From: an uncultured bacterium
GTDB lineage: Bacteria > Babelota > Babeliae > Babelales > Babelaceae
DNA: 64,000 nucleotides
Assembly (NCBI GenBank): GCA_963848965.1
Contig: CAWKFG010000001.1
Location: forward strand, 512,001 to 576,000
Direction: 5' to 3'
In this document: one piece after another, positions 1 through 64,000 of the stretch
How positions within the stretch are numbered: the first letter of the stretch is position 1
How the letters are laid out: each line of letters opens with the position of its first letter
The notes under the pieces: model-generated
Seen by the model: the letters and a program-made list of their open reading frames with translations, nothing else
What the model was told of the DNA's origin: nothing
Database searches by the model: none
Program-made: the position numbers and the translations under genes

Positions 1-4
1 TTCA

Positions 5-1523
5 ATGCTTAAGTATTTCTACGAGATTTCAGAGCCTAGTAATAAGCACTTATTTCATAATACAGCTATTTGGCAGTGTGAGCGCTATCGCCAGTTGCAG
101 GGTACATTTCCACTGATTTTTATTACCTTAAAAGATGTAAAATCCCCTACCTGGCAACAAGCATATGATGACATTGTAGTGCTCATTATTGAAGAGTTTA
201 AAAGACATGCTGAATTTTTATTGCCTAAACTTTTAGCCTATGATTATGCAGATTACGAAGCTATCTTATATAGAACTGCAAGTGTTGCTGATTATAGTAA
301 TAGTCTCCTTTTTTTAAGTAGGCTTCTTGCTACTTATTATGGGCAAAAAGTGATAATTTTAATTGATGAGTATGATACGCCTATTCACATTGCTTATGCT
401 CATGAGTATTATAAAGACCTTGTAAGTTTTATGCAGAGATTCTTATCCAAAGCATTAAAAGATAATGATTTTCTTGAGCGCAGTGTACTAACTGGTATAC
501 TGCGGACTGCAAAAGAAGGCATATTTTCGGGTCTTAATCATTTAGATGTCTTTACTATTTTGCATGAAAGATTTTCAGATAAATTCGGGTTTGTTACTGC
601 TGAGGTAGATCAACTGCTTATGGATTATGATATTAAGCATGATGGTGAAGCTGTTAAATCCTGGTACAATAGTTATACGTGTGGTAAGGTGGCTTTATAT
701 AACCCATGGTCAATCTTACAATGTGTCCAAAATAAAGGTATTCTCAAGGCATATTGGTCTAATACGAGTGATAATTATTTAATAAAAAAGCTTATTGCAG
801 GCTCAAGCTCCTGATATGAAAATCGAGTTGGAATCATTATTGACTGGTGCATCGATAAAAAAACAAGTTGAAGAACGTTTGGTGTTTCCAACACTTGAGC
901 AAAGTTCTCAGGCATTATGGAGTTTATTATTGTGGGCAGGATACTTAACGTATACTTCTCATGAAATTGATGAAGAAAGCAGAGATATCTGTACTCTGGT
1001 TCTTCCAAATAAAGAGATAAAGATCCTCTATCAAATGCAAATTGAAGAAATCTTTGAGCAATCATTATCTACTCTAAAAATACATGCACTTTTTGAAGCA
1101 ATAATTATAGGGAATATCTCTAGAATAACGGAACTTTTGCAGGATTTTGTAATAAGCAGTATGAGCATGTTTGACATATCTGATACCGAACCGGAGAAAA
1201 GTTATCATTTATTTGTACTTGGCCTTTTGGTAACTCTGCGCGAGAATTATGAGATTAAATCTAATAGAGAAAGTGGTTATGGAAGATACGATATTATGCT
1301 TATTCCTAAAGAGATAACAAAACCTGGTTATGTTATAGAATTCAAAAAAGTTTCTACGTATACTAAAGAAACGTTAGAAGAGGCTGCTAAAAAAGCACTT
1401 ATGCAGATAAAAGAGAAACACTATATACAAGAGTTGCATGATAAAGGAATTTCTAGAGCTATAGCCTTGGGCATCGCATTTAAGAGAAAACAAATCTTGG
1501 TTTTATCAAACTCTTTTCTATAA
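5..1523 (+). pseudogene. AAA-ATPase-like + PD-(D/E)XK nuclease family protein, split by a frameshift near 795-814 (probably 5'-truncated by the window edge)
   Basis: ORF 5..814 has ILIDEYDTP (Walker B), IFSGLNHL and YNPWS. ORF 795..1523 has SNRESGYGRYDI and VIEFK. These normally form one polypeptide; the frames overlap with a +1 shift. Confidence 0.8.
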
Positions 1524-1539
1524 CACGTGAAAGGAATTT

Positions 1540-2214
1540 ATGCAATTTCTTCAAAAGCTTATGGTAATAAGTATTTTATTAGGCATACAAGAAACTACTT
1601 TGTATTCAATGCATGAGCCCAGTTTAAAAGATTCTGTACAAAAGAGGCAAAACAAACATATCACTTTTGTAACTGGAAACAAAGACAAGTTTGAAGAAGT
1701 AAAACAGTATCTTACTACACTTGATTCATCGATTGTTCTTGAGCAGATAGCTTTAGATCTTCCAGAATATCAAGGCCTTGATATAAAAAAGATTGCTCTA
1801 GCAAAAGCACAGGAAGCCTGGAGGTTACTGCAAAAACCTGTATTAATTGATGATGGCGGTATTTACCTTGAACGATTCAATAGTTTCCCTGGTCCGCTCA
1901 TTAAATATGTGTTTCAAGGTATTGGTTTTGAGGGCTTTTGGTTATTAGCCAAAGATGATCCGCGGGCATGCTTTCTAAGTTGCTTGGTCTACTACTATGA
2001 GCCAAACAAATATGAGATTTTTGAGGGTACTTGTTATGGTACAATTATTAAACCAAATGGAGTTATATCGCGCGAGCAGATGCCATTTAGCGATATTTTT
2101 ATTCCTCAAGAAGCTACAAAAACACTTACTCAGATGCGAGGTACTCAACAAGAGTGCTTATATCATCATCGGTATAAAGCGCTTAAACTATTTGTTCAAT
2201 GGTTTAATAAATAA
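1540..2214 (+). CDS. HAM1/ITPase-family non-canonical purine NTP pyrophosphatase with N-terminal signal-peptide-like extension
   Basis: FVTGNKDKFEE, LPEYQG, IALAKA, PVLIDDGG, FPGPLIK and C-terminal HRYKAL motifs; hydrophobic N-terminus ending LYS|MHE. Confidence 0.85.
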   Translation: MQFLQKLMVISILLGIQETTLYSMHEPSLKDSVQKRQNKHITFVTGNKDKFEEVKQYLTTLDSSIVLEQIALDLPEYQGLDIKKIALAKAQEAWRLLQKPVLIDDGGIYLERFNSFPGPLIKYVFQGIGFEGFWLLAKDDPRACFLSCLVYYYEPNKYEIFEGTCYGTIIKPNGVISREQMPFSDIFIPQEATKTLTQMRGTQQECLYHHRYKALKLFVQWFNK

Positions 2215-2305
2215 TTAATTGTACCTGAAGTTTGCTGCAATTCTGATTTTGCTTGTGTGCAATTGCACTGCAAGCAATATACGCTATACTGATAAATAGT
2301 TAGTT

Positions 2306-3889
2306 ATGCAAATAAAGCTTTCTCTAATGAGGAAATGGTTAAATATGCTACTATTTAGAAAGAATTGTTATACGGCTTTTGTGAAAACCTTATCTTTTAT
2401 ACTTTGTATAGGCGCTTTTGAGTATCTTGTTGGAAATAATAGAATTAGCTATTTGATTGCAAATCCGCGAGCTTCTCTGGTTGAGTTTTTGAGAATGGTT
2501 GGCAATAGAGGTGACTTTAAGGTTATGCATATACCTGCAAATTGGGCTTACTGCCATGCACATAATTATACAGATATAGCAAAAGGCTGGTATAGAGAAG
2601 ATGCTCCTACTACCTATGCACAAGCAAAGGCTGATATTTTAAAAGAGGTAGAAAAAGCACCTGTCTTTGTAGGAGAAAATACTCATACAGCAAAAGATTT
2701 TTTAGAGTATGATAAAGACTTTATTAAGGATCCGCGCGTCCAATTGGTCTTTCTTATAAGTAATCCTCACCGTGCTATCATTGAGTATTATGAGAAAAAG
2801 AAAAACTATTTTGATAAATTACCTTCTTCTCAACTATCTGAATCAATAGGATTAAAGGATTTATACAAGCTTTTAGAAGATATGAAGAAGAACGGGCTTA
2901 CTCTGCCACTCATAATTAAATCTGAAGATCTTTATTATACTACAAAAGAAGCAGTACAGTCTGTATGTGATTATTTACACGTCCCTTTTAAAGAAGAATC
3001 TTTGCATTGGAAAGATATAAGTGAAAATTTCTCAAGTTTCACAGACCTTGGATGGTATACCATTGAGCTTACTGAATGTTCAAAGCATTGGCATGGTGAT
3101 GCTATTAAAAGTACAGGTTTTTCTGAACCACAGGCGTACGCCCTTGATAAGAATCACAATCCCACATTTGAAGAAATATCAAATCCAGAGCATCGAAGGA
3201 TTTGTATGCAAGCATATGAAGAAAATATAGCTTACTACAAATTATTACTTGCACATGGTTGGCAAAAGCCTCAGGCTGGCCCTTCAGAAAATAAAGTAAC
3301 ACTTGAAGCTTATGAAGCCCGTTTACAAGAATATACCAATAACACACCTCAGCATGTTGATGGCTTTATAAAGGAGTGGATTGATCATTCGTTAACATAT
3401 GTTAAAAAAGGAGAAACCATTCTTGAACTTGGTAGTGGTTGTGGACGTGATGCAGATTATATAGAATCGCAAGGTTATAAAGTTAAAAGGACGGATGCGG
3501 CTCATAGCTTTGTAGAACTTTTAAAAAAGCAAGGTAAAGAAGCTTTTTTACTTAATGCGATAACAGATGAGTTCACTAGTATATATTCTATGTTTTTTGC
3601 TAACGGTGTGTTTCTTCATTTTACTCCTGAAGAGACTAAAAAAGTTTTTAGTAAGGCTCACGCAAGTTTGAAAGCTGATGGAATTCTTGCTTGTACGGTA
3701 AAGCAGGGTGAAGGATCTGGTTGGTCTGAAGAAAAGCTTGGAATGCCTCGCTACTATTGTTATTGGCAGGAACAAAAGCTTCAAGAATTATTATATCAAA
3801 CTGGTTTTGAAGTCTTAGAGCTAAAAGTTAGTGAACGTGGTAAGAATGCTTCATGGATATCTATAATTGCTAGAAAGATAATTTCTTAA
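2306..3889 (+). CDS. Sulfotransferase-like (P-loop) domain fused to class I SAM-dependent methyltransferase; start uncertain (possibly GTG 2381)
   Basis: N-half: ANPRASLVEFLR..RGDFKVMH, FLISNPH, IIKSEDL, LHW, WHGDAIKSTGF. C-half: ILELGSGCGRDA, ANGVFLHF, GEGSGW. Confidence 0.65.
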   Translation: MQIKLSLMRKWLNMLLFRKNCYTAFVKTLSFILCIGAFEYLVGNNRISYLIANPRASLVEFLRMVGNRGDFKVMHIPANWAYCHAHNYTDIAKGWYREDAPTTYAQAKADILKEVEKAPVFVGENTHTAKDFLEYDKDFIKDPRVQLVFLISNPHRAIIEYYEKKKNYFDKLPSSQLSESIGLKDLYKLLEDMKKNGLTLPLIIKSEDLYYTTKEAVQSVCDYLHVPFKEESLHWKDISENFSSFTDLGWYTIELTECSKHWHGDAIKSTGFSEPQAYALDKNHNPTFEEISNPEHRRICMQAYEENIAYYKLLLAHGWQKPQAGPSENKVTLEAYEARLQEYTNNTPQHVDGFIKEWIDHSLTYVKKGETILELGSGCGRDADYIESQGYKVKRTDAAHSFVELLKKQGKEAFLLNAITDEFTSIYSMFFANGVFLHFTPEETKKVFSKAHASLKADGILACTVKQGEGSGWSEEKLGMPRYYCYWQEQKLQELLYQTGFEVLELKVSERGKNASWISIIARKIIS

Positions 3890-3899
3890 GTAGCACTCA

Positions 3900-4328
3900 T
3901 TATAGAAACGTAAGAAGTTCTCTTCCAGGATAATCTTGTTGTTTAAGCACAGAAAGCAGATTGTGCAAACATAAAAATAAGGGTGTTGGCAAGTTTTCTT
4001 TGGTAAACCAGCACCATTCATAGCATTTTTCTGATTCTAAAACTTCGGGTGTCCCTCCATCATATTCTGCTATCATGTAAATAGTAATATAATGCTTATT
4101 TTCATTGAAAAAAATATCATTGGTAAATGTGGCTGGTCGGATGTTTTTGATAATAAGGCCAGTCTCTTCTTGTACTTCTCGTAAAGCACATTCTTCTAAT
4201 GTTTCACTATATTCTAGATGTCCTCCTGGAGGTGCCCAAGTCTCTGCACCATGAGCATTTTTTCTTTTGCCTAGAAGAATGCTGTTTTCTTTTACAATAA
4301 ATACAGCGACTCCAACTTTTGGAAGCAT
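3900..4328 (-). CDS. NUDIX hydrolase (MutT/NUDT15-like)
   Basis: Nudix box GGHLEYSETLEECALREVQEETG; PKVGVAV and EKCYEWCWF. Confidence 0.92.
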   Translation of the reverse strand: MLPKVGVAVFIVKENSILLGKRKNAHGAETWAPPGGHLEYSETLEECALREVQEETGLIIKNIRPATFTNDIFFNENKHYITIYMIAEYDGGTPEVLESEKCYEWCWFTKENLPTPLFLCLHNLLSVLKQQDYPGRELLTFL

Positions 4329-4430
4329 AAAAGGTGTCCTTATTTGATTTTTTTTGAATGTATACTATGATTCTTATGTGAAAATATAAGCGTACTTATA
4401 CTTCTTGTCAAAGTTATATGTAAGGAATAT

Positions 4431-4964
4431 ATGCGATATATTATTGCGCTGTTAGCTCAAGAACCAGAGCCATTTATTCAGGAAGCACAAAGACAGTTTT
4501 CACCTATAGCACAAGGTTATTTGTTATCAAACAATAGCTTACCTCATATAACTCTTGCTCAGTTTAATGTAGATGATGTATATAAATTAGGGAAGATTTG
4601 GAATGAATTGCTTACATATATTAAGGATATTCCACAGCCAAGATTTCTAGGTATCGGCTTTAGTAAAAAAACTAAAATGCCGTGGGGTGCTTCGCTCTCT
4701 GTAGCAAGAGAGCCCGAGCTTGTTGCTCTTCATCTTATTGTTATTGATGTGCTGAAAAATTATGGCATACAATCTATTACTCCTTCAAAAGAATTGTATC
4801 GACCTCATGTGACGCTTGCTCGTATTACAGAACCAAGACTTTCTCTGTTTGATGATAGTATATTAGACCCTTCTTCTTTTATTCTTGCTCTTGGTCAGGG
4901 AGATGAAAATGGCCAATACTTAAAGACTGTCTTAAAAAAAGAAGATCTTCCAGATCAATTATAA
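4431..4964 (+). CDS. 2H phosphoesterase (2'-5' RNA ligase superfamily), copy 1
   Basis: Two HxT motifs: LPHITLAQF and YRPHVTLAR. Confidence 0.8.
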   Translation: MRYIIALLAQEPEPFIQEAQRQFSPIAQGYLLSNNSLPHITLAQFNVDDVYKLGKIWNELLTYIKDIPQPRFLGIGFSKKTKMPWGASLSVAREPELVALHLIVIDVLKNYGIQSITPSKELYRPHVTLARITEPRLSLFDDSILDPSSFILALGQGDENGQYLKTVLKKEDLPDQL

Positions 4965-5200
4965 GAAATGAACGTATGGGAATCTTATGTATCTCTCTAT
5001 AATATATGACATAAAGAGAGAATAGCTTTGTCTTTATTGTAAGGCTATACTTCAAAGAAACAAGAATGCTGCTATTAATTCTGAATAGAGATGTTACTTT
5101 GTCAAATATGATAAAAAGTAAATTACATCTTATGGTGATTTTGGTATACTTGTCCTGTAAAATTTTTACTTATAAACTAAAGTTAGAGGGGTTACTTATA

Positions 5201-6619
5201 ATGCTAAGAAAATATTTTTTTGTGCTAATTTCACTTATGTTGTGGAACAACCTACATCTTCTAGCAGAGCAAGAAACTATTTATCAAATAAGAGCCTATT
5301 GTGCTCAGCTTGCCTTTGAGTATGAAAGAGAACTTGAGTATCTTGTTACTCAAAAAGCTCTAGATGATAAAGATACTATGCTTAGGCTGAGTATGGAGTC
5401 ATATTATAAAAGAGGACTTGAGGAGTTAAAAAAAGTTAAAGATGCTCTAGAAGCAGGTCAGGAAGATGCTATTTTTAGTCAGTTTATTCTATTTGTTGAA
5501 GATTTCCTTGGCTATGGAGAGGAAGAGTCAGTACTTAATGGCCCAAAAGAACTTCAAAAAGTTGTGTCTAAACCACAAAATGCTTTAAGGAGATGGTATA
5601 AACTAGGTGGAAAATTGGCTTTAGTTGCACTTATAGTTCAAACTGCTTTTGCTAAATTTATACCTTCAATAGAAGCAATCTCTATACCTTTAAATACTAA
5701 ATATCAAAATCTTTGTGATAAGCTTGTAGAAACCAAATGTCCGGGAATTACTTATGGTGCTCTTAGTAATATTCAGTGTCCTTCCTTACTTCCTATCGAG
5801 TTACGAGATGCTCTTCAGAAGACTATAAATGCAACAACAGTTAATGTAGAAGGGACTGCGCATTTGTGTCATTGCAGTGAATTGCAAGACAAAAGCGTAA
5901 GATGTCTAAGCAATATTCAGTTTCTAGAAAAGGATATATATGATGTTGATCCTACTACTCAACGAGCAAGGCAGGTAGGGTCTTATCGTGTAGGAACTTC
6001 TGAAGCATGCGATATAACTAGTAGACTATGTACTTATATAACATTTCTTCCTTGTGATGAGCAAGATAGGTTAATGAGAATGGGTGCTGCAGTGAGAGCG
6101 CAAGTTTCATACCATTTTAAACCAGATGTAACAGCAGAACTAGCATGTCTTAAAGATCTTATCGATTTAAAACCGAGCTATAGTGCTCTGGAAGAATTGG
6201 CTGCTATTTATAAGAATAAACCGCGTCTTTTAGCACGATGGGAAAAAGATATTGTAGACATGGTTGAGCGAAATAGTATTACGAACAGTGAACATGGTTG
6301 TTTTTATGCATCTGCGCGAGCTTTAGAAGAGTATAGTATCCAGGTTTCTGATGATTTTTTGCTTTATCTGTATACCCAATCATTACTACGTCAAGAAAAT
6401 CCACATGCTCTTGTGCGATACCATCTTGTTTTGCAAAGAGCAGACAGAGCTCCTTATGTTGCAGAAACACTGCAGCGCTTAAGGGAGCTTGATACGCTTT
6501 CGCGAGATTCATACGAAAATTACTCAGTAGATTTTTTTGGCAGAGCAGAATTCGATTTTTATGCTGCTTGTAAGAATACTCCTACCTCAAGTCAGCTATC
6601 TTCTTGTTCTTTTGAATAG
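5201..6619 (+). CDS. Exported Cys-rich hypothetical protein
   Basis: ATG 5201 after GAGGGG; signal-like MLRKYFFVLISLMLWNNLHLLA; second hydrophobic stretch LALVALIVQTAFA followed by many Cys. Confidence 0.6.
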   Translation: MLRKYFFVLISLMLWNNLHLLAEQETIYQIRAYCAQLAFEYERELEYLVTQKALDDKDTMLRLSMESYYKRGLEELKKVKDALEAGQEDAIFSQFILFVEDFLGYGEEESVLNGPKELQKVVSKPQNALRRWYKLGGKLALVALIVQTAFAKFIPSIEAISIPLNTKYQNLCDKLVETKCPGITYGALSNIQCPSLLPIELRDALQKTINATTVNVEGTAHLCHCSELQDKSVRCLSNIQFLEKDIYDVDPTTQRARQVGSYRVGTSEACDITSRLCTYITFLPCDEQDRLMRMGAAVRAQVSYHFKPDVTAELACLKDLIDLKPSYSALEELAAIYKNKPRLLARWEKDIVDMVERNSITNSEHGCFYASARALEEYSIQVSDDFLLYLYTQSLLRQENPHALVRYHLVLQRADRAPYVAETLQRLRELDTLSRDSYENYSVDFFGRAEFDFYAACKNTPTSSQLSSCSFE

Positions 6620-6771
6620 GAGAAGTGGTTGAGCTATTAAGAAATGTTTATGTTTTAATACCATGGGCTGAAAATCTGTTTATCTATTATTCATTATGCT
6701 AACGTTCCAGGATCTGAGCCTCTAGCTAATGCTTTAGGTCCTGGAGTTTTGTTGTATATTTAAAGGATTTT

Positions 6772-7299
6772 ATGAGATATATTATTGCACTATTGGCTCA
6801 GGAACCAGATCCATTTATTCAAGAGGCTCAAAGACAGTTTTCAGATATAGCACAAGGTTACTTATTATCAAATAGCAGCTTGCCTCACATAACTCTTGCT
6901 CAATTTGATTTAGACGATGAACAAAAGCTGGAGGAAGTTTGGCGAGAACTTTTTGCTTGCGTTAAAGACATTCCTCAACCAAGATTTACAGGTATCGGCT
7001 TTAGCAAAAAGGCTCAAGGCCTATGGGGGACTTCGCTCTCTGTAGCAAGAGAGCCAGAGCTTGTTAACCTTCATCTTATGGTTATTGATGTACTGAAAAA
7101 TCATGGCATACGATCAATTACTCATTCAAAAGAATTATACCGCCCTCATGTAACACTTGCTCGTGTTGCAGAACCAAAACTCTCTCAGTTTAATGACAGT
7201 ATATTAGATCCAGCTCTCTTTATTCTTGCACTTGGACAAGGTGATGAAAATGGTCAGTATTTGAATACAGTCTTTCAGAAGGATAAAATGTTCACATAG
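6772..7299 (+). CDS. 2H phosphoesterase, copy 2 (paralog of 4431..4964)
   Basis: Same N-terminus MRYIIALLAQEP, same two HxT motifs, visible DNA similarity. Confidence 0.8.
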   Translation: MRYIIALLAQEPDPFIQEAQRQFSDIAQGYLLSNSSLPHITLAQFDLDDEQKLEEVWRELFACVKDIPQPRFTGIGFSKKAQGLWGTSLSVAREPELVNLHLMVIDVLKNHGIRSITHSKELYRPHVTLARVAEPKLSQFNDSILDPALFILALGQGDENGQYLNTVFQKDKMFT

Positions 7300-7518
7300 C
7301 TGCTCTGTAAAATGTCCTTTTGTTAAAGCTTCTTTTGCTAATTCAAGCACTTCAAAACAGGGTGATAACGAAAATGTTATAATAAATAGCTTAATTTCTT
7401 ATCTTGTAAAAACTATAGTGCGTTTGATGATTAATTTCTTTTTGTTACCATAATAGTATTACTTAACTACTTTTAGTAAAAGAGGCAAAGCCCCTTTTTG
7501 GCAGCCAAGAGGATATTT

Positions 7519-8706
7519 ATGAAACTAAGCGTAATGCTATTACTGTTAATTGTTACTTTTTCTTATGCTATACAAGCTACTTTAAGCAATGGTAGTTTAC
7601 TTATAAAAGGACAGAAAAAAGTTCTTTTGCTCGGCGATAGACATCCTTTGCCAGATCCTTTTATAACTGCATCTGATCACGTTGAAATTATAAAGCTTGA
7701 TATGGCTCATTCAACAGTGCTTCTTGATTGGGTTAAAAAAATAGCATTATCTATATCTGCTTGTATGCTTGTAGAAGCAAGTAAACATCGACCAGAAACA
7801 ATTGATGTAGAAATGCTTGAGAAGGCTCCATTTATTCCTCTTGGGCTTTTGTTTCCGTATATGGCAAAGATAGCTAACTATCATTTAAATAAATTATCAT
7901 TTGTATATGCAGATATACGAACAGACCCTATGAGTGATTGTGTCAGATTTGTACATGATTTAATTACTAGTTCGACACAGGATACTATAAGCTTTCAAGC
8001 AATTAAACACAGGTACTTACATGAAAGAAGATTTACTATTACAGCAGAGGAATTCTATAATCATCTTGAAAATCAGGTAAAGATGTTTGTCAAGGCAGAG
8101 GATATGCAACCATTGCTTGATAAACTACTAATAGAACTTGAGCGGGGTAAAAAGCTTTTAGGTTCTTTGAATCAAACGGAGCCTTTAATTGAAGCTCTTT
8201 ATAAAGAAACTTGTTGTGCAGAAACTTCTGTACCAGGTATAAATATGCCATGTTCTATTTGGATTAATTGTTTTGATGGATTATTTGCGAGCGTTAGCTT
8301 TATTAATGAACTTATCTTAGCGTTGCAGCGTGTTGATACTTGTATTGTTATTGCAGGAAGCCAACATATAATCGATCTGCATTCTTTTCTGCTTGATCAG
8401 AGATTTCATGAGCAAAAAAGTTTTGGGAATTTTCATTCGTTGCGAGATTTAGCTCAAAATAGTGATTATAAAGCTGTAAATAGTTTAAATCGAGCATCCC
8501 TTAAATCCTTAACTTCTGGTGAATTATTGGCTCATTTTTTACAGGATGTAGAATCTTTTCTTTTGGCTCAAGAGGTAGTTAAAAGTTGTGCTATATGCAG
8601 TAAAGAAAGCACTAAGTATTGTAGTACATGCAAAAAAATATATTACTGCTCAGCCGAGTGTCAAAAAAAACACTGGCCAGAACATAAAAAAGTATGCAAA
8701 AAATGA
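7519..8706 (+). CDS. Exported protein with C-terminal MYND zinc finger
   Basis: Signal peptide MKLSVMLLLLIVTFSYAIQA; CAIC..CSTC..YYCSAECQKKHWPEHKKVC. Confidence 0.8.
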   Translation: MKLSVMLLLLIVTFSYAIQATLSNGSLLIKGQKKVLLLGDRHPLPDPFITASDHVEIIKLDMAHSTVLLDWVKKIALSISACMLVEASKHRPETIDVEMLEKAPFIPLGLLFPYMAKIANYHLNKLSFVYADIRTDPMSDCVRFVHDLITSSTQDTISFQAIKHRYLHERRFTITAEEFYNHLENQVKMFVKAEDMQPLLDKLLIELERGKKLLGSLNQTEPLIEALYKETCCAETSVPGINMPCSIWINCFDGLFASVSFINELILALQRVDTCIVIAGSQHIIDLHSFLLDQRFHEQKSFGNFHSLRDLAQNSDYKAVNSLNRASLKSLTSGELLAHFLQDVESFLLAQEVVKSCAICSKESTKYCSTCKKIYYCSAECQKKHWPEHKKVCKK

Positions 8707-8707
8707 A

Positions 8708-8932
8708 ATGATTAAACTTCTTTTAAAAGCAGGAGCTGATGCACGGTCTAACGGTGGTCAAAGTACTTTATCAGGAACAGTATGCATGTAATAAGGGTAT
8801 AAAAATGCTTCTTGAAAAAGAGCTGATCCAAAAGTACCAAATGCATTTATAACCCAACATCTCTTAAGATCTGCTGATGGTTCAGTTGATCAAAGATTAG
8901 TAGAGCTTCTTAAAGAATATGGTGCAAACTAA
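8708..8932 (+). pseudogene. Decayed ankyrin-repeat gene fragment
   Basis: MIKLLLKAGADARS then a stop; MLLEK, frameshift, ADPKVPN...LVELLKEYGAN*. Confidence 0.6.
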
Positions 8933-9030
8933 CACTTACGAGAGAAAGTGCTCAGAAAGCCAACAAGTTTACTGGTTCTTATGAATGATCGTCACTGGTC
9001 GCAGAAGCTCTCGTTTCTGCTATACTACTT

Positions 9031-9162
9031 AATAATAAAGAGTTGGATGTCGACTCTTAGGCTAGGCAGTGTAAGACTAACCTTATTAGCGACTGCTGCT
9101 TGAATCCAAAAATAGCGATTTATCGCCATCCCTATGACTTTAGTCATAAGGGAGTATGCCAA
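9031..9162 (+). mobile_element. Orphan IS200/IS605(IS1341)-like tnpB 3' end / right end (omegaRNA-like), no tnpB ORF
   Basis: Stems AAGAGTTG/CGACTCTT, GGCAGT-GTAAGA..ACTGCT and TCCCTATGACT-TT-AGTCATAAGGGA, followed by GTATGCCAA. Resembles tnpB right ends as recalled; no search run. Confidence 0.6.
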
Positions 9163-9188
9163 TTACGATAAAAAGAAGAGAGCATGTA

Positions 9189-9617
9189 TTATGCGCGCTC
9201 TCTTCTACATCTTCTACAAAAATCCCATAAAGCATATTTACCAGGACCGCCTACAATAATAGCAAGAGCAGAAATTATAAGACTAAGCGGATATTCAAAT
9301 CCCTTATTTTGAGAAAAAAAGCCATGTTTCCAATGAATAAGCGTAACTGCTCCTATCATAACAGGAATAACAAGCAATGCTCCCACTTCTGCTGCTACGC
9401 CAAGTAAAAGAAGTATTCCGCCAGTAAGCTCAGAAAATGCAGCTAAATAAGCAAGCCATTCAGGTACACCGTATTTAGCAATCCATGTTACAAAACCTTC
9501 AAGACCGGTACCACCAAAGAGACCTAAAACTTTTTGGCCACCATGAGCAATAAAAATGATACCGAGTGCTACTCGTATGATAAACAGCGCCCATTGTGCT
9601 CTTTCATTACTCGTCAT
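9189..9617 (-). CDS. DoxX family membrane protein
   Basis: RVALGIIFIAHGGQKVLG, ELTGGILLLLG, GFEYPL, GPGKYALWD. Confidence 0.9.
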   Translation of the reverse strand: MTSNERAQWALFIIRVALGIIFIAHGGQKVLGLFGGTGLEGFVTWIAKYGVPEWLAYLAAFSELTGGILLLLGVAAEVGALLVIPVMIGAVTLIHWKHGFFSQNKGFEYPLSLIISALAIIVGGPGKYALWDFCRRCRRERA

Positions 9618-9748
9618 ATGCATCTCCTCTGTTAAGAAATTTTACCATCACCGTTAGTCTAAGAAGTGCTTTGATGAAAATGCAAGAAAGTTATAAAGAT
9701 CATTTTGAAGTTTCTACCAGATTTTGTACGCTAGACATGGAGGTCATT

Positions 9749-10948
9749 ATGAAAAAGCTTTTAATTTTATATACTTTTCTATGGTTCTTTTCTTTCTGTT
9801 GTGGGCATACAAAAATGCTTACTGTTGTGCCGATAACACAGGGACTACGAGTATCGTTGCATACAGAGTACAAACAAGCTTTAAACAAAGCAGCTTTTAA
9901 GAAGCTTTTTGATAAACTTATTGTTCATCCTAAAATGGTATTAGATGCTATGAGCGAAAATATAGTACCTTTTATTAATCATCCAGGTACTTATCTTGAT
10001 TACACTCTCTTTAGAAGTCTAACAAAACTTTATCCTCTCTGTTTTTTAAGTGAATGTAGAGCGCGAGAGTGTCTTGCAAGCAGAGCAAACTCATCATTAC
10101 GAGAGCAACTTGAACATGATGTTATAAAAAAGGTTAAAGAACAGTATGGACCAGAACAAGAACTTATATACGTAAGTTTTGGCTGCGGTTATCTGTTTAC
10201 AGATTGTGTTATTCTAACAAAACTTGTAGCTGCAGGTTATAAAAACATTAAAATTCATCTTATTGATAAGATGTTTAGTGAATACATACAGGCTATAAAA
10301 ATGTCTGGAGAGACCGTTTCTACAGATAGTGAAGATGTTGATAAGAAGAAGCAATCTTGGTTGCGTGCTCAAACGTACCGATTAGCAACTTTTCTTTCAT
10401 GGATGGAGCACTGTGTTGGAAAAAAGGTAGAGCTATCTCTCTATGACTCAGTAAAAGGGTACTTATGTACGGTTGAACAAGATCCTTGTTGTGCAGCTGA
10501 TATAATAACGGGAGTAGACTACTTTGAATCGCCAAATGTTAAGGCGATAAGAGACTTTAATAAGTTGGCTTTAATTGGAGCTAAAGATAAGGGACTTGTG
10601 ATATACCTTGTATCTGGTATGAGCATTGTCCAGGCTGCTGGACAATCATATTTAGAAAAGATAGCAGCCTATGGAACTTTGGTGAAAAAAGTGGCACTTT
10701 CTTATACTGAAGCGAATAAACTATGGTAGGAGTCTCATAATACTCTGGATCTTAAAGATTTTTTTGATGTTTCTATAAAAGAATTCAGAGAAAGTGATTT
10801 TAAGCTTTTGCCTAAACAGTCGGCAAGGCAATTTTTTACGTTTAAGAAAGCAGTTCTTGCTTTTGCTTTAGGTGGAGTGTGTCTAGGGGCATATTGGCTC
10901 TATAAGCACTTTGCTCAACCCAATCAAAAATCGAAAGTAGCACACTAG
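9749..10948 (+). CDS. Exported hypothetical protein (possible Rossmann/MTase-like) with in-frame TAG at 10727-10729 before a C-terminal TM tail
   Basis: GGAGG RBS and ATG 9749, signal peptide, YVSFGCG...IHLID; frame stays open 72 codons after the TAG, ending KKAVLAFALGGVCLGAYWLYKHF...*. Confidence 0.6.
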
Positions 10949-10967
10949 CTTATAAAGAGCATTTTTC

Positions 10968-12110
10968 TTACTGAGTTTGTGCCTTTTTTGCAAGCTCCTG
11001 CTTTATACTTCTTTCTATAAGAGTACGTAATCTTTGTGTAGCAGGGCTATATCCTAAGTCACTAGCTTGTTTATAGTATCTTCTAGCGGCAGTTAGGTCT
11101 TTTTCTCGCTCTGCAAGTGCTCCTAAATTGAAAAAGGAACGTACCTTGTTTTGCTCTGCAGCGAGTAGAAACATCTGTCTTGCGTGTTCTTTTTCTCCTT
11201 GGTTAAAATAGATCATACCCAATCTGTGAGCTGCTCCTGGATGACTGTACGTTACTGCTTTTAGTAGTGCCTCTTTATATTCTGATGCTTTTTGTTGTTT
11301 TTGATAAATTCTAGCAAGATAATAATAGACATCACCTAGATATGTAGGCTCATCAGAACATATTTCTGCAGTAAGAGCTTTGTTAAAATTGTATTCTGCT
11401 TTTTGTAGATCATTTTCTTCAAATGCCATAAGCCCAAGATGGTAATAAGCATAACCACAGTTTCTATTGGCAGCTATACCTAAAAGTTTTTTAGCTTCAG
11501 TTCTGTTACCTTCTTTTTTATGTATGAGCGCTAGAGCATTTGTATTACCTGATTTTTGGTACCATTTGCGTGCTTCTTTATAATCTTCTTGTTGTTCTGC
11601 AAGTTTGCCAAGATTATCATAAACACTATTTTGATTTGATGATGCTGCTTGCATATACCATCTCTTTGCTTCTTCAAAGTTTTTTTCTTGAGCTGCGAGC
11701 TCTCCTAATCTATTTTGAGCTTGCCAAGAACCATACTTAGCTGCAAGATTATATTTTTCTAGTGCTGCTTTTGCTCTATTTCTGTCCTCTGCTATATTTT
11801 GTTTTTCGATAATTTTTCCTTCAATAAAGTATGTTAATGCGTGTGCTTGTGGGGAAAAATCTTCTGCATAAGGTACTAGAGTCTGAATTGAGGACGCAAT
11901 GGCCTTTTTTGCCCACATGAGAGCATCCTTGAGATTACCCTGATCTAAATAATCTTGTGCAAGTTGTAGTTGTGCTGAAGTATTGCCTTGTTGTGCACGG
12001 CTTATTAAAAGCTTTTGACCTGGTTTAGGTGGTTGTTCCATTGCCAATAAAGATGATAGTAAAGAAAAAGAGATAAGTAATTGCAACATTGTAAATAATA
12101 TTTTTTTCAT
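10968..12110 (-). CDS. Exported Sel1/TPR-repeat protein
   Basis: Repeated AQNRLG..A..WY..AA pattern; signal peptide ending LLA|MEQ. Confidence 0.85.
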   Translation of the reverse strand: MKKILFTMLQLLISFSLLSSLLAMEQPPKPGQKLLISRAQQGNTSAQLQLAQDYLDQGNLKDALMWAKKAIASSIQTLVPYAEDFSPQAHALTYFIEGKIIEKQNIAEDRNRAKAALEKYNLAAKYGSWQAQNRLGELAAQEKNFEEAKRWYMQAASSNQNSVYDNLGKLAEQQEDYKEARKWYQKSGNTNALALIHKKEGNRTEAKKLLGIAANRNCGYAYYHLGLMAFEENDLQKAEYNFNKALTAEICSDEPTYLGDVYYYLARIYQKQQKASEYKEALLKAVTYSHPGAAHRLGMIYFNQGEKEHARQMFLLAAEQNKVRSFFNLGALAEREKDLTAARRYYKQASDLGYSPATQRLRTLIERSIKQELAKKAQTQ

Positions 12111-12362
12111 TATAAGTCCTTTTTATATTTTATTTATAATTAATTATACAATTTTAGAATAAAAAAGTCTAGTAGTGCTAGATCAGAGAAAGGAAAAAAT
12201 CTCTTTATAATTAAGGTATAGGCAGGCTAAGAAATAGCATGTTGTAAATCTAAGTCTGAGTATAATTCTGATTTATCTGGTAGGCTAATATTCGGATTGA
12301 CATTATTTTTTGTTGATTTATAATGGGCTATTATACTTAATAATCGTATATGAAAGGTTTTT

Positions 12363-12806
12363 ATGAAAAAGCACATTTTATTTTTGACAGCGGTTACTCT
12401 CATAATTCCTGCCGCACTTATGGCTATGCATCCGGAAGAGCAAACTCCATTACAAGGATTCATTGGAGGCAGTAGTATGCGCTGTATAGTGACGCCCAAT
12501 CTTATGTTGCTTGAGGGAGCGATTGCAAATAACTACAACAAAGTAGTGCAAGCGCTTGGCAAAGGGGCCTCAGCAGATGTTCGTGATGGTTATGCGAACC
12601 CTCTTCATATAGCTATAAAGAATGGCAATAAAAATATAGTAGAGCTTCTATTGCAGCATGGTGCGCGAGTAAACGCAGTAATGCAAGGTCTTACCCCTAT
12701 GCAAAGAGCAACTATGAATAATCAAGAAGAAATTATATCTCTTCTTATTGCTTATGGTGCAGAAGTTCCTGTAAATCAAGGACTAGCTCCTATGGATTTA
12801 GCGTAA
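12363..12806 (+). CDS. Exported ankyrin-repeat protein
   Basis: NPLHIAIKNGNKNIVELLLQHGARVN; signal peptide ending LMA|MHP. Confidence 0.9.
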   Translation: MKKHILFLTAVTLIIPAALMAMHPEEQTPLQGFIGGSSMRCIVTPNLMLLEGAIANNYNKVVQALGKGASADVRDGYANPLHIAIKNGNKNIVELLLQHGARVNAVMQGLTPMQRATMNNQEEIISLLIAYGAEVPVNQGLAPMDLA

Positions 12807-12991
12807 ATTCCTGCAATTATCTCGTTAAGCTTCTTATACTATACAGCAAAAGTGTAAGAAATTTTAAGAGTATGGAAGTTTTCAAGCACGAGATTTTCTC
12901 GTGCTTTTTTTATCCTTGAGCAATTCTTTACAAATAAGGACTAATTATGGTATACTGTTATTATATAATTTACTAATACTATGGAGTATCG

Positions 12992-13060
12992 ATGAGCGCT
13001 GTAAGACAAAGCTCACTTTTCTACATTTCTTTCCTTTCTATTATAGGCCTCGGCGCCTAA
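12992..13060 (+). CDS. Candidate 22-aa leader peptide/sORF upstream of ileS (MSAVRQSSLFYISFLSIIGLGA)
   Basis: GGAG 5 nt before ATG 12992; TGGTATACT extended -10 at 12948-12956; three Ile codons. Confidence 0.35.
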   Translation: MSAVRQSSLFYISFLSIIGLGA

Positions 13061-13166
13061 AGACTACCATTACATCACTTTTTATTTTCTGTTTTTTATA
13101 GGCTCCTTTCATAAGGAGTGGTATACTAAGTACGATTTTATTATTTATACTGAGAAAGGATTGCGT

Positions 13167-16091
13167 ATGTCGCGCGATACTCATGATGACTCTAAAAAGA
13201 GTTTTAAAGATACATTAAATTTACCGCATACTGATTTTCCCATAAGACCGAATCACAAGGTTGATGATGCAGTGCTAGTAGCACGTTGGGAACAGCATGA
13301 ATTATTTCATGCTTCATTTACCCATAATGAGGGTAATGAGAAATACATCTTACATGACGGGCCTCCCTATGCTAATGGAAATATTCATTTAGGGCATGCC
13401 TATAATAAGATCCTTAAAGATATTATGTGTAAATCCCGTCGTATGATGGGCTATCATGTGCCAGTTACGCCAGGATGGGACTGTCATGGTCTTCCTATTG
13501 AATTAAAAGTAACCAAAGAGCAGCCGGGACTTGAACGAAGTGCTTTAATGAAAGCATGCAGAGAGTATGCTCATCATTGGATTAATGTACAGCGAGAATC
13601 TTTTAAGAAACTTGGTGTGCTTATGGATTGGGATAATCCTTATACTACAATGAATTTTGGTTATGAAGCTACTACTATCCGAGCGTTTGGCAAACTTGTT
13701 GAAAAAAGTTTCATTGAGCGGAAAAATAAGACGGTACCCTGGTGTATGCATGACCAGACGGTGCTTGCTTCTGCTGAAATTGAGTATAAAGATAAAAAGG
13801 ATCCCTCAATCTATGTACCTTTTACTTTAGAAGCAGATGATGCACAGCGATTGTTTCCTGAAGTACAAGGACCGGTGAGCGTAGTGATTTGGACAACAAC
13901 GCCGTGGACACTGCCTTTAAATCAAGCAGTACTAGTAAAGCCACGTGCTTTATATGTGCTTTTAGAGATACATGGCACATTCTTTATCGTAGGAGCTCAT
14001 GTTGCAGATAAACTGTGCTCTTTACTAGACGTAGAAAAGAAGGTAATACGTGAATTTCATGCAGAATATCTTGCAGGATTACCTGTTCAGCATCCATTCT
14101 TACGCCGTAGAGTTCCGCTTATCTTTGATGAATCGGTAGGTACTGATGAAGGTACTGCGTTTGTACATTGTGCACCAGGAGCTGGGCCCTTGGATTATGA
14201 AATAGGGGTCAAAAATAACCTTGATATTTACTCTCCGCTTACTGATGATGGGCGCTATAGTTTGCTTGTAGAGCCTCAAGAGTTAGTAGGAATGTCAGTA
14301 GTTGATGGACAAATATGGGTAATAAAAAAGCTTGCAGAGCTTCAGAAGTTACTGTATAAAACAACGATTACTCATAGTTATCCTCATTGTTGGCGGTGCT
14401 ATAATCCACTCATATTTAGAGCGACACCACAATGGTTTTTTGACTTAGAGCGCGAGAATATTAAAGAAAGAGTGCTTGAAGCTATTGCAAGAATTGCATT
14501 TATACCAGAACGTGGTCGTAACTTTTTACGTGCAACTGTTGAAAGTAGATGGGAATGGTGCCTTTCGCGCCAACGCGTATGGGGAACTCCAATACCTGCA
14601 TTAATCTGTGCAAAATGTGATAATGCCTATCTTAATGCAGAGCTTATTGAGCGTGTAGCACAAGGTGTAGAGCGTGAGGGTATTGAATATTGGCAGACCG
14701 TTCGTGTTGCTGAGCTTATCTCTCATGACGTTCTATGTCCACAGTGTGGCTCCCATGACCTTAAGAAAGAGCATGATATTCTTGATGTGTGGTTCGATTC
14801 AGGAGTAAGTCACTATGCTGTACTATATGATAATCTTCATCTTGCATATCCAGCTGATTTATACCTTGAAGGATCAGACCAGTTTAGAGGATGGTTCCAA
14901 AGTTCACTTATTATGAGTCTTGTGCTTGAAAGTGAGCCATGTACTAAGACATTTATGTCTCATGGCTATACTGTTGATGCTAAAGGTCAAAAGATGTCCA
15001 AGTCGTTAGGCAACGTAGTACTTCCTGAAGACATTGTCAGTCAAGTAGGAACAGATGGACTCCGTTTGTGGGTAGCAAGTATTGGACATGATAGTGATCC
15101 GGTTGTGTCTGAAGTGCTCATGCGTAATGTTGCTGAAGTATATCGCAAAGTTCGTAATACGAGTAGATTCTTGCTCTCTAATTTGTATGACTTTGATATA
15201 AAGCGTAATGCAGTAGCTATAGAGAATCTGTTGCCAATTGATTACTATGCGCTTACGCAGTTAAGTGCTATAAATGCACGACTGATAGAGAGCTATGTAA
15301 AGGGAGATTTTACAGGAGTATTTCACGCTTTAGCTGATTATTGTGCTGGTGAGTTAAGTTCATTCTACCTTGATGTAATTAAGGATAGGCTCTATGTAGA
15401 GCGTGCTGATGGACATCTCAGGCGCTCTGCCCAAACAGTTTTATGGATGCTTTTAGACACTCTCACGCGTCTTACTGCACCTATACTTTCCTTTACTGCA
15501 GAGCAGGTATCTGATGTTTATCAGAAGGATAAAGAAGCTTCAATTCATCTTCAGTCTTTTGTCGATCCTGTAAAGCTTCATGAGTTGTGTTTTTCTCATG
15601 GTGAGCAACTAGTGCCAGGTCTTGTATGGCCCAATACACAACAGGCTATACAAATGCAGTATACTATAGAACTGCGTCAAAAAGAGATGAACTATCTAGT
15701 ACAATGGCAACAACTGAAGGCTCTGCGATCAATTGTGCTTAAAGCAATTGAACGTGAGCGAGAAAAAGAAGTTATTAAACATTCCTTAGAAGCACAAGTT
15801 CAGCTGTTTATTGATATGACAAAGTCTGATTATGCGCCGTTAAAGGATCTTTTTGAAGAATTTAAGCATCGTGGACAAACAGTTGATAAGTTCTTTAAAG
15901 AGTTTTTAATTGTATCACAGTTTACATTGCAGAGAGATAAAGAAGGTTTACAACCTACTGAAGCAGAGAGTGTATATGTTCTTGTTTCTCATGCACAGGG
16001 AGAAAAGTGTCCTCGTTGTTGGCAATGGGATGTTGCTGCTCATCCAGATCATCTGTGTCATCGCTGTCAACATGTACTTGAAAGTAGATAA
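13167..16091 (+). CDS. ileS: Isoleucyl-tRNA synthetase (bacterial type 1)
   Basis: DGPPYANGNIHLGH, PGWDCHGLPIE, WTTTPWTLP, EGSDQFRGWFQSS, KMSKS, C-terminal CPRCW..LCHRC zinc site. Confidence 0.98.
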   Translation: MSRDTHDDSKKSFKDTLNLPHTDFPIRPNHKVDDAVLVARWEQHELFHASFTHNEGNEKYILHDGPPYANGNIHLGHAYNKILKDIMCKSRRMMGYHVPVTPGWDCHGLPIELKVTKEQPGLERSALMKACREYAHHWINVQRESFKKLGVLMDWDNPYTTMNFGYEATTIRAFGKLVEKSFIERKNKTVPWCMHDQTVLASAEIEYKDKKDPSIYVPFTLEADDAQRLFPEVQGPVSVVIWTTTPWTLPLNQAVLVKPRALYVLLEIHGTFFIVGAHVADKLCSLLDVEKKVIREFHAEYLAGLPVQHPFLRRRVPLIFDESVGTDEGTAFVHCAPGAGPLDYEIGVKNNLDIYSPLTDDGRYSLLVEPQELVGMSVVDGQIWVIKKLAELQKLLYKTTITHSYPHCWRCYNPLIFRATPQWFFDLERENIKERVLEAIARIAFIPERGRNFLRATVESRWEWCLSRQRVWGTPIPALICAKCDNAYLNAELIERVAQGVEREGIEYWQTVRVAELISHDVLCPQCGSHDLKKEHDILDVWFDSGVSHYAVLYDNLHLAYPADLYLEGSDQFRGWFQSSLIMSLVLESEPCTKTFMSHGYTVDAKGQKMSKSLGNVVLPEDIVSQVGTDGLRLWVASIGHDSDPVVSEVLMRNVAEVYRKVRNTSRFLLSNLYDFDIKRNAVAIENLLPIDYYALTQLSAINARLIESYVKGDFTGVFHALADYCAGELSSFYLDVIKDRLYVERADGHLRRSAQTVLWMLLDTLTRLTAPILSFTAEQVSDVYQKDKEASIHLQSFVDPVKLHELCFSHGEQLVPGLVWPNTQQAIQMQYTIELRQKEMNYLVQWQQLKALRSIVLKAIEREREKEVIKHSLEAQVQLFIDMTKSDYAPLKDLFEEFKHRGQTVDKFFKEFLIVSQFTLQRDKEGLQPTEAESVYVLVSHAQGEKCPRCWQWDVAAHPDHLCHRCQHVLESR

Positions 16092-16126
16092 AAAGAGGCT
16101 GCATTACGCAGCCTCTTTTTTCTTTT
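16090..16126. terminator. Bidirectional intrinsic terminator
   Basis: AAAAAGAGGCTGC-ATTAC-GCAGCCTCTTTTTT between convergent genes. Confidence 0.85.
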
Positions 16127-16454
16127 ATCCTTCTGCTACAGTAAGAGCATCATCTATGTCATACAACTTAGCAAGCTGTTTGCCAAGTTCATGACGGGGA
16201 CTGAGACAAGTTTTGTCTGAATACTCTTGTGTAAATGGTTTTCCTAACTTTTGTTTTCGAATGGGAATTCCAAACGATCGTTCTATCTGTTTTTTAAGAC
16301 AGAGTACTGTATCTCCTGAATCAATTTCGGTTTCTACTGTTTGCCCAGTATGCTCATTTTTTATTTTGAGCACATATATTTGTATTGGTAAGGCCGATAA
16401 ACGAACGCGTGTTAATGCAAGCGGGAATTTGGCCAAAAAAAATCTACTGTTCAT
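16125..16454 (-). CDS. Eukaryote-type ubiquitin-like (beta-grasp) domain protein
   Basis: IQIYV...TGQTVETEIDSGDTVLCLKKQIERSFGIPIRKQKL aligns by eye with ubiquitin MQIFV.[37 protein letters not shown]; AGGGG RBS before ATG 16454. Confidence 0.7.
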   Translation of the reverse strand: MNSRFFLAKFPLALTRVRLSALPIQIYVLKIKNEHTGQTVETEIDSGDTVLCLKKQIERSFGIPIRKQKLGKPFTQEYSDKTCLSPRHELGKQLAKLYDIDDALTVAEG

Positions 16455-16748
16455 AGTGTGATTCCCCCTTCTAAAGAATATAAATGCACTATAAATCAAC
16501 GTAGACGCCAAAGCTTGAAGAACGAGAATAATATACTAGTTGTTTGGCGAACACTGCTTTAAAAAGTCCCTCCAGGTTAGTTAATTGGACATCTATATGG
16601 TACTGATAAAAAACATACTATAATAAATTTTCCAAGTCAATGTCAATAGTTTAAAAAAAATAAAATACTTAAATAGAAAATGTTGTTGCGATAAAAAAGT
16701 AAAGAAAAATGAGGATAAAATGATTATAAAAGTACAATCATTCAAATT

Positions 16749-17063
16749 CTATTTTTTTGTACTTGATCGGATTAAAAATTCCTGCTCTATCAAGTTATAT
16801 ATATGTGGTGAAAGGTGGTAGATATTTTTCTGAGTATCTGTATAAATACATGTTCCTTCTATGGCGGTTGTTGTTCTAAAGCATTGTATTGTTGAGGCAT
16901 TAGGAAATACTGCTAAATAGTAAGTAATATAAGCTGTTGGTGTTTGATATATTCTTACAAGAGTTTCAAGCGGAGGTATTGGCGTAGCCTTTTTTTCTTC
17001 TACTGGCTCCATGCTATACAATAAAAAAAAATTTGCAATACATAGGAAAATGCGTTTCACCAT
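16749..17063 (-). CDS. Small exported hypothetical protein
   Basis: GAGGAG RBS, MVKRIFLCIANFFLLYS|MEP. Confidence 0.65.
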   Translation of the reverse strand: MVKRIFLCIANFFLLYSMEPVEEKKATPIPPLETLVRIYQTPTAYITYYLAVFPNASTIQCFRTTTAIEGTCIYTDTQKNIYHLSPHIYNLIEQEFLIRSSTKK

Positions 17064-17316
17064 TGTGAGACTCCTCTTTATATTTTCTTTATTATAAAAA
17101 ACAATACAACCACAGGTCAAGATTGTATAATTAAAATTAGACTTTCATTTAAATGGCTTGCCATTATTATTTTCTTATAGTAAAATACGTTTTGTCTCTT
17201 TAAAATACTTTTAAGAGATGTTACATAAATTTTAAGAATTACAGTATACATGTACTATAATTGAATAGTTTAAAAATAATTTAAATTTATTATATTCGAG
17301 CATTGAGGAACATTGT

Positions 17317-20300
17317 ATGAGACAGTTTGTAGCGCTTCTGTTGCTTATGAGCGTATGTGTTGGTAACACCTTGTGTATGAAACGTGATAGAGAGGATGAG
17401 AAGCAGCATAAAAAGGTAAAAGAACCAAGAAGTAGTAAAAGTACAAAAGAAAACTCTAATTTAGAAAGAGAGCTTTTTAAGGCAATTGCTCAAAAGGATC
17501 ATACGTTAGTTCATAAGCTTATTAAGCAAGGGGTAAATATAAATACTCGAGGAACATATAAAACAACTCCTTTAATAGATGCAGTTAAAACTGGCGATAG
17601 TGAACTCGTGCGCCTTCTTCTTAGTGTAAACGCTCAGGTAAATGCTGAAGACAAGCACCTTGCTACTGCTTTAATGTATGCTGCTTATGCAGGAAATAAT
17701 GAAATTGTACGTATGCTTGCTGAAAAAAGCAAGCCTACTGAAAGTAACTCCAAAAGAGCCCTTATACTGGCATCTGCTTGTGGCCATTTAGAAATAGTAC
17801 AGTCTCTTATAGACCACGGTGTTCCTTTAGATGCTACCGAATTAGGTCAATTTTTAGGTACTTTTGTAAGCAAAGAAGATGGTGTAAAATTTAAAGGGAA
17901 CGTGTGTCCTTTAATTATTGCTTCATACTATGGTCACAGAACACTTGTTGAATGGTTCATAAAAAAAGATAAGTTCTCAATTAACACTAAATGCTATGGT
18001 CGTACCCCTTTAACAGCTGCTATAGAAGGAGGGCATAGAGACATTGTACTTATGCTCCTTAAACATGGTGCCAAAATTACTGTGGTAAAGACAGAGCATC
18101 CTCTTATTGTTGCTGTACAAAATAATCGTTATGACTGTGTAAAAGAACTTTTTGACCAAGGTCATTTTACTGCACAAACTATTGAGTATCGTACTAAAGA
18201 CGAACGAACTGCTCTTATGATTGCTGCTCAGTTAGGGTACGATAACATTATTGAGTTTCTTGTAGAAAAGTACATAATGCATGCAGTAAAATGTGAGGTC
18301 TACTATCAAGTGTTGTGTGGAGCTGTTGAAGGTGATCAAGAAGCGCTTGTGCATAAGTATATGCCATTACTGCTTGCTCTTGATGTAAAAGAAAGAACGA
18401 GAGGTATTTCTCGTGAGACGCCACTCATGCGTGCTGCTAAAATGGGTAAGGAGAAGATGGTAAAGCTGTTACTATCACTAGAAGCGTCATACTGGGACTG
18501 TAGATCAGCCTTAAGCCTTGCTCAAGACAGTGGACATAAGGAAGTAGCGGCACTTCTTGAAGGTGCTGTAAAGCGTAATACCGAAAGATACCAGCAGCTT
18601 TTAAATGCATGCTCACAAGGGGATGTGCCTCTTATAAAAGAGCTGTATCGTAAAGGAGAAGATATTTCTAATGAACCAGAAAAAAATCCTTTAATGCTTG
18701 CGGCTCAAGGTGGACATCGGGAAGCAGTATCGTTGCTTCTTGAGCATAGTACGTATAGAATAGAAGATGCTCTTCTATTAGCTGTGGAGGCTGGACATAC
18801 TGCGGTTGTAAAACTTTTGCTTGCAAAGGGCGCTCTTAATCCCGAGCGAGAATACCGTACTTTTTTTAGCAATGAGAAAAAAGTTACTCCACTTATGCGT
18901 GCAGTGGAATATGGATATACACATATTGTTGAGATGTTACTGAGTGCAGGGGCAGATATTTTTGCTCAAGATAAAGAAGGGCACAGCGCTTTAGCCTGGG
19001 CAAAGTTTAAAAACAACCATTCTATGGTAAGTATGCTTGAAGCAGAAATATGCTATAGAGAAGAATTATCCAAACGCTTTCTTCTAGCGTCAAGCTGTGG
19101 AAATGTAATTCAAGTGAAAGAGTTACTTGAGCAGCCTATAGATACTACCGTACAAGATGAAGAAGGTAGAACTGCTTTAGAGCTTGCTATTGTTAATAAT
19201 CACAAAGCAGTTGTTGAGCTTCTTATCGGATCACGAATGTACTCTCATGTCGACAAGGTTTTGGCTTTACAATATGCAGCCAAGACAAACGATAGTGCTC
19301 TCATAAAGTTTGTAGCAGATAAACTCGGTGAGCGACATATTTTAAGAGTAGACTTAAAGGCTCTTGAATGTGCTGCAATGCATGGAAATGAGAATGCTTT
19401 AAGTAGCCTTATAAACATGTATCTTCATGATTGCTATGGTCCTTCAAAAACAAAAAGGTTGAACGTTACTATAGCTACATTAGCAGGAGCTGCTCGAGGT
19501 AATAGAAGTATGCTTGTAAAGAAAACTTTAGGTAAATTAAAAAACTGGCCAGCCGATGGAAAGCGGTCGCTCCTTACTCTTGCTGCTGCAAATGGGTCAT
19601 TAGACATAGTAAAATTATTTATACAAAAAGGATGTCCTATAAATGAGCACGATGAAGAAGGGAGTAATGCGCTTATAGCAGCAGCACAAGGGGGCTTTAT
19701 AGAGCTTATGGAATTCTTGCTTGAGCAGGGTATTGATAATGCTCATGAAAATAAGCATGGTATATCTGCATTGGCATGTGCTGCAGGTACTGGTCAGAAG
19801 GATGCAATACAGATACTCCTCAAAAGAAGAGTTCCGATAACAAAAATGGCATTTCATCAAACAATAGCGCGAAATCATGAAGAGATTATAACTCTTCTCC
19901 TAGAAGCGAGTGAAGATAAACACTTTGCCCTTACTACCGCACTCTTTGAAGCTGTTATGTATGGTAGAACTACGTTGGTAGGATACTTAATAAAGCAGAT
20001 AGCACATTTAAATGTTAGAACAGAGAATAATAAGACACTTCTTATGGTTGCCATCGAATGCGATCATTGGGATATTGTAGAGCTTCTTATTGCATCAGGT
20101 GTAGATCTTTATGCCTGCGATGCACAAGGGCGTAGTGCCTTGCAGGTAGCGCAAGAAAAGGGAATGGAAGAAGCTTTTGAACGTATGTGTACTCATGCTT
20201 TACAAGGCAAAAATGAGATTTTACAAAGATTATTTAAAGCTGTTAGTGAGAATGATAAACCTTTGTTAGAAGAACTTTTAAAGAGTAAAGCTCACGTTTC

Positions 20301-22275
20301 AATGGTTGATGAGCGGGGTAGGACGCTCTTAATTGTTGCAGCTCAAATGGGCAATAGAGATTTAGTAGAGCTCTTATTGCGCTATAGAGCGGATGTTAAC
20401 GCATGTGATAAAGATCAAGGTACAGCGTTGACGCATGCTGCTGCTTTAGGGCATGAGGAAATCGTAAAACTTCTTATGAAGGAACCGCTTTCGCACAGTC
20501 AATTCGCTAATGCAATGCAAAAGGCTGCCCACAATGGTCATGATACCATTGTGCTTCTTTTACTTTCAGAAAGTTCATCAGATAGAAATGAGGCTCTTAC
20601 AAATGCATTACACGCTGCTGCGCTAGGAGGTAGAAATGGCTTAGTGTCTCGCTTACTGGATGCTGGTGCTACTATCAATGCTCGAAGCTCTCTAGAACAG
20701 ACTCCTTTAATGTGGGCAGCATGGGCAGGGCATAAGGAACTAGTACAGACTCTATTAACTGCTGGTGCAGATGTTACAGCTCAGGATACTGCAAAACAGG
20801 ATGCTTTAGAATATGCTAAAAAAATGGAACGTACAGATGTAGTAAATCTCCTGCAAGAAGCTCTTTCTGATAAAGAAACATTGCAAAAGAATTTCATGCA
20901 AGCATGTATTCGTGGTGATAGTTCCTCAGTAAGAACATTAGTTAAGCAGGGTGTAACTATTAATTATCAAAATCAAGGTAGAGTTACTGCTTTAATGCAT
21001 GCAGCACATAAAGGACATGCAGATATTGTATACTATTTACTTGAACAAGGTGCTCAAGTGACCCTACAGGATATCTACAAAAGGACTGCTTTAGCATATG
21101 CTGTACTTAAAAACCATAAAGAGATTGCAGAACGTTTGTTGCAAGCTTCAACTAATGAACAGGAAGATCTTAATGAAAGCATAAAGCTTGCAACTGAAAA
21201 CAGCTCATATGAAATGCTTCTATTCCTTATGGAGAAAAGTGAAGACAAGACTAAGGCTTTTAGTCTTGCTTTAACAGGAAGCAGTACAAAAGGTAGATAT
21301 GAGATAGTAGAGAAATTGCTAGACGCAGGAGGGGATATTCTTAAGGAAAAATTGCATGCAATTGCTTCTATTGCGCTAAAAGAAGCTGCTGGTAATGGTC
21401 ATACAAACATTATTAAACTCTTGCTAAGCAGGGGAGCATTACTACGTGTTCCAGGGCAGTTTCATTTGCCACCTGCATTGCAACTGGCAGCTGAAAATGG
21501 ACATCTTGAGGCATTTACATTTCTTGTTGGATTGCATAGTAACACTCTATCTCTCACAGAATTATATAAAAAGATACCTTCTATTATGGGTAATTGTATT
21601 GCAAAAACATATACAACAGGTCCTTCTGCTTTTTTTGCGTCTCTAAAGAAGAACTATTATGATGAAATACTCTTACTTGCAAGACTTCTAAATTCAGCGG
21701 AGATAGTGGCATATCTTAAAGATCCTACTACTGTGAGTAATGAATATATAAGAATATATAAAGAGATTGGCGTTTATACTCGTACTCAATTATCTAGACA
21801 AACGCTGCTTATGTGGGCTTGTATGTTTGGTCATAAAGAAGTTGTAAAGAACCTTTTGGCTGCAGGATTGCCAGCCACTGTTATTAATACTCGAGATATA
21901 TTTGGTCGTACGGCACTCATGTATGCTCTTTTCTACGGTCATAAAGATTGTGCTCTTGCTCTTCTAGACTATTACGCTAAAGAAGCAGAGCTTATACAGG
22001 CTTCATATAAAGAAGATAATGATGCTCGCAATAAAGCTTTTATGACTTTAGGTATCAACCTCACAGATAACAAAGGTGAGACAGCGCTCTTTTATGCAGT
22101 ATTACAAGGAGATCTTGCTCTTGTTAACAAGCTTCTGGTAATGGGAGCACGGCTTTCAACAGATAAAAGAAAAGTTGCTCTTGCTCTTAAAATAGCAGCA
22201 GAGCATGGTTGGAAAGAGCTTTTGATACGATTACTCTTTAAGTGTAAGAATCTACCGCCTCTTTTTAATGCCTAG
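17317..22275 (+). CDS. Very large exported ankyrin-repeat protein (1652 aa)
   Basis: Dozens of TPL/TALMxAA..G..IVxLLL..GA repeats; signal peptide ending TLC|MKR, then a basic patch. Confidence 0.93.
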   Translation: MRQFVALLLLMSVCVGNTLCMKRDREDEKQHKKVKEPRSSKSTKENSNLERELFKAIAQKDHTLVHKLIKQGVNINTRGTYKTTPLIDAVKTGDSELVRLLLSVNAQVNAEDKHLATALMYAAYAGNNEIVRMLAEKSKPTESNSKRALILASACGHLEIVQSLIDHGVPLDATELGQFLGTFVSKEDGVKFKGNVCPLIIASYYGHRTLVEWFIKKDKFSINTKCYGRTPLTAAIEGGHRDIVLMLLKHGAKITVVKTEHPLIVAVQNNRYDCVKELFDQGHFTAQTIEYRTKDERTALMIAAQLGYDNIIEFLVEKYIMHAVKCEVYYQVLCGAVEGDQEALVHKYMPLLLALDVKERTRGISRETPLMRAAKMGKEKMVKLLLSLEASYWDCRSALSLAQDSGHKEVAALLEGAVKRNTERYQQLLNACSQGDVPLIKELYRKGEDISNEPEKNPLMLAAQGGHREAVSLLLEHSTYRIEDALLLAVEAGHTAVVKLLLAKGALNPEREYRTFFSNEKKVTPLMRAVEYGYTHIVEMLLSAGADIFAQDKEGHSALAWAKFKNNHSMVSMLEAEICYREELSKRFLLASSCGNVIQVKELLEQPIDTTVQDEEGRTALELAIVNNHKAVVELLIGSRMYSHVDKVLALQYAAKTNDSALIKFVADKLGERHILRVDLKALECAAMHGNENALSSLINMYLHDCYGPSKTKRLNVTIATLAGAARGNRSMLVKKTLGKLKNWPADGKRSLLTLAAANGSLDIVKLFIQKGCPINEHDEEGSNALIAAAQGGFIELMEFLLEQGIDNAHENKHGISALACAAGTGQKDAIQILLKRRVPITKMAFHQTIARNHEEIITLLLEASEDKHFALTTALFEAVMYGRTTLVGYLIKQIAHLNVRTENNKTLLMVAIECDHWDIVELLIASGVDLYACDAQGRSALQVAQEKGMEEAFERMCTHALQGKNEILQRLFKAVSENDKPLLEELLKSKAHVSMVDERGRTLLIVAAQMGNRDLVELLLRYRADVNACDKDQGTALTHAAALGHEEIVKLLMKEPLSHSQFANAMQKAAHNGHDTIVLLLLSESSSDRNEALTNALHAAALGGRNGLVSRLLDAGATINARSSLEQTPLMWAAWAGHKELVQTLLTAGADVTAQDTAKQDALEYAKKMERTDVVNLLQEALSDKETLQKNFMQACIRGDSSSVRTLVKQGVTINYQNQGRVTALMHAAHKGHADIVYYLLEQGAQVTLQDIYKRTALAYAVLKNHKEIAERLLQASTNEQEDLNESIKLATENSSYEMLLFLMEKSEDKTKAFSLALTGSSTKGRYEIVEKLLDAGGDILKEKLHAIASIALKEAAGNGHTNIIKLLLSRGALLRVPGQFHLPPALQLAAENGHLEAFTFLVGLHSNTLSLTELYKKIPSIMGNCIAKTYTTGPSAFFASLKKNYYDEILLLARLLNSAEIVAYLKDPTTVSNEYIRIYKEIGVYTRTQLSRQTLLMWACMFGHKEVVKNLLAAGLPATVINTRDIFGRTALMYALFYGHKDCALALLDYYAKEAELIQASYKEDNDARNKAFMTLGINLTDNKGETALFYAVLQGDLALVNKLLVMGARLSTDKRKVALALKIAAEHGWKELLIRLLFKCKNLPPLFNA

Positions 22276-22276
22276 A

Positions 22277-23032
22277 TTAAAAAGGAAGTTCTGTAGTATA
22301 TGCTTCAATCTCATCTTTGAGTTGTAGGTTTGTGCTACAGAGCTTGTCTAGAATTTCTTTACCTACAGGAATTGGATACATAGCTTTTACAAGAGCTTCT
22401 TTTGCATAATTATTCCAGCGAGAAAGAGCAGAACCATTACGAGCAATTTCTTTTGAGGTAATGTGTGTTGCAAGAGAAGAGAGGAATGTTTTTTCATAAG
22501 AAGAGAGGCTTGGTTTATTGATAATAATTTTTACAAGAGTTATATAACGGTCAATCAAGGTTGTATCTACTGTTCTTGTATAGGTATTTGGTTCAAAAGT
22601 ACGTGTAACGCGCTGTTCAAAAGAAGGATAATTTTCTGCTAGAAGTGTTTCTACTTTCTCTAAAAATGAGAGCGGTACTTTTTGGGACCATTCGTGCCAC
22701 TGCTCGATAATGATTTTACCGTATCCATTATCATTAAGACCAATGGCATAGGCATATAATGGAGCTAAAAGAGGTATATCAAAGAGTGATAGCTCATGAG
22801 TAAAAGAGACCACTTTTAGCTCATTGTTATCAGGATATATAACAATATCTTTTGAAAGAGGTATAACATCGCCTATTACTGGCCTGCGTTGTGCACAATG
22901 CACTGTGAATGTAGGAATAAAATGATGCTGTTGCAGATCCTTAATACATTCGTTATCTTCTGGTCTTTCTTGTGCATATGCAGGAGAAAGTAAAGCTACA
23001 GATAAAAATAAATAAATATCATGTATATTCAT
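22277..23032 (-). CDS. Exported hypothetical protein
   Basis: 251-aa ORF with signal peptide ending PAYA|QE. Confidence 0.6.
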   Translation of the reverse strand: MNIHDIYLFLSVALLSPAYAQERPEDNECIKDLQQHHFIPTFTVHCAQRRPVIGDVIPLSKDIVIYPDNNELKVVSFTHELSLFDIPLLAPLYAYAIGLNDNGYGKIIIEQWHEWSQKVPLSFLEKVETLLAENYPSFEQRVTRTFEPNTYTRTVDTTLIDRYITLVKIIINKPSLSSYEKTFLSSLATHITSKEIARNGSALSRWNNYAKEALVKAMYPIPVGKEILDKLCSTNLQLKDEIEAYTTELPF

Positions 23033-23046
23033 AGTCTTTCTTCGGT

Positions 23047-23089
23047 TATGCAGTTACCATTCTCTTTTTAGAGTGACGGTAACTGCATA
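23047..23089 (-). terminator. Long stem-loop, probable terminator of the J-domain gene
   Basis: TATGCAGTTACC...GGTAACTGCATA inverted repeat 15 nt past the stop at 23104. Confidence 0.6.
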
Positions 23090-23103
23090 CTTTGTCAACA
23101 GCT

Positions 23104-25341
23104 TTATCTTCTTTTAGCATGTGGTGCCTGTGCAAGTGCTTGAGGTGCTTGCGCTTTTGCTTGTAATTCAACACCAAATGCTTGATTAATATTTTTAAAG
23201 TATTCGTGAATACCTTTTATATAATTTCTATACAGACCAAGATCACCTGATACTGCTGTATCATCTACAGGTATATCTTTATCAGCTTGATCTTTGTTGC
23301 CGTTATCTTTTTGATCTTTGCCCTTTTGCCAGAGCTGTACTTCTGGTTTATCAAGTCCCCAGCGTGTCAACTTTGCCTTATTTATCGGCTTCATCCCTTT
23401 ATTGTGTCTTTCTGTAAGGTTTAGAAGCGGATAAATTTGGTTATGCCATTCTTCTATCCGGGCTTTGTATCTGTCATATACATGCTCTTTCCACATCTTT
23501 TGCAGAGCTGCAGGTAACTTTCCTTGAGGTCCGGGAGCAAGCTTTTGAAGCTTGTCATGCAATTCTCCTAATTTATTCTGCTCAAAGAACTGTTTGAACT
23601 GCTCTAATGCAGTAATTTCTTTAAGAAATGCTTGGTTAGATTGAGCCATATTCTGTGCTTGTTGAGCGCCATTTGCCTGAGGTGTACGTGTAGGAATCGC
23701 AGGAGTCGCTGAAGTAAGAGCTGTATCGAGATTTGCAAGAATGTGCTTTAATTCAACTTTCTCTACTTCTGGTTTACTGTCCTGTTGCTGATCATCTGTA
23801 AGATTGTTGGCTTTCGTAGGCGCTTGAGCTACTTCAATAGTATTTGATGTTCCTGATAAAAGCTCTTCAATAGAACTGATTAAAGCGGCCTTTTCAGCAT
23901 CTTTATCAGAAAGCTGCTTTGCTGCTTTATCTTTTTTAGAAGCTTTTGCTGCTTTATCCTTCTCATCCTTTGCTTTGTCTTTACCTTTTGGTTTCGTTTT
24001 TGATGATTTTGAAGGTTTTGCAGGTGTTGATTCGCTCATAGGTTTTTGTGCAAAAGGTTCTTGTTTATTGAAGCTATTGTTATAGGGTCGTGGATGCTGC
24101 GTACGATAGCTTTCTTGTGCCATATGATGGTAAAACGGATCATAAGGCCCTTCATGATAGCTTGGTGCACGAGGAGCCTGAGCAACGCGTATTGGTTGCT
24201 TTGAGCGCTCATACACTTTCTTTTCAATCTCAAGCTGCTGCTTTGCTTGTGCAAGTTCTTGTGGTTTATGCTTTTCAAGCAACTGATGTATATCTCCCAA
24301 GATATTATGTGGATAGAGGGCTGTTGTGAGAGCGTCTAGAACCTTATTAAACGCTGCAGTTGAAGATTTTTCAAGCCGATTTGCTCGTTCAATCTTATCT
24401 TGCAAAGTGCGATCAACAACTGCACGCTGTTGCGGATCCTTTAATGAATCGTAAGCATCTTGAATAAAGCTGAATGTAAGACGTGCTTCTTTAAGCCGTT
24501 TTTTGCGAGCTCTTTCGTCACTTATTCCTTCAGCCTTTAATTGCTTTTCAATCGCTGTTGGATGTTTTTCTGCTTTGAGTGTATTGTATGCTGCTTTTAT
24601 CTCATCTTCAGTGGCGGTATATGGTATACCAAGTAGCTCATAAGGATCCTCTTCATCGCCCGTACCTGCTTCTTGAGGAGCTATACCAGGCTCATAGGTT
24701 GCAATAGTAGAATGAAGTGTTTCAAGATTCTTATAGAGCTTTGCAAAGTCTTTACTAGTTAAATACGGGAGTAGCTCTTCTCTTGAAAGGATATTTAAGA
24801 AGTATACAAGTTCAGTTAGCTCTTGGCGAAGTCGCGTTTCTAATTTATGTGCAAGAGCAGGATAGCTGCTTGCCTTTTGTCGCAACGAACCAAGATGTTG
24901 TAAAAGCTCTTTAAGTAAGGTCTTAGCATTTGTAGGGCTTGTTACCTGTACTAACTGAGGAGTTGCTGGTTTAGCCTTAGGAGCGGCTACTTTTTCTGGG
25001 ACTTTTATTTGTGGTTTTTCTGGTTGTGCTGATGGAGCTGGTGGTGTTTGTGTTTCCATCCATTTGGCTACATCGTCAAAATTGTTTGGATCAAGTCCCT
25101 TATCGCGCATCTGCTGTTCCATCTCTTGGCCAAGCTTTTTTAAAAAATCTTGGTCTTGGGGTGGGAGGTTATTAAGAGCGTCGATAAATTGTTTAAATTC
25201 TTGCGCTTCCGATTCACTTAAATTAAGAGAGCTTAAATCTGTATCATTAAGTTGAAACAATTGCTGTTCTGCTCTTGTTATAAGGAATATGGGGAAGCAA
25301 GAAAAAATCAATGAGATAAAAATTTTTTTAAAGTACTTCAT
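23104..25341 (-). CDS. Exported protein with internal J-domain (HPD changed to HPT)
   Basis: DPYELLGIPYTATEDEIKAAYNTLKAEKHPT...FSFIQDAYDSLKDPQQRAVVD; signal peptide MKYFKKIFISLIFSCFPIFLITRA. Confidence 0.75.
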   Translation of the reverse strand: MKYFKKIFISLIFSCFPIFLITRAEQQLFQLNDTDLSSLNLSESEAQEFKQFIDALNNLPPQDQDFLKKLGQEMEQQMRDKGLDPNNFDDVAKWMETQTPPAPSAQPEKPQIKVPEKVAAPKAKPATPQLVQVTSPTNAKTLLKELLQHLGSLRQKASSYPALAHKLETRLRQELTELVYFLNILSREELLPYLTSKDFAKLYKNLETLHSTIATYEPGIAPQEAGTGDEEDPYELLGIPYTATEDEIKAAYNTLKAEKHPTAIEKQLKAEGISDERARKKRLKEARLTFSFIQDAYDSLKDPQQRAVVDRTLQDKIERANRLEKSSTAAFNKVLDALTTALYPHNILGDIHQLLEKHKPQELAQAKQQLEIEKKVYERSKQPIRVAQAPRAPSYHEGPYDPFYHHMAQESYRTQHPRPYNNSFNKQEPFAQKPMSESTPAKPSKSSKTKPKGKDKAKDEKDKAAKASKKDKAAKQLSDKDAEKAALISSIEELLSGTSNTIEVAQAPTKANNLTDDQQQDSKPEVEKVELKHILANLDTALTSATPAIPTRTPQANGAQQAQNMAQSNQAFLKEITALEQFKQFFEQNKLGELHDKLQKLAPGPQGKLPAALQKMWKEHVYDRYKARIEEWHNQIYPLLNLTERHNKGMKPINKAKLTRWGLDKPEVQLWQKGKDQKDNGNKDQADKDIPVDDTAVSGDLGLYRNYIKGIHEYFKNINQAFGVELQAKAQAPQALAQAPHAKRR

Positions 25342-25429
25342 AATATGCTTCCTTATATGGTATTGATACTCTGTGACCTTTTTTGGAGTCAAATATGTCT
25401 ATTTTTAATTTTAGTTTAATTGGAGGCTA

Positions 25430-25792
25430 ATGTCAATGGCCCTGGTACTGATAAAGCAGAGAGGTTTCTTGTTATTTGAAGCATGTATAAGCCTCTTATT
25501 AGTTGCGTTATGTGCTACAATTCTGTCAATGTGGTATAGTCACTTTATAGAAGAGCATACGTCTATAAAAAAGCGAGTTCATGCATTACTCTATGCAAGT
25601 TCTCTTCTTGAGTATATAAGGGTATATAAGGCGATTCCTAAGCATCAAAAGCATAAAGATTATTCAGTACAATGGAATGTTGTGCCCGATACAACTATAC
25701 CTTCTTTTAAACATATAACAGTAACTGTTACGTGGGCGGGGCGAAGAAAGAATTCTCGTGTGCACTTGAGTACAGGAGCTGTTATACTATGA
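25430..25792 (+). CDS. Prepilin-type N-terminal cleavage protein (minor pilin/pseudopilin)
   Basis: KQRG|FLLFEACISLLLVAL; C-terminal HITVTVTW. Confidence 0.75.
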   Translation: MSMALVLIKQRGFLLFEACISLLLVALCATILSMWYSHFIEEHTSIKKRVHALLYASSLLEYIRVYKAIPKHQKHKDYSVQWNVVPDTTIPSFKHITVTVTWAGRRKNSRVHLSTGAVIL

Positions 25793-26274
25793 AACCAGGA
25801 TTTACCCTTTTAGAGTCTCTTGTGTATCTTTTGTTAACTACTCTTATAGCAGGGTTGTCTTTGCATATTGGTGCTCTTTTTTATCATACAATTGCTATGC
25901 ACCTAGAAGATAGTTCGGTAGAGGTTTTGTCTTTACTTGCATTACAAAGCTTTAAAAAAGATATCCAAAGAGCTTGTAAAGAAGAAGCATCATGGAAGTG
26001 TATAAAGGGATCCATGATTGTATTTTCAGATGGAGTAACTGACTATGGCTGGGCACACGAAGATGGGTGTTTACTAAGGTACCAAGGAGTTTTTCGAATT
26101 AAAGCACAAAACTGGAAACGCTCTACAAAGAGTAAAGTGCTGTCTCAGGTATGTAGTGTTCGCTTTAAAGTGTATAAACAAGAGTATATTCAAGGTGTTG
26201 AAATAGAGCTTTTGTTAAAAGATTCATCGATACCGCTGCACTTATTTTTAGCAGTAAAGGCAGAGTCTTTATGA
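25789..26274 (+). CDS. Prepilin-type N-terminal cleavage protein (PilW/GspJ-like)
   Basis: MKPG|FTLLESLVYLLL; ATGA overlap with upstream gene. Confidence 0.8.
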   Translation: MKPGFTLLESLVYLLLTTLIAGLSLHIGALFYHTIAMHLEDSSVEVLSLLALQSFKKDIQRACKEEASWKCIKGSMIVFSDGVTDYGWAHEDGCLLRYQGVFRIKAQNWKRSTKSKVLSQVCSVRFKVYKQEYIQGVEIELLLKDSSIPLHLFLAVKAESL

Positions 26275-26465
26275 ATATGATAGGAATTTTAATTGGTATT
26301 ACTATTGTGACTATATATCTTACTGTTCTTGTTGAACGTACATACTATCTTCACGAAACAGTTCAAGCTTGGGAGTGCAGCATAAAGGAATCTTATCAAA
26401 GAGAGGGCTCTTTGTGTTATAATGCTGAAACTCAGGCTTTGAGAAAAAAGCAAGAAGATGGTTGA
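26271..26465 (+). CDS. Small membrane protein coupled to the pilin genes
   Basis: ATGA overlap; N-terminal TM helix. Confidence 0.5.
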   Translation: MNMIGILIGITIVTIYLTVLVERTYYLHETVQAWECSIKESYQREGSLCYNAETQALRKKQEDG

Positions 26466-26479
26466 CACCCAGCTTTAAC

Positions 26480-26507
26480 ATAAGAGCTCTTTGTAGAGAG
26501 CTCTTAT
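26480..26507. terminator. Bidirectional terminator
   Basis: ATAAGAGCTCT-TTGTAG-AGAGCTCTTAT between convergent genes. Confidence 0.7.
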
Positions 26508-26551
26508 TATTTTATAAATGGGTAGAAAAATTTGAGGAATTTATAAGAAGA

Positions 26552-27373
26552 TCATTGCTCTAATAATGTAACAACTCCCTCTTTTCTTGCGGATCGTGCT
26601 TCATCAAGAGCTGTTTGCCCACGATAATTTTTGAGCGTTCTATCAGCGCCTCTTTCGAGTAAAAGTTCTACTATTTCTTTATGTCCTACTACTGCAGCAC
26701 TCATTAAAGCGGTATTGCCAACATCATCTTGAGCATTTACATCTGCGCCTTTATCTAATAAAAGCTTTATTATTTCTTTATGTCCTCTACCAGCGGCTGA
26801 TGCTAAGGCAGTTGCATCAACTATATTACGCTTGTCTACTTGTGCTCCATGCTCTAATAGGTATTGGACGAAAGGTAGATGTCCATAAGCGGCTGCCATT
26901 TCAAGTGGAAGGTTATGTGCATAGTATTTATTGGGATCCCATCCTTGTTTTTCTATAAAGTCTTGTACTTTAGAAAGATTGCCCTCTTTAGCAGCTTCAA
27001 GAAGTTGCTTTTCTTTTTCAACAGCTTCTTGCCATAGTTTTATACCTGGTATAGTAAGTTCTTTAGCTATTTCAGATGGTAATGGGCGAGGAGTAAACTT
27101 TTTTTGTATATAGTCGATAATGAGCCTGGTAAACTCTAGATCACTAAATAAAGGTATACTAGGTCCCCTTCTATACAGGTCATCTATTTTGAAGGCGGCT
27201 TGTCGCCAATTTTTAGAATCATCTATAATGCTAAAAATTGTATGAGGAGCAAGCTGTGTTCTCAAATCTTGTGGTAAGTACTTAAAGTATGCTTCTAAAG
27301 GTTGTTTTTGCATAGCAAAGTTTATGCTATAACAACTTAGTGAGAGCAGTAAAATAAACATATAATGTATCAT
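26552..27373 (-). CDS. Exported ankyrin protein with F-box-like N-terminal motif
   Basis: Signal peptide ending NFA|MQK; YFKYLPQDLRTQL; 4-5 ankyrin repeats. Confidence 0.88.
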   Translation of the reverse strand: MIHYMFILLLSLSCYSINFAMQKQPLEAYFKYLPQDLRTQLAPHTIFSIIDDSKNWRQAAFKIDDLYRRGPSIPLFSDLEFTRLIIDYIQKKFTPRPLPSEIAKELTIPGIKLWQEAVEKEKQLLEAAKEGNLSKVQDFIEKQGWDPNKYYAHNLPLEMAAAYGHLPFVQYLLEHGAQVDKRNIVDATALASAAGRGHKEIIKLLLDKGADVNAQDDVGNTALMSAAVVGHKEIVELLLERGADRTLKNYRGQTALDEARSARKEGVVTLLEQ

Positions 27374-27394
27374 GGCATCCTTATTTAATTAAAA

Positions 27395-27532
27395 TTAATC
27401 ACATTGTAAGAATATGTTGTTAGTCATTATAAAGTATTCTTTTAACTCTTTAACTGATTTTTGTTCAGGTGCCATTGCAAGGCACGTACCACTAAAACTT
27501 GCTACTAGTGCTAAGGCAAGTAGATTTTTCAT
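27395..27532 (-). CDS. 45-aa ORF (below track cutoff): signal peptide plus short Met-starting peptide, possible gene remnant
   Basis: Translated by hand: MKNLLALALVASFSGTCLA|MAPEQKSVKELKEYFIMTNNIFLQCD*. Confidence 0.55.
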   Translation of the reverse strand: MKNLLALALVASFSGTCLAMAPEQKSVKELKEYFIMTNNIFLQCD

Positions 27533-27759
27533 GCAACACCATTTATTTATATTTTTATTTTTAATCATTTTATATTATAAACAAATTTATTTGCAGGATC
27601 AATACTACTGCAAGTTATGATAAAATATTATGTGCTTTAGAAGAGCTTTCAAGAGGTGAGCGAAAGTTGAGGTACCTTACTATTGCAAAGAGATTTTCAA
27701 GAAGAAGCTTTTAGTTTATACTATAAGTGATATGAACTATACTAGTATGAGGATACACT

Positions 27760-28200
27760 ATGAGAGTATTTTTATTAAAAGATGTTGAAAGAGTTGGTAT
27801 GGCTGGTGAAATAGTGCAAACATCAGAAGGATATGCACGTAACTATCTTATTCCACGAAAATTAGGTGTAGAAGTGACGCCTCACAATGAGGCCCAGTTT
27901 GCCAATAGAGTAAAAGTTATTGAACATCGTAAAGAGGTTGTAGCTACTAAAACTTCTATGCTTGCAGAAAAGATAAAAGCAATAGAGCTTACCTTAAGGC
28001 GCAAAATGCATGATGGAGGTAAACTCTATGGTTCTATTAGTCCTCATGAGATTGTTGATCTTCTTGCAGAAAAAGGGGTGAGTGTCTCTAAAAACCAAAT
28101 ATTAGTAGACAGTATTAAATCAAAAGGAACGTATCCAGTAACTATTAAATTGTCTTCAAAGTTGCAGCCAACTCTTACCCTTAAGGTTGTTCCTGAGTAA
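27760..28200 (+). CDS. rplI: 50S ribosomal protein L9
   Basis: MRVFLLKDVERVG..GEIV..SEGYARNYLIP; GKLYGSI. Confidence 0.96.
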   Translation: MRVFLLKDVERVGMAGEIVQTSEGYARNYLIPRKLGVEVTPHNEAQFANRVKVIEHRKEVVATKTSMLAEKIKAIELTLRRKMHDGGKLYGSISPHEIVDLLAEKGVSVSKNQILVDSIKSKGTYPVTIKLSSKLQPTLTLKVVPE

Positions 28201-28205
28201 CGCAT

Positions 28206-29585
28206 ATGCAAAAAAAATATTTGCAAGATAAAGAAAAAGGCTCTGTTACAGTTGCAGAAAAGATTTTAGGTAGAACATTGCCTTTTAGTGTTGAAGCAGA
28301 GCGGGCAGTATTAGGTTCACTGTTAATTCATGATGGGCAGCTTGACCTTATTGTAGAGCTATTAACTCCACAAGACTTTTATACTCCTGCACATAAAATT
28401 ATTTTTGAAGCTGTAGAGACTATAGCAGGGCGCAAGCAACGATTAGATATGGTAACGCTGCAGGACGAGCTTGAAAAGATGGGGCAGCTCTCTTATATTG
28501 GAGGGATAGTCTATTTACTTTCATTGCAAGAAGATATTCCTGCCTTAGGTCTTTTAGAACAGCATGCTCGTATTATAAAAGAGAAAGCTACTCTACGAGA
28601 TCTTATAGCATCTGCTACCTCTATTATTACTAACTGCTATGCTCAAAACGATAAGGAAATAGAGACTGTATTAGATGAAGCTGAACGAACTATTTTTAAT
28701 ATATCGCAAAAGCGAGCTCAGCAATCGTTTATGCAGCTTAATATTTGGCTTAAAAAAACATTTCAACATCTGTCTGATATTCGAGGTCACTCAAAGGGAA
28801 TTACTGGTATTGCATCAGGATACAAAAAATTAGATGAGCATACCTCTGGCTTTCAAAAGAGTGATTTTATTGTTTTAGCTGCTCGTCCTTCTATGGGTAA
28901 AACTGCACTTGCATTAAGTATTGCTCGTAATGCAGCTGCACAAAATAAGGCTGTAGGATTCTTTTCTCTTGAGATGTCTGCTGAGCAGTTAACACTTCGT
29001 TTGTTAGCTGCAGAGTCTGGTATTCCTCATCACAAGATTAGAAATGCAACAATATCTTCGGATGAATGGTTGGATCTTACGCATGTAGCAGGCCAACTTG
29101 CAGGAGTCAAACTTTTTATTGATGATACTGCCCAACAAACTATTCTTGATATACGAGCAAAGGCACGTAAACTAAAAGCTGAACATAATTTAGAGTTTCT
29201 TGTTGTAGATTATTTGCAGCTTTTGCATAGTAGCAAAAGGCATGAAAATAGACACCAAGAGGTTTCTGAAATTTCTCGATCATTGAAGGCTCTTGCTAAA
29301 GAGCTTAATATTCCTATATTTGCACTTTCACAGCTTTCACGTGCAGTTGATAGCCGTGTTGATAAGCGTCCGTTGTTGTCTGACTTGCGTGAATCTGGTG
29401 CTATTGAGCAAGATGCTGATGTTATTATGTTTCTTTATCGAGATGTTGTATATCATCAGGATACTGAAAATCCTCATGCAGCAGAGCTTATTATAGGTAA
29501 GCAACGTAATGGTCCTACAGGAACGGTACAGCTGCATTTTCAGAATGAGCTTACGTTGTTCCAAGATCCAGAACTTTCTTCATAA
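28206..29585 (+). CDS. dnaB: Replicative DNA helicase
   Basis: AERAVLG, AARPSMGKT, FSLEMS, VDYLQL, LSDLRESGAIEQDAD, KQRNGPTG. Confidence 0.98.
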   Translation: MQKKYLQDKEKGSVTVAEKILGRTLPFSVEAERAVLGSLLIHDGQLDLIVELLTPQDFYTPAHKIIFEAVETIAGRKQRLDMVTLQDELEKMGQLSYIGGIVYLLSLQEDIPALGLLEQHARIIKEKATLRDLIASATSIITNCYAQNDKEIETVLDEAERTIFNISQKRAQQSFMQLNIWLKKTFQHLSDIRGHSKGITGIASGYKKLDEHTSGFQKSDFIVLAARPSMGKTALALSIARNAAAQNKAVGFFSLEMSAEQLTLRLLAAESGIPHHKIRNATISSDEWLDLTHVAGQLAGVKLFIDDTAQQTILDIRAKARKLKAEHNLEFLVVDYLQLLHSSKRHENRHQEVSEISRSLKALAKELNIPIFALSQLSRAVDSRVDKRPLLSDLRESGAIEQDADVIMFLYRDVVYHQDTENPHAAELIIGKQRNGPTGTVQLHFQNELTLFQDPELSS

Positions 29586-29648
29586 GCTTTGCAACAAACT
29601 ATAAAAATCCTTATACTAGGTAGCGATCTTATACGTATAAGGAATGGT

Positions 29649-30137
29649 ATGGTAATTTTAGGAGTTGATCCGGGTTTTTCTGTGACCGGTTATGGTATAA
29701 TGAAGCGTGATGGGCGCAAAGTTTCTGTGCTCGATTATGGTGCTTTGCGTATGGATAGTTCTAAGCCGCTGAGTGAACGTATACATATATTTCATGACTT
29801 TTTTGTATCTAAAATTGAGCAATGGCAGGTGTCTGCAGTTGCGCTTGAGACACCGTTTCTTGGAAAGAATGCACAAAATTTTTTAAAACTTGGATATCTT
29901 CGCGGTGTTTTGTATCTCTTAGCACATAGATATAAGCTTCAGTTATCTGAGTTTTCTCCTCGAGAAGTAAAGCTTTCTGTTACAGGATTTGGTGGTGCAG
30001 AAAAAGAGCAAGTAGCACGTGTTGTTATACGCTTATTACCTGGAATGGTGTTACCAGAAAAACTAGATATAACCGATGCTCTTGCAGTAACACTTTGTGG
30101 AATCTGGAAACAGACATCTCTTGTAAGGCAAGTCTAG
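29649..30137 (+). CDS. ruvC: Holliday junction resolvase
   Basis: ILGVDPG..TGYG, ALETPF, VKLSVTGFGGAEKEQV, DITDALAV. Confidence 0.95.
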   Translation: MVILGVDPGFSVTGYGIMKRDGRKVSVLDYGALRMDSSKPLSERIHIFHDFFVSKIEQWQVSAVALETPFLGKNAQNFLKLGYLRGVLYLLAHRYKLQLSEFSPREVKLSVTGFGGAEKEQVARVVIRLLPGMVLPEKLDITDALAVTLCGIWKQTSLVRQV

Positions 30138-31069
30138 CCTGTTTTTTCTCTTTTTTGAGATTCGTTGAGTTTCTTTGTGCTTGCTTGAGCAGTACAAAAC
30201 TGTTTGTGTGTCGACCAATCCAGTTTTTGGCATTGTTGTGAACAATAGCGGACTTTTTTACATCTGTTGCACATCTGTAATTGTATAGATTGTGTAAGAA
30301 GCTCCTTTTTATATCGTTTGCAGGTATGACATTGATGTTTTGCGTAGTATGGTGATGCTTGAGCTCCTTTGATAGATATGTTCTGAGTAGGTTCTACTAC
30401 AAGGAAAGTGGAACTTGTGAGCTGTTGGGCGGGTACTTGCGCTCCTGCTTTTATAAGAGGCTCAATAACTTTTTTGCATCCTTCGCCAAGCGCCCACATT
30501 AAGGTTGTATAACCATTTTGAGATCGGTCGTTAATACGAGCGCCTGATGCAAGAAGCATTTCTACTATTTCTTTATAGTCATATTGGGCTGCAATTATCA
30601 AAGCAGTGTTACCTGCACAATTACTAAGATGAGGGTCTGCTTTATGCTCTAAAAGTAGTTGTACCATTTCTGTATAACCCTTTTCTGAGGCTATCATTAA
30701 GGGTGTAACTCCTTTGCTATTTTGAGCATTAACATCTGCTCCTGCTCGAATAAGCAGCTCTGCTATACTTTTATAGCAGCTTTTATCTTTATGGCTGTAA
30801 AAAACGGCAAACATTAAGGAAGTGTTTTTGTAAACACCATCTTTATTCATACAAGTAAAATGAGGATCTGCTTTTTGTCTAAGAAGCTGCTCTACTTCTT
30901 CTTTATTACCTTTAAATATGGCTGTTACTAACTGAGCGTTAAGTTTATCGCTTTCACTTGGTTCTTGAGAATCACTAGTAATAAAGGTAACAAAAGATGC
31001 TTGATCCATACAGTAGCTTATGCAAAACAGGCTTATTGTAAAGAGAAAGCTTATTATAGAGGTAATCAT
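30134..31069 (-). CDS. Exported ankyrin + MYND zinc-finger protein (minus strand; track strand label is wrong)
   Basis: CAT at 31067-31069 reads ATG ATT ACC on the reverse strand; stop CTA at 30134-30136; ankyrin repeats then CHTC..CNRC..RYCSQQCQKLDWSTHKQFC. Confidence 0.9.
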   Translation of the reverse strand: MITSIISFLFTISLFCISYCMDQASFVTFITSDSQEPSESDKLNAQLVTAIFKGNKEEVEQLLRQKADPHFTCMNKDGVYKNTSLMFAVFYSHKDKSCYKSIAELLIRAGADVNAQNSKGVTPLMIASEKGYTEMVQLLLEHKADPHLSNCAGNTALIIAAQYDYKEIVEMLLASGARINDRSQNGYTTLMWALGEGCKKVIEPLIKAGAQVPAQQLTSSTFLVVEPTQNISIKGAQASPYYAKHQCHTCKRYKKELLTQSIQLQMCNRCKKVRYCSQQCQKLDWSTHKQFCTAQASTKKLNESQKREKTG

Positions 31070-31359
31070 TGAATTTCCCTAATGTATTATCGCTGTATAG
31101 TATTATAGCAAACTCATTATTCAAAGACATATTCTTTGAATAAAATTTCTTATAATTGAATTATATCAAGTGCGTAGAAAAATACAACATGACTTTTTTT
31201 TAAAAACAGAAATCTGTGCATAGTTCATTGTTATCAAAATTAGTTAGTGCTCTCTTATTAAGGGGAAAAGTATCTATCAAAAATTTTCTTGCTGACTCTT
31301 GCATTTTAAAGATAAAGCACTGTACATTCTCAGATGATGATTGAAAAAAGGAGGAAGAA

Positions 31360-31794
31360 ATGTATACGTTTGTCTCAGATAATAATGCAAACTTGCCGAT
31401 TTCTTTTTCTGAAAATGATGTGTTTGAGTTACAGAATTATTTTTTATTGCCGGGGCTGCGCTCTGTTAGGGTAAAGAATCTTGCTGCTGGCCGCGTATTT
31501 ATAAAAATGCTTTTACCTCTTTTTCATCCATTTTCTTATACAGCTTATGTAGGGACACTTCCATTTCATTTAGAGCATCTTACAAATCTTTTAGATGAGC
31601 TTAAGGAATGGGCAGTTAATGAAGAGGCTCTAGAGAAGTATTTATTAACAACTTTTTATTATGACTTTCTTTTTATAGAAGAGACTAAGCAGCTCACTGA
31701 GCATTCATGGTATGCTCTTTTTAAAGCATTGCTTGCACGCTCTTCTTTGGTTTCTCCGTTACCATGCATAGTACTTTCCTATGAGAGAGAATAG
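31360..31794 (+). CDS. Hypothetical protein
   Basis: Strong AGGAGG RBS; 144-aa ORF. Confidence 0.6.
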   Translation: MYTFVSDNNANLPISFSENDVFELQNYFLLPGLRSVRVKNLAAGRVFIKMLLPLFHPFSYTAYVGTLPFHLEHLTNLLDELKEWAVNEEALEKYLLTTFYYDFLFIEETKQLTEHSWYALFKALLARSSLVSPLPCIVLSYERE

Positions 31795-32219
31795 TATTTT
31801 TTATGCCCTTGTAACTATTATTTTAGTCGCATAATTTTATAATATAGCCTTACTTTGGTGTCTTGTCTCTCCATGCCGACTTTTATCTTATAAGTATTGA
31901 AGAGAGATATGCTCTCTTAGGGGAACCACATAACTGGGAGAAATAGGAACAGGGGTCATTGATAGAGGAATTCTCTAGGTTTGTAAGGGAAAGCGAATTT
32001 TTTTTTATACTTGTAAAGAAAACCACCGCATTGATGGAAATCATCAATGCGGTGGAAAAAAGGAGAGTAGTAATGAAGCCTAGGTTAAAAGTTAATGATT
32101 TATCACTAACTAATTTTAGTATGAATGAAATTTCAAAAATGTCAAATTATTTTTTTAATTGCTCTCTAAGAGATAAGGGCTTTTTATCTCTTATTTTCTA
32201 TTTAGGATGACAAATAGGG

Positions 32220-33311
32220 TTAATTTGTGCTGTTGAGAGGCAGGAGAGAAATGTACTGGGGAGCATGAGAAAAAAGTTGTGTTTGAAGAAAATCTGGTAC
32301 AAAAGTAAAGGTCATGATAACTTGGCTTGAGAGGCGAATGAGAAGAGGAAGAAGAACGCTTGCTTTAGCTTCGTCAAAATCTGCCATAAAATCATCAACT
32401 AAAAAGACTATTTTATGATCATGAATAAGCTGTGCTTGTGCAAGCTTTAGCATGAAAACAATGAGTTTCTGTTGCCCTCGGGAAGCATAGGTACGAGATT
32501 CTTTTTGTTGAAATATTAATAAAAAATCATCAAGATGGGCTCCAAAGAGAGAACGGCGCTGTGCTCGTTCATGCTCGCTCAGCGAAGGATACCGTTCAAG
32601 AAGCTCTTGTGCGCTCGTAACTACTGCAGTATAGGGGCGAGCGTACTGATACTGAATGGTAATACCATAGGCGGCGCCAATAACTTCATGAGCAAGTGTA
32701 GATGCTTCTTTTTCAAGTTGCGCTAAAAGAGATTGCCGTTGTTCTTGAATGTGCTTACTTGTAGTAAGGAGCTGGGAGGTCCATAAGAGATAAGAGTCAT
32801 GATCAAAGTTGTACTGTGCCAGCAGAGCATTTCTATTGTCAAGAATCTGGCGGTATTTGCGCAGTAAGGCAGTATATGAAGGATCCTGAAGAACGAGCAT
32901 CTGATCTACAAATGCTCGGCGTACTGCTGGTGCTCCACGCACAATAAGCAAATCATCTTCTGTGATAGTAATTGCTTTGTATGTTGTATAAAGCTCTTTA
33001 AAAGAATGAAGTGGCTTTTGATTGAGTTTTACAAGTCGTTTGGTGCGGGTAATGCTCGCTTGGAGTGTATCAAGCGCATAGTCAGATGCTATAGTAGCAG
33101 TTATAGAAAATCCTTCATCAGAATTATGAATAAGCTCTTTTGTTATATGGGTTTTAAATGAGCGTAAATAGCATAGAAAGTGTAAAGCTTCTAAAACAGA
33201 TGTTTTGCCTGAGCCATTAGGACCGGTAATAAGTACTATAGAGCTTTCAAAATCTAAAGATAATGATGTAAAGCAGCGAAAGTTTCTCAGCTGCACTGAT
33301 GTAATATGCAC
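32220..33311 (-). CDS. recF: DNA replication/repair protein RecF
   Basis: LRNFRCF, GPNGSGKTSVLEAL, GAPAVRRAFVD, GAHLDD, ASRGQQK, LVDD. Confidence 0.95.
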   Translation of the reverse strand: MHITSVQLRNFRCFTSLSLDFESSIVLITGPNGSGKTSVLEALHFLCYLRSFKTHITKELIHNSDEGFSITATIASDYALDTLQASITRTKRLVKLNQKPLHSFKELYTTYKAITITEDDLLIVRGAPAVRRAFVDQMLVLQDPSYTALLRKYRQILDNRNALLAQYNFDHDSYLLWTSQLLTTSKHIQEQRQSLLAQLEKEASTLAHEVIGAAYGITIQYQYARPYTAVVTSAQELLERYPSLSEHERAQRRSLFGAHLDDFLLIFQQKESRTYASRGQQKLIVFMLKLAQAQLIHDHKIVFLVDDFMADFDEAKASVLLPLLIRLSSQVIMTFTFVPDFLQTQLFSHAPQYISLLPLNSTN

Positions 33312-33319
33312 ACAAACCC

Positions 33320-34438
33320 TTAAGAAGTTGGCGATACCGGCATTACTAAATAGGTCATACGATAACCACCTCCTGTAGATTCAAAAATAATGGGAGTTGT
33401 ACTACTTTTAAGGAAAAACGTAATATCAGAATCATTAAATGCCTGAAGGCCACTTAACAAATAAGGTGCATAAAAACGAACATCAACATGTGCACCAGAG
33501 TCATTAAGGAGCGGTAGCTGTTCATCAAGTGTTCCTACTTCTTTATTCTGCATAGAGACACGAAGCATGTTATCATTAAATGAGAACTTTGTTGCAATAA
33601 ACTGGTTTGAAAGCAGACATGCAGAACGTCTTAATGTTTTAATGAAGCGAGAGCGGTCAAGCGTTGCAGGTGAGAATGCATTTTTATCAAGAATAGTTCT
33701 ATAGTTAGGAAACTGGTCTGCAAGAAGCTTCGTAAAAAAGTTAAAAAGCTCACCGGAGAAGACAAGTTGGTTGCCACATACACCTAAAAAAAGCGTAGTA
33801 TCTTGACAAGTCTCGATAATCTTTTTTAACTCAAAAATAGCTCTACGTGGTAAAAGCCATGTACGAGTTTCGTTGAATGAGCTTAAAGAACAACTTACTT
33901 GAGCAAGGCAATGACCATCGGTTGTTGTCATGGTAAGTGCATTCTGAGCAACTTCAAGAAGAAGGCCATTAAGTGCAGAATTGGCATTGCTTTGAGGAAT
34001 TAAAAATGCAACGCTTTCAAGCATTTTACGGAGCAGCGGTGCATCAAAGTGCATAAGATTTTCAATACGCTCAGGAAAGGGAGGAAACTCTTGTGCATCT
34101 TTAATATTAAGTGCAAGATTAACATCTCCTGCTTGAAGCGAAAGCTGATGGTGTGTAATTGTACATGAAATAGGTCCTTCAAGCTCTTTGATAACTTCCC
34201 AAATACGACGACCGGAGACAAGAAACGAATGCGCTTTTTCTAAAGTGCTTTCGATAAGTGAGCAGCTTGCTTGAAGACTAATTTCTAAGTCAGTACTCTT
34301 TAATACAAGCTCCTTATGTCCTACATGAAAAAGGATATTAGCAGTTGCATCAAGCGCAGTTCGCTTTGAGCAAATAGGCTGCATAGAAGCAAGAAGATTT
34401 AAGAGAGACTTTTGATCGACAATAAAACTTTTTTCCAT
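33320..34438 (-). CDS. dnaN: DNA polymerase III beta clamp
   Basis: STDLEISL, EFPPFP, LNGLLL, TTDGHCLA, FPNYR, YLVMPV; directly upstream of recF. Confidence 0.95.
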   Translation of the reverse strand: MEKSFIVDQKSLLNLLASMQPICSKRTALDATANILFHVGHKELVLKSTDLEISLQASCSLIESTLEKAHSFLVSGRRIWEVIKELEGPISCTITHHQLSLQAGDVNLALNIKDAQEFPPFPERIENLMHFDAPLLRKMLESVAFLIPQSNANSALNGLLLEVAQNALTMTTTDGHCLAQVSCSLSSFNETRTWLLPRRAIFELKKIIETCQDTTLFLGVCGNQLVFSGELFNFFTKLLADQFPNYRTILDKNAFSPATLDRSRFIKTLRRSACLLSNQFIATKFSFNDNMLRVSMQNKEVGTLDEQLPLLNDSGAHVDVRFYAPYLLSGLQAFNDSDITFFLKSSTTPIIFESTGGGYRMTYLVMPVSPTS

Positions 34439-34708
34439 AAAAAACCGTACTACATAATCTCTTGAGGGTGAACAAATTCTTGTATATGAATGTAGTATAG
34501 CATGCAGAAAAAAAGTTTGAAGGGAAAGTCACTGTCAAAACTCTTGTTGCTCTCTTTTGTGCTATAGTATCCTAAAAGCAGTAATTATAAGAAGTTAAAT
34601 ATCTGCTATCACATCCTAGAGAACAGAGCTTATAAAAGCCTCTGTTAACCTCGGTGTCTACTGAAAGCCAGATCTTTAGCATTTTTGGCTATAAGGAGAA
34701 TAAATACT

Positions 34709-35626
34709 ATGTATATTCTTATAAATGCTCTCTTTTTTTGCTCTCAAATTTTTGCACAAGCAGGCACCATTGAAACAACATTTACTCCATTTCCAGGAAT
34801 TAGTGCAGAAGATGTTGCTCTTGATAGTCAAGGAAGAATTATCGTAGTAGGTACAGCAGGTAGTGTAGTGCGTTATGCTCCTACAGGAGTTATTGAAACT
34901 ATTTTTGATACATTTCCAGGGATAAAAGCACAAGCCGTAGTTATTGATGCACAAGATAGGGTACTTGTAGGTGGTAAAGCAGGAGTGCTTGTACGGTATT
35001 CCGTTACAGGAACAATTGAGACAACATTTGTACCATTTCTAGGTATAGATATTCAAGATCTCGCCTTAGATAGTGTAGGACGTATTATTGCTGTAGGTTT
35101 ACAGGGCCAAGTAGTACGATATCTTCCTACAGGAGTTCTTGAGACGACATTTGACACATTTCCTGGTATAAAAGCAAAGGCTCTTGCTCTTGTTACAGCG
35201 CAGAGAGCCACGGTTGTAGGACTACAGAGCTTTGTTATACGGTATACTACAACAGGACTACTAGGGACAACCTTTGGTTCTTTTCCGGGCATACGAGCAG
35301 AGGCGGTAGTTATAGATGCTCAGCAAAGAAGTATAGTAGGTGGTACTAACAGTGTTATTGTGCGATATACTCCAGCGGGAATTATTGAAACGACATTTAC
35401 TCCTTTTCCTGGCGTTCGTGTTCAAGCATTGGTAATTGATGCACAAGGCCGCACTATTGCAGGAGGGCTGCAAGGACAAATAGTAAGGTATACACCTGGA
35501 GGTGTCCAGCAGCTGGTATTTGATTCTTTTCCTGGTATAAAATGTAAAGCGCTTGCTTTAGATGCACAACAAAGACTTATTGCCGTAGGAAAGCAAGGTG
35601 TAGTTGTGCGCTATATCACAACGTAA
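34709..35626 (+). CDS. Exported protein of seven 41-aa repeats (probable 7-bladed beta-propeller, delta-60-like)
   Basis: Seven GxxETTFxxFPGIxAxAxxxDxQxRxxxxGxxGxVVRYxxT units after signal peptide ending IFA|QA. Confidence 0.8.
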   Translation: MYILINALFFCSQIFAQAGTIETTFTPFPGISAEDVALDSQGRIIVVGTAGSVVRYAPTGVIETIFDTFPGIKAQAVVIDAQDRVLVGGKAGVLVRYSVTGTIETTFVPFLGIDIQDLALDSVGRIIAVGLQGQVVRYLPTGVLETTFDTFPGIKAKALALVTAQRATVVGLQSFVIRYTTTGLLGTTFGSFPGIRAEAVVIDAQQRSIVGGTNSVIVRYTPAGIIETTFTPFPGVRVQALVIDAQGRTIAGGLQGQIVRYTPGGVQQLVFDSFPGIKCKALALDAQQRLIAVGKQGVVVRYITT

Positions 35627-35679
35627 TTGGCCAATTACAGTACACTTATTTTGTAATAAAAGTAGTTTTGTAGGTCTGC

Positions 35680-36666
35680 CTATTTAACTGCACCTGCATT
35701 TTGGAGCATTTCTACTATATCCTTATGTCCTCTTTCATTTGCAAGCTTTAAGGCAGTATAACCTATTGTAGTTGCAATAGTAGCATCAGCTCCTTTTGCT
35801 AGAAGTAGTGTTACTAAATCTTTATCTCCTTGTTCTGCTGCATACATTAAGGCTGTATATCCATTGATATTTTGAGCATTAACATCAGCGCCTGCATCTA
35901 TCAGCATTTTAGCTATTTCATTCGATCCCCAATTTATAGCCATCATTAAAGGAGTATAGCCCCATGTATCTTTAACATCAACGTCACTACCTTTATTCAG
36001 GAGATCTTTGGCTGTTTTATTATCGCCCCTTTTTGCTGCATCAATAAGTTGTACGTGTTCTCGCCATAATAAAGCACCAGGAGTTCCTAATGCTGCAGCT
36101 ATAGTTATATCTGGATCTTTGTGATATATCTGTTGATTGCCTAATACTTTAATAAGGTGTCTGTTAAAATCAGGGTTGTCAAATAGAAAAGAAAGATTTT
36201 TATTTATAGCTAAGCCAAGTAGAAATCTTAGAGCCGTATCATAGTCGTAACCATATATAGAAAATTGTTCAATTCGTTTTAGGTCTAAAAATAGTTCTTG
36301 AAATTGAGGGGTGTTAATTAGATGAGCAACTATTTTATTGTGGGCTAGTGCTTCTAGCTTCTGTAAAACTTCTTTTATGCTATTAGCTCGTTTTATCTCT
36401 TTTGGTAGTGAAAGTAACTGTTGAAACTCAGAAGTCTGTAATGCAGGGGCTAATTGCTTTACTTTGGCTAATTCCTGCAGATTTTTTAGTACTTCATTAA
36501 GAGATTTAGCTGTTTGTGTTTGAGCTATAAATTGAGAGAGTAGCTCTTTTAGCTCTTGGGGTAAAAGGGCTAAATAACTTTGTTGTTCTGATTTTCTCCA
36601 AGGCTTTATACCTAAAGTAGTAATAAAAAGTCCAAATGGTAAGATATAGAGTAAAATTTTTATCAT
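35680..36666 (-). CDS. Exported ankyrin protein with F-box-like N-terminal motif
   Basis: SYLALLPQELKELLSQFI; helical repeats; C-terminal ankyrins (GYTPLMMA, GYTALMYA). Confidence 0.88.
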   Translation of the reverse strand: MIKILLYILPFGLFITTLGIKPWRKSEQQSYLALLPQELKELLSQFIAQTQTAKSLNEVLKNLQELAKVKQLAPALQTSEFQQLLSLPKEIKRANSIKEVLQKLEALAHNKIVAHLINTPQFQELFLDLKRIEQFSIYGYDYDTALRFLLGLAINKNLSFLFDNPDFNRHLIKVLGNQQIYHKDPDITIAAALGTPGALLWREHVQLIDAAKRGDNKTAKDLLNKGSDVDVKDTWGYTPLMMAINWGSNEIAKMLIDAGADVNAQNINGYTALMYAAEQGDKDLVTLLLAKGADATIATTIGYTALKLANERGHKDIVEMLQNAGAVK

Positions 36667-36794
36667 TAAGAATCCTTTTATTTATTTATTTATTTATTTA
36701 TTTATAGTATTGCTTTTTTAAAAATGAAAAATCAATAAAAATATTTGAAATTTAAATTAGAGTGAAGAGAAACAAGAAACATCTTCTCATAGTA

Positions 36795-36822
36795 TTGACA
36801 GCTTAGACTGTGTTTTTATATT
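36795..36822 (+). promoter_or_regulatory. sigma70-type promoter
   Basis: TTGACA-16 nt-TATATT upstream of 36862. Confidence 0.6.
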
Positions 36823-36861
36823 ATTAATAGAAATAATATTTACAAAATAAAAGGAGATTTC

Positions 36862-37650
36862 ATGAAGTATGCTTTATTACTCATAACCACGTTTGCTGGA
36901 AGCATCTTTGCGCAAAATGCAGCAAGCAAAGACCCTAGCGCTCTTGTTGCACCTCCACCACTTTCAAAGATGTTACCAGGAGTTACAGCAGCAGCTTCTC
37001 GGCCAGTTAAAGTTGAGTCTATGCAAGATGAGATTAATTTTTGGTCACAACAGTTTGTAGATCACACTCGTTATCTTGAAGCTGCGTTTAAAAAGATGGC
37101 TCCTAACATTAGTAATAAAGCAGCAAAGCTTCGTGAAAAGCTTATGAGATTTAGAAACGATTTGAAAACAACACGATCACTTGGAAAAGATGGTAATCAA
37201 GAATATAGAACTATGGTAAAAGATCTTATCAGCCTTAAAAAAGATGCTCTTGATTCCCTGAGTGCAGCACCAAAAGGTATGAGAGTTAATTTACTAAAAG
37301 CTTTAGTAAAGCATATGATTGAAGAAGGTGATTATCATATGCAGAACTTAGAAGGAGTTAAAAGATCTGCAGCACAAGAGCGAGGATTCTGGGCTAGGCA
37401 TGATAAAGAAGTAGCAGAACTTAATACTCTTAAACCTGTTTCTGGTCGTGAAGAAAGTAAAATTATTGACCAGTTAATGAAAATGGGTCTTAAAGATCAT
37501 GAAGTGCGTGAAGATTCCTATGCACTATCTAAAATCTCACGACGAAGAACAGCAGAAAAACCTGTTGCAACACGACGTGGCGTGAGAGAAGATCAAGGAC
37601 AAAGAGCAGATCTTCCTGGACGCCAAGAGCGTGCAGAGATGCAACGCTAG
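36862..37650 (+). CDS. Exported protein, DUF2935-like
   Basis: FWSQQFVDH..HMIEEGDYH and FWARH..DHEVREDSY paired motifs; signal peptide. Confidence 0.55.
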   Translation: MKYALLLITTFAGSIFAQNAASKDPSALVAPPPLSKMLPGVTAAASRPVKVESMQDEINFWSQQFVDHTRYLEAAFKKMAPNISNKAAKLREKLMRFRNDLKTTRSLGKDGNQEYRTMVKDLISLKKDALDSLSAAPKGMRVNLLKALVKHMIEEGDYHMQNLEGVKRSAAQERGFWARHDKEVAELNTLKPVSGREESKIIDQLMKMGLKDHEVREDSYALSKISRRRTAEKPVATRRGVREDQGQRADLPGRQERAEMQR

Positions 37651-37667
37651 TAAGAGATACGCTATTG

Positions 37668-37693
37668 AGAGGGCCCCAAACGGGCCCTTTTTT
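37668..37693 (+). terminator. Intrinsic terminator
   Basis: AGGGCCC-CAAAC-GGGCCCT followed by a T run. Confidence 0.8.
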
Positions 37694-38429
37694 ATGACCG
37701 AGGATGTTTTCTTGTATAGGTTTCTTTTAACTCAGGCTCTGTAGTAAAAGAAGAATTATCTATAAGATGTAAAGATTCCTGCGGAGCTAAGACTGTTTTG
37801 AGCAATGACCACAATGCTTGGCGGGATATAGGCTTTATAAAAGAGCCACTTTTTACTGGAAACAGATAGGGAGAAACAAAAGGGATGCACGTTTGGTAGC
37901 TCTTAAAAAAAACAAAAAATTGTTCTGAAAGCTCAATAGAGCGAATACGTTTGCCATCCTTTATTTTTATACAGCGAGTTTGGTCGCAAAAGTCAGCTAT
38001 ATGAAGATTGTGTATCCTTGTAATTCCTAGCTTTCCTGTAGCAAGAAGAGAAAGTAGTATACATAAGCGAAGCTCATGATACGTTGTTCCCTTTTTGTAC
38101 TGCTCTATGAGCTCTGCCAGTTTCTCTAGAGAGTACTTATTGCAAGAAGCTAAAAGCGGTGTAAAATCTGGAAATTTATGCTGCTCTGTAAGGTATATAA
38201 AAAAGTATCGTAGTGCAGCATTTTTTCGATTTATAGTAGCTATACTTACTTTTCTTTTTAAAAGAAAGGCAAAATAATCACTCACTTCTTGTGTTGTAAG
38301 AGAATCAAGCATATAGCCAGAACTATGAAGAAATTGAATGAACTCTTGAATATCACGCCTATAGGCAAGGCGTGTATTGGCAGAATACGAGCTTAAAGAT
38401 TGTTCAAAAGAGACTAATAGCATATCCAT
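37692..38429 (-). CDS. XerC/XerD-like tyrosine recombinase homolog lacking catalytic residues
   Basis: SAM-like N-domain YSANTRLAYRRDI, SIATINRKNAALRYFF; PYLFP, ISRQALW and terminal YTRKHPRS; no HxxR box or catalytic Tyr. Confidence 0.7.
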   Translation of the reverse strand: MDMLLVSFEQSLSSYSANTRLAYRRDIQEFIQFLHSSGYMLDSLTTQEVSDYFAFLLKRKVSIATINRKNAALRYFFIYLTEQHKFPDFTPLLASCNKYSLEKLAELIEQYKKGTTYHELRLCILLSLLATGKLGITRIHNLHIADFCDQTRCIKIKDGKRIRSIELSEQFFVFFKSYQTCIPFVSPYLFPVKSGSFIKPISRQALWSLLKTVLAPQESLHLIDNSSFTTEPELKETYTRKHPRS

Positions 38430-38568
38430 AGTGCGGTTTAGGATAAACTATTTTAAAATAAAGTGCAATGAGATTTTATCATAGACTATGCTTGAGTAGC
38501 TCTCGTATAATGCTTCTCTTGCATTTATTTCTCGTGTCTCTTTATTTTTTGCTTGATTAACAGTGCGT

Positions 38569-39120
38569 TTATTTAAGAGCAGTTTCATTCTTATTTTCAG
38601 TATCAGTTTGAGTTCTTACATGAGAAGCAGGAATAGCTTGACCATGTTCACTATGAGTGGTTTTTCCATAATAGAAAGGCTCTTTGGCTCCAAAGGCTGC
38701 TCCTATAAGTGTTAGATTGAGCGAGCTGCTGGGTTCGATGAAGATTGTTTGGCCTTTATGATTACCTTTTTCTATGATCATAGCTACTGCTGTTTCTGTT
38801 TTTGCAGGCTTCTGCAATTCTTCTTGCACGTTTTTAACCCATAGCCAGTCTATAGTAACATAACTTGTAGCGGGAGGGAGATTGTAACAAGTACGAAGGT
38901 TATTATAGTGACCTACAATCGCAAGCTGTTTTCTTTCTTCTCCATCGGTTGTAGAAAAGACAGAAGAGCTAAAGTACGATGGATTTTTAGTTATAGCCCA
39001 GTTAAGGCAGAAAAGAGCACTTCTTTTTTTCTCAAAATCTTCTTGTGAGTTTGATTTTTCCATACATAATAAAGAGCTACCTATAATGATAAATGATAAA
39101 AGTGTAAAAAAATACTTCAT
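38569..39120 (-). CDS. Exported hypothetical protein
   Basis: AAGG RBS; MKYFFTLLSFIIIGSSLLC|MEK. Confidence 0.65.
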   Translation of the reverse strand: MKYFFTLLSFIIIGSSLLCMEKSNSQEDFEKKRSALFCLNWAITKNPSYFSSSVFSTTDGEERKQLAIVGHYNNLRTCYNLPPATSYVTIDWLWVKNVQEELQKPAKTETAVAMIIEKGNHKGQTIFIEPSSSLNLTLIGAAFGAKEPFYYGKTTHSEHGQAIPASHVRTQTDTENKNETALK

Positions 39121-39398
39121 GAACTACCTTTATGGTTCTAATAGTTTATTGATCGTACATAGTTGTATATCTATAGCATATATGCAAAGCCATAATTGTC
39201 AATAATGAATTTTTTTTGCAAGAGTAAAAGCCAGACCTATTACTAGGCTAGCAAAAAATAGAAAGACTCTGTCCTCCTAAAGAATCAATGCAATTAACAG
39301 GTTTAGAGGTATTTTTAGTTTTTATTAGTAAACATTTTTCAAAATGTTCTTCTGTTTGTATATTTCAATCTGATATTATATATAAAAAGGAGAAACAT

Positions 39399-39584
39399 AT
39401 GGAAAGAAAAAAAACTGTGCCCTACCAAGAGGTAGATTTAGAAGAGAAACTAGGCCAAAGTACAGTGCCGCATTCACATAGTAAAAATACAGGTGCTGTT
39501 ACTACAACCGCTGAAGATATTGAAGGTTCTGGGGGTGTTCTAGAAGCAGAAGCAGGTGCTGCAGGTATTCGTGAATCAGAATAG
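39399..39584 (+). CDS. Small acidic hypothetical protein (61 aa)
   Basis: AAGGAG RBS before ATG 39399. Confidence 0.55.
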   Translation: MERKKTVPYQEVDLEEKLGQSTVPHSHSKNTGAVTTTAEDIEGSGGVLEAEAGAAGIRESE

Positions 39585-39592
39585 GGGAAGAA

Positions 39593-40420
39593 ATGGAATT
39601 GAAGCAACTGATAAGGTTAGATATTGATAATGATAAAGTATATGTTTTAGAGGCTGCGCAAGATAAGCTTATTATTAATAATGCCAATAATGGAGTTCTT
39701 ATCTTAAATGATGCTTTAACACTTATACAAGATGTTCCTTTGCTTGATGATTTACGTATTACATGGCTCTATAAGAGAGTTACTCAAGATGCTCTTTTAT
39801 TATATTGTTATGAAAATAATGTGCTTGTTCATCTCGATCTTCATACCTTTAAACATAGTCTTATTCTACTACCTGACGGATATCGTGGACAATTATTTTC
39901 ACCTCTTTACTATTGGAGCCATGACGATATTATTCTTTCTACAAGTAATAAGCTTCATAGAGTGAATGTTATAGATGCAACAATTGTAGAGATTGCTGAA
40001 ACCGATATTGAGGAAGATCATCTTGAATTTTATAAAGTATGGACTGAATTTCGCGAAAAAGAGATTATTTTCTACGATCCTACAGATTACTCGTTCCTTA
40101 TACGGGAAAAAGATTCTGTAGTATTTGAGCACTTTGATTTTATACGAGAAAGGCGTATTAAAAAAGAAATTCCATTAGTAGGGAATGTACGAGATGCTCA
40201 TTATCATAAAGGTCTTGTTACGCTTGTGTATGAACATCAGCTTGTTATTGTATCTATTGAAAATGAGTTCCATGTAAAACTTACTATGCAAGAGCAGTAT
40301 ATTTTTAGAAGTGCACGCTTTTTAGGAAGCTCATATAAAAAGTTAGCAGTTTTGTTTAATGATACTTCACGACCTAAGCATAGTGTGCTTAAAGTATATG
40401 AGATAGAGCAGAAAAAATGA
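39593..40420 (+). CDS. Hypothetical beta-rich protein
   Basis: 275-aa ORF with GGGG RBS; no recognised motif. Confidence 0.6.
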   Translation: MELKQLIRLDIDNDKVYVLEAAQDKLIINNANNGVLILNDALTLIQDVPLLDDLRITWLYKRVTQDALLLYCYENNVLVHLDLHTFKHSLILLPDGYRGQLFSPLYYWSHDDIILSTSNKLHRVNVIDATIVEIAETDIEEDHLEFYKVWTEFREKEIIFYDPTDYSFLIREKDSVVFEHFDFIRERRIKKEIPLVGNVRDAHYHKGLVTLVYEHQLVIVSIENEFHVKLTMQEQYIFRSARFLGSSYKKLAVLFNDTSRPKHSVLKVYEIEQKK

Positions 40421-40485
40421 GGGTTGCCAGAGGACTATTTTTTGGAGTATGATAAATAAAAAATAAGGTATGGGGAGGGGGAGAT

Positions 40486-41355
40486 ATGAAATATACTAGC
40501 GTGCTGCTCTGTATAATGAGTTATCAGTTGTTACTAGCAGAACAGAAAGATATGATACAAGATTTACAAACGCCTACCGTTGTATTTATTCATGGTACTC
40601 TTTTTCCCTTCATTACTAAATTGATCCACAAGGTTGAATGTCCAAGGGGAATACATCTTGCACGTACTCTTAAAAATCAGAATGCATTAAAATATCTTTC
40701 TACATGGCTCCATGAAGCAGCAGAAAGAGAGTTTCCTTTTGATTCTTTTTACTTCTATGGATGGCCGGGTACCTTAAGTTTTAAAGATCGTTTAGAAGCA
40801 GCTGAAGAGCTGTATAACTTTTTGCGTACCTGTAAAACTCCTGTTACTATTATAGGACATAGTCATGGTTGTAATGTTGCTCTTTACCTTGCAAAAATAG
40901 CCGAAAAGTATCCCGAAATATCCTTGGTGATCGATAAATTAATTCTGCTTGCTTGTCCTGTGCAAGAAGTTACCGCTTCTTATATTCATGCTCCGCTCTT
41001 TAAACAGATTTACCATTTTTATTCTGCAGATGACTTTGCTCAAGTCTGTGATCCGCAAGGATTGTATGTAGATGCCTATAAGCACATTACAGGTTCGATA
41101 CCCTTTTTCTCACAGCGTACGTTTAAGCCTGCACCACACCTGGTTCAAGTACAGGTTCTTTTTAATAAGCAAAGTCCAGGACATAATGATTTTATTCTCA
41201 AAGAAGAGTTTTTGAAAAAATTACCAACGCTTGTCTCGCTTGTTCATAAAGAGGCATCTCGTAGAAATGTTCTTGACAAAGGAGCTCACTTTGTTCTTGA
41301 TATAGCTCCTTATAATGAACTTTCTCTTATTGAAAAGCCATTAGCAAAGGCTTAA
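40486..41355 (+). CDS. Exported alpha/beta hydrolase
   Basis: VVFIHGT, nucleophile elbow GHSHG, YSADD, PGH. Confidence 0.8.
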   Translation: MKYTSVLLCIMSYQLLLAEQKDMIQDLQTPTVVFIHGTLFPFITKLIHKVECPRGIHLARTLKNQNALKYLSTWLHEAAEREFPFDSFYFYGWPGTLSFKDRLEAAEELYNFLRTCKTPVTIIGHSHGCNVALYLAKIAEKYPEISLVIDKLILLACPVQEVTASYIHAPLFKQIYHFYSADDFAQVCDPQGLYVDAYKHITGSIPFFSQRTFKPAPHLVQVQVLFNKQSPGHNDFILKEEFLKKLPTLVSLVHKEASRRNVLDKGAHFVLDIAPYNELSLIEKPLAKA

Positions 41356-41924
41356 GTTATAGCTCTTTGTTTGAGCCATTCTATAATTTCTTGTTTTCGC
41401 ATCTCCTGGGCCCATAAGAGAGCTTTGTACAAGCAAGCGCCGTTTTGTAAAAGAAGCTCTACAACTGGTAGATGATTATTTTGTATAGCATATAGTAAAG
41501 CACGATTATCATGTTCACGTGCATTGGCGCCATGAGCTAAAAGAAGAGATGCTATTTCTCTCTTTCCGTGTAAAGCGGCAGCCATAAGAGCACAGCTCAG
41601 AGCAGAGGAATCAGTATAAAAAGGAAGAAGTTTTTGTACCATGTCCTTATTTCCTTTATGAGTAGCTGCAATAAGGGGAGATTTATCGTTATCATACACC
41701 TTGTGTCCATTGTTAATGTAACTTTCAAGCATAGAAACGTTTCCTTGCATAATCGGAATCATAAGGTAAAAATCGCCATGAACGGTACGTACCGGCTCTG
41801 TTTCTTTAAAACAAAATTTCTTGTGCGATGATCCTAAAGAAAAATTGTTTTTTGGTCTTTTCATTGCTTGTAATGAGTGCTGGCTATAAAGAAGTGCTAT
41901 AACAATGACTCTATATAGTTTCAT
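41352..41924 (-). CDS. Exported ankyrin protein with NLS-like motif
   Basis: Signal peptide ending LQA|MKR; KR-X11-KK; ankyrin repeats. Confidence 0.85.
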   Translation of the reverse strand: MKLYRVIVIALLYSQHSLQAMKRPKNNFSLGSSHKKFCFKETEPVRTVHGDFYLMIPIMQGNVSMLESYINNGHKVYDNDKSPLIAATHKGNKDMVQKLLPFYTDSSALSCALMAAALHGKREIASLLLAHGANAREHDNRALLYAIQNNHLPVVELLLQNGACLYKALLWAQEMRKQEIIEWLKQRAIT

Positions 41925-42033
41925 AATAATTCCAGTAAGCGCATAGCCTCGTAAGCTCTACAGCGCTTGGTTCGTCTATAAGATAAATGCTTATTCAAAA
42001 ATAGTACTCTTCTCTTACTATACACTAAAAAGC

Positions 42034-42059
42034 AGTGCTATAAAAGCTTTTATAGCACT
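42034..42059. promoter_or_regulatory. Perfect 26-bp palindrome in divergent intergenic region
   Basis: AGTGCTATAAAAGCTTTTATAGCACT is its own reverse complement. Confidence 0.55.
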
Positions 42060-42202
42060 ACAACCAGTTATGGTTCCTAAGTATAAAGTATACCAAGCAT
42101 CTGCCTAAAAATGACAAATAATCAACTTGGCAACATACGTCGCTTGATAAATTTTTATAATATGCTAATTTAAATAATGATTTCTCAGAGAAAAGGATTA
42201 TT

Positions 42203-42481
42203 ATGAAACATCTGTATTTATTAGTGCTCTTTGTAAGTGTACCATTTTTTGCTTTTGCTGGCGGAGCAGAAAAGCGAGAAGCACAAGCATCAGAAGATAT
42301 TTCTATACATAAAAAGGCTCGTACGCAAGAGCTTCAAATAAGTATTACAGAACTGCTTATGCAGCAAAATACTTTTTTAGAGTCTCTCGCACAACGACTT
42401 GAAAACTTAAAGAAAAATAGTGAGGAATTTCTTAAAGAGATAGAGTATTTGGAGCAGCAACTGCTTACTAAAGGAAGCTGA
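42203..42481 (+). CDS. Small exported NLS + coiled-coil protein
   Basis: FAFA|GGAEKR-X11-KKAR, then heptad-rich helix. Confidence 0.7.
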   Translation: MKHLYLLVLFVSVPFFAFAGGAEKREAQASEDISIHKKARTQELQISITELLMQQNTFLESLAQRLENLKKNSEEFLKEIEYLEQQLLTKGS

Positions 42482-42484
42482 TGT

Positions 42485-43633
42485 ATGAAGAGACAATTAC
42501 TGCTATTTCTTCTTATAATAGGGGGAATAGCATACGGATCTGGTGAGCTTTTAACCGAACTTTCAAGCAAGGAACACTTATCAGCGCTTATAATAAAGCG
42601 TCGTGCATTGCTTGAAAAAATTAGAAGTGATATTGAAAGTATTACAACAAATTATGATCTTATAGAAACAAAGATAGCCTCTTTGCAACAGGGGCTTAAA
42701 CCACAAGAAGAAAAAGACTTACATGCTGAAATAAAGGAAATCTTTTATAGGCCTGTCGAGGATGATTTTATTATATGGTATACTCATGGAAAAGTTGTAA
42801 AGTTGAATCCTGTAATGCAGTGCCAACTGAGTGTTCTCTTTGAGAATATACAAGCTTGTGGATTCTGTTGCTATCAAAAAGACGAGCAATGCTTTGTTGT
42901 TGCAACTGAGCAAGCTCTTGAACTTCGCAAAGGACAAACAGTCGTATGGTCAAGTGGTAAAGATACGCGAGCTCAAGGTATTTATGCTCTCTATCCTCAT
43001 CCTCTAGATAAGGATCGTGTTATTACTCTCCATACTAATGGACATGTGAAATTATGGGATCTAAAGAAGCGTGATTTTATAATGGCTCTTATGAAGCAAT
43101 GTAACAAGATTAACCATATGTGTATCACAAAGAATAATCATCTTGTTATGGCAGAAGAGACAGCTCTTAAAGTGCGAACTCTTGCTCTTACTACGAAAAG
43201 CTATAAAATTGCGGTACCAGAAAAAATTACTGCCCTTTGTAAAGATCCAAGCAACAATGATCAGGTTGTTATAGCAGGTAAGGAGCTACAAATATGGAAT
43301 GTGGTTTCTAAAAACTGTGTGCGTAAACTTGAGTGTAATGAAAAAGTTTCTGCGCTCTGTGCTCTAAAAAAGAGTTCCTTGAGTATTAATAACTGTATTA
43401 TTGCAGGAACTGAGCAAGGGAATATTATGCTCTGGAATGATGATTCTACTAAAAGAGTATACTTTAAAGCACATGGTACTCCTATAACGCATCTTGTTGT
43501 CGATAAACACGGCCGAATTATTTCGGCAGCTTACGATAGAACTGTTTCTGTATGGGCGTGTGTTGCAAAAGATACATGGGAAAAAATAGGTACTTTTAAA
43601 TTAGATAAAACGATAGAGAACGAAACATTATAA
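42485..43633 (+). CDS. Exported coiled-coil + WD40 protein
   Basis: GHVKLWD, LQIWN, GNIMLWN, AHGTPIT..SAAYDRTVSVW. Confidence 0.85.
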   Translation: MKRQLLLFLLIIGGIAYGSGELLTELSSKEHLSALIIKRRALLEKIRSDIESITTNYDLIETKIASLQQGLKPQEEKDLHAEIKEIFYRPVEDDFIIWYTHGKVVKLNPVMQCQLSVLFENIQACGFCCYQKDEQCFVVATEQALELRKGQTVVWSSGKDTRAQGIYALYPHPLDKDRVITLHTNGHVKLWDLKKRDFIMALMKQCNKINHMCITKNNHLVMAEETALKVRTLALTTKSYKIAVPEKITALCKDPSNNDQVVIAGKELQIWNVVSKNCVRKLECNEKVSALCALKKSSLSINNCIIAGTEQGNIMLWNDDSTKRVYFKAHGTPITHLVVDKHGRIISAAYDRTVSVWACVAKDTWEKIGTFKLDKTIENETL

Positions 43634-43646
43634 TAAGGAATTATGT

Positions 43647-45593
43647 ATGAATAAAGTATTGTTAGCGCTTGCTCTAGGAATTTCGGGAAGCGTATTATAT
43701 GCAGGTGGTCAAGAGAAACGATCAGCAGATGAACATCCTCAAGTATCGCCATTAAAAAAATCGCGTACGACGGAAGAAGATGCTTCTGATAGTATACTTG
43801 CACAATTAAGAGAAGAGCTTACACAGTTTAAAGCTTCAGATATTCAGGCTTCTCTAAAGGCACTTGAAGAAAGAAACGAAAAGAATAGAGAAGAGTTTAA
43901 TAAGCTTAAAGCACGAGCAGGATCAGATACGCCTGCTTTACCAGCGCCTCCTAAACGACCTGCTGCAAAAATAACAGCAGTGCCACAATTGACTGGTCCA
44001 AAACCAGCAGCAAAAGCAAGTGATAACTCAAAAGAAAAAGAGAGCTCTCTTAGAACATCTCAAGGTAATGATCACTCAGTTAAAAAATTTAGAGCAACTA
44101 CAGATATTACTGCAAAGCCAGCTACTGGAACTCAAGATGGTGGTGTTAGTAACCCTATGTCTGCAAAACCTGCAGCTTCTCCTGAGGCCCCAAGCATTAT
44201 TAGGACTAAACAGCCGCTTATTCCTAGTTTACCAAAAGCTCCTGAGCAGACTGGTGTACCAGCTCAACTACCAATGCCTATAGTTGCTAAAGCTCCAGAG
44301 CAAACACATCTTTCTGCTCCAGTATTGCCTAAGGATTCAGAGCTTATAAGTGTACCTGCGCTTGCGCAAGCACCTCTAACAGCTAAGGCTCAAGAGATTG
44401 TAAATCTACCAGTACCAGCAGTTGCTAAACCTGCAGAAAGTGCACAATCAGAGATAGCAAAGACTACGAGAGTACAAGATTTGCTTGATGGCGGAGCTGC
44501 CGTGTCTATACCACATACTCTAAGCTTAGATAGTGGACTTTTTTCTACAAAAGAAGAGTCATTAACACCGCGTAAATTAAGTTTGTTACAAAGATTGAAT
44601 ACAATAAAAAGCCAAACAGTACAACGTCCTGCACAAAGCTCTATTTCTTGTATAATGTATTCACCTCTTACTAAAGAGTTGCTTGTAGGATGCCTTGATT
44701 GCAGTATACGAAAATACTCACAGCTTTCGCCATTATCAGGAAATAAAATTGGTGAGCATGATACTTCAGTAAAGTGTATGATTGTAGATCCTGTATCCCA
44801 AAAGTATCTTATTTCAGGTTCGTTCGACGGAGCTATAAAGGTATGGGATATTGCAGGGCAGCGATGTGTAGCATCATGGTTTGGTCATAACCGTGCTCTT
44901 CTTGCTTTCTTTATTAATCCCGAGAACCCCAATATTCTTATTTCTACTTCCGAGGATGGAACTCTGAAATTATGGGATTTAGGAAGCATTCGTCAAGCAG
45001 GAGAATTAAAGGGTGAATGTATTGTAGACAAATTTATATGTTCTCATGAGCTTACATTTAGTGAGCCTGTTACAGCAGTGACCTTTATACCAAGTGAGCC
45101 AACTGTTGCTTTCATTGGTAATGGTACTGAAATAGTGCTCTATGATTTAAGTAATGCAACCAAAGCTTATTCTTGGGATGATAATGTATTACTTAGTGCG
45201 CCTATAGCAGCGCTTTGTGGACATCCAGAAAATAGTGATTTGATAATTCTTGGGACACGAAATGGTGCGCTCTTTATATGGGATATTACAAAACCAAAAG
45301 AATCGCGCATTGTAGCCCAATTGAAAGCACCTGCATCTGTTAATATCAGCTCTTTAACAAAACTATCTATAGATTCTAAACAGCTTGTTTTACAAGCGAG
45401 TGATACTATTGCTCTTTGGAATCTTACAAATGGACGATTTATCACAAGTGTAAGAGTATCTGGGACAATTGCTAGTTTTGTGCTCGATCAAACAAAGATT
45501 GTTATAGCAACAGTTGCTGGACAACTTTTTACAGCAGATGTTATTCGTAATCAAGGAGAAATTACTGCATTTGGGCCGCTTACGGCCCTTTAA
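43647..45593 (+). CDS. Exported NLS + coiled-coil + Pro-rich linker + WD40 protein
   Basis: LYA|GGQEKR-X11-KKSR; SGSFDGAIKVWD, GHNR..STSEDGTLKLWD. Confidence 0.87.
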   Translation: MNKVLLALALGISGSVLYAGGQEKRSADEHPQVSPLKKSRTTEEDASDSILAQLREELTQFKASDIQASLKALEERNEKNREEFNKLKARAGSDTPALPAPPKRPAAKITAVPQLTGPKPAAKASDNSKEKESSLRTSQGNDHSVKKFRATTDITAKPATGTQDGGVSNPMSAKPAASPEAPSIIRTKQPLIPSLPKAPEQTGVPAQLPMPIVAKAPEQTHLSAPVLPKDSELISVPALAQAPLTAKAQEIVNLPVPAVAKPAESAQSEIAKTTRVQDLLDGGAAVSIPHTLSLDSGLFSTKEESLTPRKLSLLQRLNTIKSQTVQRPAQSSISCIMYSPLTKELLVGCLDCSIRKYSQLSPLSGNKIGEHDTSVKCMIVDPVSQKYLISGSFDGAIKVWDIAGQRCVASWFGHNRALLAFFINPENPNILISTSEDGTLKLWDLGSIRQAGELKGECIVDKFICSHELTFSEPVTAVTFIPSEPTVAFIGNGTEIVLYDLSNATKAYSWDDNVLLSAPIAALCGHPENSDLIILGTRNGALFIWDITKPKESRIVAQLKAPASVNISSLTKLSIDSKQLVLQASDTIALWNLTNGRFITSVRVSGTIASFVLDQTKIVIATVAGQLFTADVIRNQGEITAFGPLTAL

Positions 45594-45628
45594 AAAGTGT
45601 TAACTTATTTTAATGAAGAGTGTATACA

Positions 45629-46960
45629 ATGAGAACTTTATTTTACTTACTTTCTCTTGTGTTGTGCGTACAGACTGTACTCCACTGTGGTGGAGATAGT
45701 CCTAAGCGCAAACGAAATGATGATTCTTCCGAGAGTGCTTCAAGCCAAAAGAAGAAGAGATATTCGCAAGAAGAGCTGATACATATTATGAGCTTAATGC
45801 AAAAGTATCGTGAGCAGCGATTGAAAATACAGTCTCTTATAAAAGATCTTCAAAAAGGAACTGAAGAGATAGAGCAGAATATTGCATCTTTATATAAAGA
45901 ACGCGAGCAGGTTGAATCAGCAGATTCTTTCAATAGATCTGTAGAGTCTGATGAAGAAAGCGATGCTTCAACTGTAGGACGATCATCTCCTCTTTTAGCT
46001 GATTTTGATGCGATGGAAGAGATTGCTCAAGAAAAGAGAACTATGCCAGAATTGTGGCTCTTTCGGTATGATGCGCGCAGCAAGCAAGGATTTGCTTGTT
46101 ATGAAGGTAAATCTATTCGCGTATGGGATCTATCTTCGCGGCGTAGCATAGCAACTATTGCCGTTCCTGATGAAGGAGATATTTTGGATTTACGTATTCA
46201 TCCTTATAAACCACAGCATTGTATCATTGCAACGAAAGACTCAATACAAGTGCTCGGGCCAGCAGGATGCTTATGGAAAAGCAAAGTTGATGTAGGAAAG
46301 GACACTCGTGTTCTTTATATTAATCCTCATAATCAGCGGCAGTTATTTACTGGCCATGGTAATGGGATTGTACGCTTGTGGGACATTGAAACAGGAAAGC
46401 GTTTAAAAGAGTTTACTATGTTTGATACTTCCCGCGAAAATAGTAATGAAAATGCTATTTTTTCACTTTGTACTACTCAAGACAAAACGCTGATCGCTGC
46501 TACGTATAAAGGTAAAGTGAAGCTTAAAACAGAGGTCTCATCTATACCATTTCAATCTTTTCCTGCAGATGAGGAAAGTTTGCTTTATACTCATCCAATT
46601 GATAGTGGTAAGATTATTGTGGCTGGAAACGGTATAAGAATACGTAGTATACGAGGTAAAAATTGGCCACAAGCATTTAAAACTGCTGATGATGTAACTG
46701 CTGTTTGTACAATTCATAATTCATCTATGTATATTATAGCAGGTTTAAAAAATGGATCTATAGAGCTGTGGCGAGAGCTTGATGCTCATAATTACGCATT
46801 GATAACTACTTTTAGCAAATGCCATACAGGACCTATTATTTTCTTAGGGTTTGACGAAGAAAAGAACCAGCTTATTTCTGCTGGAGAGGATGGGTTAATT
46901 AAAGTGTGGGATTTAAACAAAGAGCGTACGTATGCCCATTGTGTAGATTCGCTTATATAA
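45629..46960 (+). CDS. Exported NLS + coiled-coil + WD40 protein
   Basis: LHC|GGDSPKRKR-X11-KKKR; IRVWD, GIVRLWD, SAGEDGLIKVWD. Confidence 0.87.
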   Translation: MRTLFYLLSLVLCVQTVLHCGGDSPKRKRNDDSSESASSQKKKRYSQEELIHIMSLMQKYREQRLKIQSLIKDLQKGTEEIEQNIASLYKEREQVESADSFNRSVESDEESDASTVGRSSPLLADFDAMEEIAQEKRTMPELWLFRYDARSKQGFACYEGKSIRVWDLSSRRSIATIAVPDEGDILDLRIHPYKPQHCIIATKDSIQVLGPAGCLWKSKVDVGKDTRVLYINPHNQRQLFTGHGNGIVRLWDIETGKRLKEFTMFDTSRENSNENAIFSLCTTQDKTLIAATYKGKVKLKTEVSSIPFQSFPADEESLLYTHPIDSGKIIVAGNGIRIRSIRGKNWPQAFKTADDVTAVCTIHNSSMYIIAGLKNGSIELWRELDAHNYALITTFSKCHTGPIIFLGFDEEKNQLISAGEDGLIKVWDLNKERTYAHCVDSLI

Positions 46961-46962
46961 AT

Positions 46963-47124
46963 AAAAAGGGAGGCATATAAAACGCCTCCCATTTTACCTC
47001 CAGGACGAACCCGGAGGCTACATTTATTGTGGAAGGTAGCATTAAAACTACCTTCCTTTTTGCTTCCAGGACGAACCTGGAAGCTATACTTTTACATCTG
47101 TTATATTTCAAATATTTATTTCTA
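46963..47124 (-). ncRNA. Candidate sRNA: tandem duplicated two-hairpin unit
   Basis: Consensus promoter at 47158-47131; four stems with compensatory changes; last stem followed by U5. Confidence 0.6.
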
Positions 47125-47130
47125 ATATAA

Positions 47131-47158
47131 ATTATAACACAGAAATAAATTTTGTCAA
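47131..47158 (-). promoter_or_regulatory. Consensus sigma70 promoter with extended -10
   Basis: TTGACA-16 nt-TATAAT with TG dinucleotide, reverse strand. Confidence 0.75.
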
Positions 47159-47260
47159 GCACTTTTTTAGAATTTTCTTAAATTTAAAATTAAAAACACC
47201 CTTTTCCTAGAAGCAAAATATGTTATAATTGGGCAAAATGTACAAACGGAAAGAGCAAAA

Positions 47261-48520
47261 ATGAGCTATAAAGTGATTGGAATGATCTGTTTTATGTGGT
47301 TGGGTTTATCTCTCTATGGAATGGAAAAGGAGCCTGTCTTAAAAGCAGCAATGCTTGAAGATGATTTTGGAGTTCTTAACGAACTTTTTGCTAAAATAGC
47401 ATTGGTTGAAAATGCCATAGAGCATTTTCTTAGTCAGGGTATTACGTCTAACATCTCTCATCGGAATTCTTTAGCTGTAGATTCAGCATATTTAAGTCCC
47501 CAGTGCAATTATATAATAGCTCAATCTGCAGGACCCGTGGTAGAAGTGTTTGATATAAGAAAATTCCCGGTAGTTGTGCCCTGTATTACGTGCCATGAAG
47601 GTGCAGCTAAATCTATAGCTATAAGCCAAGATGATAAATATATGTTAAAAGGATATCAAACTGGTATAGCAGAACTCAGCTTCCTCGAAAATTCTACTGG
47701 TAAACCATATGAGCTTTTTGGGCATACGGATGCTATTACTTCTGTAGCATTCAGTAAAGATAGGAGTTATGTGCTAACAGGATCACGGGATGGAACTGCA
47801 CGCATATGGGATATAAAAGCCCTTGAGGCTGTCAAATCATATGTTCTTACAGGTCATACAAAAGGTATTACTTCCGTAGCCACAAGCCCATCCAGCGACA
47901 AAGTGCTAACAGGATCATGGGATAAAACTGCACGAATATGGGATATAAGTAATCCTGAGTCTGTTACGTCATATGAACTTAAGGGCCATAAAGAAGATAT
48001 ACAGTGGGTACAATTTAGTCCAACGGGCACCTATGCTATAACAAGAGATAAAACAGAAGCATATTTATGGAATATAAGTGATCTCAAATCTATTACATCA
48101 CATCGTATAGGTGATAGAAGAGCTGTAAGCGCTATAGTATTTAGCCCAGATGAAAAATATCTCTTGATAGGATATTTTGAAGGTGCTGCACAAATGCTCG
48201 ATATACCTACTTTAAAGGGAACTGCTGTGTCATATACTCTTAAGGGTTTTACTAATCTTTGTTCTGGAGCATTTAGTCCAACAGGATTGCATATGCTGCT
48301 TGGATCGGCTGATGGTAGTGTAAAGCTTTGTACTATAACTGGCACTGACATTGTTGAAAAAACTAAGCTGGATGGGCATAATGGTTGGGTTTCGTCAGTA
48401 GTATGGAGCGTAAACGGAAGATATATTTTAACAGCATCGTGGGATGGAACGCTAGTACTACGAGATATGACTAGTCTTTGCACAGCTACAGAGCTTGCTT
48501 CAAAACGTAAGCAGATTTAG
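47261..48520 (+). CDS. Exported WD40-repeat protein
   Basis: GHTDAITSVAFS..LTGSRDGTARIWD repeats; signal peptide ending LYG|MEK. Confidence 0.92.
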   Translation: MSYKVIGMICFMWLGLSLYGMEKEPVLKAAMLEDDFGVLNELFAKIALVENAIEHFLSQGITSNISHRNSLAVDSAYLSPQCNYIIAQSAGPVVEVFDIRKFPVVVPCITCHEGAAKSIAISQDDKYMLKGYQTGIAELSFLENSTGKPYELFGHTDAITSVAFSKDRSYVLTGSRDGTARIWDIKALEAVKSYVLTGHTKGITSVATSPSSDKVLTGSWDKTARIWDISNPESVTSYELKGHKEDIQWVQFSPTGTYAITRDKTEAYLWNISDLKSITSHRIGDRRAVSAIVFSPDEKYLLIGYFEGAAQMLDIPTLKGTAVSYTLKGFTNLCSGAFSPTGLHMLLGSADGSVKLCTITGTDIVEKTKLDGHNGWVSSVVWSVNGRYILTASWDGTLVLRDMTSLCTATELASKRKQI

Positions 48521-48602
48521 GTTCATACTTCTACTATGTTTTTCTTGTATATTTTTGGTACCTCATTTAAGCTTTATATACTTTTTAAAGAGGGTTCATA
48601 GT

Positions 48603-49979
48603 ATGAAGAAATGGTTGTTATTAGTAATAGGTATTATAGGTGCTAGTATATACTGGTATGTAAAGCATCCAGTTCTTCTACAAGTTCCTAAAAATCAGCA
48701 ACTCTCTGGCTGGACAGTTGTTATACCGGGAATCACAGGAGATCTTGCTAAACGTAAGCTTATACCTGCATTGTACCAGCTGTATAAAAAGGGTATGCAA
48801 AGTATTATTATTGGTACTGGTCGGCGTGATGCTGCTATTACTGATATTCTTAAAGATGCTAAAAAATTCATTCAAGCAGTTGATGAGCAGCTCTGGAAGC
48901 AATTTGCTCAGATGGTTGTCTATCACAAATTAGATCCAAGCGTACCGACAGATTTTAAAGCACTTGCACAAAGCATTGTAAAACTAGAAGCATCTCACAA
49001 TTTTTCTGGTAAACGTCTTGTATTTCTCTCTCTTCCTGCTGATGTTTTTTGTCAAACTACCAAACTATTAGTTGAAAATGGTATTATTGAGCCTCATAAA
49101 TCTCAGTATATCCTCTATGAAAAACCATTTGGGTGGGACCATGCATCGGCACAAGAAATTAATAAGTGTACTACTTCTTTACTACCTGATAAGCAACTGT
49201 ATCGTATAGATCATTATGTTGCTAAAGGGCTTACGCAAACACTTGCGTATCTTTCTGGCACAAACCTTTTATTTGCTCACGTGTGGGATGGAAAAGCAAT
49301 TGATACAGTATCTGTTCTCTTTCATGAAACATTGGGTATAGAAGGGCGAGGTTCATTTTATGATCGTTATGGTGCGATAAAAGATGTTATGCAAAATCAT
49401 ATGTTACAACTGCTTGCGTTTTTTGCTCTTAATCTTTCTTCTGCAAAAACTTTAGATGAAAGAGCTCATCAAAAAGCTGCATTCTTAAACTCTTTATCAG
49501 TGCAAAATGTACGTCGAGGTCAGTATGAAGGATATCTTGCTGAAAAAGATGTTTCTCCTCATTCAAAGACTGAAACGTATGCTGCAGTTACACTTATAAG
49601 TAATGATCCTCGGTGGAAAGGGGTACAATTTATTTTAGAAACAGGTAAAGCACTTGCTCAAAAGAAAACAGAACTTGTTGTAACCTTTAAACCAGTAAAC
49701 CAAAGTCTTCCAAATCAGCTTACTGTGCAATTTGCGCCAAAAGAGCTTATGTCATTGCGCCTCAATGGCCTTGAAAGCAAACCATTTGACCTTGCTTCTA
49801 GTAGTTTTGAATATCCTGAGGCCTATGAAGCACTTCTTGCCGATGTCCTTACTGAGAAATTAGACTATTCAGTAAGCTTTGAAGAAATTGAAGCGCAGTG
49901 GCGTTTAACAGATAGCATAAGGACTCTGACATCAGAAGTCTCAATCTATCCTAAGGGTATATATCTTGACAAAGTATGA
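48603..49979 (+). CDS. zwf: Glucose-6-phosphate 1-dehydrogenase homolog with N-terminal membrane anchor
   Basis: GITGDLAKRKLIPALY, EKPFG, YRIDHYVAK, GIEGRG.FYD..GAIKDVMQNHMLQ, RWKGV; N-terminal MKKWLLLVIGIIGASIYWY. Confidence 0.8.
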   Translation: MKKWLLLVIGIIGASIYWYVKHPVLLQVPKNQQLSGWTVVIPGITGDLAKRKLIPALYQLYKKGMQSIIIGTGRRDAAITDILKDAKKFIQAVDEQLWKQFAQMVVYHKLDPSVPTDFKALAQSIVKLEASHNFSGKRLVFLSLPADVFCQTTKLLVENGIIEPHKSQYILYEKPFGWDHASAQEINKCTTSLLPDKQLYRIDHYVAKGLTQTLAYLSGTNLLFAHVWDGKAIDTVSVLFHETLGIEGRGSFYDRYGAIKDVMQNHMLQLLAFFALNLSSAKTLDERAHQKAAFLNSLSVQNVRRGQYEGYLAEKDVSPHSKTETYAAVTLISNDPRWKGVQFILETGKALAQKKTELVVTFKPVNQSLPNQLTVQFAPKELMSLRLNGLESKPFDLASSSFEYPEAYEALLADVLTEKLDYSVSFEEIEAQWRLTDSIRTLTSEVSIYPKGIYLDKV

Positions 49980-49994
49980 AATAGTTGTCATATT
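49966..49994 (+). promoter_or_regulatory. sigma70-type promoter
   Basis: TTGACA-17 nt-CATATT with TG extension. Confidence 0.55.
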
Positions 49995-50046
49995 TGAGTT
50001 TAGGGATAAATTTTATAATTTTAATAAGGTGATTCAGGAGTCTCTC

Positions 50047-50124
50047 ATGGACCTTTGTACTAGTTCTTATTGCGTTAATGGTGTTACAGATGCTTATATC
50101 TTAAGTTATCCCTGGCCTGCCTAA
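50047..50124 (+). CDS. Candidate 25-aa leader peptide (MDLCTSSYCVNGVTDAYILSYPWPA)
   Basis: AGGAG 6 nt before ATG, downstream of a promoter, followed by a pyrimidine-rich tract. Confidence 0.5.
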   Translation: MDLCTSSYCVNGVTDAYILSYPWPA

Positions 50125-50292
50125 TAGTTATCTTTTCAATTTTACTCAATTTCTTCTTCTTTCTACTATTATTTCCTGGTGGCCTTTGTGGCCAACTATA
50201 GTTTTTAATTATTAACTTTTGCTTTTTGGGCATACTGCCTAAATAAGTGCTTTTTAAATACGGATTTTTAACTTTATTTTTAGGAAATAGCT

Positions 50293-51138
50293 ATGAATAG
50301 AAGAATATTACTATTTTTTAGTATATGTTTTAGTGGAATTTTAGTCGGAATGCACAATCTTGATAAGACTCAGCCTTGCTACCAGTATAGATTGGCAAAA
50401 CAAGCAGATGTACCAGCTTTACTTGACTTGATTAATACTCAAGCAATCCGTGATAATACAAAGATTGTTATTTTGCCAAAAGTATTTAGAGAAGGTGCTT
50501 TGCGATCGGCGATAGAAAAAAAGCGCATTTTTATTGCTTTAGATCAAGACCGTATTATTGGTTATAAAAAATTGTTTATAATGATGTGCGATCATGAAAA
50601 AAGCGATATCCTTAACGATGAAATTCGTTGCATTAATAATGAACAGAATTGTGTATTTGCAGGTTATATAGATAATGATACTATCTTTGTTCCCTGTGTA
50701 CCGCGCTTAGCTCATAATTGTTATAGCATTTGTATATACAATGGTGGTGATTTTACGTTGCCATCGTATCGTGGCAAGGGCATCAATCAACAGCTTACAA
50801 AAATGGCGTTGCTTTCTCTTGTTGCTGATGTGAAAGACTATATGCATAATCAAGGTGTAAATACTATAACTATGGTTTATGGAGTTACTCAAGCAAATGC
50901 TGGAATATATCCAGGAGCACCATCAGACCGTACTGTAAGTATTAGTAAAGCCTTTAAAGTGTTTATTCACATGGTGGAGGGTTACTTCAAACCGATTACT
51001 TTGCAGCATCAACGATATCGTGCATTTATGCCAACTTTTGATCCAGACTCTCAAGTATTACAGCCGCTGTCAGATGACCAATCCATTCCCGGCTTTGGTT
51101 GCGTATTAACATATATAGTAAGGAGAGAGCATGAATAA
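50293..51138 (+). CDS. Exported GNAT-like acetyltransferase
   Basis: YRLAKQADVPALLDL; acetyl-CoA motif TLPSYRGKGINQQL; signal peptide ending LVG|MHN. Confidence 0.65.
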   Translation: MNRRILLFFSICFSGILVGMHNLDKTQPCYQYRLAKQADVPALLDLINTQAIRDNTKIVILPKVFREGALRSAIEKKRIFIALDQDRIIGYKKLFIMMCDHEKSDILNDEIRCINNEQNCVFAGYIDNDTIFVPCVPRLAHNCYSICIYNGGDFTLPSYRGKGINQQLTKMALLSLVADVKDYMHNQGVNTITMVYGVTQANAGIYPGAPSDRTVSISKAFKVFIHMVEGYFKPITLQHQRYRAFMPTFDPDSQVLQPLSDDQSIPGFGCVLTYIVRREHE

Positions 51139-52414
51139 ACAACTGTTACTTATAACAATCATACTGAGTGTCTGCGGAATATTTTTTGCTTTTTATCACA
51201 TTGATTTTAAAGGGGGCGATAACCGTCCCCTGAATGAACAATTAGTCTCTTTTTTGCAAGACTATATCCGCATTAATACTACTCATCCTCATCCAGAGTA
51301 TGAGAAAGCTATAAGCTTTTTGAAAAAACATGCGCTGGCTGATGGATTTAACTATCAAGAAGTCCTTTTACCTTCTGGTAAAAAGGTTTTCTTGCTTGAA
51401 TTGAAAGGTACTGATACATCGTTGCCAGCACTTGCATTGAATCATCATATGGACGTTGTACCAGCGAGTTTAGAAGGGTGGATAAAAGCTCCTTTTGCAG
51501 GTGAAATACATGAAGGCAGCATTATTGGACGAGGAACTCAAGATATGAAAGGTATTGGTGCAACCCATTATTTTGCATTGAAGGAGCTTAAGAAAGAGGG
51601 ATTTGTTCCGCGCCGTACAATTTACTTATTTGCAGTTCCTGATGAAGAAATTGGAGGCTTTACGGGTACTAAGGAATTTGTTGAAACACCACAGTTTAAT
51701 ACATTAAATATTGGTTTTATTGTTGATGAAGGACATGCGTCAGGTAATAATCAAGTACTTGATATTAAAGTGTCTGAGCGAAAACCGATTCAAGTACTTG
51801 TAACAAGTAAAGGTGAATTAGCGCATGGATCACACCTTATGTGTCGTAATGCTATACATGCGCTTGTTCAATTTCTTAACGCTATGGTTTTGGTTCACCA
51901 GAAACAGCAAGAGCAGATAGGGATTAAGCAACCAGGTCAGCTCTTGTCGTGTAATCTTACTTCTTTAACAGCAGGTATTAAAAAAGAGGGTGGCCATATT
52001 GCATTGAATGTAGTTCCTGACAGTGCACAAGCAACAATTGATATTCGTGTGCCGCCTACTATGAAAAAGCAGGATGTTATAGCGTTATTTGAAAATGCTA
52101 TAAAACAGTATCAACACTTAACCTATACTATCCTTGCGCAGGCAGATGAGGAGCCAGAGTTGGGAGATTATAAAACACCGCTTTACCGGGCTTTGAGTAA
52201 CGTTCTACAGAAATTTGATCTTAGAGCAGAGCCGCATTATTTTGAGGCATCAAGTGATCTAAGATTTTATCAAGCTCGAGGTATTAATGGAGTTGGGTTT
52301 ACTCCGTTTACTATAACTGATAATATTCATGGAGTTAATGAATCTGTGCCAATTGATCATTTAATACGAGGAAAAGATATTACAATGCGGTTTATTAAGG
52401 ATTTTTGTTCTTAA
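51131..52414 (+). CDS. M20 family peptidase / aminoacylase-1-like, N-terminal anchor
   Basis: HHMDVVP, GRGTQDMK, VPDEEIGG, DEG, HGS, NVVP, HGVNE. Confidence 0.9.
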   Translation: MNKQLLLITIILSVCGIFFAFYHIDFKGGDNRPLNEQLVSFLQDYIRINTTHPHPEYEKAISFLKKHALADGFNYQEVLLPSGKKVFLLELKGTDTSLPALALNHHMDVVPASLEGWIKAPFAGEIHEGSIIGRGTQDMKGIGATHYFALKELKKEGFVPRRTIYLFAVPDEEIGGFTGTKEFVETPQFNTLNIGFIVDEGHASGNNQVLDIKVSERKPIQVLVTSKGELAHGSHLMCRNAIHALVQFLNAMVLVHQKQQEQIGIKQPGQLLSCNLTSLTAGIKKEGGHIALNVVPDSAQATIDIRVPPTMKKQDVIALFENAIKQYQHLTYTILAQADEEPELGDYKTPLYRALSNVLQKFDLRAEPHYFEASSDLRFYQARGINGVGFTPFTITDNIHGVNESVPIDHLIRGKDITMRFIKDFCS

Positions 52415-52553
52415 AATTTTCTTGACTTTTTTTGCTGTTGGCATAAAAATGGGTGGGAATTGTGGAAAATCAGCTTGAGTACATGATTTATGATTATTGT
52501 TGCATTCGAATACTCAAGAAGAACCTATTACTATGATTCTCATATAGATACCT

Positions 52554-53873
52554 GTGGATATTCAACTGAGAAAGATTACTGCTATGATGCTACTTCTTTT
52601 TGCTTGTCTTCTATTATTTGGATGTCACCGAGTGAGAATAGAGCGTGAGCGAGTGTGTGTAACTGCGCTTGCGCAAGAAAAATTGGGCTATGATATTCCT
52701 CATTATGTTGTTCCATTAGATACAATGCTACAAAAAGGTATTTCAAGAGACGATGCTATTCGTATTGCACTTGTTAATAATCCGGCATTGCAAGCAGATT
52801 TTGAGTCACTAGGAATAGCAAAAGCAGATTTTGTACAAGCAGGTCTTTTTACAAATCCAACGATAGAGGCTGGATGGTGGTTTCCTATAAAAGCGGATGC
52901 AACACAAATTGGGGTGAGTATTGGCTTTGCTTTAAACGATTTGTGGCAAATACCACTTAAAAAAAGAATATTTAAAGATCAGCTTGATGTTACTGTACTC
53001 AAGGTGCTTGCTTCTGTGCGTACTCTTATTTCTGCAGTAATAGCTGCATATGATGGTGTGCTCTATGCACAAGGAGCTCTTAGGGATAACCGTGCTCTGC
53101 TTTCTGCTATAAGAAGACTTAAAAAAGATATGCAACAGGGAAAAAGATTCGGTTCTCTTACACAAGCAGATGTTGACGCTCTAGAAGGTGCTCGAAAAGA
53201 GCGAGAAATAGAGTTTTTAAAGCTTCAGAATAGTCTTATCAATCAGTCTATAGAGTTACAGTATCTTCTTGGGCTTCCTCATTCCTGTACGCTTATTCTT
53301 ACAGATCGATTAAACTCTGTATGTAAAGATATTCCTGCTGTTCATGAATTAGAATGTTGGGCTCTTAATACAAGGCCCGAGGTGCTTATTGCTCAGATGT
53401 CGGTAAAGGCGCAGGAAAGTCTTATTGCATTAGAAAGAGCGCAACGAGTAAGAGCGGTAGGAGTTGGCGTCTCATTTGCTCGGGATTTTGATACATCGAC
53501 AGGTATTGGCCCTTCTATTCAAGGATCTGTGCCTGTATTTGATGACAATCAAGCGCAGATAGATAAGGCGCACTTTCTTTTGAAAAAAGCACAAAAAGAG
53601 CTTTGTATGGAACAAAGTAAGGTTAGAAAAGAGGTATATCAAGCATATGAGACTGTTAAAAGCATTCAGCGCCAGATTACTCGCTTTACCACTGAAACAC
53701 CTTCTTGGCACGAAAAGATTGTAGCTACACCAGAAGCACAAGCTACTGTTTCAACAGTTCTACAAAGTGAAAGTGCACAGTACGAAGCAAAGAAATCGCT
53801 GTTAGCTTTTACATACGAGCTTACAAAGGCGTGGACAGAATTAGAAAAAGCAGTTGGCAAGAAAGTATGTTGA
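52554..53873 (+). CDS. TolC-family outer-membrane efflux lipoprotein
   Basis: Lipobox LLFGC; AIRIALVNNPALQA, QAGLFTNP, ALNTRPE, VPVFDDNQAQI, ELEKAVG. Confidence 0.85.
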   Translation: MDIQLRKITAMMLLLFACLLLFGCHRVRIERERVCVTALAQEKLGYDIPHYVVPLDTMLQKGISRDDAIRIALVNNPALQADFESLGIAKADFVQAGLFTNPTIEAGWWFPIKADATQIGVSIGFALNDLWQIPLKKRIFKDQLDVTVLKVLASVRTLISAVIAAYDGVLYAQGALRDNRALLSAIRRLKKDMQQGKRFGSLTQADVDALEGARKEREIEFLKLQNSLINQSIELQYLLGLPHSCTLILTDRLNSVCKDIPAVHELECWALNTRPEVLIAQMSVKAQESLIALERAQRVRAVGVGVSFARDFDTSTGIGPSIQGSVPVFDDNQAQIDKAHFLLKKAQKELCMEQSKVRKEVYQAYETVKSIQRQITRFTTETPSWHEKIVATPEAQATVSTVLQSESAQYEAKKSLLAFTYELTKAWTELEKAVGKKVC

Positions 53874-53880
53874 GGATTTT

Positions 53881-54252
53881 ATGAGATTACATTCTATTTG
53901 GTTTCTTTTGAAAATAACCTATGGACTTTACTATTGTATTATTGGTACTGATAAATTTTTTGGATTCGTTACAGAATCACACAATCGAGTAAGTGTGCTT
54001 GCCTTAAAACTTATTCCTCTTTCAATGCAGTACCTTTTATTCTTTATTGGCGCTATAGAACTACTTGTAGGTTTTATGATTCTTACTTTTTGGACAAGGC
54101 TTGGATCGTATCTAGGTTTTATTCTTATGATGATTATTGTTGTTAATATTGTGGCTATAGGCAAGCACTATGATATTGCCATTCATGGTACAACAATTGG
54201 TATAGGAATGCTTGCTTTGGCACAGCTTACACCACTTGTTGGTAAACGGTAA
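53881..54252 (+). CDS. DoxX-like membrane protein
   Basis: GTDKFF, GAIELLVG, YDIA; hydrophobic helices. Confidence 0.65.
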   Translation: MRLHSIWFLLKITYGLYYCIIGTDKFFGFVTESHNRVSVLALKLIPLSMQYLLFFIGAIELLVGFMILTFWTRLGSYLGFILMMIIVVNIVAIGKHYDIAIHGTTIGIGMLALAQLTPLVGKR

Positions 54253-54283
54253 CTCAAAATCCTATTTTTTTAAAGGATGAGCT

Positions 54284-54874
54284 ATGAGACAAGTACTAGG
54301 GGCATATGTATTGTTTGTTGCTTCTGTTTATGCTATGGAGCCTGCGCCAGAAGAATCAAAAGAGAGCTCTTTGTCTGGTTATTTGACGCAAAAAACACGA
54401 AATGCTCTAGATAAAAAGAGCCCTACGAAAGCCACGGGAGATGTGGTTGAAGAGCGGCCTAGAAGTCGTTCTCTATATGAGAGTACTTCAAAAAAAAATG
54501 AAAAGCCAGTAAAGGAAGTTACATCTTTGGGGTCCTCACAGGCAAAATATGAAAATGCTAGGCATCTTTATAGAGAGAATCTACAGAAAGTTATAGCAGC
54601 AAACGCTGCTATTTGTCTTTGGCAAGCGGAGCTTGCAAATGTTAATACTAATGCAAAGCTCGTTTTAAGAAAAATAGATGAGCAAAAAGAGGAGCTTGCC
54701 AGCGCTTGGGCATACGTTAAAACATATCATCTTCGAATGCAAAAAGCTCTTGCTCCTCAACAGAGTACGCTGACCAATGAGCACTTTGAGCAGGCAGAGC
54801 TTCTTATACGAGGTGAAAAATGGCAAAAGCTTGAAGAATATCTTCCTTGTCTCAAGATAATGAGATCAAGCTAG
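54284..54874 (+). CDS. Exported hypothetical protein
   Basis: MRQVLGAYVLFVASVYA|MEP. Confidence 0.65.
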   Translation: MRQVLGAYVLFVASVYAMEPAPEESKESSLSGYLTQKTRNALDKKSPTKATGDVVEERPRSRSLYESTSKKNEKPVKEVTSLGSSQAKYENARHLYRENLQKVIAANAAICLWQAELANVNTNAKLVLRKIDEQKEELASAWAYVKTYHLRMQKALAPQQSTLTNEHFEQAELLIRGEKWQKLEEYLPCLKIMRSS

Positions 54875-54878
54875 AAAT

Positions 54879-55445
54879 TTATATGCGTGGTAACGTAATA
54901 CCAACTTGCTTCATATATTTACCTTTGCGATCGGCATAAGAAACTTCGCAAGATTCTGCTGCTTGAAAGAAGATTACTTGGGCAATACCTTCATGCGCAT
55001 AAATTTTGGCAGGAAGTGGCGTAGTATTAGAAATTTCTAAGGTTACATAGCCTTCCCACTCTGGTTCAAAAGGCGTAACATTGACAATAATACCACAGCG
55101 AGCATACGTAGATTTGCCAAGACAAATAGTGAGTATATCACGAGGAATACGAAAATATTCTATGCTACGAGCTAAGGCAAACGAATTTGGTGGCACTATG
55201 CAAATATCCGTTTCTACTCGGACAAATGAATTTTCTTGAAAGTTTTTAGGATCGACAATAGAGTTATAGACATTCGTAAAGACTTTAAATTCATTAGAGA
55301 CTCGAATATCATAGCCATAGCTTGAAAGGCCGTAACTTACCTGAGCTGTTTGATTTGTCGTTCGTATTTGTCTATCTATAAAAGGTTCTATCATGCCAAA
55401 GTCATGTGCCATATGCCGTATCCATGCGTCAGATTTAATGCTCAT
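54879..55445 (-). CDS. dcd: dCTP deaminase
   Basis: [48 protein letters not shown]. Confidence 0.97.
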
Positions 55446-55723
55446 AATTCTTCCTACGTATGATAAAAATGCTTTTTTTCTTAAGGATACTGGCTTGCTT
55501 ATAATAGTCAATGAAAGAGTTGAAGGTCCTGAAGTTTTACCATATTCACGAGCTTTACCATAAGATCTTTAGAGCTTCTAAAATTTTTAAGGATCATGGG
55601 ATAGAGGATTTATATGTTCAAGAGCTTAAAATACAAACGATGTACTGTTGAAAATATAATTTAAAATTTGATAATTTTATAAGTAGTTTAAATACATATC
55701 AAATAATTAAGAAAGGATGCTAT

Positions 55724-56392
55724 ATGACAATAAAGGCATGTATAGCAGCAGTACTTGTGCTGGCAGGCACGGAACTTCTGGCTATGAGAGGAAGACGTGG
55801 CGACGAGTCCCGTGATACACAAGCAAGAAGATTTGAAGCAGGTAGACCACAAGAGGGTTCTTTAAGAGGCTTTAGGGGTTCACGTTTTGGTAGAGAAAGA
55901 TCCGCAGCCCGTCCTTTTGCTGGAGAGCGGTTTGGTCGTAGACTTGAAGCGCGAGATACAGATAAAGGATTTCCAAGAAGATCGCAAGGTAGAGGATTTG
56001 ATGGAGCTCGTCCTTTTGCAGGTAGAAGAGATGGAGTTCATCGAACAGCTCAACGTCCATTTCGATCAGGGCAATTTGCTAAATTCCGTACTCCGCAAAG
56101 ATTTGGGCAGCAAAGAGCATTTTTAAGAAGAACGTTTAGAGGTCACCCATGGAGCTGGTGGAGAAGCCATCATCCGAGATTATTCTCTAGAATATTCCCT
56201 GTCTACTTCTATCGTGTATATGGCTATTACCCGCCAGTATACTATGATTACTACGATACCTATGGTACTTATCCCGTTGTAGAGACTCAAGTGCAATCAG
56301 GCACATCTTTTAGAGCGTGTGTCCAAGACTGTCTCAATACATCAAATTTAAGTGTTGAAAATTGCCTTGGCAATTGTGGTGGCCAAGGATAA
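55724..56392 (+). CDS. Exported Arg/Gly/Phe-rich low-complexity protein with Tyr-rich and Cys-rich tail
   Basis: Signal peptide ending LLA|MRG; RF/RG/RPF repeats; YGYYPPVYY; CVQDC..CLGNC. Confidence 0.7.
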   Translation: MTIKACIAAVLVLAGTELLAMRGRRGDESRDTQARRFEAGRPQEGSLRGFRGSRFGRERSAARPFAGERFGRRLEARDTDKGFPRRSQGRGFDGARPFAGRRDGVHRTAQRPFRSGQFAKFRTPQRFGQQRAFLRRTFRGHPWSWWRSHHPRLFSRIFPVYFYRVYGYYPPVYYDYYDTYGTYPVVETQVQSGTSFRACVQDCLNTSNLSVENCLGNCGGQG

Positions 56393-56399
56393 CCTTTTG

Positions 56400-56429
56400 G
56401 AGGCTGAAAGATCTTTCAGCCTCTTATTT
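56400..56429 (+). terminator. Intrinsic terminator
   Basis: GAGGCTGAAAG-AT-CTTTCAGCCTC followed by TTATTT. Confidence 0.75.
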
Positions 56430-56676
56430 AAAGTGTCTGATTATTCAGATCTGCTCGCCATAATAAAAACTACTTGAACAAAATTCAAATTTCTTATAGA
56501 ATATAAAAGCAATCTTAAGATATATTTTAAGCGGTTTGTTGTACATCGTGCTGAGCATATAAGTCATTGCAAAGTGAGCTTTACTGTTGTATACCTCTGG
56601 TAGGTACTCTTCATTAGCTTAAAATAACAGGTGTTTTTCTCTGTGTAATGGCTCAGATTCTCGCTTAATGGAGTTT

Positions 56677-57858
56677 ATGATGAAATGTATAGTAGTTTTG
56701 GCATGTATAGGAGCCTTTTTCTCTTGTATACAGATAGAAGCAGGTGGGCAAGAGGCTCTTGAGCACTTAGGAAAAGAGGAGCCTACTCTTTCTGGTATTC
56801 CTGCTGATATGCAGCGCTTTATTTGTAAGCTGCTTATTCAAGAACAGGAAAAGAATATAGAAAAAAATAAAGAAGAGTTTGATTGTGAAGACTATGATAC
56901 TCAAGAGGAAAAAGAGATAAAAAGATATAAAAACAATTATAAAGCTCTTGCTTTGCTTGCAGACGCTCTTGCGCCGCTTTTGATGAACAAGCGTTTAACT
57001 GCACTGGTTATAAAGCTTATCGCAGAACGACTGCAATGTTCAGAGTTTTTAGTTGCAACCTATCTAGCTGGTAAAACAACCTATCTGAGTAGTAAAATTT
57101 ACTTGTCTCTATGGCTTAAAAATAGCATTAGTACTACATCCGATAGTGATGTCCTTGCCAAAACTATTAATACGCTTGATCCTGTCTATGATACTAACCC
57201 TTTCTTTGAATCTCTTAAGCAAAAAAATGAAACTCTTATCAAGCTCCTTCTTGTACATGGTGCTCTCCTTTCTGTAGAAAATACTCGTAAAATGACTCCT
57301 TTAATGGTTGCGGCTCATCATCAAGAAGATTTTTTTAAGCAACGGCTTCATGTTGCAGTAGATGCTCTTTATTGTGATCCTCATCAGATAGTACAATCTT
57401 ATCTTAGTAAAAAAGATTACCAAGGAAGAACTGCTCTCTACCATGCAGTCAGAAAAAATAATCTTACTGCTACACAAGAGCTCTTAGGGTCTGGAGCAGA
57501 GATAAACGCAAAAACTAGTACTTCTACGACTTCTCTTCACCGTGCTGCTAGCAATGGAAATAGTGCTATTGTTTCGCTTTTATTGCAGAATGGTGCTCAT
57601 ATTAACGCTCAGGATTTTGGTGGAAAAACTCCACTTATGAGAGCTTTTATAGAGTGGGGTACTTATGCAGAAGAGAAGAAAAAATGGGATGACTATACTT
57701 CAGCTATTAGGGTACTTTTAGAAGATAAAAATATTGACCTTTTGGTAGAAGATAACGAGAATAAAACTGCAGTAGATTGGGCACAGATGCTTGCCGCTAT
57801 TAATATCCCTATTGCTACTTTATTGCCATCTCTTCAAGAAAAGCTTAACTTGCCATAA
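56677..57858 (+). CDS. Exported ankyrin protein with F-box-like motif
   Basis: IEA|GGQE; TLSGIPADMQRFICKLL; GRTALYHA, TTSLHRAA, GKTPLMRA. Confidence 0.85.
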   Translation: MMKCIVVLACIGAFFSCIQIEAGGQEALEHLGKEEPTLSGIPADMQRFICKLLIQEQEKNIEKNKEEFDCEDYDTQEEKEIKRYKNNYKALALLADALAPLLMNKRLTALVIKLIAERLQCSEFLVATYLAGKTTYLSSKIYLSLWLKNSISTTSDSDVLAKTINTLDPVYDTNPFFESLKQKNETLIKLLLVHGALLSVENTRKMTPLMVAAHHQEDFFKQRLHVAVDALYCDPHQIVQSYLSKKDYQGRTALYHAVRKNNLTATQELLGSGAEINAKTSTSTTSLHRAASNGNSAIVSLLLQNGAHINAQDFGGKTPLMRAFIEWGTYAEEKKKWDDYTSAIRVLLEDKNIDLLVEDNENKTAVDWAQMLAAINIPIATLLPSLQEKLNLP

Positions 57859-57900
57859 GAAACCATTTTATATTTCCAAAAATAGCTATATATTAAATAT

Positions 57901-57929
57901 TTGACAAATTTATATTCAAGTTGTAAAAT
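57901..57929 (+). promoter_or_regulatory. sigma70-type promoter
   Basis: TTGACA-17 nt-TAAAAT. Confidence 0.65.
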
Positions 57930-57992
57930 ATATACAAGCATGGTGTAGACTGTGCTTATAATTTATTTTAAAGACTCAAGGGGGATCTTCTT

Positions 57993-59513
57993 ATGTCTAT
58001 AAAACAACTTGGTCGTATACTTGTATTTTTATCTATAGGATCATTTGTTTATTCTATGGAGCCGGTAGATACGACGCCGGTAAGTCCTAAGGTGCATAGA
58101 CCGTTCCTTACTATTGAAGATATGAGGGAATGGAGACAGAATGCATCGATAAGAAAAGAGATAGCTAAAGCAGAAAGTTTGAAGTTGAAAGCTCTTAAAG
58201 CAGGGATTAACGCGTTAACTCCTGCAGAGGCGTTGCGCAAAGTTAACCAAGAGTTTGAGCATGCCAAAGGTGTTATAGTTGCTTGTGATAGAGTGCCTAA
58301 GAATACGTCTTCAAAGCAGACTGAGCTTGAAAAGCAAAGACAGGAGCTTGTTAAAATTAAGAGAGTATTTGATGATACTCCTGATATGTATGTTTATGCA
58401 CAAGAGCATGAGCAGGCTTTGTATGCGCAGTTAGTACCAGACATGATTACGCTTATAGAGCTTGGTGTGCAGTTAACAGAATTAACTAAGCGTGGGGTAG
58501 TCTTTGAAAAGTTGGCAACTGAATTTCAGGGTAAGCTTTCTGTTTTAATAGAAAATTATAATAAGGTAATTCGTTCTTTTGATCAATTTCTTAAGAAAGA
58601 GATGGCTGATTTAGAAACGGCACTTGTTCGTAAAGAGCAAGAGGTTCAGAAAGAAGCTGCTGCTGTTGAGACTATGCAAGAAGGTATAAGAGCTCGTAAA
58701 GAGCAAATCACAAAAGGGTTTAAGGTACAAAAAAACGCTCGTGCGATTTCAAATAACCTTGAACCGCAGCTTAAGCAAGCAGAGGCAAAGAAAGAGCACT
58801 CAGTACAACAATGTGCGATATTGTTTCATAGCTTTAAACAAAGCTTACAAAATTATGCTCAAAAGCAAACATATTGGGCTATTAATGATGTAGGTGCATT
58901 ACTTAATGCTATGATTGCACAGCTTGATAAAGAGTTTATAATAAGGGCATTTAATAGACTTGAAGCTGATCAAGCTCTAAGAAATATGGTAGGAACGGCT
59001 ATAGAACGATTTAAAGCAATTCCAGGCCTTTATGAAGGGCTTATGAGAACGCTTCAGAATTATTTGCTGCTTATATGTTCTCCAGATCTAGCACCGAGAG
59101 CAAAGGGTTATGAATGGGAGATTACAGTTGCTTGCTGGCTTTATAAGACGCTTGTTGAGCATCAAGATACAATGCGTATGAATTCTATGAAGAGCTTGCG
59201 TTCAAGAGATTTTTCACGTGAATTTGATATTGTTCTTGAAGAGCAAAGGGTGCTTATTGAGTGTAAGAATCGTCATTGGCATACTACTCATTTTAGTAAG
59301 ATTCATCAGCAATTTTTAGATCAAAAGGAAATTGCTCAAGAGTTGAAGTATTTGTTTATGATTGTTTCTCGCCATACATTAGATTATGAGATGAGAAGGT
59401 TTCTTCGTCAAAAAGATATTCTCTATCTTGAGCCGGGAACATCACTCGAGCTTTCTATTCTTAAAGAGCCGTGCAATACATTGTATACAGATACCTATTG
59501 TACACATAAATAA
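57993..59513 (+). CDS. Exported coiled-coil protein with C-terminal PD-(D/E)XK nuclease-like domain
   Basis: VYS|MEP; KGYEWE...REFDIV...LIECKN. Confidence 0.65.
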   Translation: MSIKQLGRILVFLSIGSFVYSMEPVDTTPVSPKVHRPFLTIEDMREWRQNASIRKEIAKAESLKLKALKAGINALTPAEALRKVNQEFEHAKGVIVACDRVPKNTSSKQTELEKQRQELVKIKRVFDDTPDMYVYAQEHEQALYAQLVPDMITLIELGVQLTELTKRGVVFEKLATEFQGKLSVLIENYNKVIRSFDQFLKKEMADLETALVRKEQEVQKEAAAVETMQEGIRARKEQITKGFKVQKNARAISNNLEPQLKQAEAKKEHSVQQCAILFHSFKQSLQNYAQKQTYWAINDVGALLNAMIAQLDKEFIIRAFNRLEADQALRNMVGTAIERFKAIPGLYEGLMRTLQNYLLLICSPDLAPRAKGYEWEITVACWLYKTLVEHQDTMRMNSMKSLRSRDFSREFDIVLEEQRVLIECKNRHWHTTHFSKIHQQFLDQKEIAQELKYLFMIVSRHTLDYEMRRFLRQKDILYLEPGTSLELSILKEPCNTLYTDTYCTHK

Positions 59514-59525
59514 GGTAAGGCAGTA

Positions 59526-60242
59526 CTAAAGTGCTGCCTTATCATTTTTTAAAGCTACCGATTCTGTTGGTAGTTTGTTTTTTGATAATTTATCAGCAAG
59601 GCGAGTTGGTTCTGGTAATCGGTAGCCTTTGCTGCAGGCAAGTACATACTTGATACTTGTTTCAAGGCTTATAAGGTGACCTACTGAGATAAACAAAGGA
59701 GCTACGTTTGTTCGTGTACGTACTACAGCTCCAATACATTCTCCTTTACCTACAAGTGGTACCCAAGAGCCAGCTTGTTTGCCTAAGCACTGTTCATCAA
59801 ACTTTCCTGTAAGTAGCGATTTTCCGCAGCCAATAGTAGGTATACTGAGCCAGAGGCCAAGATGTGAAGCGATACCAATCCGTCTTGGATGAGCTATGCC
59901 CATACCGTCAACCATAATAAGGTCTGGCTTCTGCTGAAGCTTTGCAAATGCTCCTAGCATAGAGGGTATTTCTCGAAAGGAAAGGAGGCCTGGTATGTAA
60001 GGCATACGTAAAGGCTCTTCATGAACATGGTATTCTATCATGCGTAACTCTGGATAAGAAAGCAAAACAACTGCAGCTCGAGCCATATTTTTTTCTTGAG
60101 TAAGTGCTACATCTATGCCAGCTATAGTACGTACCTCTGTTATAGTATCCTTACAGATGATCTGCTTTGCCAATTCTCGTTGAAGGGCAATAGCTTGTTG
60201 CTCTGTGAGATTCCAGGTATGCAATGGCAGTTTTGTGTTCAT
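59526..60242 (-). CDS. nfi: Endonuclease V
   Basis: IAGIDVA, PYIPGLLSFRE, MVDGMGIAHPRRIGIASHLG, PTIGCGKS, YRLPEPTRLAD. Confidence 0.96.
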   Translation of the reverse strand: MNTKLPLHTWNLTEQQAIALQRELAKQIICKDTITEVRTIAGIDVALTQEKNMARAAVVLLSYPELRMIEYHVHEEPLRMPYIPGLLSFREIPSMLGAFAKLQQKPDLIMVDGMGIAHPRRIGIASHLGLWLSIPTIGCGKSLLTGKFDEQCLGKQAGSWVPLVGKGECIGAVVRTRTNVAPLFISVGHLISLETSIKYVLACSKGYRLPEPTRLADKLSKNKLPTESVALKNDKAAL

Positions 60243-60281
60243 TCTAAAACTCCAGTAAGCACGTAAATCAGGCCTTTTTTA

Positions 60282-61370
60282 TTAACACTGGTGTCCGTAG
60301 CCGCCAGATGATGCCCAGGGTCTTCTACATCTCCAGCAGAATTCATGTTTACAATGTTTACAGGTCATATGATTGCATCCTTGATTCTTTTCGATCATAG
60401 CTCTACAAGAAGGACAACGTTGGGCGCCGAATTTTTGAGCATATTCATCAACAACATCTTGTGCGCACTCACTGTTATTTCCAAAAGGAGAGCTTTTATG
60501 TGGGTGTAAGCAGCGAGCACAGTATGTTTGCTTGCATTTTTGACAATTTATTTCGATTGCAGCATCCCATTCATAAATAAAAGCGAAACCGCATTTAGGG
60601 TTTGGGCAGTATTTGAGACCAGGTGTTTTTTTAAGTGTCTGCTCAAGTACAATGGTATCAAATTCTTCTAGCTCTTGTTTATTTTGTAGAATCAGTTCAA
60701 GATCTTGACGGGTATGTTCTTGTCTACATCCGAACTGAGGGCATAATGGAATTTCTTTATTTCTTTTGGAGACCATAAAGTGAGCATTAAGACATTCTCT
60801 GCAGTAGATGTGACCGCAGTGTAATCTTATTGCATCTGGTCTTGCTATGCGAGGGTTAAAGCAAATGTGACATACAAAGTACTCTTGTGCATAATTAAAT
60901 TGAGGACGCTCTGCAAAGATGTTATCAGTATGTTGACGAGCTGGTGCTGCAGGTCGTGCAATGTCAGGATTTTCAGTGTAAGTATGAGGGCGAGCTGCGG
61001 GTTCTTCAGGCATTGAAGATTGACGAGCAGCAGGTTCTGCAGCTCGTGCAGTAGCAGCGTCCTCAGTAAAGTGGTTATGAGTATAAGGGTGAGCTGTTGG
61101 TTCTGCAGGCATTGAAGATTGAGGATTTTCAGTAGGGGAGCCGTAGGCAGTAGATGGTCTGGGAGTAGATTCTTGTTGTTTTCTCTTTTTTATAAGGGAA
61201 TGTAATACAATACCAGCACATACGGAGCCCAGAATAAGTGCTACTATATGTCTTTTTGATGAAGTTCTCTTTCTTACTGTTTGTTCGTGTACTGTTGGTA
61301 ATGGGATAGTAGTACCTCCTATACTTATAAGAATAACAAAAGTGCTTGCTCTCAGGGTGGCTCTTTTCAT
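60282..61370 (-). CDS. RING-between-RING (RBR) E3 ubiquitin ligase homolog, membrane-anchored
   Basis: RING1 CHIC..CGHIYCREC..CPQFGC; IBR CPNPKC..CQKC..CARC..H; RING2 CPSCRAMIEKNQGCNHMTCKHCKHEFCWRC; two N-terminal hydrophobic segments. Confidence 0.9.
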   Translation of the reverse strand: MKRATLRASTFVILISIGGTTIPLPTVHEQTVRKRTSSKRHIVALILGSVCAGIVLHSLIKKRKQQESTPRPSTAYGSPTENPQSSMPAEPTAHPYTHNHFTEDAATARAAEPAARQSSMPEEPAARPHTYTENPDIARPAAPARQHTDNIFAERPQFNYAQEYFVCHICFNPRIARPDAIRLHCGHIYCRECLNAHFMVSKRNKEIPLCPQFGCRQEHTRQDLELILQNKQELEEFDTIVLEQTLKKTPGLKYCPNPKCGFAFIYEWDAAIEINCQKCKQTYCARCLHPHKSSPFGNNSECAQDVVDEYAQKFGAQRCPSCRAMIEKNQGCNHMTCKHCKHEFCWRCRRPWASSGGYGHQC

Positions 61371-61442
61371 AAAATTCCTTTATCTACAAGTGAACTCCGC
61401 AATTCAGCTTATATTCCTAACGCATTTGACGAAGAAGGCTTT

Positions 61443-62387
61443 TTAGCCAAAGAAGCAGTTATGTCCGTATGATGTCCAGCGGGCTCCGCAGGTCCAGCAA
61501 AACTCATATTTGCATTGTTGGCAGGTCATATGAGGACATCCGCCATTCTTTTCAATCATAGCTTTGCAAGCAGGGCATCGTTTAGCGCCAGCTTTTTGAG
61601 CAAACTTATCAACTGTATCTTGTGGACATCCACCATTTCCGAAAAGATTTGCCCAGAAAGAGTTACTATGCGGTTGTAAACAACGAGCGCAGTAGGTCTG
61701 CTGACACTTTTGACAGGTCATGTCAGTTGCTATATTACATTCATTAATAAAAGCGAAACCGCATTTAGGATTTGGGCAGTATTTGAGGCCGCGTACCTTT
61801 TTAAGTCCCTCTTCTGCTGCTATGTTATCAAATTCTGAAAGATCTTTTTTGTCCGGTAGAGTTTTTTCTAGATCTTCTCGTGTACACTCACGTCTGCAGC
61901 CAACTTGAGGACATCGTGGTAGATTTTTATCTTTCTTAGATATATTAATATGACCATTAAGGCAATCTCTGCAGAAGCTATGACCGCAGTGTAATCTTAC
62001 TATATCTTCTTTAGCTACTCGATAGTCAAAGCAAATACTACAATAATGATAATTTCCATAATTATAGTAATTATTTGAGTAAGGATCGTTAATCCTTTGC
62101 CCTTTAGCAAAGTAGTCATCAGGATTGGGACGAGCAGAGGGTTCTGGTGCTGTAGCATTTGCAAATTTTTGCTGCTTTACCTTTTTTACAAGGTAATGAA
62201 GTGCAATACCCGCACATATAGAGCCAATGATCCAGGCTGCTATGCGTTTAGTAGAGCGTGTTTTTTTAGCTGGTTTTTCTTCCGTTGGAGTTAATAGGGG
62301 ATCTGAGTCAGATGGTGCTGGGGCGGTAGTAAATACCATGCTTGCAAGGATGATAAAGATAAATGGTCTAAGAGTTGTTTTTTTCAT
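61443..62387 (-). CDS. RBR E3 ubiquitin ligase homolog, paralog
   Basis: CSIC..CGHSFCRDC..CPQVGC; CPNPKC..CQKC..CARC; CPACKAMIEKNGGCPHMTCQQCKYEFCWTC. Confidence 0.9.
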   Translation of the reverse strand: MKKTTLRPFIFIILASMVFTTAPAPSDSDPLLTPTEEKPAKKTRSTKRIAAWIIGSICAGIALHYLVKKVKQQKFANATAPEPSARPNPDDYFAKGQRINDPYSNNYYNYGNYHYCSICFDYRVAKEDIVRLHCGHSFCRDCLNGHINISKKDKNLPRCPQVGCRRECTREDLEKTLPDKKDLSEFDNIAAEEGLKKVRGLKYCPNPKCGFAFINECNIATDMTCQKCQQTYCARCLQPHSNSFWANLFGNGGCPQDTVDKFAQKAGAKRCPACKAMIEKNGGCPHMTCQQCKYEFCWTCGARWTSYGHNCFFG

Positions 62388-62527
62388 ATAATTTCCTTTT
62401 CCTTCAAATGCTGTTTAGTAGAGATAGAGTCTTATATGTAGTTTACTTTAGCATACCCTCCTAGTATAATTCACCAAAATCCTTCTGCAAGTGCTCTTCT
62501 TTTACAAGAAAATTGCCGTGAGCTAAA

Positions 62528-62591
62528 AATATTATTTCATTTTTGGTGTCATTATTGAAATAATATTCTATACTGAAAGATATTATTTCAT
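62528..62591. promoter_or_regulatory. Operator-like repeats upstream of fic gene
   Basis: AATATTATTTCA (62528) and TGAAATAATATT (62556) inverted pair, third copy at 62580, around TATACT at 62569. Confidence 0.5.
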
Positions 62592-62624
62592 TTGGGACAT
62601 TATTTTTGAAATGAGGCTAGTTTT

Positions 62625-63752
62625 ATGCGTAATACAGGGCATTATGAAGTTATTGGAAACACGGAATACTTTATACCCGACCATTTACCTCCAAAAGATC
62701 CGCCATTGGTAATGGATGCAGAGATAATAGTGCTTTTTGGAGATGCTATGCTGGAGCTGGGTAAACTTAATGAGATGACAAAAAGGTTGCCAGATGATGA
62801 GCGTTTTATAAAGGCATATATTATTAAGGAAGCGCTCCTTTCGTCTTCTATTGAAGGTATTCATACAACACTTGTAGATATTTTTACACAACCGCTTTTA
62901 GAATCAAAGCCGAGTAAGGATACGCAGTTGGTAATGAATTATACAAAAGCGCTTTCTGTAGCGCTTGCGATGATTCAAAAAGAAGAACTGCCTATTTCTT
63001 CTCGTGTTATTTTGAAAGCACATGAAGCTTTGATGCAAACGGGGACCGGTAGTAAGTCTGATCCTGGAAATTATCGAAAGCAATCAGTAAAGGTGGGCAA
63101 TCTTATACCGCCACCACCAATGCGGATTCCTGGCCTCATGGCAGAGCTTGAGCGGTATATGAATGAAGATGAAGCGTTGCCGGTGCTTATTAGAGCAGGT
63201 CTTGCGCATGTCCAATTTGAAGAGATTCATCCATTTTTAGATGGCAATGGTCGTATTGGCAGACTTTTAATTGTTTTAATGCTTGTGCAAAAGGGGATTT
63301 TATCAGAGCCAATATTATATCCTTCTTATTACTTTAAGAAGTACCATTTTGAGTATTATCAACGGTTAGATCGCGTAAGAACGCATGGCGATTTCGAAGG
63401 TTGGATTAAATTCTATCTTGCTGCAGTACGAGAAAGTAGTATTGATGCTCATCGACGTGCAAAGGATATAGAGTTATTAGAAGAAAACTTAGCTTTTATT
63501 ATTAAAAACGAAAAACGTTTTAGTGCTAAAATGAGAGAATTAAGACTTCAGGCGCTTGCTCTTCTGTTTGGCTATCCGATTATTAGTATAGGCGAATTAA
63601 GTGCACAACTTGGTGTATCATATAATACTGCAAGCCAAATTATAACTAATTTTGTTGAGCTTGGGTTTCTTGTAGAAGAGACGCAGCAAAAACGAGGACG
63701 CTTATTTAAATTTAAACCATATCTTGATGTGCTTGAACGAGAATATAAGTAG
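62625..63752 (+). CDS. Fic family protein with N-terminal inhibitory motif and C-terminal HTH
   Basis: HPFLDGNGRIGR catalytic motif; SSSIEG; ISIGELSAQLGVSYNTASQII. Confidence 0.93.
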   Translation: MRNTGHYEVIGNTEYFIPDHLPPKDPPLVMDAEIIVLFGDAMLELGKLNEMTKRLPDDERFIKAYIIKEALLSSSIEGIHTTLVDIFTQPLLESKPSKDTQLVMNYTKALSVALAMIQKEELPISSRVILKAHEALMQTGTGSKSDPGNYRKQSVKVGNLIPPPPMRIPGLMAELERYMNEDEALPVLIRAGLAHVQFEEIHPFLDGNGRIGRLLIVLMLVQKGILSEPILYPSYYFKKYHFEYYQRLDRVRTHGDFEGWIKFYLAAVRESSIDAHRRAKDIELLEENLAFIIKNEKRFSAKMRELRLQALALLFGYPIISIGELSAQLGVSYNTASQIITNFVELGFLVEETQQKRGRLFKFKPYLDVLEREYK

Positions 63753-64000
63753 TGTTTTGACGATTGGATATTTTGGGTAGCAGTTCCAATTTATTTTTGT
63801 CGCATAATTTTTATAAACATGCTTTTAGAGCATTTATTTTATTTAAGAAGCGTTGGAATGTGGTGTAGGTTCTATAAATGTCAGGGCTAAAAAATATTAT
63901 TACTTTTGATGCATAATTTTGTAAGCGCGCAAAATAATATAGAAAAGGGCTTTTGCAAGGACATGAAGTCAGTCTTTGTTTCTCCAATTTTCTAGAGAGA

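Follow-up and report, generated by a model that had tools for sequence, protein, structure and literature searches.

Why should so many of the predicted exported proteins encoded by one stretch of bacterial DNA carry methionine immediately after the small residue that closes their hydrophobic leader? The window (the whole 64,000-nucleotide stretch analysed, positions 512,001 to 576,000 of contig CAWKFG010000001.1 from an uncultured member of the Babelaceae) was re-read, and all 15 N-termini of this kind named in the original prediction were present at the starts given, as were all 4 in which Gly-Gly follows the leader (Table 1). The 15 carriers had been described as unrelated, which holds only in part: five are ankyrin proteins (12363, 17317, 27373, 31069 and 41924), while the remainder are mixed, comprising one TPR, one WD40 and one Ham1 protein and six without a match in a Pfam scan that left out the 45-codon ORF 27532-. 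With only 45 codons, and ending at a stop a little upstream of the 27373 gene, this last ORF represents the remnant of a leader and not a complete gene.

Table 1. Met and Gly-Gly junctions in the window; positions cover the leader and the junction ATG (leader alone for the Gly-Gly variants), and the slash marks the predicted junction.
Feature	Position	Strand	Junction
Ham1/ITPase, exported (predicted)	1540..1611 (leader 1540-1608, ATG 1609-1611)	+	...TTLYS/MHEPS
TPR protein	12039..12110	-	...SSLLA/MEQPP
Ankyrin protein, 147 aa	12363..12428	+	...AALMA/MHPEE
Orphan ORF	17010..17063	-	...FLLYS/MEPVE
Ankyrin protein, 1652 aa	17317..17379	+	...GNTLC/MKRDR
Ankyrin protein	27311..27373	-	...SINFA/MQKQP
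45-codon ORF (leader remnant)	27473..27532	-	...GTCLA/MAPEQ
Ankyrin + zf-MYND protein	31007..31069	-	...CISYC/MDQAS
Orphan protein	39061..39120	-	...SSLLC/MEKSN
Ankyrin protein	41862..41924	-	...HSLQA/MKRPK
WD40 protein	47261..47323	+	...LSLYG/MEKEP
Orphan protein	50293..50352	+	...GILVG/MHNLD
Orphan protein	54284..54337	+	...ASVYA/MEPAP
Orphan Arg/Gly-rich protein	55724..55786	+	...TELLA/MRGRR
Orphan protein, 506 aa	57993..58058	+	...SFVYS/MEPVD
Gly-Gly variant, 92-aa ORF (no Pfam match)	42203..42262	+	...FAFA/GGAEKRE
Gly-Gly variant, WD40 protein	43647..43706	+	...VLYA/GGQEKRS
Gly-Gly variant, WD40 protein	45629..45691	+	...VLHC/GGDSPKRK
Gly-Gly variant, ankyrin protein	56677..56745	+	...QIEA/GGQEALE

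The Gly-Gly N-termini do not reflect a genome-wide rule. [AGSC]-G-G follows the hydrophobic core in 12 of the 587 signal-peptide-like ORFs of the genome, four of them in the window, and three of these four genes (two encoding WD40 proteins, one the 92-aa ORF) lie adjacent and have similar GG-x-EKR or SPKRK starts. The group is a local paralogue feature, and the suggestion that such N-termini are myristoylated finds no support in so small a local family. Glycine, as the first residue of this minor variant, was counted toward the N-degron fit considered below.

For the Met junction, the genome was surveyed as 1403 ORFs of 90 aa or more, each taken from its first ATG, with signal peptides and cleavage sites predicted by our own hydrophobicity and -3/-1 heuristics rather than by SignalP; 587 ORFs were signal-peptide-like on this basis. 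The pattern [AGSCT]-Met occurs 3-13 residues past the hydrophobic core in 244 of them, against about 35 expected from cytoplasm-like ORFs at matching positions (23/386; z = 36). Met is enriched 25-fold at the junction and every other residue at most 6.6-fold, and Met counts at 0-based positions 18-21 reach 48, 64, 47 and 47, compared with 6-26 elsewhere within positions 10-39. The carriers share the consensus L-[YF]-[AGS]/M-E-[KPQ]-[ED], in which the information beyond Met amounts to 1.28 bits at +2, 0.42 at +3 and 0.50 at +4 and fades by +8. Glu is the residue after the junction Met in 48% of carriers, whereas it comes after the start Met in only 7.8% of cytoplasm-like ORFs; more broadly, residue 2 is E, Q, D or N in 165/244 carriers (against a background of 20%) and a bulky hydrophobic one in 17/244 (against 29%). 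Synonymous codon use within the motif is near that of the genome, except that Ser codons at -1 are somewhat shifted. We found no published description of such a rule in the literature.

Which proteins carry Met was examined by Pfam in a 400-kb sample of 53 carriers and 87 non-carriers. The carriers include 19 ankyrin proteins (one of them bearing the PP2C domain seen in the sample), 3 WD40 and 1 RING protein, together with AAA, LigT, CPT-like, DUF2608 and Cache domains and 25 proteins without a match. The non-carriers include Omp85/POTRA, two penicillin-binding proteins (PBPs), two S49 peptidases, OEP, SBP, rotamase, MreC, amidase_3, NamZ, PASTA and multicopper oxidase, the only eukaryote-like members being 3 ankyrin, 1 WD40 and 1 MYND protein. 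Ankyrin, WD40, RING or MYND domains are therefore found in 23/53 carriers versus 5/87 non-carriers (Fisher p = 1e-7). Met might have proved equally frequent in housekeeping envelope proteins, and it did not: envelope families account for 1/53 carriers versus 13/87 non-carriers (Fisher p = 0.017), with junctions such as ...LSA/QELNEE, ...LSA/EQSN and ...VFS/QFTP. In short, the leaders of exported proteins that look host-directed end right before Met, usually followed by Glu, and those of envelope proteins do not.

The carriers are also diverse. Grouping of 233 carriers by BLAST gave 104 families, 89 of them singletons, and among 404 paralogue pairs with flank identity below 50% the Met column was the best kept, being identical in 57% of pairs versus 19-40% for flanking columns. 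These comparisons show a rule that, among predicted proteins, is specific to one class, spans about 100 unrelated families, operates at the protein level and appears to be under purifying selection. Its distribution is narrow. With the same pipeline, 400-kb samples of Bdellovibrio and Luteibacter gave 7/113 and 2/59, an equally AT-rich relative (G008) gave 4/64, which is the background level, and three Babeliales families (f5, f9 and f4) lay near control level. Signal-peptide-bearing ankyrin proteins without a junction Met occur in other Babeliales families, and where the rule is missing ankyrin proteins start mostly, by eye, with Ser, Ala or Thr. The rule is thus, as far as predicted junctions reveal, lineage-specific within the Babeliales and absent from the two outgroups. 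Even so, the constraint is lineage-bound rather than absolute, because the closest Ham1 homologue (P0002, 82% identity) has Arg at the Met position and Met is absent from 5/6 orthologues with a leader in genome G048, that of the 50293 orphan likewise having a leader without Met.

It may be asked whether the leaders are real, since the internal Met could itself be a start codon. A Shine-Dalgarno 4-mer precedes the first ATG in 53% of the 233 carriers, with G at -9 in 52%, but precedes the internal ATG in only 2.6%, versus 10% at random internal Met codons. The region upstream of the internal ATG shows coding periodicity, and its codons obey the n-region, h-region and -3/-1 constraints. Six ankyrin ORFs that seem leaderless and start with ME, MD or MK might be taken for exceptions, and gene calling by first ATG or short ORF does yield such versions starting at the junction Met; five of the six have a Shine-Dalgarno site and a GTG- or TTG-start leader upstream (the sixth has neither), and 15 leader genes of that kind occur genome-wide. 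On these signals the leaders are real, translated Sec signal peptides, and the lack of a ribosome-binding site speaks against the internal Met as the true start. That the internal ATG is a second start, giving an exported and a cytoplasmic isoform from each gene, or in the extreme form the sole true start, with the leaders as artefacts of ORF extension, might draw on Shine-Dalgarno-independent initiation favoured by the U-rich leader-coding RNA. Such dual products are nevertheless highly improbable, given the initiation signals above and the background values of other AT-rich genomes in the same pipeline, and the bacterium would have no evident use for some 250 cytosolic repeat proteins. A historical alternative holds that ORFs were extended 5' into T-rich upstream DNA and that the Met now at the junction once initiated a cytosolic protein and has persisted through gene youth or weak constraint. 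Leader gain itself is well founded: the orthologues of the 1540 Ham1 protein (G048, 70% identity) and of the CPT-like kinase (G001) have no leader, stops upstream and a Shine-Dalgarno site, and leaders were thus added to these formerly cytosolic proteins. One Ham1 homologue (P0003) also opens with Met-Glu at a point 17 residues ahead of the domain, which is precisely where the junction Met stands here; cytosolic-type domains are enriched among carriers; and the Arg of P0002 would suit a relic. However, 8-17 residues separate the junction Met from the Ham1 domain, and in most homologues the ancestral start is 2-8 residues ahead of that domain; one homologue keeps both the junction Met-Glu and the old start Met (P0033) and another the old start Met behind a leader without junction Met (P0020). 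In this family the junction Met is, by alignment, not the ancestral start. A relic is likewise at odds with the excess of Glu over cytoplasm-like starts, with Met columns retained where flanks are saturated and across 104 families, with the absence of the rule from relatives with equally large secretomes, and with exported glycosyltransferases and GNATs whose hydrophobic N-termini lack a junction Met. Ankyrin proteins with a leader number 60 with Met and 10 without (counted by a motif regular expression), four of the ten showing the motif by eye. We consider the relic unlikely. The related proposal of signal-peptide cassettes grafted onto old starts survives in that cytosolic proteins gained leaders, but is for the most part unsupported: only 53/27,028 leader pairs are similar in nucleotide sequence, leaving no common cassette, and the Ham1 and Glu evidence opposes it.

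The reading we favour, tentatively and with a probability of roughly 0.4, is that, in this protist parasite of the Babeliales (Dependentiae), Sec leaders of a host-directed secretome are built to leave a host-compatible, Met-initiated N-terminus. Published genome accounts presume that Dependentiae ankyrin proteins with signal peptides reach the host cytoplasm by secretion (PMC4378268, PMC6561590). The carrier c-region (L/I/V, then Y/F, then A/G/S) fits the -3/-1 rule of signal peptidase I, for which the genome has a single LepB-type/S26 gene; a cut at the junction by this peptidase would place unformylated Met, usually Met-Glu, Met-Gln or Met-Asp, first in the mature protein. Export would then probably proceed through a secretin or type II-like apparatus, and the ankyrin, WD40, RING and orphan proteins would act in the host cytoplasm, where Met followed by an acidic or polar residue would look like the beginning of any ordinary eukaryotic protein of the cytosol. 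Such a start would sidestep the Glu, Gln, Lys, Asp and Leu starts that the envelope proteins of this genome carry after cleavage, residues that would be N-degrons in a eukaryotic cytosol, the rules of the protist host being assumed. Met-Glu would therefore be a tag for stability or 'native look' rather than a peptidase requirement. The original idea of host-like N-termini for Sec-delivered effectors fits all the findings, among them the eukaryote-like carriers and their polar second residues, but N-degron avoidance alone leaves the dominance of Met and the 48% Glu unexplained, because Ala, Ser, Thr, Gly and Val are equally stabilising and easier for signal peptidase. Across genomes, stabilising +1 residues are commoner in accessory than in conserved exported proteins (119/218 versus 7/27, p = 0.007), a weak comparison made with a crude site predictor and a tiny conserved class; 119/218 is itself near the value in ordinary bacteria.

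The main rival to a host-compatible N-terminus, though somewhat doubtful, is that mature Met-Glu-(Lys/Pro/Gln)-(Glu/Asp) acts as a sorting tag, read in the periplasm for passage to a secretin or type II-like apparatus or to vesicles, in the manner of Bacteroidetes lipoproteins, which are directed to the surface by acidic residues that follow their lipid-modified Cys. A +1 sorting signal had been foreseen, and is consistent with three tandem secretins and two T2SSE (T2SS-type) ATPases, whereas markers of T3SS and T4SS gave no FHIPEP or VirB4 match in a genome 88.7% complete, so that their absence is unproven. The carriers differ widely in fold, which favours a linear over a structural signal; the motif is strictly class-specific, its Met column is under selection and information continues beyond Met. 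Yet there is little of it there, and signal-peptide ankyrin proteins without Met in other Babeliales families make the tag less likely. Type II secretion with two gspD copies is, in the published comparison, common to seven TM6 genomes (PMC4776705), and f5, f9 and f4 nonetheless lie near control level. No lineage-specific partner of the rule was found; the single candidate examined, an exported RimJ/L-like GNAT present in 29/151 genomes, does not track it.

How do these junctions compare with known systems? The same phylum and the same protein classes feature in Babela massiliensis and Chromulinavorax destructans, whose ankyrin proteins often bear signal peptides (79/126; 44% of CDS, 78% of ankyrin proteins) with release to the host presumed to depend on Sec (PMC4378268, PMC6561590). 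Their main texts mention no cleavage-site residue rule ('methionine' is absent from that of PMC4378268; 'motif', 'cleavage' and 'N-terminal' from that of PMC6561590). Leaders in the window, about 17-23 residues overall, resemble those of classical Sec and signal peptidase I substrates in the Lys/Arg-rich n-region, Ser-rich c-region, small -1 and aliphatic or small -3 residues; unlike them, they have near-invariant Met at +1, Glu at +2 and restriction to one functional class, features that the outgroup counts do not share. Another likeness is the Bacteroidetes Q-rule, in which Gln occupies +1 of most signal peptidase I substrates and is cyclised to pyroglutamate (PMC5837995, PMC10653852); the available text of the Q-rule paper makes no mention of 'methionine', 'TM6' or 'Dependentiae'. 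Both are lineage-specific preferences for a single residue in the +1 position of signal peptidase I substrates, and both presumably determine how the N-terminus of the mature protein behaves chemically. The Q-rule, however, applies to the majority of exported proteins and its modifying enzyme is known, whereas the Met rule covers an effector-like class, spares envelope proteins and has, to our knowledge, no enzyme. Short linear motifs by the signal-peptide cleavage site also define Plasmodium PEXEL, oomycete RxLR and the Bacteroidetes lipoprotein export signal; unlike these, the Met motif is bacterial, sits exactly at +1/+2, implies no second protease or lipid and is read from sequence only. 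All three known motifs mark a secreted subset bound for the host or the cell surface, and the PEXEL-processed mature N-terminus carries E, Q or D at position 2.

Across the genome under study (G000; 1.73 Mb in five contigs, 37% G+C), we find a class-specific rule at positions +1 and +2 of predicted signal peptidase I sites, which confirms and generalizes a pattern that the original prediction had drawn from the window. All 19 N-termini described there, 15 with Met after a small residue and four with Gly-Gly, were reproduced by translation from their starts, and in most of the 15 Met cases an AGGA/GAGG-type site lies a few bases 5' of the first ATG. The description of these 15 ORFs as unrelated holds only in part, because five of them are ankyrin proteins. 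Gly-Gly was rejected as a second general rule, being found in 12/587 signal-peptide-like ORFs genome-wide and clustered locally.

The genome-wide set comprised 1403 ORFs of at least 90 aa, begun at the first ATG and with overlaps resolved, which cover 85% of the genome. By our own heuristic (close to the N-terminus an uncharged 8-residue core of mean Kyte-Doolittle hydropathy ≥2.0, and no hydrophobic 19-mer further on), 587 of these are signal-peptide-like. Within the 587, Met occurs 48, 64, 47 and 47 times at 0-based positions 18 to 21, and 6-26 times at each of the other positions from 10 to 39. It stands 3-13 residues past the core in 279 ORFs; the form [AGSCT]-Met is present in 244, hereafter carriers, against about 35 expected from the rate in cytoplasm-like ORFs (23/386; z = 36), and [AGSCT]-Met-[EQDK] in 186. 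Relative to background composition, Met is enriched 24.9-fold and every other residue 6.6-fold or less; carriers number 302/768 once ORFs with later hydrophobic segments are counted. The full profile reads L/I/V/S/T at -3, Y/F at -2, A/S/G at -1, Met, then Lys/Pro/Gln at +3 and Glu/Ala/Asp at +4, with motif information down to background by about +8. The +2 position after this junction Met is Glu in 48%, Gln in 13% and Lys in 10%; among cytoplasm-like ORFs, only 7.8% have Glu directly after the initiator Met.

The leaders of this class are of the Sec type. At -18 to -16 the commonest residue other than Met is Lys (0.17-0.25), L, I and F prevail at -15 to -7, and all 19 window cases fit. Position -1 is A (0.36), S (0.25), G (0.24), C (0.08) or T (0.07), a class that formed part of carrier selection; in the unselected set, 233/279 have a small -1 residue. 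Position -3 is small or aliphatic (L 0.36, I 0.14, then S, T and V). The genome encodes one type I signal peptidase of the S26 family, and a Met-blind position matrix for -10 to -1, trained on the same set, selects the bond before Met in 175/233. The lipobox of signal peptidase II has the consensus L-[ASTVI]-[GAS]-C with Cys at +1; lipoprotein signal peptides were rejected on SLLC/M, NTLC/M, ISYC/M and VLHC/GG (slash, predicted cut), which have Leu, Tyr or His where G, A or S is required, and Cys is at -1 in only 8% of carriers. Type IV prepilins have a short charged leader cut after Gly before Phe or Met, Glu at +5 and a hydrophobic stretch after the cut; this leader type was likewise rejected, as the Met class has its hydrophobic stretch before the cut and a polar mature start.

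The Met rule is a class rule and not a general one for exported proteins, because the class is 244/587 and housekeeping envelope families are largely excluded from it. We sampled 140 signal-peptide-like ORFs of at most 900 aa, inside single 20-kb loci of G000:C4:200-600 kb, for Pfam matches. The 53 carriers include 19 ankyrin proteins (one also PP2C), three WD40 proteins and one RING protein, one each of AAA, LigT, CPT-like kinase, DUF2608 and Cache, and 25 without a Pfam match. Among the 87 non-carriers are Omp85/POTRA, two penicillin-binding proteins, two S49 peptidases, OEP, a solute-binding protein, rotamase, MreC, amidase_3, NamZ, PASTA, multicopper oxidase and six GT1 glycosyltransferases, and only three ankyrin, one WD40 and one MYND protein. 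Eukaryote-like domains are thus found in 23/53 carriers vs 5/87 non-carriers (Fisher p = 1e-7), a set that also holds some cytoplasmic false positives of the heuristic (tRNA synthetases). The comparison with housekeeping envelope proteins that the original prediction had called for gave 1/53 carriers (the Cache protein) vs 13/87 non-carriers from envelope families (Fisher p = 0.017), with envelope N-termini such as ...LSA/QELNEE (BamA), ...LSA/EQSN and ...VFS/QFTP. Ankyrin ORFs picked with a regular expression divide into 60 with leader and Met, 10 with a leader and no Met (four show the motif by eye), 35 with later hydrophobic segments and nine called leaderless, five of which were later shown to have non-ATG leaders.

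Within the Babeliales the rule is restricted by lineage. Protein-level counts in 200-kb samples gave carriers among signal-peptide-like ORFs of 17/58 in G048 (family f1, to which the genome under study belongs), 21/67 in G005 (f3), 20/57 in G001 (f2) and 17/76 in G040 (f6). Values of 4/64 in G008 (f5) and 5/56 in G041 (f10), both as AT-rich as the genome under study, are background, as are 7/113 in Bdellovibrio and 2/59 in Luteibacter, the outgroups, in the same pipeline. By eye, the residue after the ankyrin leaders of G040 and G041 is mostly Ser, Ala or Thr. The DNA pattern TNTWYKSNATGGAR, for [x-T-x]-[Y/F]-[A/G/S/C]-Met-Glu, matched 2037 times in 151 Babeliales genomes vs 917 for its reverse, with ratios of 4.6 in f2, 3.9 in f8, 2.6 in f3, 2.2 in f6, 1.9 in f1, 1.3 in f5 and 0.9 in f9; this survey is noisy, takes the narrowest form of the motif against an imperfect reversed control and serves as a rough map only. 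Indeed, the genome under study scores 29 vs 17 by this pattern, though its protein-level signal is the strongest.

That the internal Met might be the true start, and the leaders an artefact of start calling, is contradicted by ribosome-binding sites. A Shine-Dalgarno (SD) 4-mer precedes 53% of carrier first ATGs (G is 52% at -9) and nearly no internal ATGs (2.6%, below the 10% at random internal Met codons). Codon periodicity is present upstream of the carrier internal ATG, and the codons there follow n-region, h-region and -3/-1 constraints. It had seemed in favour of an old start that leaderless paralogues begin at the same Met; we withdraw this point, since five of six 'leaderless' ankyrin ORFs checked, with starts of the ME, MD or MK kind, have an SD site and a typical GTG/TTG-start leader upstream that an ATG-only caller missed. 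The sixth, starting MNEF, has no upstream leader. Leaders of this GTG/TTG kind, with SD sites, precede the junction ATG in 15 further genes, for example on contigs C1 (-) and C4. Because of these sites, constraints and non-ATG leaders, and of the background values in other genomes, the leaders are real and translated, and internal initiation or a start-codon artefact is highly improbable.

The origin of the Met is a separate matter. The original proposal of leaders grafted before original start codons stands as to leader gain on cytosolic-type proteins and fails, in Ham1, as to the junction Met being the old start. The window Ham1 gene has a leaderless orthologue in G048 (70% identity), and a CPT-like kinase has one in G001 (67%); immediately 5' of each lie in-frame stops and an SD site. 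Most of 61 Ham1 homologues are leaderless, and nearly all of these start 2-8 residues before I-x-F-V-T; eight have leader-like N-termini, five of them with a junction Met 8-17 residues before that motif. One homologue (P0033) retains both junction Met-Glu and the old Met, another (P0020) has a leader and the old Met without a junction Met, and the closest (P0002, 82% identity, on a 6-kb contig) has an almost unchanged leader with Arg for Met (...TTLYS/RQEPS). Judged by this alignment, the junction Met of Ham1 is not the old start. Leaders are present in six of seven G048 orthologues of carriers, and Met is missing from five of these six. We therefore conclude from the Ham1 and G048 comparisons that Met has been gained and lost within existing leaders, under a lineage-bound constraint. 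A relic of a former start codon could account for the origin of some leaders and offers no account of why the Met is kept, and we regard it as distinctly unlikely. A shared, recently grafted cassette was rejected: BLAST on the mature parts sorts 233 carriers into 104 families (an ankyrin family of 89, then 15, 9, 5 and so on, with 89 singletons), and when the 233 leaders, from -100 nt to 12 nt beyond the ATG, were compared all against all by blastn, only 53/27,028 pairs shared nucleotide similarity, 27 of the 53 being similar in the mature part too. The Met itself is selected. Among 404 paralogue pairs, not mutually independent, with junction flanks <50% identical, 57% agree in the Met column and 19-40% in the flanking columns (+2, 40%). 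Synonymous codons at -3, -2, -1, +2 and +3 are near genome-wide use, with some shift among -1 Ser codons; a nucleotide-level motif was rejected on these grounds, and the constraint thus lies on the protein.

As to machinery, the genome has three large secretin genes in tandem and two T2SSE ATPases; VirB4 and FHIPEP, markers of T4SS and T3SS, gave no match in it (88.7% complete). Two candidate partners were rejected: a periplasmic Met aminopeptidase, both Peptidase_M24 genes being leaderless, and an exported N-terminal acetyltransferase (RimJ/L-like GNAT) as a general partner, which is patchy (29/151 Babeliales genomes) and absent from the motif-rich f2 genomes listed. Four of the six GNAT genes have signal-peptide-like N-termini without Met; one of these is RimJ/L-like (PF13302, 8e-34; NCBIfam matches all below cut-off).

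LepB cleavage would leave Met-Glu on the mature proteins, whose action in the host would follow exit via the secretin system. We favour, with a probability of roughly 0.4, the reading that, through Met-Glu, Sec-processed effectors come to have the same kind of N-terminus as normal cytosolic proteins of eukaryotes, because residue 2 is E, Q, D or N in 165/244 carriers (bulky hydrophobic in 17/244), Gly is the minor variant, and envelope proteins have predicted mature starts of Q, E, K, D or L. The N-degron and NatB rules lie behind this reading; its weakness is that Ala, Ser and Thr would be equally suitable. A '+1 stabilising' comparison in six relatives is weak, as it covered a very small conserved class with a crude site predictor. 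The main rival, a tag for a second sorting step, is in our estimation somewhat unlikely. It is tempting to speculate further that Met-Glu is a genuine targeting code, which would be the first linear signal at an N-terminus to pass Sec-exported, signal-peptidase-processed bacterial proteins across an outer-membrane step of the secretin type to a eukaryotic host, or that a host N-terminal pathway, acetylation for example, reads it. On balance this is doubtful; were it true, the whole effector repertoire of many Babeliales would be readable from a four-residue motif.

The window (features in the table) encodes a DnaB with no more than 77% identity to its counterparts in Dependentiae, Babeliales, Chromulinivoraceae and TM6 MAGs; the sampled phylum relatives (60/60) fall in one and the same order. 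Its housekeeping genes (IleRS, L9, DnaB, RuvC, DnaN, RecF, G6PD) are interleaved with ankyrin, WD40, TPR, zf-MYND, RING/IBR and Fic proteins and many orphans, and an Rfam scan of the 64 kb gave no match.

Features discussed in the text; bare coordinates are positions in the window (G000:C1:512001-576000)
Location	Strand	Feature	Remarks
4431-4964	+	177-aa ORF	N-terminus nearly identical to that of ORF 6772-7299 (MRYIIALLAQEP…); no Pfam match at threshold used; 517-aa orphan with hydrophobic segments between the two
6772-7299	+	175-aa ORF	Pfam match to 2'-5' RNA ligase superfamily
25430-25792	+	Small ORF, likely pseudopilin of type II / type IV pilus-like system	Prepilin-type N-terminus (…KQRG/FLLFE…); among effector-like genes
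25789-26274	+	Small ORF, likely pseudopilin of the same kind	Prepilin-type N-terminus (MKPG/FTLLES…); among effector-like genes
27395-27532	-	45-codon ORF	Complete leader and Met-Ala-Pro-Glu, then stops; directly upstream of leader-bearing ankyrin gene 27373; looks like leader remnant of truncated effector gene
48603-49979	+	G6PD	Cytosolic-type enzyme; hydrophobic N-terminal segment as export or anchor signal
51131-52414	+	M20 peptidase	As for G6PD
60282-62387	-	RING/IBR (RBR-type E3-like) protein	Hydrophobic N-terminus without Met motif; beside Fic-domain protein
62625-63752	+	RING/IBR (RBR-type E3-like) protein	Adjacent to and as for 60282-62387
G000:C1:323737-324447		Type I signal peptidase (S26)	PF10502, 123 bits
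G000:C4:316743-317723 (L187:16743-17723)	-	326-aa leader-bearing protein	Short TcdA/TcdB-type glycosyltransferase domain match (PF12919, E = 6.9e-9, 35.9 bits); within cluster of exported GT1 glycosyltransferases
G000:C4:764525-775000		Three secretin genes	Open frames 1153, 818, 796 aa
G000:C4:739307-739843		GNAT	Leader, no Met
G000:C4:849042-849737		GNAT	Leader, no Met
G000:C5:65882-66487		GNAT	Leader, no Met
G000:C4:495730-496557		GNAT	Leader, no Met

Dependentiae are widespread parasites of protists. Two questions stand out for them: by which route the ankyrin, WD40 and ubiquitin-system proteins, which number in the hundreds, get to the host, and how such proteins are told from the bacterium's own envelope proteins. 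A sequence rule that separates both classes is a practical effector predictor, which flags ~250-300 genes in this genome, and it directs experiment to the mature N-terminus. It also exposes a risk in annotation: a gene call begun at the internal ATG makes an exported effector look 'cytoplasmic', leaderless and with a Met-Glu start.

The main-text passages of earlier reports describe many signal-peptide-bearing ankyrin proteins in Dependentiae and a proteome with signal peptides in 44% (PMC4378268, PMC6561590), as well as two gspD copies in a type II system (PMC4776705); those passages make no mention of a residue rule at the cleavage site. A term search of the available text of the Q-rule papers gave no match, and we found no paper in the literature, supplements aside, that describes a Met rule at signal peptidase sites. 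In the Q-rule of Bacteroidetes, one residue dominates +1 in most signal peptidase I substrates and a dedicated enzyme modifies the new N-terminus, whereas the Met rule marks one class (244/587). With the Met rule, a second lineage besides the Bacteroidetes is seen to have rewritten +1 at its signal peptidase sites.

Follow-up and report, generated by a model that had tools for sequence, protein, structure and literature searches.

Genomic setting of the element

A short element occupies positions 8936-9162 of the window (the whole 64,000-nt stretch of DNA analysed), spanning 227 bp with its leading TTAC and 223 bp after it. It consists, in this order, of a left end, the last ~80 nt of a tnpB gene, and a right end (Table 1), and its G+C content is 41% as against 37% for the genome. 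On this architecture, the element is best read as an internally deleted, protein-less derivative of an IS608-like member of the IS200/IS605 group, of the PATE-like kind. The assembly that carries it comprises 1.73 Mb in five contigs and is 88.7% complete; the genome is AT-rich and encodes many eukaryote-like proteins.

The gene downstream, which had been taken for doxX on the minus strand in a sequence-only reading of the locus, was confirmed as such by Pfam. Upstream, an ORF with a MYND finger (7498-8706; PF01753, E 7e-12) is followed at 8696-8932 (+) by a stretch that in one frame resembles, by eye, an ankyrin-repeat protein tail (…LLLKAGAD…, and …LVELLKEYGAN before a stop) and is interrupted by three in-frame stops, and which is probably a pseudogene; Pfam found nothing in the 67-aa ORF of this region. 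Three runs of soil-metagenome DNA contained one identical 192-nt contig, which lies at 8733-8924 and thus outside the element; neither an empty site nor a variant was seen in them.

The only ORF of the element has 51 codons (8948-9103, +) and is chimeric, since it runs from the left end across the putative deletion junction into the tnpB tail with its natural stop; it probably arose by chance when the two parts were joined. No match to 8935-9190 was found in plasmid and phage collections by distant blastn, and blastn against the element's own genome gave no second copy of the scaffold part.

Table 1. Positions of the element's parts, the adjoining gene and the tnpB loci of the same genome (window positions unless a contig is named)
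Feature	Position	Strand	Basis or remark
TTAC, transposon-adjacent motif (target site), directly 5' of left end	8936..8939	+	homology, related left ends
Left-end remnant	8940..8987	+	aligns to left ends of full tnpA-tnpB elements L044, L048
Inner left end up to putative deletion junction	8988..9026	+	conserved with C1:388.8k/C3 copy and G003
OmegaRNA scaffold (last ~80 nt of tnpB + right end)	9027..9162	+	covariance model R1
Insertion, 17-18 nt, private to window copy, small hairpin GCGA/TCGC	9111..9127	+	alignment against relatives
Right-end hairpin and terminal GTATGCCAA	9129..9162	+	transposon boundary after 9162
Flank that would serve as guide (TTACGATAAAAAGAAGAGAG)	9163..9182	+	directly after right end
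doxX	9189..9623	-	PF07681 DoxX, E 7.5e-20; element just beyond doxX terminator
Resident tnpB loci	C4:637.7-638.9k, C4:514.7-515.8k, C4:332.3-333.3k, C4:613.8-615.0k		
Resident tnpB fragments	C1:415.3k, C4:82.6k, C4:753.8k		

The omegaRNA scaffold

A collection of viral contigs was scanned for the hairpin-plus-tail motif of the locus, which gave 28 loci. Eleven of these have an ORF of 322-410 aa whose end coincides with the motif and which, by tblastn, matches TnpB loci in the genome of the window; five of the 11 ORFs contain the OrfB_IS605 and Cas12f1-like TNB domains of Pfam. The tails of these ORFs read ...GAS(S/T)(L/I)GLG.V... and are followed by the hairpin CCCACGACTTTAGTCGTGGG and AGTATGTCAA. 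In genome contigs, a narrow pattern (stop-codon context plus hairpin) gave no locus and a broader one gave 21 more, whose hosts are Chloroflexota, Succinivibrionaceae, Clostridiales, Fibrobacter, Bacillota, Phascolarctobacterium, Anoxychlamydiales, Prevotella, and Selenomonadaceae.

Eleven sequences of tnpB tail plus right end, all from other organisms and the window not among them, served to build an alignment (A1) and a covariance model (R1). The adjoining ORF is confirmed as TnpB by Pfam at five of these loci (L047, L048, L032, L034, and L044), and is a 379-399-aa frame with a TnpB-like tail by eye at three (L074, L066, and L071); two more (L036 and L058) are protein-less themselves, and the last (L064) is cut by a contig end. 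RNAalifold predicted 25 pairs on A1, 13 of them with compensatory changes. R1 matches the window at 9027-9162 over its full length (model positions 1-117 of 117; 55.4 bits, E 2.5e-8), and nothing else in the 1.73-Mb assembly reaches E<=1. Because the model represents tnpB 3' ends independently of the window, the likeness of the scaffold to a tnpB end is beyond chance. The sequence-only reading had pointed to such a likeness and is borne out in this respect, both by the R1 match and by the GAS..GLG..V.. tails, hairpins, and terminal strings found at tnpB ends elsewhere. Rfam gave no family at the gathering score in the whole window and, within 8800-9400, three chance-level matches only (E 1.3-7.3).

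The tnpB tail in the scaffold reads ...SWMSTLRLGSVRLTLLATAA and stops with TGA at 9101-9103, and both tail and stop are placed as in L047 and L036. The features listed in the sequence-only reading are all in place, namely TGCTATACT at 9018-9026, the nested stems, and GTATGCCAA ending at 9162 with TTACGATAAAAAGAAGAGAG after it. Among the stems, AAGAGTTG/CGACTCTT lies at 9038-9058, and the outer stem GGCAGT/ACTGCT (9065-9070/9092-9097) encloses CTAA/TTAG. The RNA of 9030-9182 is predicted to fold with -38.8 kcal/mol (z -2.69), and 4 of 200 shuffled sequences fold as well.

Across all 19 R1 matches, 96.5% of the cells are paired and 18 of the 25 pairs have changed on both sides, values that none of 500 shuffles reached, although both figures are biased upward, as the alignment of the 19 matches was fitted to the model. 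In the window, every one of the 25 model pairs is a standard pair, and none of the 18 columns that do not vary among the other 18 rows has changed; the scaffold of G003, a genome of the same family, has fewer (23 of 25 pairs). The window nevertheless has the second-lowest R1 score (18th of 19) and is a divergent member by score rank. Ten of the 19 matches adjoin an ORF of at least 373 aa with a TnpB-like tail (five by Pfam, L030 by tblastn, the rest by eye), one is cut by a contig end, and eight, the window included, are without an intact tnpB; gene-less scaffolds are therefore common in the R1 family.

The left end and its -10-like box

The DNA 5' of the scaffold is homologous to the left end of complete elements. 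In L048 and L044, the left end comprises TTAC, ~20 nt, AGAAAG, a hairpin as at the right end, and ATGAAT, and is followed by tnpA (Y1, PF01797, E about 1e-40) and tnpB. The left end of the window, which reads TTAC-GAGAGAAAGTGCTC-AGAAAG-CCAACAAGTTTACTGGTT-CTT-ATGAATG, can be aligned with both column for column: ~20 nt lead to AGAAAG (8954-8959), the hairpin AACAAG-TTTA-CTGGTT (8962-8977), and ATGAATG (8981-8987), and the remnant was recovered by an nhmmer profile with an E value of 1.9e-25. TTAC stands before each of the 12 related left ends compared (5 + 7) and also before L036, L058, and the copy in G133 (a genome of the same order); the homology of the window with a second copy in its own genome begins exactly at TTAC 8936. 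The DNA-guide tetranucleotide AAAG is kept (8956-8959). The hairpin, however, is degenerate, with five of six pairs.

Further inward, the window and G003 have AGAAAGCCAACAAGTTT in common (17/17), and the inner left end contains GCAGAAGCT (9001-9009) and the -10-like box. In the alignment, G003 carries TGATAAAAT where the window has this box, so that TGnTAnAnT boxes coincide in the two genomes, and the position is also shared with the copy on contig C3 of the window's own genome. The sequence-only reading had regarded the box as the extended -10 of a lone right end. It turned out instead to lie at the inner edge of the element's left end (8936-9026), where the tnpB tail is joined on (about 9022-9030), and a scan with the sigma-70 consensus called no plus-strand promoter at 9018-9026 (three sites in the region versus 3.3 expected). 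Since L048 has a TTGACA...TATACT pair (by eye) upstream of tnpA in the corresponding part of its left end, it is plausible that the box derives from a left-end promoter.

The right end, the insertion and the CCAA terminus

In the relatives that were fetched, TTAC stands before the left end, AAAG (left) and GAAT (right) lie 5' of the hairpin feet, and TCAA terminates the element 10 nt after the right hairpin, an arrangement which we take to be that of IS608 of Helicobacter pylori. The window shares TTAC, AAAG, and the right hairpin with IS608-type elements and differs from them in that tnpA and tnpB are missing, the right tetranucleotide is split, the terminus reads CCAA, and the left hairpin has diverged. 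The palindromes at both of its ends are homologous to those of full tnpA-tnpB elements.

The right-end hairpin TCCCTATGAC-TTTA-GTCATAAGGGA (9129-9153) has a TTTA loop and one bulged A. Directly before it, the insertion at 9111-9127, whose GCGA/TCGC hairpin lies at 9115-9126, splits the tetranucleotide that precedes the hairpin in relatives and displaces it from the hairpin foot. This insertion is absent from all 11 sequences of R1 and from all 18 other R1 matches, those of G003 and G133 included. The tetranucleotide is GAAT in relatives, AAAT in G003, and AAA...AT, interrupted by the insertion, in the window.

With regard to the terminus, TCAA occurs at 20 of the 28 viral loci (the others have TCAG, TTAG, or TCAC) and at 21 of 21 genome loci, and CCAA is found in the window and G003 only, at none of the 49 other loci. 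The sequence-only reading had noted the change from TCAA to CCAA correctly and expected it to impair excision; the change is not a decay private to this copy, as the element in G003 also ends in GCCAA. The first base of the right-end tetranucleotide is altered in both carriers of CCAA. It was reported, in the section of PMC10055086 on this point, that the tetranucleotides pair and co-vary with the cleavage motif, for which reason the double change may represent a lineage variant rather than damage, and the two changes might compensate each other.

The strings at the two boundaries, TTACGAGAGAAAG (8936-8948) and TTACGATAAAAAG (9163-9175), agree at 11 of 13 positions. Target duplications are not made by IS200/IS605 elements, and this likeness may have arisen by chance in DNA rich in purines, reflect a TTAC-TTAC target, or be what is left of a neighbouring left end.

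Protein partners and related fragments in the same genome

As the sequence-only reading had stated, no tnpA or tnpB lies near the element: the TnpB domain PF07282 has eight matches at seven loci of the genome, none of them in the window and the nearest about 105 kb away, and Y1 TnpA (PF01797) has no match at E<=0.1 in the 88.7%-complete assembly, while it was detected in control genomes. Four of the tnpB loci have open frames of 373, 363, 326, and 414 aa, and the three further ones are truncated or frameshifted. All are non-autonomous, because the assembly holds no tnpA. Their 3' flanks are of three right-end types, each with its own hairpin and all other than that of the element. A cognate tnpB would be expected to bring its own R1-type tail, and since R1 has no second match, the assembly (88.7% complete) encodes no cognate TnpB for the scaffold.

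The left end has further copies in the genome. A copy 75% identical to window 8936-9036 occurs at C1:388760-388859 (-) and C3:7795-7894 (+). The flanks of these two placements are near-identical over ~1.1 kb (one differing base by eye), and contig C3 (9.5 kb) therefore duplicates part of C1. A third, shorter left-end-like relic lies at C4:758379-758435 and shows TTAC, AAGAAAAAGTGCATAGAAAG, and CCAATAAG… (nhmmer E 0.014). The genome thus contains one full copy and left-end-only relics at C1:388.8k (duplicated on C3) and C4:758.4k. The C1:388.8k/C3 copy was also considered as a second scaffold-bearing mini-element and rejected, as its homology to the window ends near 9036; the remainder aligns neither to the scaffold of the window nor convincingly to the type-A tnpB tail of the same genome.

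The flank, its possible targets and doxX

The sequence-only reading had left two options, a decayed scar or a stand-alone guide RNA acting in trans. The second would have the RNA start at the -10-like box, load a TnpB, or a TnpB-like repressor that is nuclease-dead, from another locus of the genome, and be directed to a match of 9163-9182. Its attraction lies in the fully paired scaffold with all invariant positions kept, in the TGnTAnAnT boxes aligned between the window and G003, and in the intact tnpB genes of other types in the genome; trans use of PATE-borne omegaRNAs has also been proposed in the relevant part of PMC10055086. The resident TnpBs, however, carry other scaffolds and other right-end sequences, R1 finds no other match at E<=1, and the TnpBs that go with the element's scaffold type have 26-39% identity to the best resident TnpB. 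The sequence-only reading had made its proposal depend on a TnpB-family gene in the genome; such genes do exist, but of those three other types.

In addition, the would-be guide is mere insertion flank. On the minus strand, 9163-9182 corresponds to the U-tract and the 3' arm of the terminator-like hairpin of doxX (-18.1 kcal/mol, z -3.07; then UUUUUAU). The search for guide matches beside the transposon-adjacent motif, which the sequence-only reading had proposed, found no TTAC-flanked target: among 90 sites in the own genome that match a 16-nt guide with <=3 mismatches, none is preceded by TTAC, and of 54 sites that match a 12-nt seed with <=1 mismatch, the single one with TTAC has 11 of 12 seed bases and diverges afterwards. 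The 17-nt insertion inside the scaffold also speaks against this option, as do the similar mini-elements of G003, where the only tnpB is a 133-aa fragment, and of G133, where no tnpB was matched. We therefore hold a guide RNA working in trans to be unlikely, and of the two original options the decayed scar fits best.

The position of the element also invites a host function that is independent of TnpB, either an antisense RNA directed into the terminator or 3' end of doxX or a product of the 51-codon ORF. Only geometry favours the former: a transcript begun at about 9030 would extend into doxX in the antisense direction, and the plus-strand hairpin at 9174-9206 has no U-tract after it. For the latter, no stop interrupts the frame between the left end and the end of the tnpB tail, but it is the fusion of a non-coding left end with that tail. 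The locus is not conserved with doxX, as the copies in relatives lie beside unrelated genes, and no promoter was called by the consensus scan. Such a function appears extremely unlikely.

Relatives in the order and elsewhere

A search with R1 in 151 genomes from the order, among them that of the window, gave matches at E<=0.01 in four: the own genome, G003 (66.1 bits), G133 (89.7 bits), and G062 (three short matches). The matches in G003 and G133 are protein-less mini-elements too. That of G133 (L080, C10:6965-7261) has TTAC, a left end, about 170 nt, the scaffold, and GTATGTCAA within 293 bp, and it lies downstream of an ORF that resembles tsaD by eye. The element of G003 (184 bp) reads TTGC at the TTAC position and is without the 17-nt insertion; common to it and the window are AGAAAGCCAACAAGTTT, the box GCAGAAGCT, the architecture of fused ends, and the GCCAA terminus, which is unusual. 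The sets of partner genes differ. G003 has no TnpA match and a single TnpB match, the fragment with a 133-aa open frame, and G133 has seven Y1 TnpA matches and none to TnpB (PF07282) in an assembly that is 90% complete in about 300 contigs.

A tblastn search with four neighbours of the element in the window found nothing at the G003 and G133 copies. With such unrelated neighbours, the three copies represent separate insertions or transfers rather than one inherited locus. Elsewhere, L036 (a viral contig) and L058 (a Chloroflexota MAG) likewise combine left end, scaffold, and right end without a gene.

The related mini-elements at non-syntenic sites indicate that elements of this type were mobile or transferred at some time, and they raise the prospect that the window copy is still mobile, as a non-autonomous element moved by TnpA in trans. 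Both ends, TTAC, and the AAAG guide position are present, and the TnpA matches of G133 would fit such a state. Against it stand the lack of a Y1 TnpA in the own assembly, the left hairpin (AACAAG/CTGGTT), which is unlike the right one whereas the two are near-identical in full-length elements, the displacement of the right-end guide tetranucleotide by the insertion, and the occurrence of the right end in one copy only, the two other loci of the genome (three placements) being left-end fragments. Present mobility is thus very unlikely.

Single-hairpin units of roughly 55-65 nt, with no tnpA or tnpB after them, were observed on seven viral contigs (L039, L055, L052, L037, L033, L041, and L043). 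They consist of TTAC, about 20 nt, AGAAAG, a hairpin, and the right-end tail AGTATGTCA(A/G), and they look like the terminal-only 52-bp PATE forms that are also described for Haloquadratum in the pertinent part of PMC3119063.

Comparison with known systems

PATEs (palindrome-associated transposable elements) are defined in PMC3119063, on examples from Haloquadratum walsbyi, by the lack of a transposase and by palindromes near the termini that are related to ends of the IS605 type. For PATE-like elements of Geobacillus stearothermophilus, PMC10055086 states that they 'often encode omegaRNAs', which need TnpB in trans. The element of the window agrees with these descriptions: its length leaves no room for a transposase gene, it lacks inverted terminal repeats and carries sub-terminal palindromes of IS605 type, and like the PATEs it shows a deleted core and fused termini that include the C-terminal coding part of tnpB and keep the omegaRNA scaffold (PMC3119063, PMC10055086, as far as the elements are characterized there). 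PATE-like elements are hence a kind already described, and the copy at 8936-9162 is one more example. It differs from the PATEs of these accounts, which are often multi-copy, in having a single copy with a right end in its genome, and it is peculiar in its degenerate left hairpin, its private 17-nt insertion, the CCAA terminus, and the lack of TnpA and cognate TnpB in the assembly.

The guide RNAs of TldR proteins (nuclease-dead TnpB-like repressors) adjoin the tldR gene. With them the element shares a TnpB-type scaffold outside an active transposon, in so far as they are described in the part of 10.1101/2023.11.30.569447 concerned, but it has no TnpB-family gene within about 105 kb, and no guide target was found. 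The omegaRNA (or reRNA) of TnpB, in the outline given by the same source, is a scaffold over the tnpB 3' end and right end with a guide of ~16 nt derived from the flank. The element corresponds to it in its position relative to the tnpB stop and right end and in its multi-stem scaffold with covariation, and the guide would be the flank after 9162; unlike the omegaRNAs of that outline, its RNA is putative, has no Rfam match, and lacks an adjoining or cognate nuclease gene.

Proposed origin and state of the element

The following history would account for the architecture. An ancestral tnpA-tnpB (or tnpB-only) element, or a ready-made mini-element, would have inserted 3' of TTAC just beyond the doxX terminator. 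In the former case, a deletion would have brought the left end up against the final ~80 nt of tnpB. Together with the right-end hairpin, these ~80 nt constitute the whole omegaRNA scaffold. If the system were functional, the single strand would be excised and inserted by TnpA via the two hairpins; this mechanism of IS608-type elements was reportedly described by Barabas et al. in 2008. TnpB, with an RNA composed of scaffold and flank, would then cut the emptied site (TTAC plus flank) and thereby restore the element.

Because the assembly holds no protein partner, the left hairpin is unlike the right, and the insertion splits the DNA-guide position of the right end, the element is most likely immobile and its RNA, if made, without a partner. 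We therefore favour, with a probability of about 0.8, the reading of 8936-9162 as an immobile PATE-like relic of an IS608-type element whose guide-RNA scaffold is structurally intact but partnerless. Against an idle relic, the scaffold shows no structural decay, as might equally be expected of an RNA under selection. The part that the assembly lacks (it is 88.7% complete) could hold a cognate tnpB or tnpA, and the intact TnpBs of other types in the genome might make use of the scaffold. An alternative to the relic is kept alive by the intact scaffold, by the -10-like box with its shared position, and by the incompleteness of the assembly.

A broader form of this alternative is that omegaRNA-only mini-elements persist without a cognate TnpB in the order, whose members have small genomes, and that the RNA of the window copy is under selection, either as a guide borrowed by a distant resident TnpB or as a TnpB-independent small RNA. 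The latter would start at a promoter in the fused left end and reach the doxX terminator in antisense. It is suggested by the fact that all 25 scaffold pairs stand in the window while the transposase-binding left end decays, and that three genomes (that of the window, G003, and G133) carry such elements. We regard this as decidedly unlikely and retain the relic as the preferred reading.

Significance

Taken on its own, the element matters little, as it adds a further case to the protein-less derivatives of IS200/IS605 in which a TnpB guide-RNA scaffold is retained. Its true boundaries guard against an annotation of the region as a regulatory RNA or a small ORF. Mini-elements of this kind recur in at least three genomes of the order with differing sets of partner genes, and the window copy, with an intact scaffold and no cognate nuclease in the assembly, offers a clean test case for the use of foreign scaffolds by non-cognate TnpBs. 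If its RNA were expressed and used, it would represent an exaptation of a guide RNA without its nuclease.

Follow-up and report, generated by a model that had tools for sequence, protein, structure and literature searches.

The genome studied here is that of a soil bacterium of the phylum Dependentiae, whose life depends on protists, and it carries two adjacent, complete genes for RING1-IBR-RING2 (RBR) ubiquitin ligases of the eukaryotic type. Both genes lie on the minus strand of the window, i.e. the whole 64-kb stretch of DNA that was analysed, and they fill exactly the interval 60282..62387 to which an earlier sequence-only reading had assigned two paralogs. ORF B (61443..62387) encodes a protein of 314 aa, consisting of a signal-peptide-like N-terminus, a membrane helix, a short linker and the RBR module, and ORF A (60282..61370) encodes a protein of 362 aa with the same architecture and a longer linker. 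The translation of ORF A includes IEKNQGCNHMTC, and that of ORF B includes IEKNGGCPHMTC. A ribosome-binding site of the AGGA type is located 5' of the ATG of ORF B, and the sequence AAGGA is found 5' of that of ORF A. The pair is flanked by the gene of endonuclease V (nfi; 59526-60242, minus strand) on one side, and by that of a Fic protein (62625-63752, plus strand) on the other. The spacers of 72 and 39 bases suggest an operon in the order B-A-nfi; a scan for promoters and terminators stayed at chance level, with 11 promoter-like sites found versus 9.0 expected.

The RBR module occupies residues 164-362 of A (60285..60881, minus strand), where Pfam places zf-C3HC4 at 167-210, IBR at 236-291 and IBR_1 at 317-353, and residues 113-311 of B (61455..62051, minus strand), as delimited by alignment to ARIH2, a structure model and Foldseek. 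The features of the RBR class, namely a C3HC4 RING1, a central IBR and a RING2 with a catalytic triad, follow each other in this order within ~200 residues in both proteins. For ORF A the scores in bits, with the curated cut-offs in brackets, are 72.7 (27) for IBR_1 (PF22191, the RING2/Rcat family), 62.0 (24.3) for IBR (PF01485) and 24.5 (21) for zf-C3HC4; for ORF B they are 62.7 for IBR, 59.8 for IBR_1, 29.9 (25.2) for zf-RING_UBOX and 27.4 (21) for zf-C3HC4, and PF01485 matches two stretches in each protein. The HMM search that had been proposed as a check on the sequence-only reading thus finds RING, IBR and IBR_1 above the Pfam cut-offs in both A and B. Over the RBR region the two proteins are 60% identical (199 aa, E 9e-90), which identifies them as paralogs, and their N-terminal 108 residues are related as well (40% identity, E 5.6e-12).

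Among the sequences in the PDB, residues 113-310 of B align in one piece to residues 136-336 of ARIH2 (E 2.2e-21), and the RBR module also matches ARIH1 (E 7.2e-15); these are the best matches, in agreement with the Ariadne/HHARI type that had been claimed for the pair. Altogether, 42 distinct PDB sequences were matched at E <= 1e-3, nearly all of which are RBR ligases, the lone named exception being a weak match to the plain RING protein TRIM69 (E 8e-5). In the AlphaFold model of B the pLDDT exceeds 90 over most of residues 110-240, which cover RING1 and IBR. A Foldseek search with the model returned 58 PDB matches at E <= 1e-3; among the matches listed all are RBR ligases with probability 1.00, the best being parkin, ARIH2, ARIH1, HOIL-1, HOIP and RNF216, and the TM-scores are low (0.2-0.4), as is expected from flexibly linked domains.

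The Cys-His-Glu/Gln triad of the RBR RING2/Rcat is described in PMC11354881. In an alignment of 174 RBR domains, the catalytic column holds Cys in all 174, the position +2 holds His in 137 and the position +11 holds Glu or Gln in 123. The full Cys, His, Glu set is present in both proteins: the predicted catalytic residue of B is Cys284 (codon TGT, 61536..61538, minus strand), which is aligned with the GGC-N-H-M motif of ARIH2 and is accompanied by His286 and Glu295, and that of A is Cys332 (codon TGC, 60375..60377, minus strand), with His334 and Glu343. Both proteins end 11-14 residues past the last CxxC of RING2. No match to the Ariadne domain (PF19422) was found in A or B at E <= 0.01, nor at E <= 1e-5 in 25 relatives that were scanned, so the claimed lack of this autoinhibitory domain holds; the Pfam search of A and B gave no match to a UBA-like region either. 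A and B are predicted to be minimal Ariadne-like RBR E3 ubiquitin ligases encoded by bacterial genes.

Two hydrophobic segments precede the RBR module in each protein, at residues 10-25 and 41-60 of A, and at residues 4-25 and 48-67 of B. The first 25 residues of B (62313..62387, minus strand) begin with MKK, continue with a hydrophobic core (hydropathy maximum 2.11 over 15 residues) and reach PAP, and those of A (61296..61370, minus strand; hydropathy 1.82) run in the same manner from MKR to PLP. This signal-peptide-like N-terminus is conserved among A, B and an ortholog from another assembly, P0002, with which it can be aligned; lying behind MKR or MKK at the extreme N-terminus, the first segment is reminiscent of a Sec signal peptide. 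Of the two segments, the second alone looks like a strong membrane helix. It is followed, as the sequence-only reading had stated, by basic residues, KKRK in A (segment at 61191..61250, minus strand) and KKVK in B (62187..62246, minus strand). With a hydropathy of 2.80 over 15 residues the segment of A is the strongest in the two proteins; that of B has a hydropathy of 2.23 and falls within a helix at residues 47-76 of the model. The motif GS(I/V)CAGI..H.L(I/V)KK is kept at this helix in A, B and P0002. The linker that follows is disordered and Pro-rich; it is short in B, and in A it is longer and rich in Pro and Ala (residues 61-163). Tandem Repeats Finder detected no repeat in the linker of A; two similar SSMP..EP..A.P..Y stretches were spotted there by eye.

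Both A and B pass a crude hydropathy rule for signal peptides, which, not being a trained predictor, counts ordinary membrane proteins too and is passed genome-wide by ~46% of crude ORFs. The genome encodes signal peptidase I and three secretins. On the other hand, the type III export gate FHIPEP has no match in this genome, which is 88.7% complete (4 of 14 control genomes were positive), and at the same completeness VirB4 of type IV systems has none. Likewise, no match to the DSBA, DsbB, Thioredoxin_4 or VKOR families was found in the 88.7%-complete genome, and the lack of a match to such oxidases would fit the passage of a zinc protein with 24 cysteines through the periplasm.

A and B are not isolated cases within their phylum. 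Matches to IBR were found in 46 of 261 Dependentiae genomes, spread over 31 of 145 genera, and in 22 of 61 genomes sampled from the family that includes Parendozoicomonas, a group of sponge symbionts, whereas none of 14 well-known control genomes contains one; the view that the family is rarely seen in bacteria therefore holds for the controls and fails for these two groups. The crude rule is passed by 23 of the 27 RBR ORFs taken from other members of the phylum and by 92 of the best 150 cluster representatives; only three of the 27 have any further strong hydrophobic segment. A third RBR gene of the same genome (C) combines a signal-peptide-like start with ankyrin repeats. P0002 is 58-62% identical to the pair, has the same architecture and lies on a 58-kb contig. 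When metagenomes were scanned with P0002, 45 loci were obtained, its own contig not being among them; full-length matches reach at most 35% identity, and a few short best segments reach 53-67%. A scan of a genome collection with the four-sequence alignment A2 and two narrow peptide patterns gave 6 loci, which greatly undercounts bacterial RBRs. In a FastTree phylogeny of the 174 RBR domains, the grouping (A,(B,P0002)) has a support of 100 and that of C with P0011 a support of 98. The phylogeny that had been called for accordingly places the pair and its ortholog together, but it identifies no donor: 67 of the 168 inner branches have a support below 80 and the four named eukaryotic rows are scattered, for which reason neither a donor nor a single origin can be claimed. 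The A/B pair probably arose by duplication within a small clade (A, B and P0002), which appears to sit in a large signal-tagged RBR family of Dependentiae. This family probably represents a large and undescribed group of enzymes that are likely to manipulate hosts. A literature search that covered main texts outside subscription journals gave, among the papers listed, none on a bacterial RBR or IBR ligase.

The reading we prefer, with a probability of roughly two in three, is that A and B are exported, membrane-tethered, minimal RBR ligases of the Ariadne-like type, which use the E1, E2 and ubiquitin of the host. The proteins would enter the Sec pathway, and would leave the bacterium by the route that Dependentiae take for signal-tagged effectors, possibly by way of type II-like secretins or in membrane vesicles. 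Finally, a membrane tether would hold them such that the RBR module lies in the cytosol of the host protist. RING1 would then take up host E2~ubiquitin, Cys284 of B or Cys332 of A would form the thioester, and the ubiquitin would be handed on to nearby host proteins. Since neither protein has a domain beyond the RBR core, its regulation, if there is any, would be unlike that of Ariadne proteins, parkin or HOIP.

An unlikely alternative is that A and B are inner-membrane proteins of the bacterium itself, in which the signal peptide is either cut off or retained as an initial helix, transfer is halted by the second helix, and the RBR module remains on the cytoplasmic side, inert or engaged in something unrelated to host ubiquitin. 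A strong helix with basic residues at four of the five positions behind it is indeed the classical stop-transfer signature of a cytoplasm-facing domain. By the positive-inside rule, KKRK and KKVK would hold the RBR module back on the cytoplasmic side of the bacterium, with neither E2 nor ubiquitin at hand, and at a hydropathy of 2.2-2.8 the helix should halt in the inner membrane, from which there is no known way on to a host membrane. The topology is ambiguous, because the loop ahead of the helix is basic too. The window does contain a weak ubiquitin-family ORF (16125-16511, 29.5 bits), but its match covers just positions 1 to 41 of a 72-position profile, and the genome, at 88.7% completeness, has no match to the E2 family UQ_con. 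No U-box or F-box was found in the genome either. The invariance of the catalytic cysteine among the relatives further argues against an inert module, and the signal-peptide-like starts of most relatives, generally lacking a strong second helix, fit export.

It is also conceivable, although improbable, that A and B are competent RBR enzymes that move ubiquitin to non-protein targets, such as lipids or sugars at a membrane, in the manner of HOIL-1. The membrane tether would set the active site beside the bilayer, HOIL-1 is found among both the sequence and the fold matches, and according to PMC11962058 HOIL-1 ubiquitinates sugars in vitro. However, the similarity of A and B is highest to the Ariadne type and not to HOIL-1, and the sequence is silent on the choice of acceptor.

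An Inc-like hairpin, the topology put forward in the sequence-only reading, is not supported; on this model a dedicated injection system would deliver the protein to the vacuole membrane, where it would display an always-active ligase. Two hydrophobic segments ahead of a catalytic domain of the cytosolic type, together with the absence of an Ariadne domain, would accord with it. In contrast, the first segment is signal-peptide-like, lies at the extreme N-terminus and is also found in RBR proteins lacking a second one; the two segments are separated by 15-22 mostly charged residues and are not bilobed, and neither FHIPEP nor VirB4 was matched in the genome at its completeness of 88.7%. We therefore consider the hairpin improbable, and return to exported, membrane-tethered ligases as the preferred reading.

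The locus is of bacterial origin. A and B lie on a contig of 643,180 bases among housekeeping genes, with ileS, dnaB, recF, dnaN and zwf in the same window. The correlation of their relative synonymous codon usage (RSCU) with that of the genome is 0.79 for A and 0.80 for B, whereas 150 ORFs of the genome average 0.72, and their GC3 is 0.26 and 0.30, respectively, versus a genome mean of 0.27. Their reading frames are uninterrupted and free of introns, and RBS-like motifs precede both starts. Among sequencing runs, a single soil metagenome was found to contain 7% of the sampled words, and no RNA run contained them. A and B are bacterial genes and not eukaryotic contamination; the chimeric assembly with eukaryotic DNA that had been named as the outcome fatal to the sequence-only reading is not what codon use, GC3 and contig context indicate. 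Eukaryotic DNA misjoined to the bacterial contig, or acquired from a host very recently, is almost certainly not the explanation, for although the RBR family is otherwise eukaryotic and the local GC is 0.41 versus 0.37, codon use and GC3 agree with those of the genome, the start contexts are bacterial, the spacers to the neighbours are short, the ortholog on the contig of another assembly keeps the architecture, homologs occur in single-contig Dependentiae genomes, and no eukaryotic protein exceeds ~41% identity.

RBR ligases are regarded as a eukaryotic family that is also found in giant viruses, and most of the E3 effectors known from studies of bacteria have either arisen by convergence or consist of simple RING/U-box domains. 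The widespread complete RBR modules with putative bacterial export signals would bring a third class of catalytic E3 into the effector repertoire of bacteria. Proteins of the A/B type would be natural minimal RBR cores that do without the usual autoinhibitory domains, and so would be useful for studies of regulation. RBR proteins would also offer a tractable marker for how Dependentiae, having no type III or IV system, deliver effectors, including membrane proteins, to their hosts. We can only tentatively go further and imagine that the eukaryotic RBR module has become, in Dependentiae and separately in some animal symbionts, the basis of a large class of effectors with a Sec tag, and that in the clade of A, B and P0002 an N-terminal signal peptide and a stop-transfer helix, in a type I layout of eukaryotic style, plant an unregulated Ariadne-like ligase in a host-facing membrane with no injection system. 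Such planting would imply an unknown route by which bacterial membrane proteins move into host membranes.

Among known systems, the Ariadne ligases ARIH2 (TRIAD1) and ARIH1 (HHARI) are the closest, being the best matches among solved structures over RING1-IBR-RING2, and ARIH2 shares with A and B the active-site motif IEKNGGC-x-HM-x-C. In a word-indexed search with ORF A, proteins with the Pfam Ariadne domain likewise lead and make up most of the matches, several of which are named ariadne-1 at the source; the organisms given are protists and one fungus, all at ~30% identity. Unlike the Ariadne ligases, A and B have neither the C-terminal Ariadne domain nor the UBA-like region, and they are bacterial proteins whose N-terminal part comprises a signal-peptide-like start and a membrane helix. 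In HHARI the Ariadne domain occludes the RING2 cysteine, as the review PMC7458406 describes.

The membrane-bound RBR ligases of eukaryotes, i.e. RNF144A/B, RNF19A/B, RNF217 and the plant RSL1-like proteins, resemble A and B in that the RBR is tethered by a single helix, and RSL1-like proteins rank high among the matches that carry a name; the identity is 32-40% at best. In these ligases the helix is C-terminal to the RBR, whereas in A and B it is N-terminal and follows a signal-peptide-like segment. The Inc proteins of chlamydiae, whose hydrophobic block is bilobed and whose delivery requires type III secretion, also place hydrophobic segments before a domain meant for the host cytosol, but in A and B the segments are separate and the genome has no type III marker that we could find.

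The effectors of other Dependentiae, such as the ankyrin proteins of Chromulinavorax destructans, are similar in being signal-tagged proteins with eukaryote-type domains in organisms that rely on Sec and lack type III and IV systems (Deeg 2019; Yeoh 2016), a pattern that is also seen in the genome of A and B. In one cultured member, signal peptides are reported on 44% of the coding sequences and on 78% of the ankyrin proteins, together with Sec export and vesicles (Deeg et al. 2019, PMC6561590). The difference is that RBR, IBR and RING domains go unmentioned in either paper; the word ubiquitin appears a single time in Deeg 2019, within the title of a reference, and not at all in Yeoh 2016.

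With the bacterial E3 effectors, i.e. NEL/IpaH, the HECT-like SopA/NleL, the U-box/RING proteins LubX and NleG, and SidC, A and B would share the hijacking of host E2~ubiquitin, and with the HECT-like and NEL enzymes also a catalytic cysteine. None of these effectors is known to be an RBR ligase. Most types of bacterial E3 effector have no sequence homology to eukaryotic E3s, as stated in PMC13728172. Where those effectors either lack eukaryotic homology or carry a simple RING or U-box, A and B carry the full eukaryotic RBR.

Two neighbouring RBR (RING1-IBR-RING2) open reading frames, A (362 aa, 60282-61370, minus strand) and B (314 aa, 61443-62387, minus strand), lie exactly where the sequence-only reading had placed them, and its observation was confirmed in every detail. 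The three zinc modules described in both paralogs were recovered by Pfam profiles in the order C3HC4 RING, IBR and a second IBR-type module (RING2/Rcat), all above the curated cut-offs (IBR_1 72.7, IBR 62.0 and zf-C3HC4 24.5 bits in A; IBR 62.7, IBR_1 59.8 and zf-C3HC4 27.4 bits in B). The RBR modules of A and B share 60% identity over 199 residues (E 9e-90), and homology extends to the N-terminal 108 residues of the two proteins (40% identity, E 5.6e-12). Hydropathy analysis located the two reported N-terminal hydrophobic segments in each protein (residues 10-25, maximum 1.8, and 41-60, 2.8, in A; residues 4-25, 2.1, and 48-67, 2.2, in B), the second followed directly by a basic stretch, KKRK in A and KKVK in B. 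Both proteins end right after RING2, with C-termini 11-14 residues past the last CxxC and no Ariadne domain among the Pfam matches listed for either.

By all the sequence, profile and structure tests applied, A and B are predicted to be RBR ligases. When B was compared with all PDB chains, 42 distinct sequences matched at E <= 1e-3, 41 of which are RBR ligases or RBR/IBR fragments thereof, the sole other being a weak match (8e-5) to the plain RING protein TRIM69. The best E-values were obtained with ARIH2 (2.2e-21), ARIH1 (7.2e-15), CUL9 (2e-12) and HOIL-1 (6.2e-12), followed by parkin (about 5e-8) and HOIP (1.4e-5); the ARIH2 alignment spans the whole module (B 113-310 versus chain 136-336) and sets IEKNGGCPHMTC of B against IEKNGGCNHMQC of ARIH2. 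An AlphaFold2 model of B, built on a 91-sequence alignment, has a mean pLDDT of 78.3, with values above 90 over most of residues 110-240, 82-94 in RING2, and about 50-60 in a disordered, Pro/Ala-rich linker. Foldseek found 58 PDB matches to this model at E <= 1e-3, those listed being all RBR ligases, including parkin, ARIH2, ARIH1, HOIL-1, HOIP and RNF216; the low TM-scores (0.2-0.4) reflect the flexible links between the three domains. The role of the predicted catalytic triad (B, C284/H286/E295; A, C332/H334/E343) is stated in the available text of PMC11354881. Every one of 174 aligned RBR domains carries Cys in the catalytic column, 137 have His at +2, and Glu or Gln occupies +11 in 123.

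A chimeric assembly with eukaryotic DNA is very unlikely, since the neighbours are housekeeping genes (ileS, dnaB, recF, dnaN and zwf in the same window, itself part of a contig of 643,180 bases in a Dependentiae genome of 1.73 Mb that is 88.7% complete), the codon usage is genome-like (RSCU correlation with the genome r 0.79 for A and 0.80 for B, mean 0.72 for 150 similarly sized ORFs of the genome; GC3 0.26 and 0.30, genome mean 0.27), AGGA-type motifs precede both start codons, and both reading frames are unbroken. Only 72 bases separate B from A, and 39 separate A from nfi, the endonuclease V gene (59526-60242, minus strand).

The N-terminus was the point at which the earlier interpretation gave way. 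It had likened the two segments to the membrane hairpin of chlamydial Inc proteins, an analogy that we consider overstated: the first segment (13-16 hydrophobic residues ending in PLP/PAP) lies directly behind MKR/MKK at the extreme N-terminus like a signal peptide, one anchor helix is left, and the type III component FHIPEP has no match in the source genome, its profile having matched 4 of 14 controls. The N-terminus of A and B, judged by hydropathy and a crude rule (Met, an early Lys or Arg, and a 10-residue window of mean hydropathy >= 2.0 within the first 35 residues), is thus probably a signal peptide plus one anchor. Among 27 RBR ORFs of other Dependentiae, 23 passed the rule, and two of the four that failed are truncated at a locus edge; 92 of the 150 best cluster representatives passed it as well, as did 46% of the crude ORFs in the source genome (627 of 1353). 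These counts are rough, since ordinary membrane proteins can satisfy the rule too. A further strong hydrophobic segment occurs in only three of the 27 relatives, C-terminally in two of them, and in the source genome a signal-like start and a single early helix occur together in only 11 ORFs; the anchor therefore appears special to the clade of A, B and their relative P0002, in which the helix, GS(I/V)CAGI..H.L(I/V)KK, is the best-conserved piece of the N-terminal region.

Only one close relative was found, P0002 (307 aa), which another assembly carries on a 58-kb contig; it is 58-62% identical and repeats the layout, with a signal-like start, a helix, a KK-rich stop and then the RBR. Within the family of the source genome, B has no other match better than 28-37% identity. 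A quick tree gave (A,(B,P0002)) with support 100 and joined C, the third RBR gene of this genome, to P0011 with support 98, its deeper branches being without resolution. C lies outside the window (contig C1, 620703-622625, plus strand) and encodes a signal-peptide-like start and a region of coiled-coil-like appearance (judged by eye), followed by ankyrin repeats and then an RBR with IEKNGGCPHMTC, the last 77% identical to that of its ortholog P0011. All 25 scanned relatives have IBR, two have ankyrin repeats, and an Ariadne domain at E <= 1e-5 was listed for none. When 1.84 billion cluster representatives were searched exhaustively with HMMER, 11,144 matched at E <= 1e-3, of which 11 reached E <= 1e-30; among 20 of the top matches, which were looked up, four are named eukaryotic proteins, one from an oomycete, with eight RBR stretches in one protein, and three from plants, one of which clusters with RSL1-like proteins.

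The family had been called rarely seen in bacteria, which holds for 14 well-known control genomes, none with a Pfam IBR match, but not for Dependentiae, where 46 of 261 genomes match (in 31 of the 145 genera and 8 of the 21 families; 32 of 189 good-quality genomes), two of them 11 and 13 times, nor for the family of Parendozoicomonas callyspongiae, another bacterial lineage that has RBR genes, with matches in 22 of 61 sampled genomes. Rarity was thus overstated as well; of more interest than either rarity or the Inc analogy is the export tag seen across the family. P. callyspongiae itself has two RBR ORFs of 591 and 663 aa, and the ORFs with IBR matches in its family reach 1493 aa. Variants within Dependentiae include one with RING1 and RING2, no IBR in the alignment and an added C-terminal helix (L033), one with a Cys-rich hydrophobic tail (L027), and one with the active-site His replaced by Arg, GGCPRVSC (L043).

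Two genes just upstream of nfi (57993-59513 and 56668-57858, both plus strand) have signal-peptide-like starts. One codes for an ankyrin protein; the product of the other (506 aa) matches no Pfam family and has, by eye only, a C-terminal D...E-x-K pattern recalling PD-(D/E)xK nucleases. The Fic gene adjoining the RBR pair (62625-63752, plus strand; Fic_N, Fic and a C-terminal winged-helix region) lacks a signal-like start, and its product looks like an ordinary bacterial Fic protein, not a partner of the ligases.

The weak point of a host-directed reading is topology. The basic residues past the helix predict an RBR that faces the bacterial cytoplasm at the inner membrane, and the loop ahead of the helix is also basic. 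We know of no route from the bacterial to the host membrane in Dependentiae. Profile searches of the genome found signal peptidase I and, together in a stretch of under 8 kb on contig C4 (767163-774663), genes for three secretin-domain proteins (1153, 818 and 796 aa), and no match to VirB4 (type IV). DSBA, DsbB, Thioredoxin_4 and VKOR had no family match anywhere in the genome, the controls having matched, so that an RBR protein with about 24 zinc-binding cysteines could pass through the periplasm unoxidised.

A and B thus each combine the full RBR catalytic module with an N-terminus of export type and a single strong helix. After export they would act on the host ubiquitin system: RING1 would bind host E2~ubiquitin, the RING2 cysteine would then take the ubiquitin, and substrates close to the membrane would be modified. 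Profiles for E2, U-box and F-box-like proteins had no match in the 88.7% complete genome, and its only ubiquitin-family match, weak and partial, is a 128-aa ORF (16125-16511, minus strand; 29.5 bits, cut-off 25.4) covering the first 41 of 72 Pfam positions with no C-terminal Gly-Gly visible. This ORF adjoins a 1652-aa ankyrin-repeat gene (17317-22275).

Full-text searches of papers outside subscription journals, main texts only, gave among the hits listed no paper on a bacterial RBR ligase, and RBR, IBR and RING go unmentioned in the available text of two Dependentiae genome papers (Deeg 2019, PMC6561590; Yeoh 2016, PMC4776705). Public annotation already calls some relatives 'IBR domain-containing protein'. 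The enthusiasm of the sequence-only reading was partly justified. As far as the available text of these papers goes, secretins without type III or IV markers agree with the type II components described for TM6 (Yeoh 2016), and the 46% of ORFs passing our crude rule is close to the 44% with Phobius signals in Chromulinavorax destructans (78% of its ankyrin proteins), in which vesicles have also been seen (Deeg 2019). According to the available part of PMC7458406, autoinhibition in parkin, HOIP, HHARI and TRIAD1 arises from domains outside the RBR core, the HHARI cysteine being occluded by the Ariadne domain, and is perhaps not universal among RBR ligases; since such domains are absent from A and B, unrestrained enzymes are plausible. 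We rate the pair as members of a known enzyme family whose setting is new: they are bacterial, carry an export tag and an N-terminal anchor, and lack regulatory domains.
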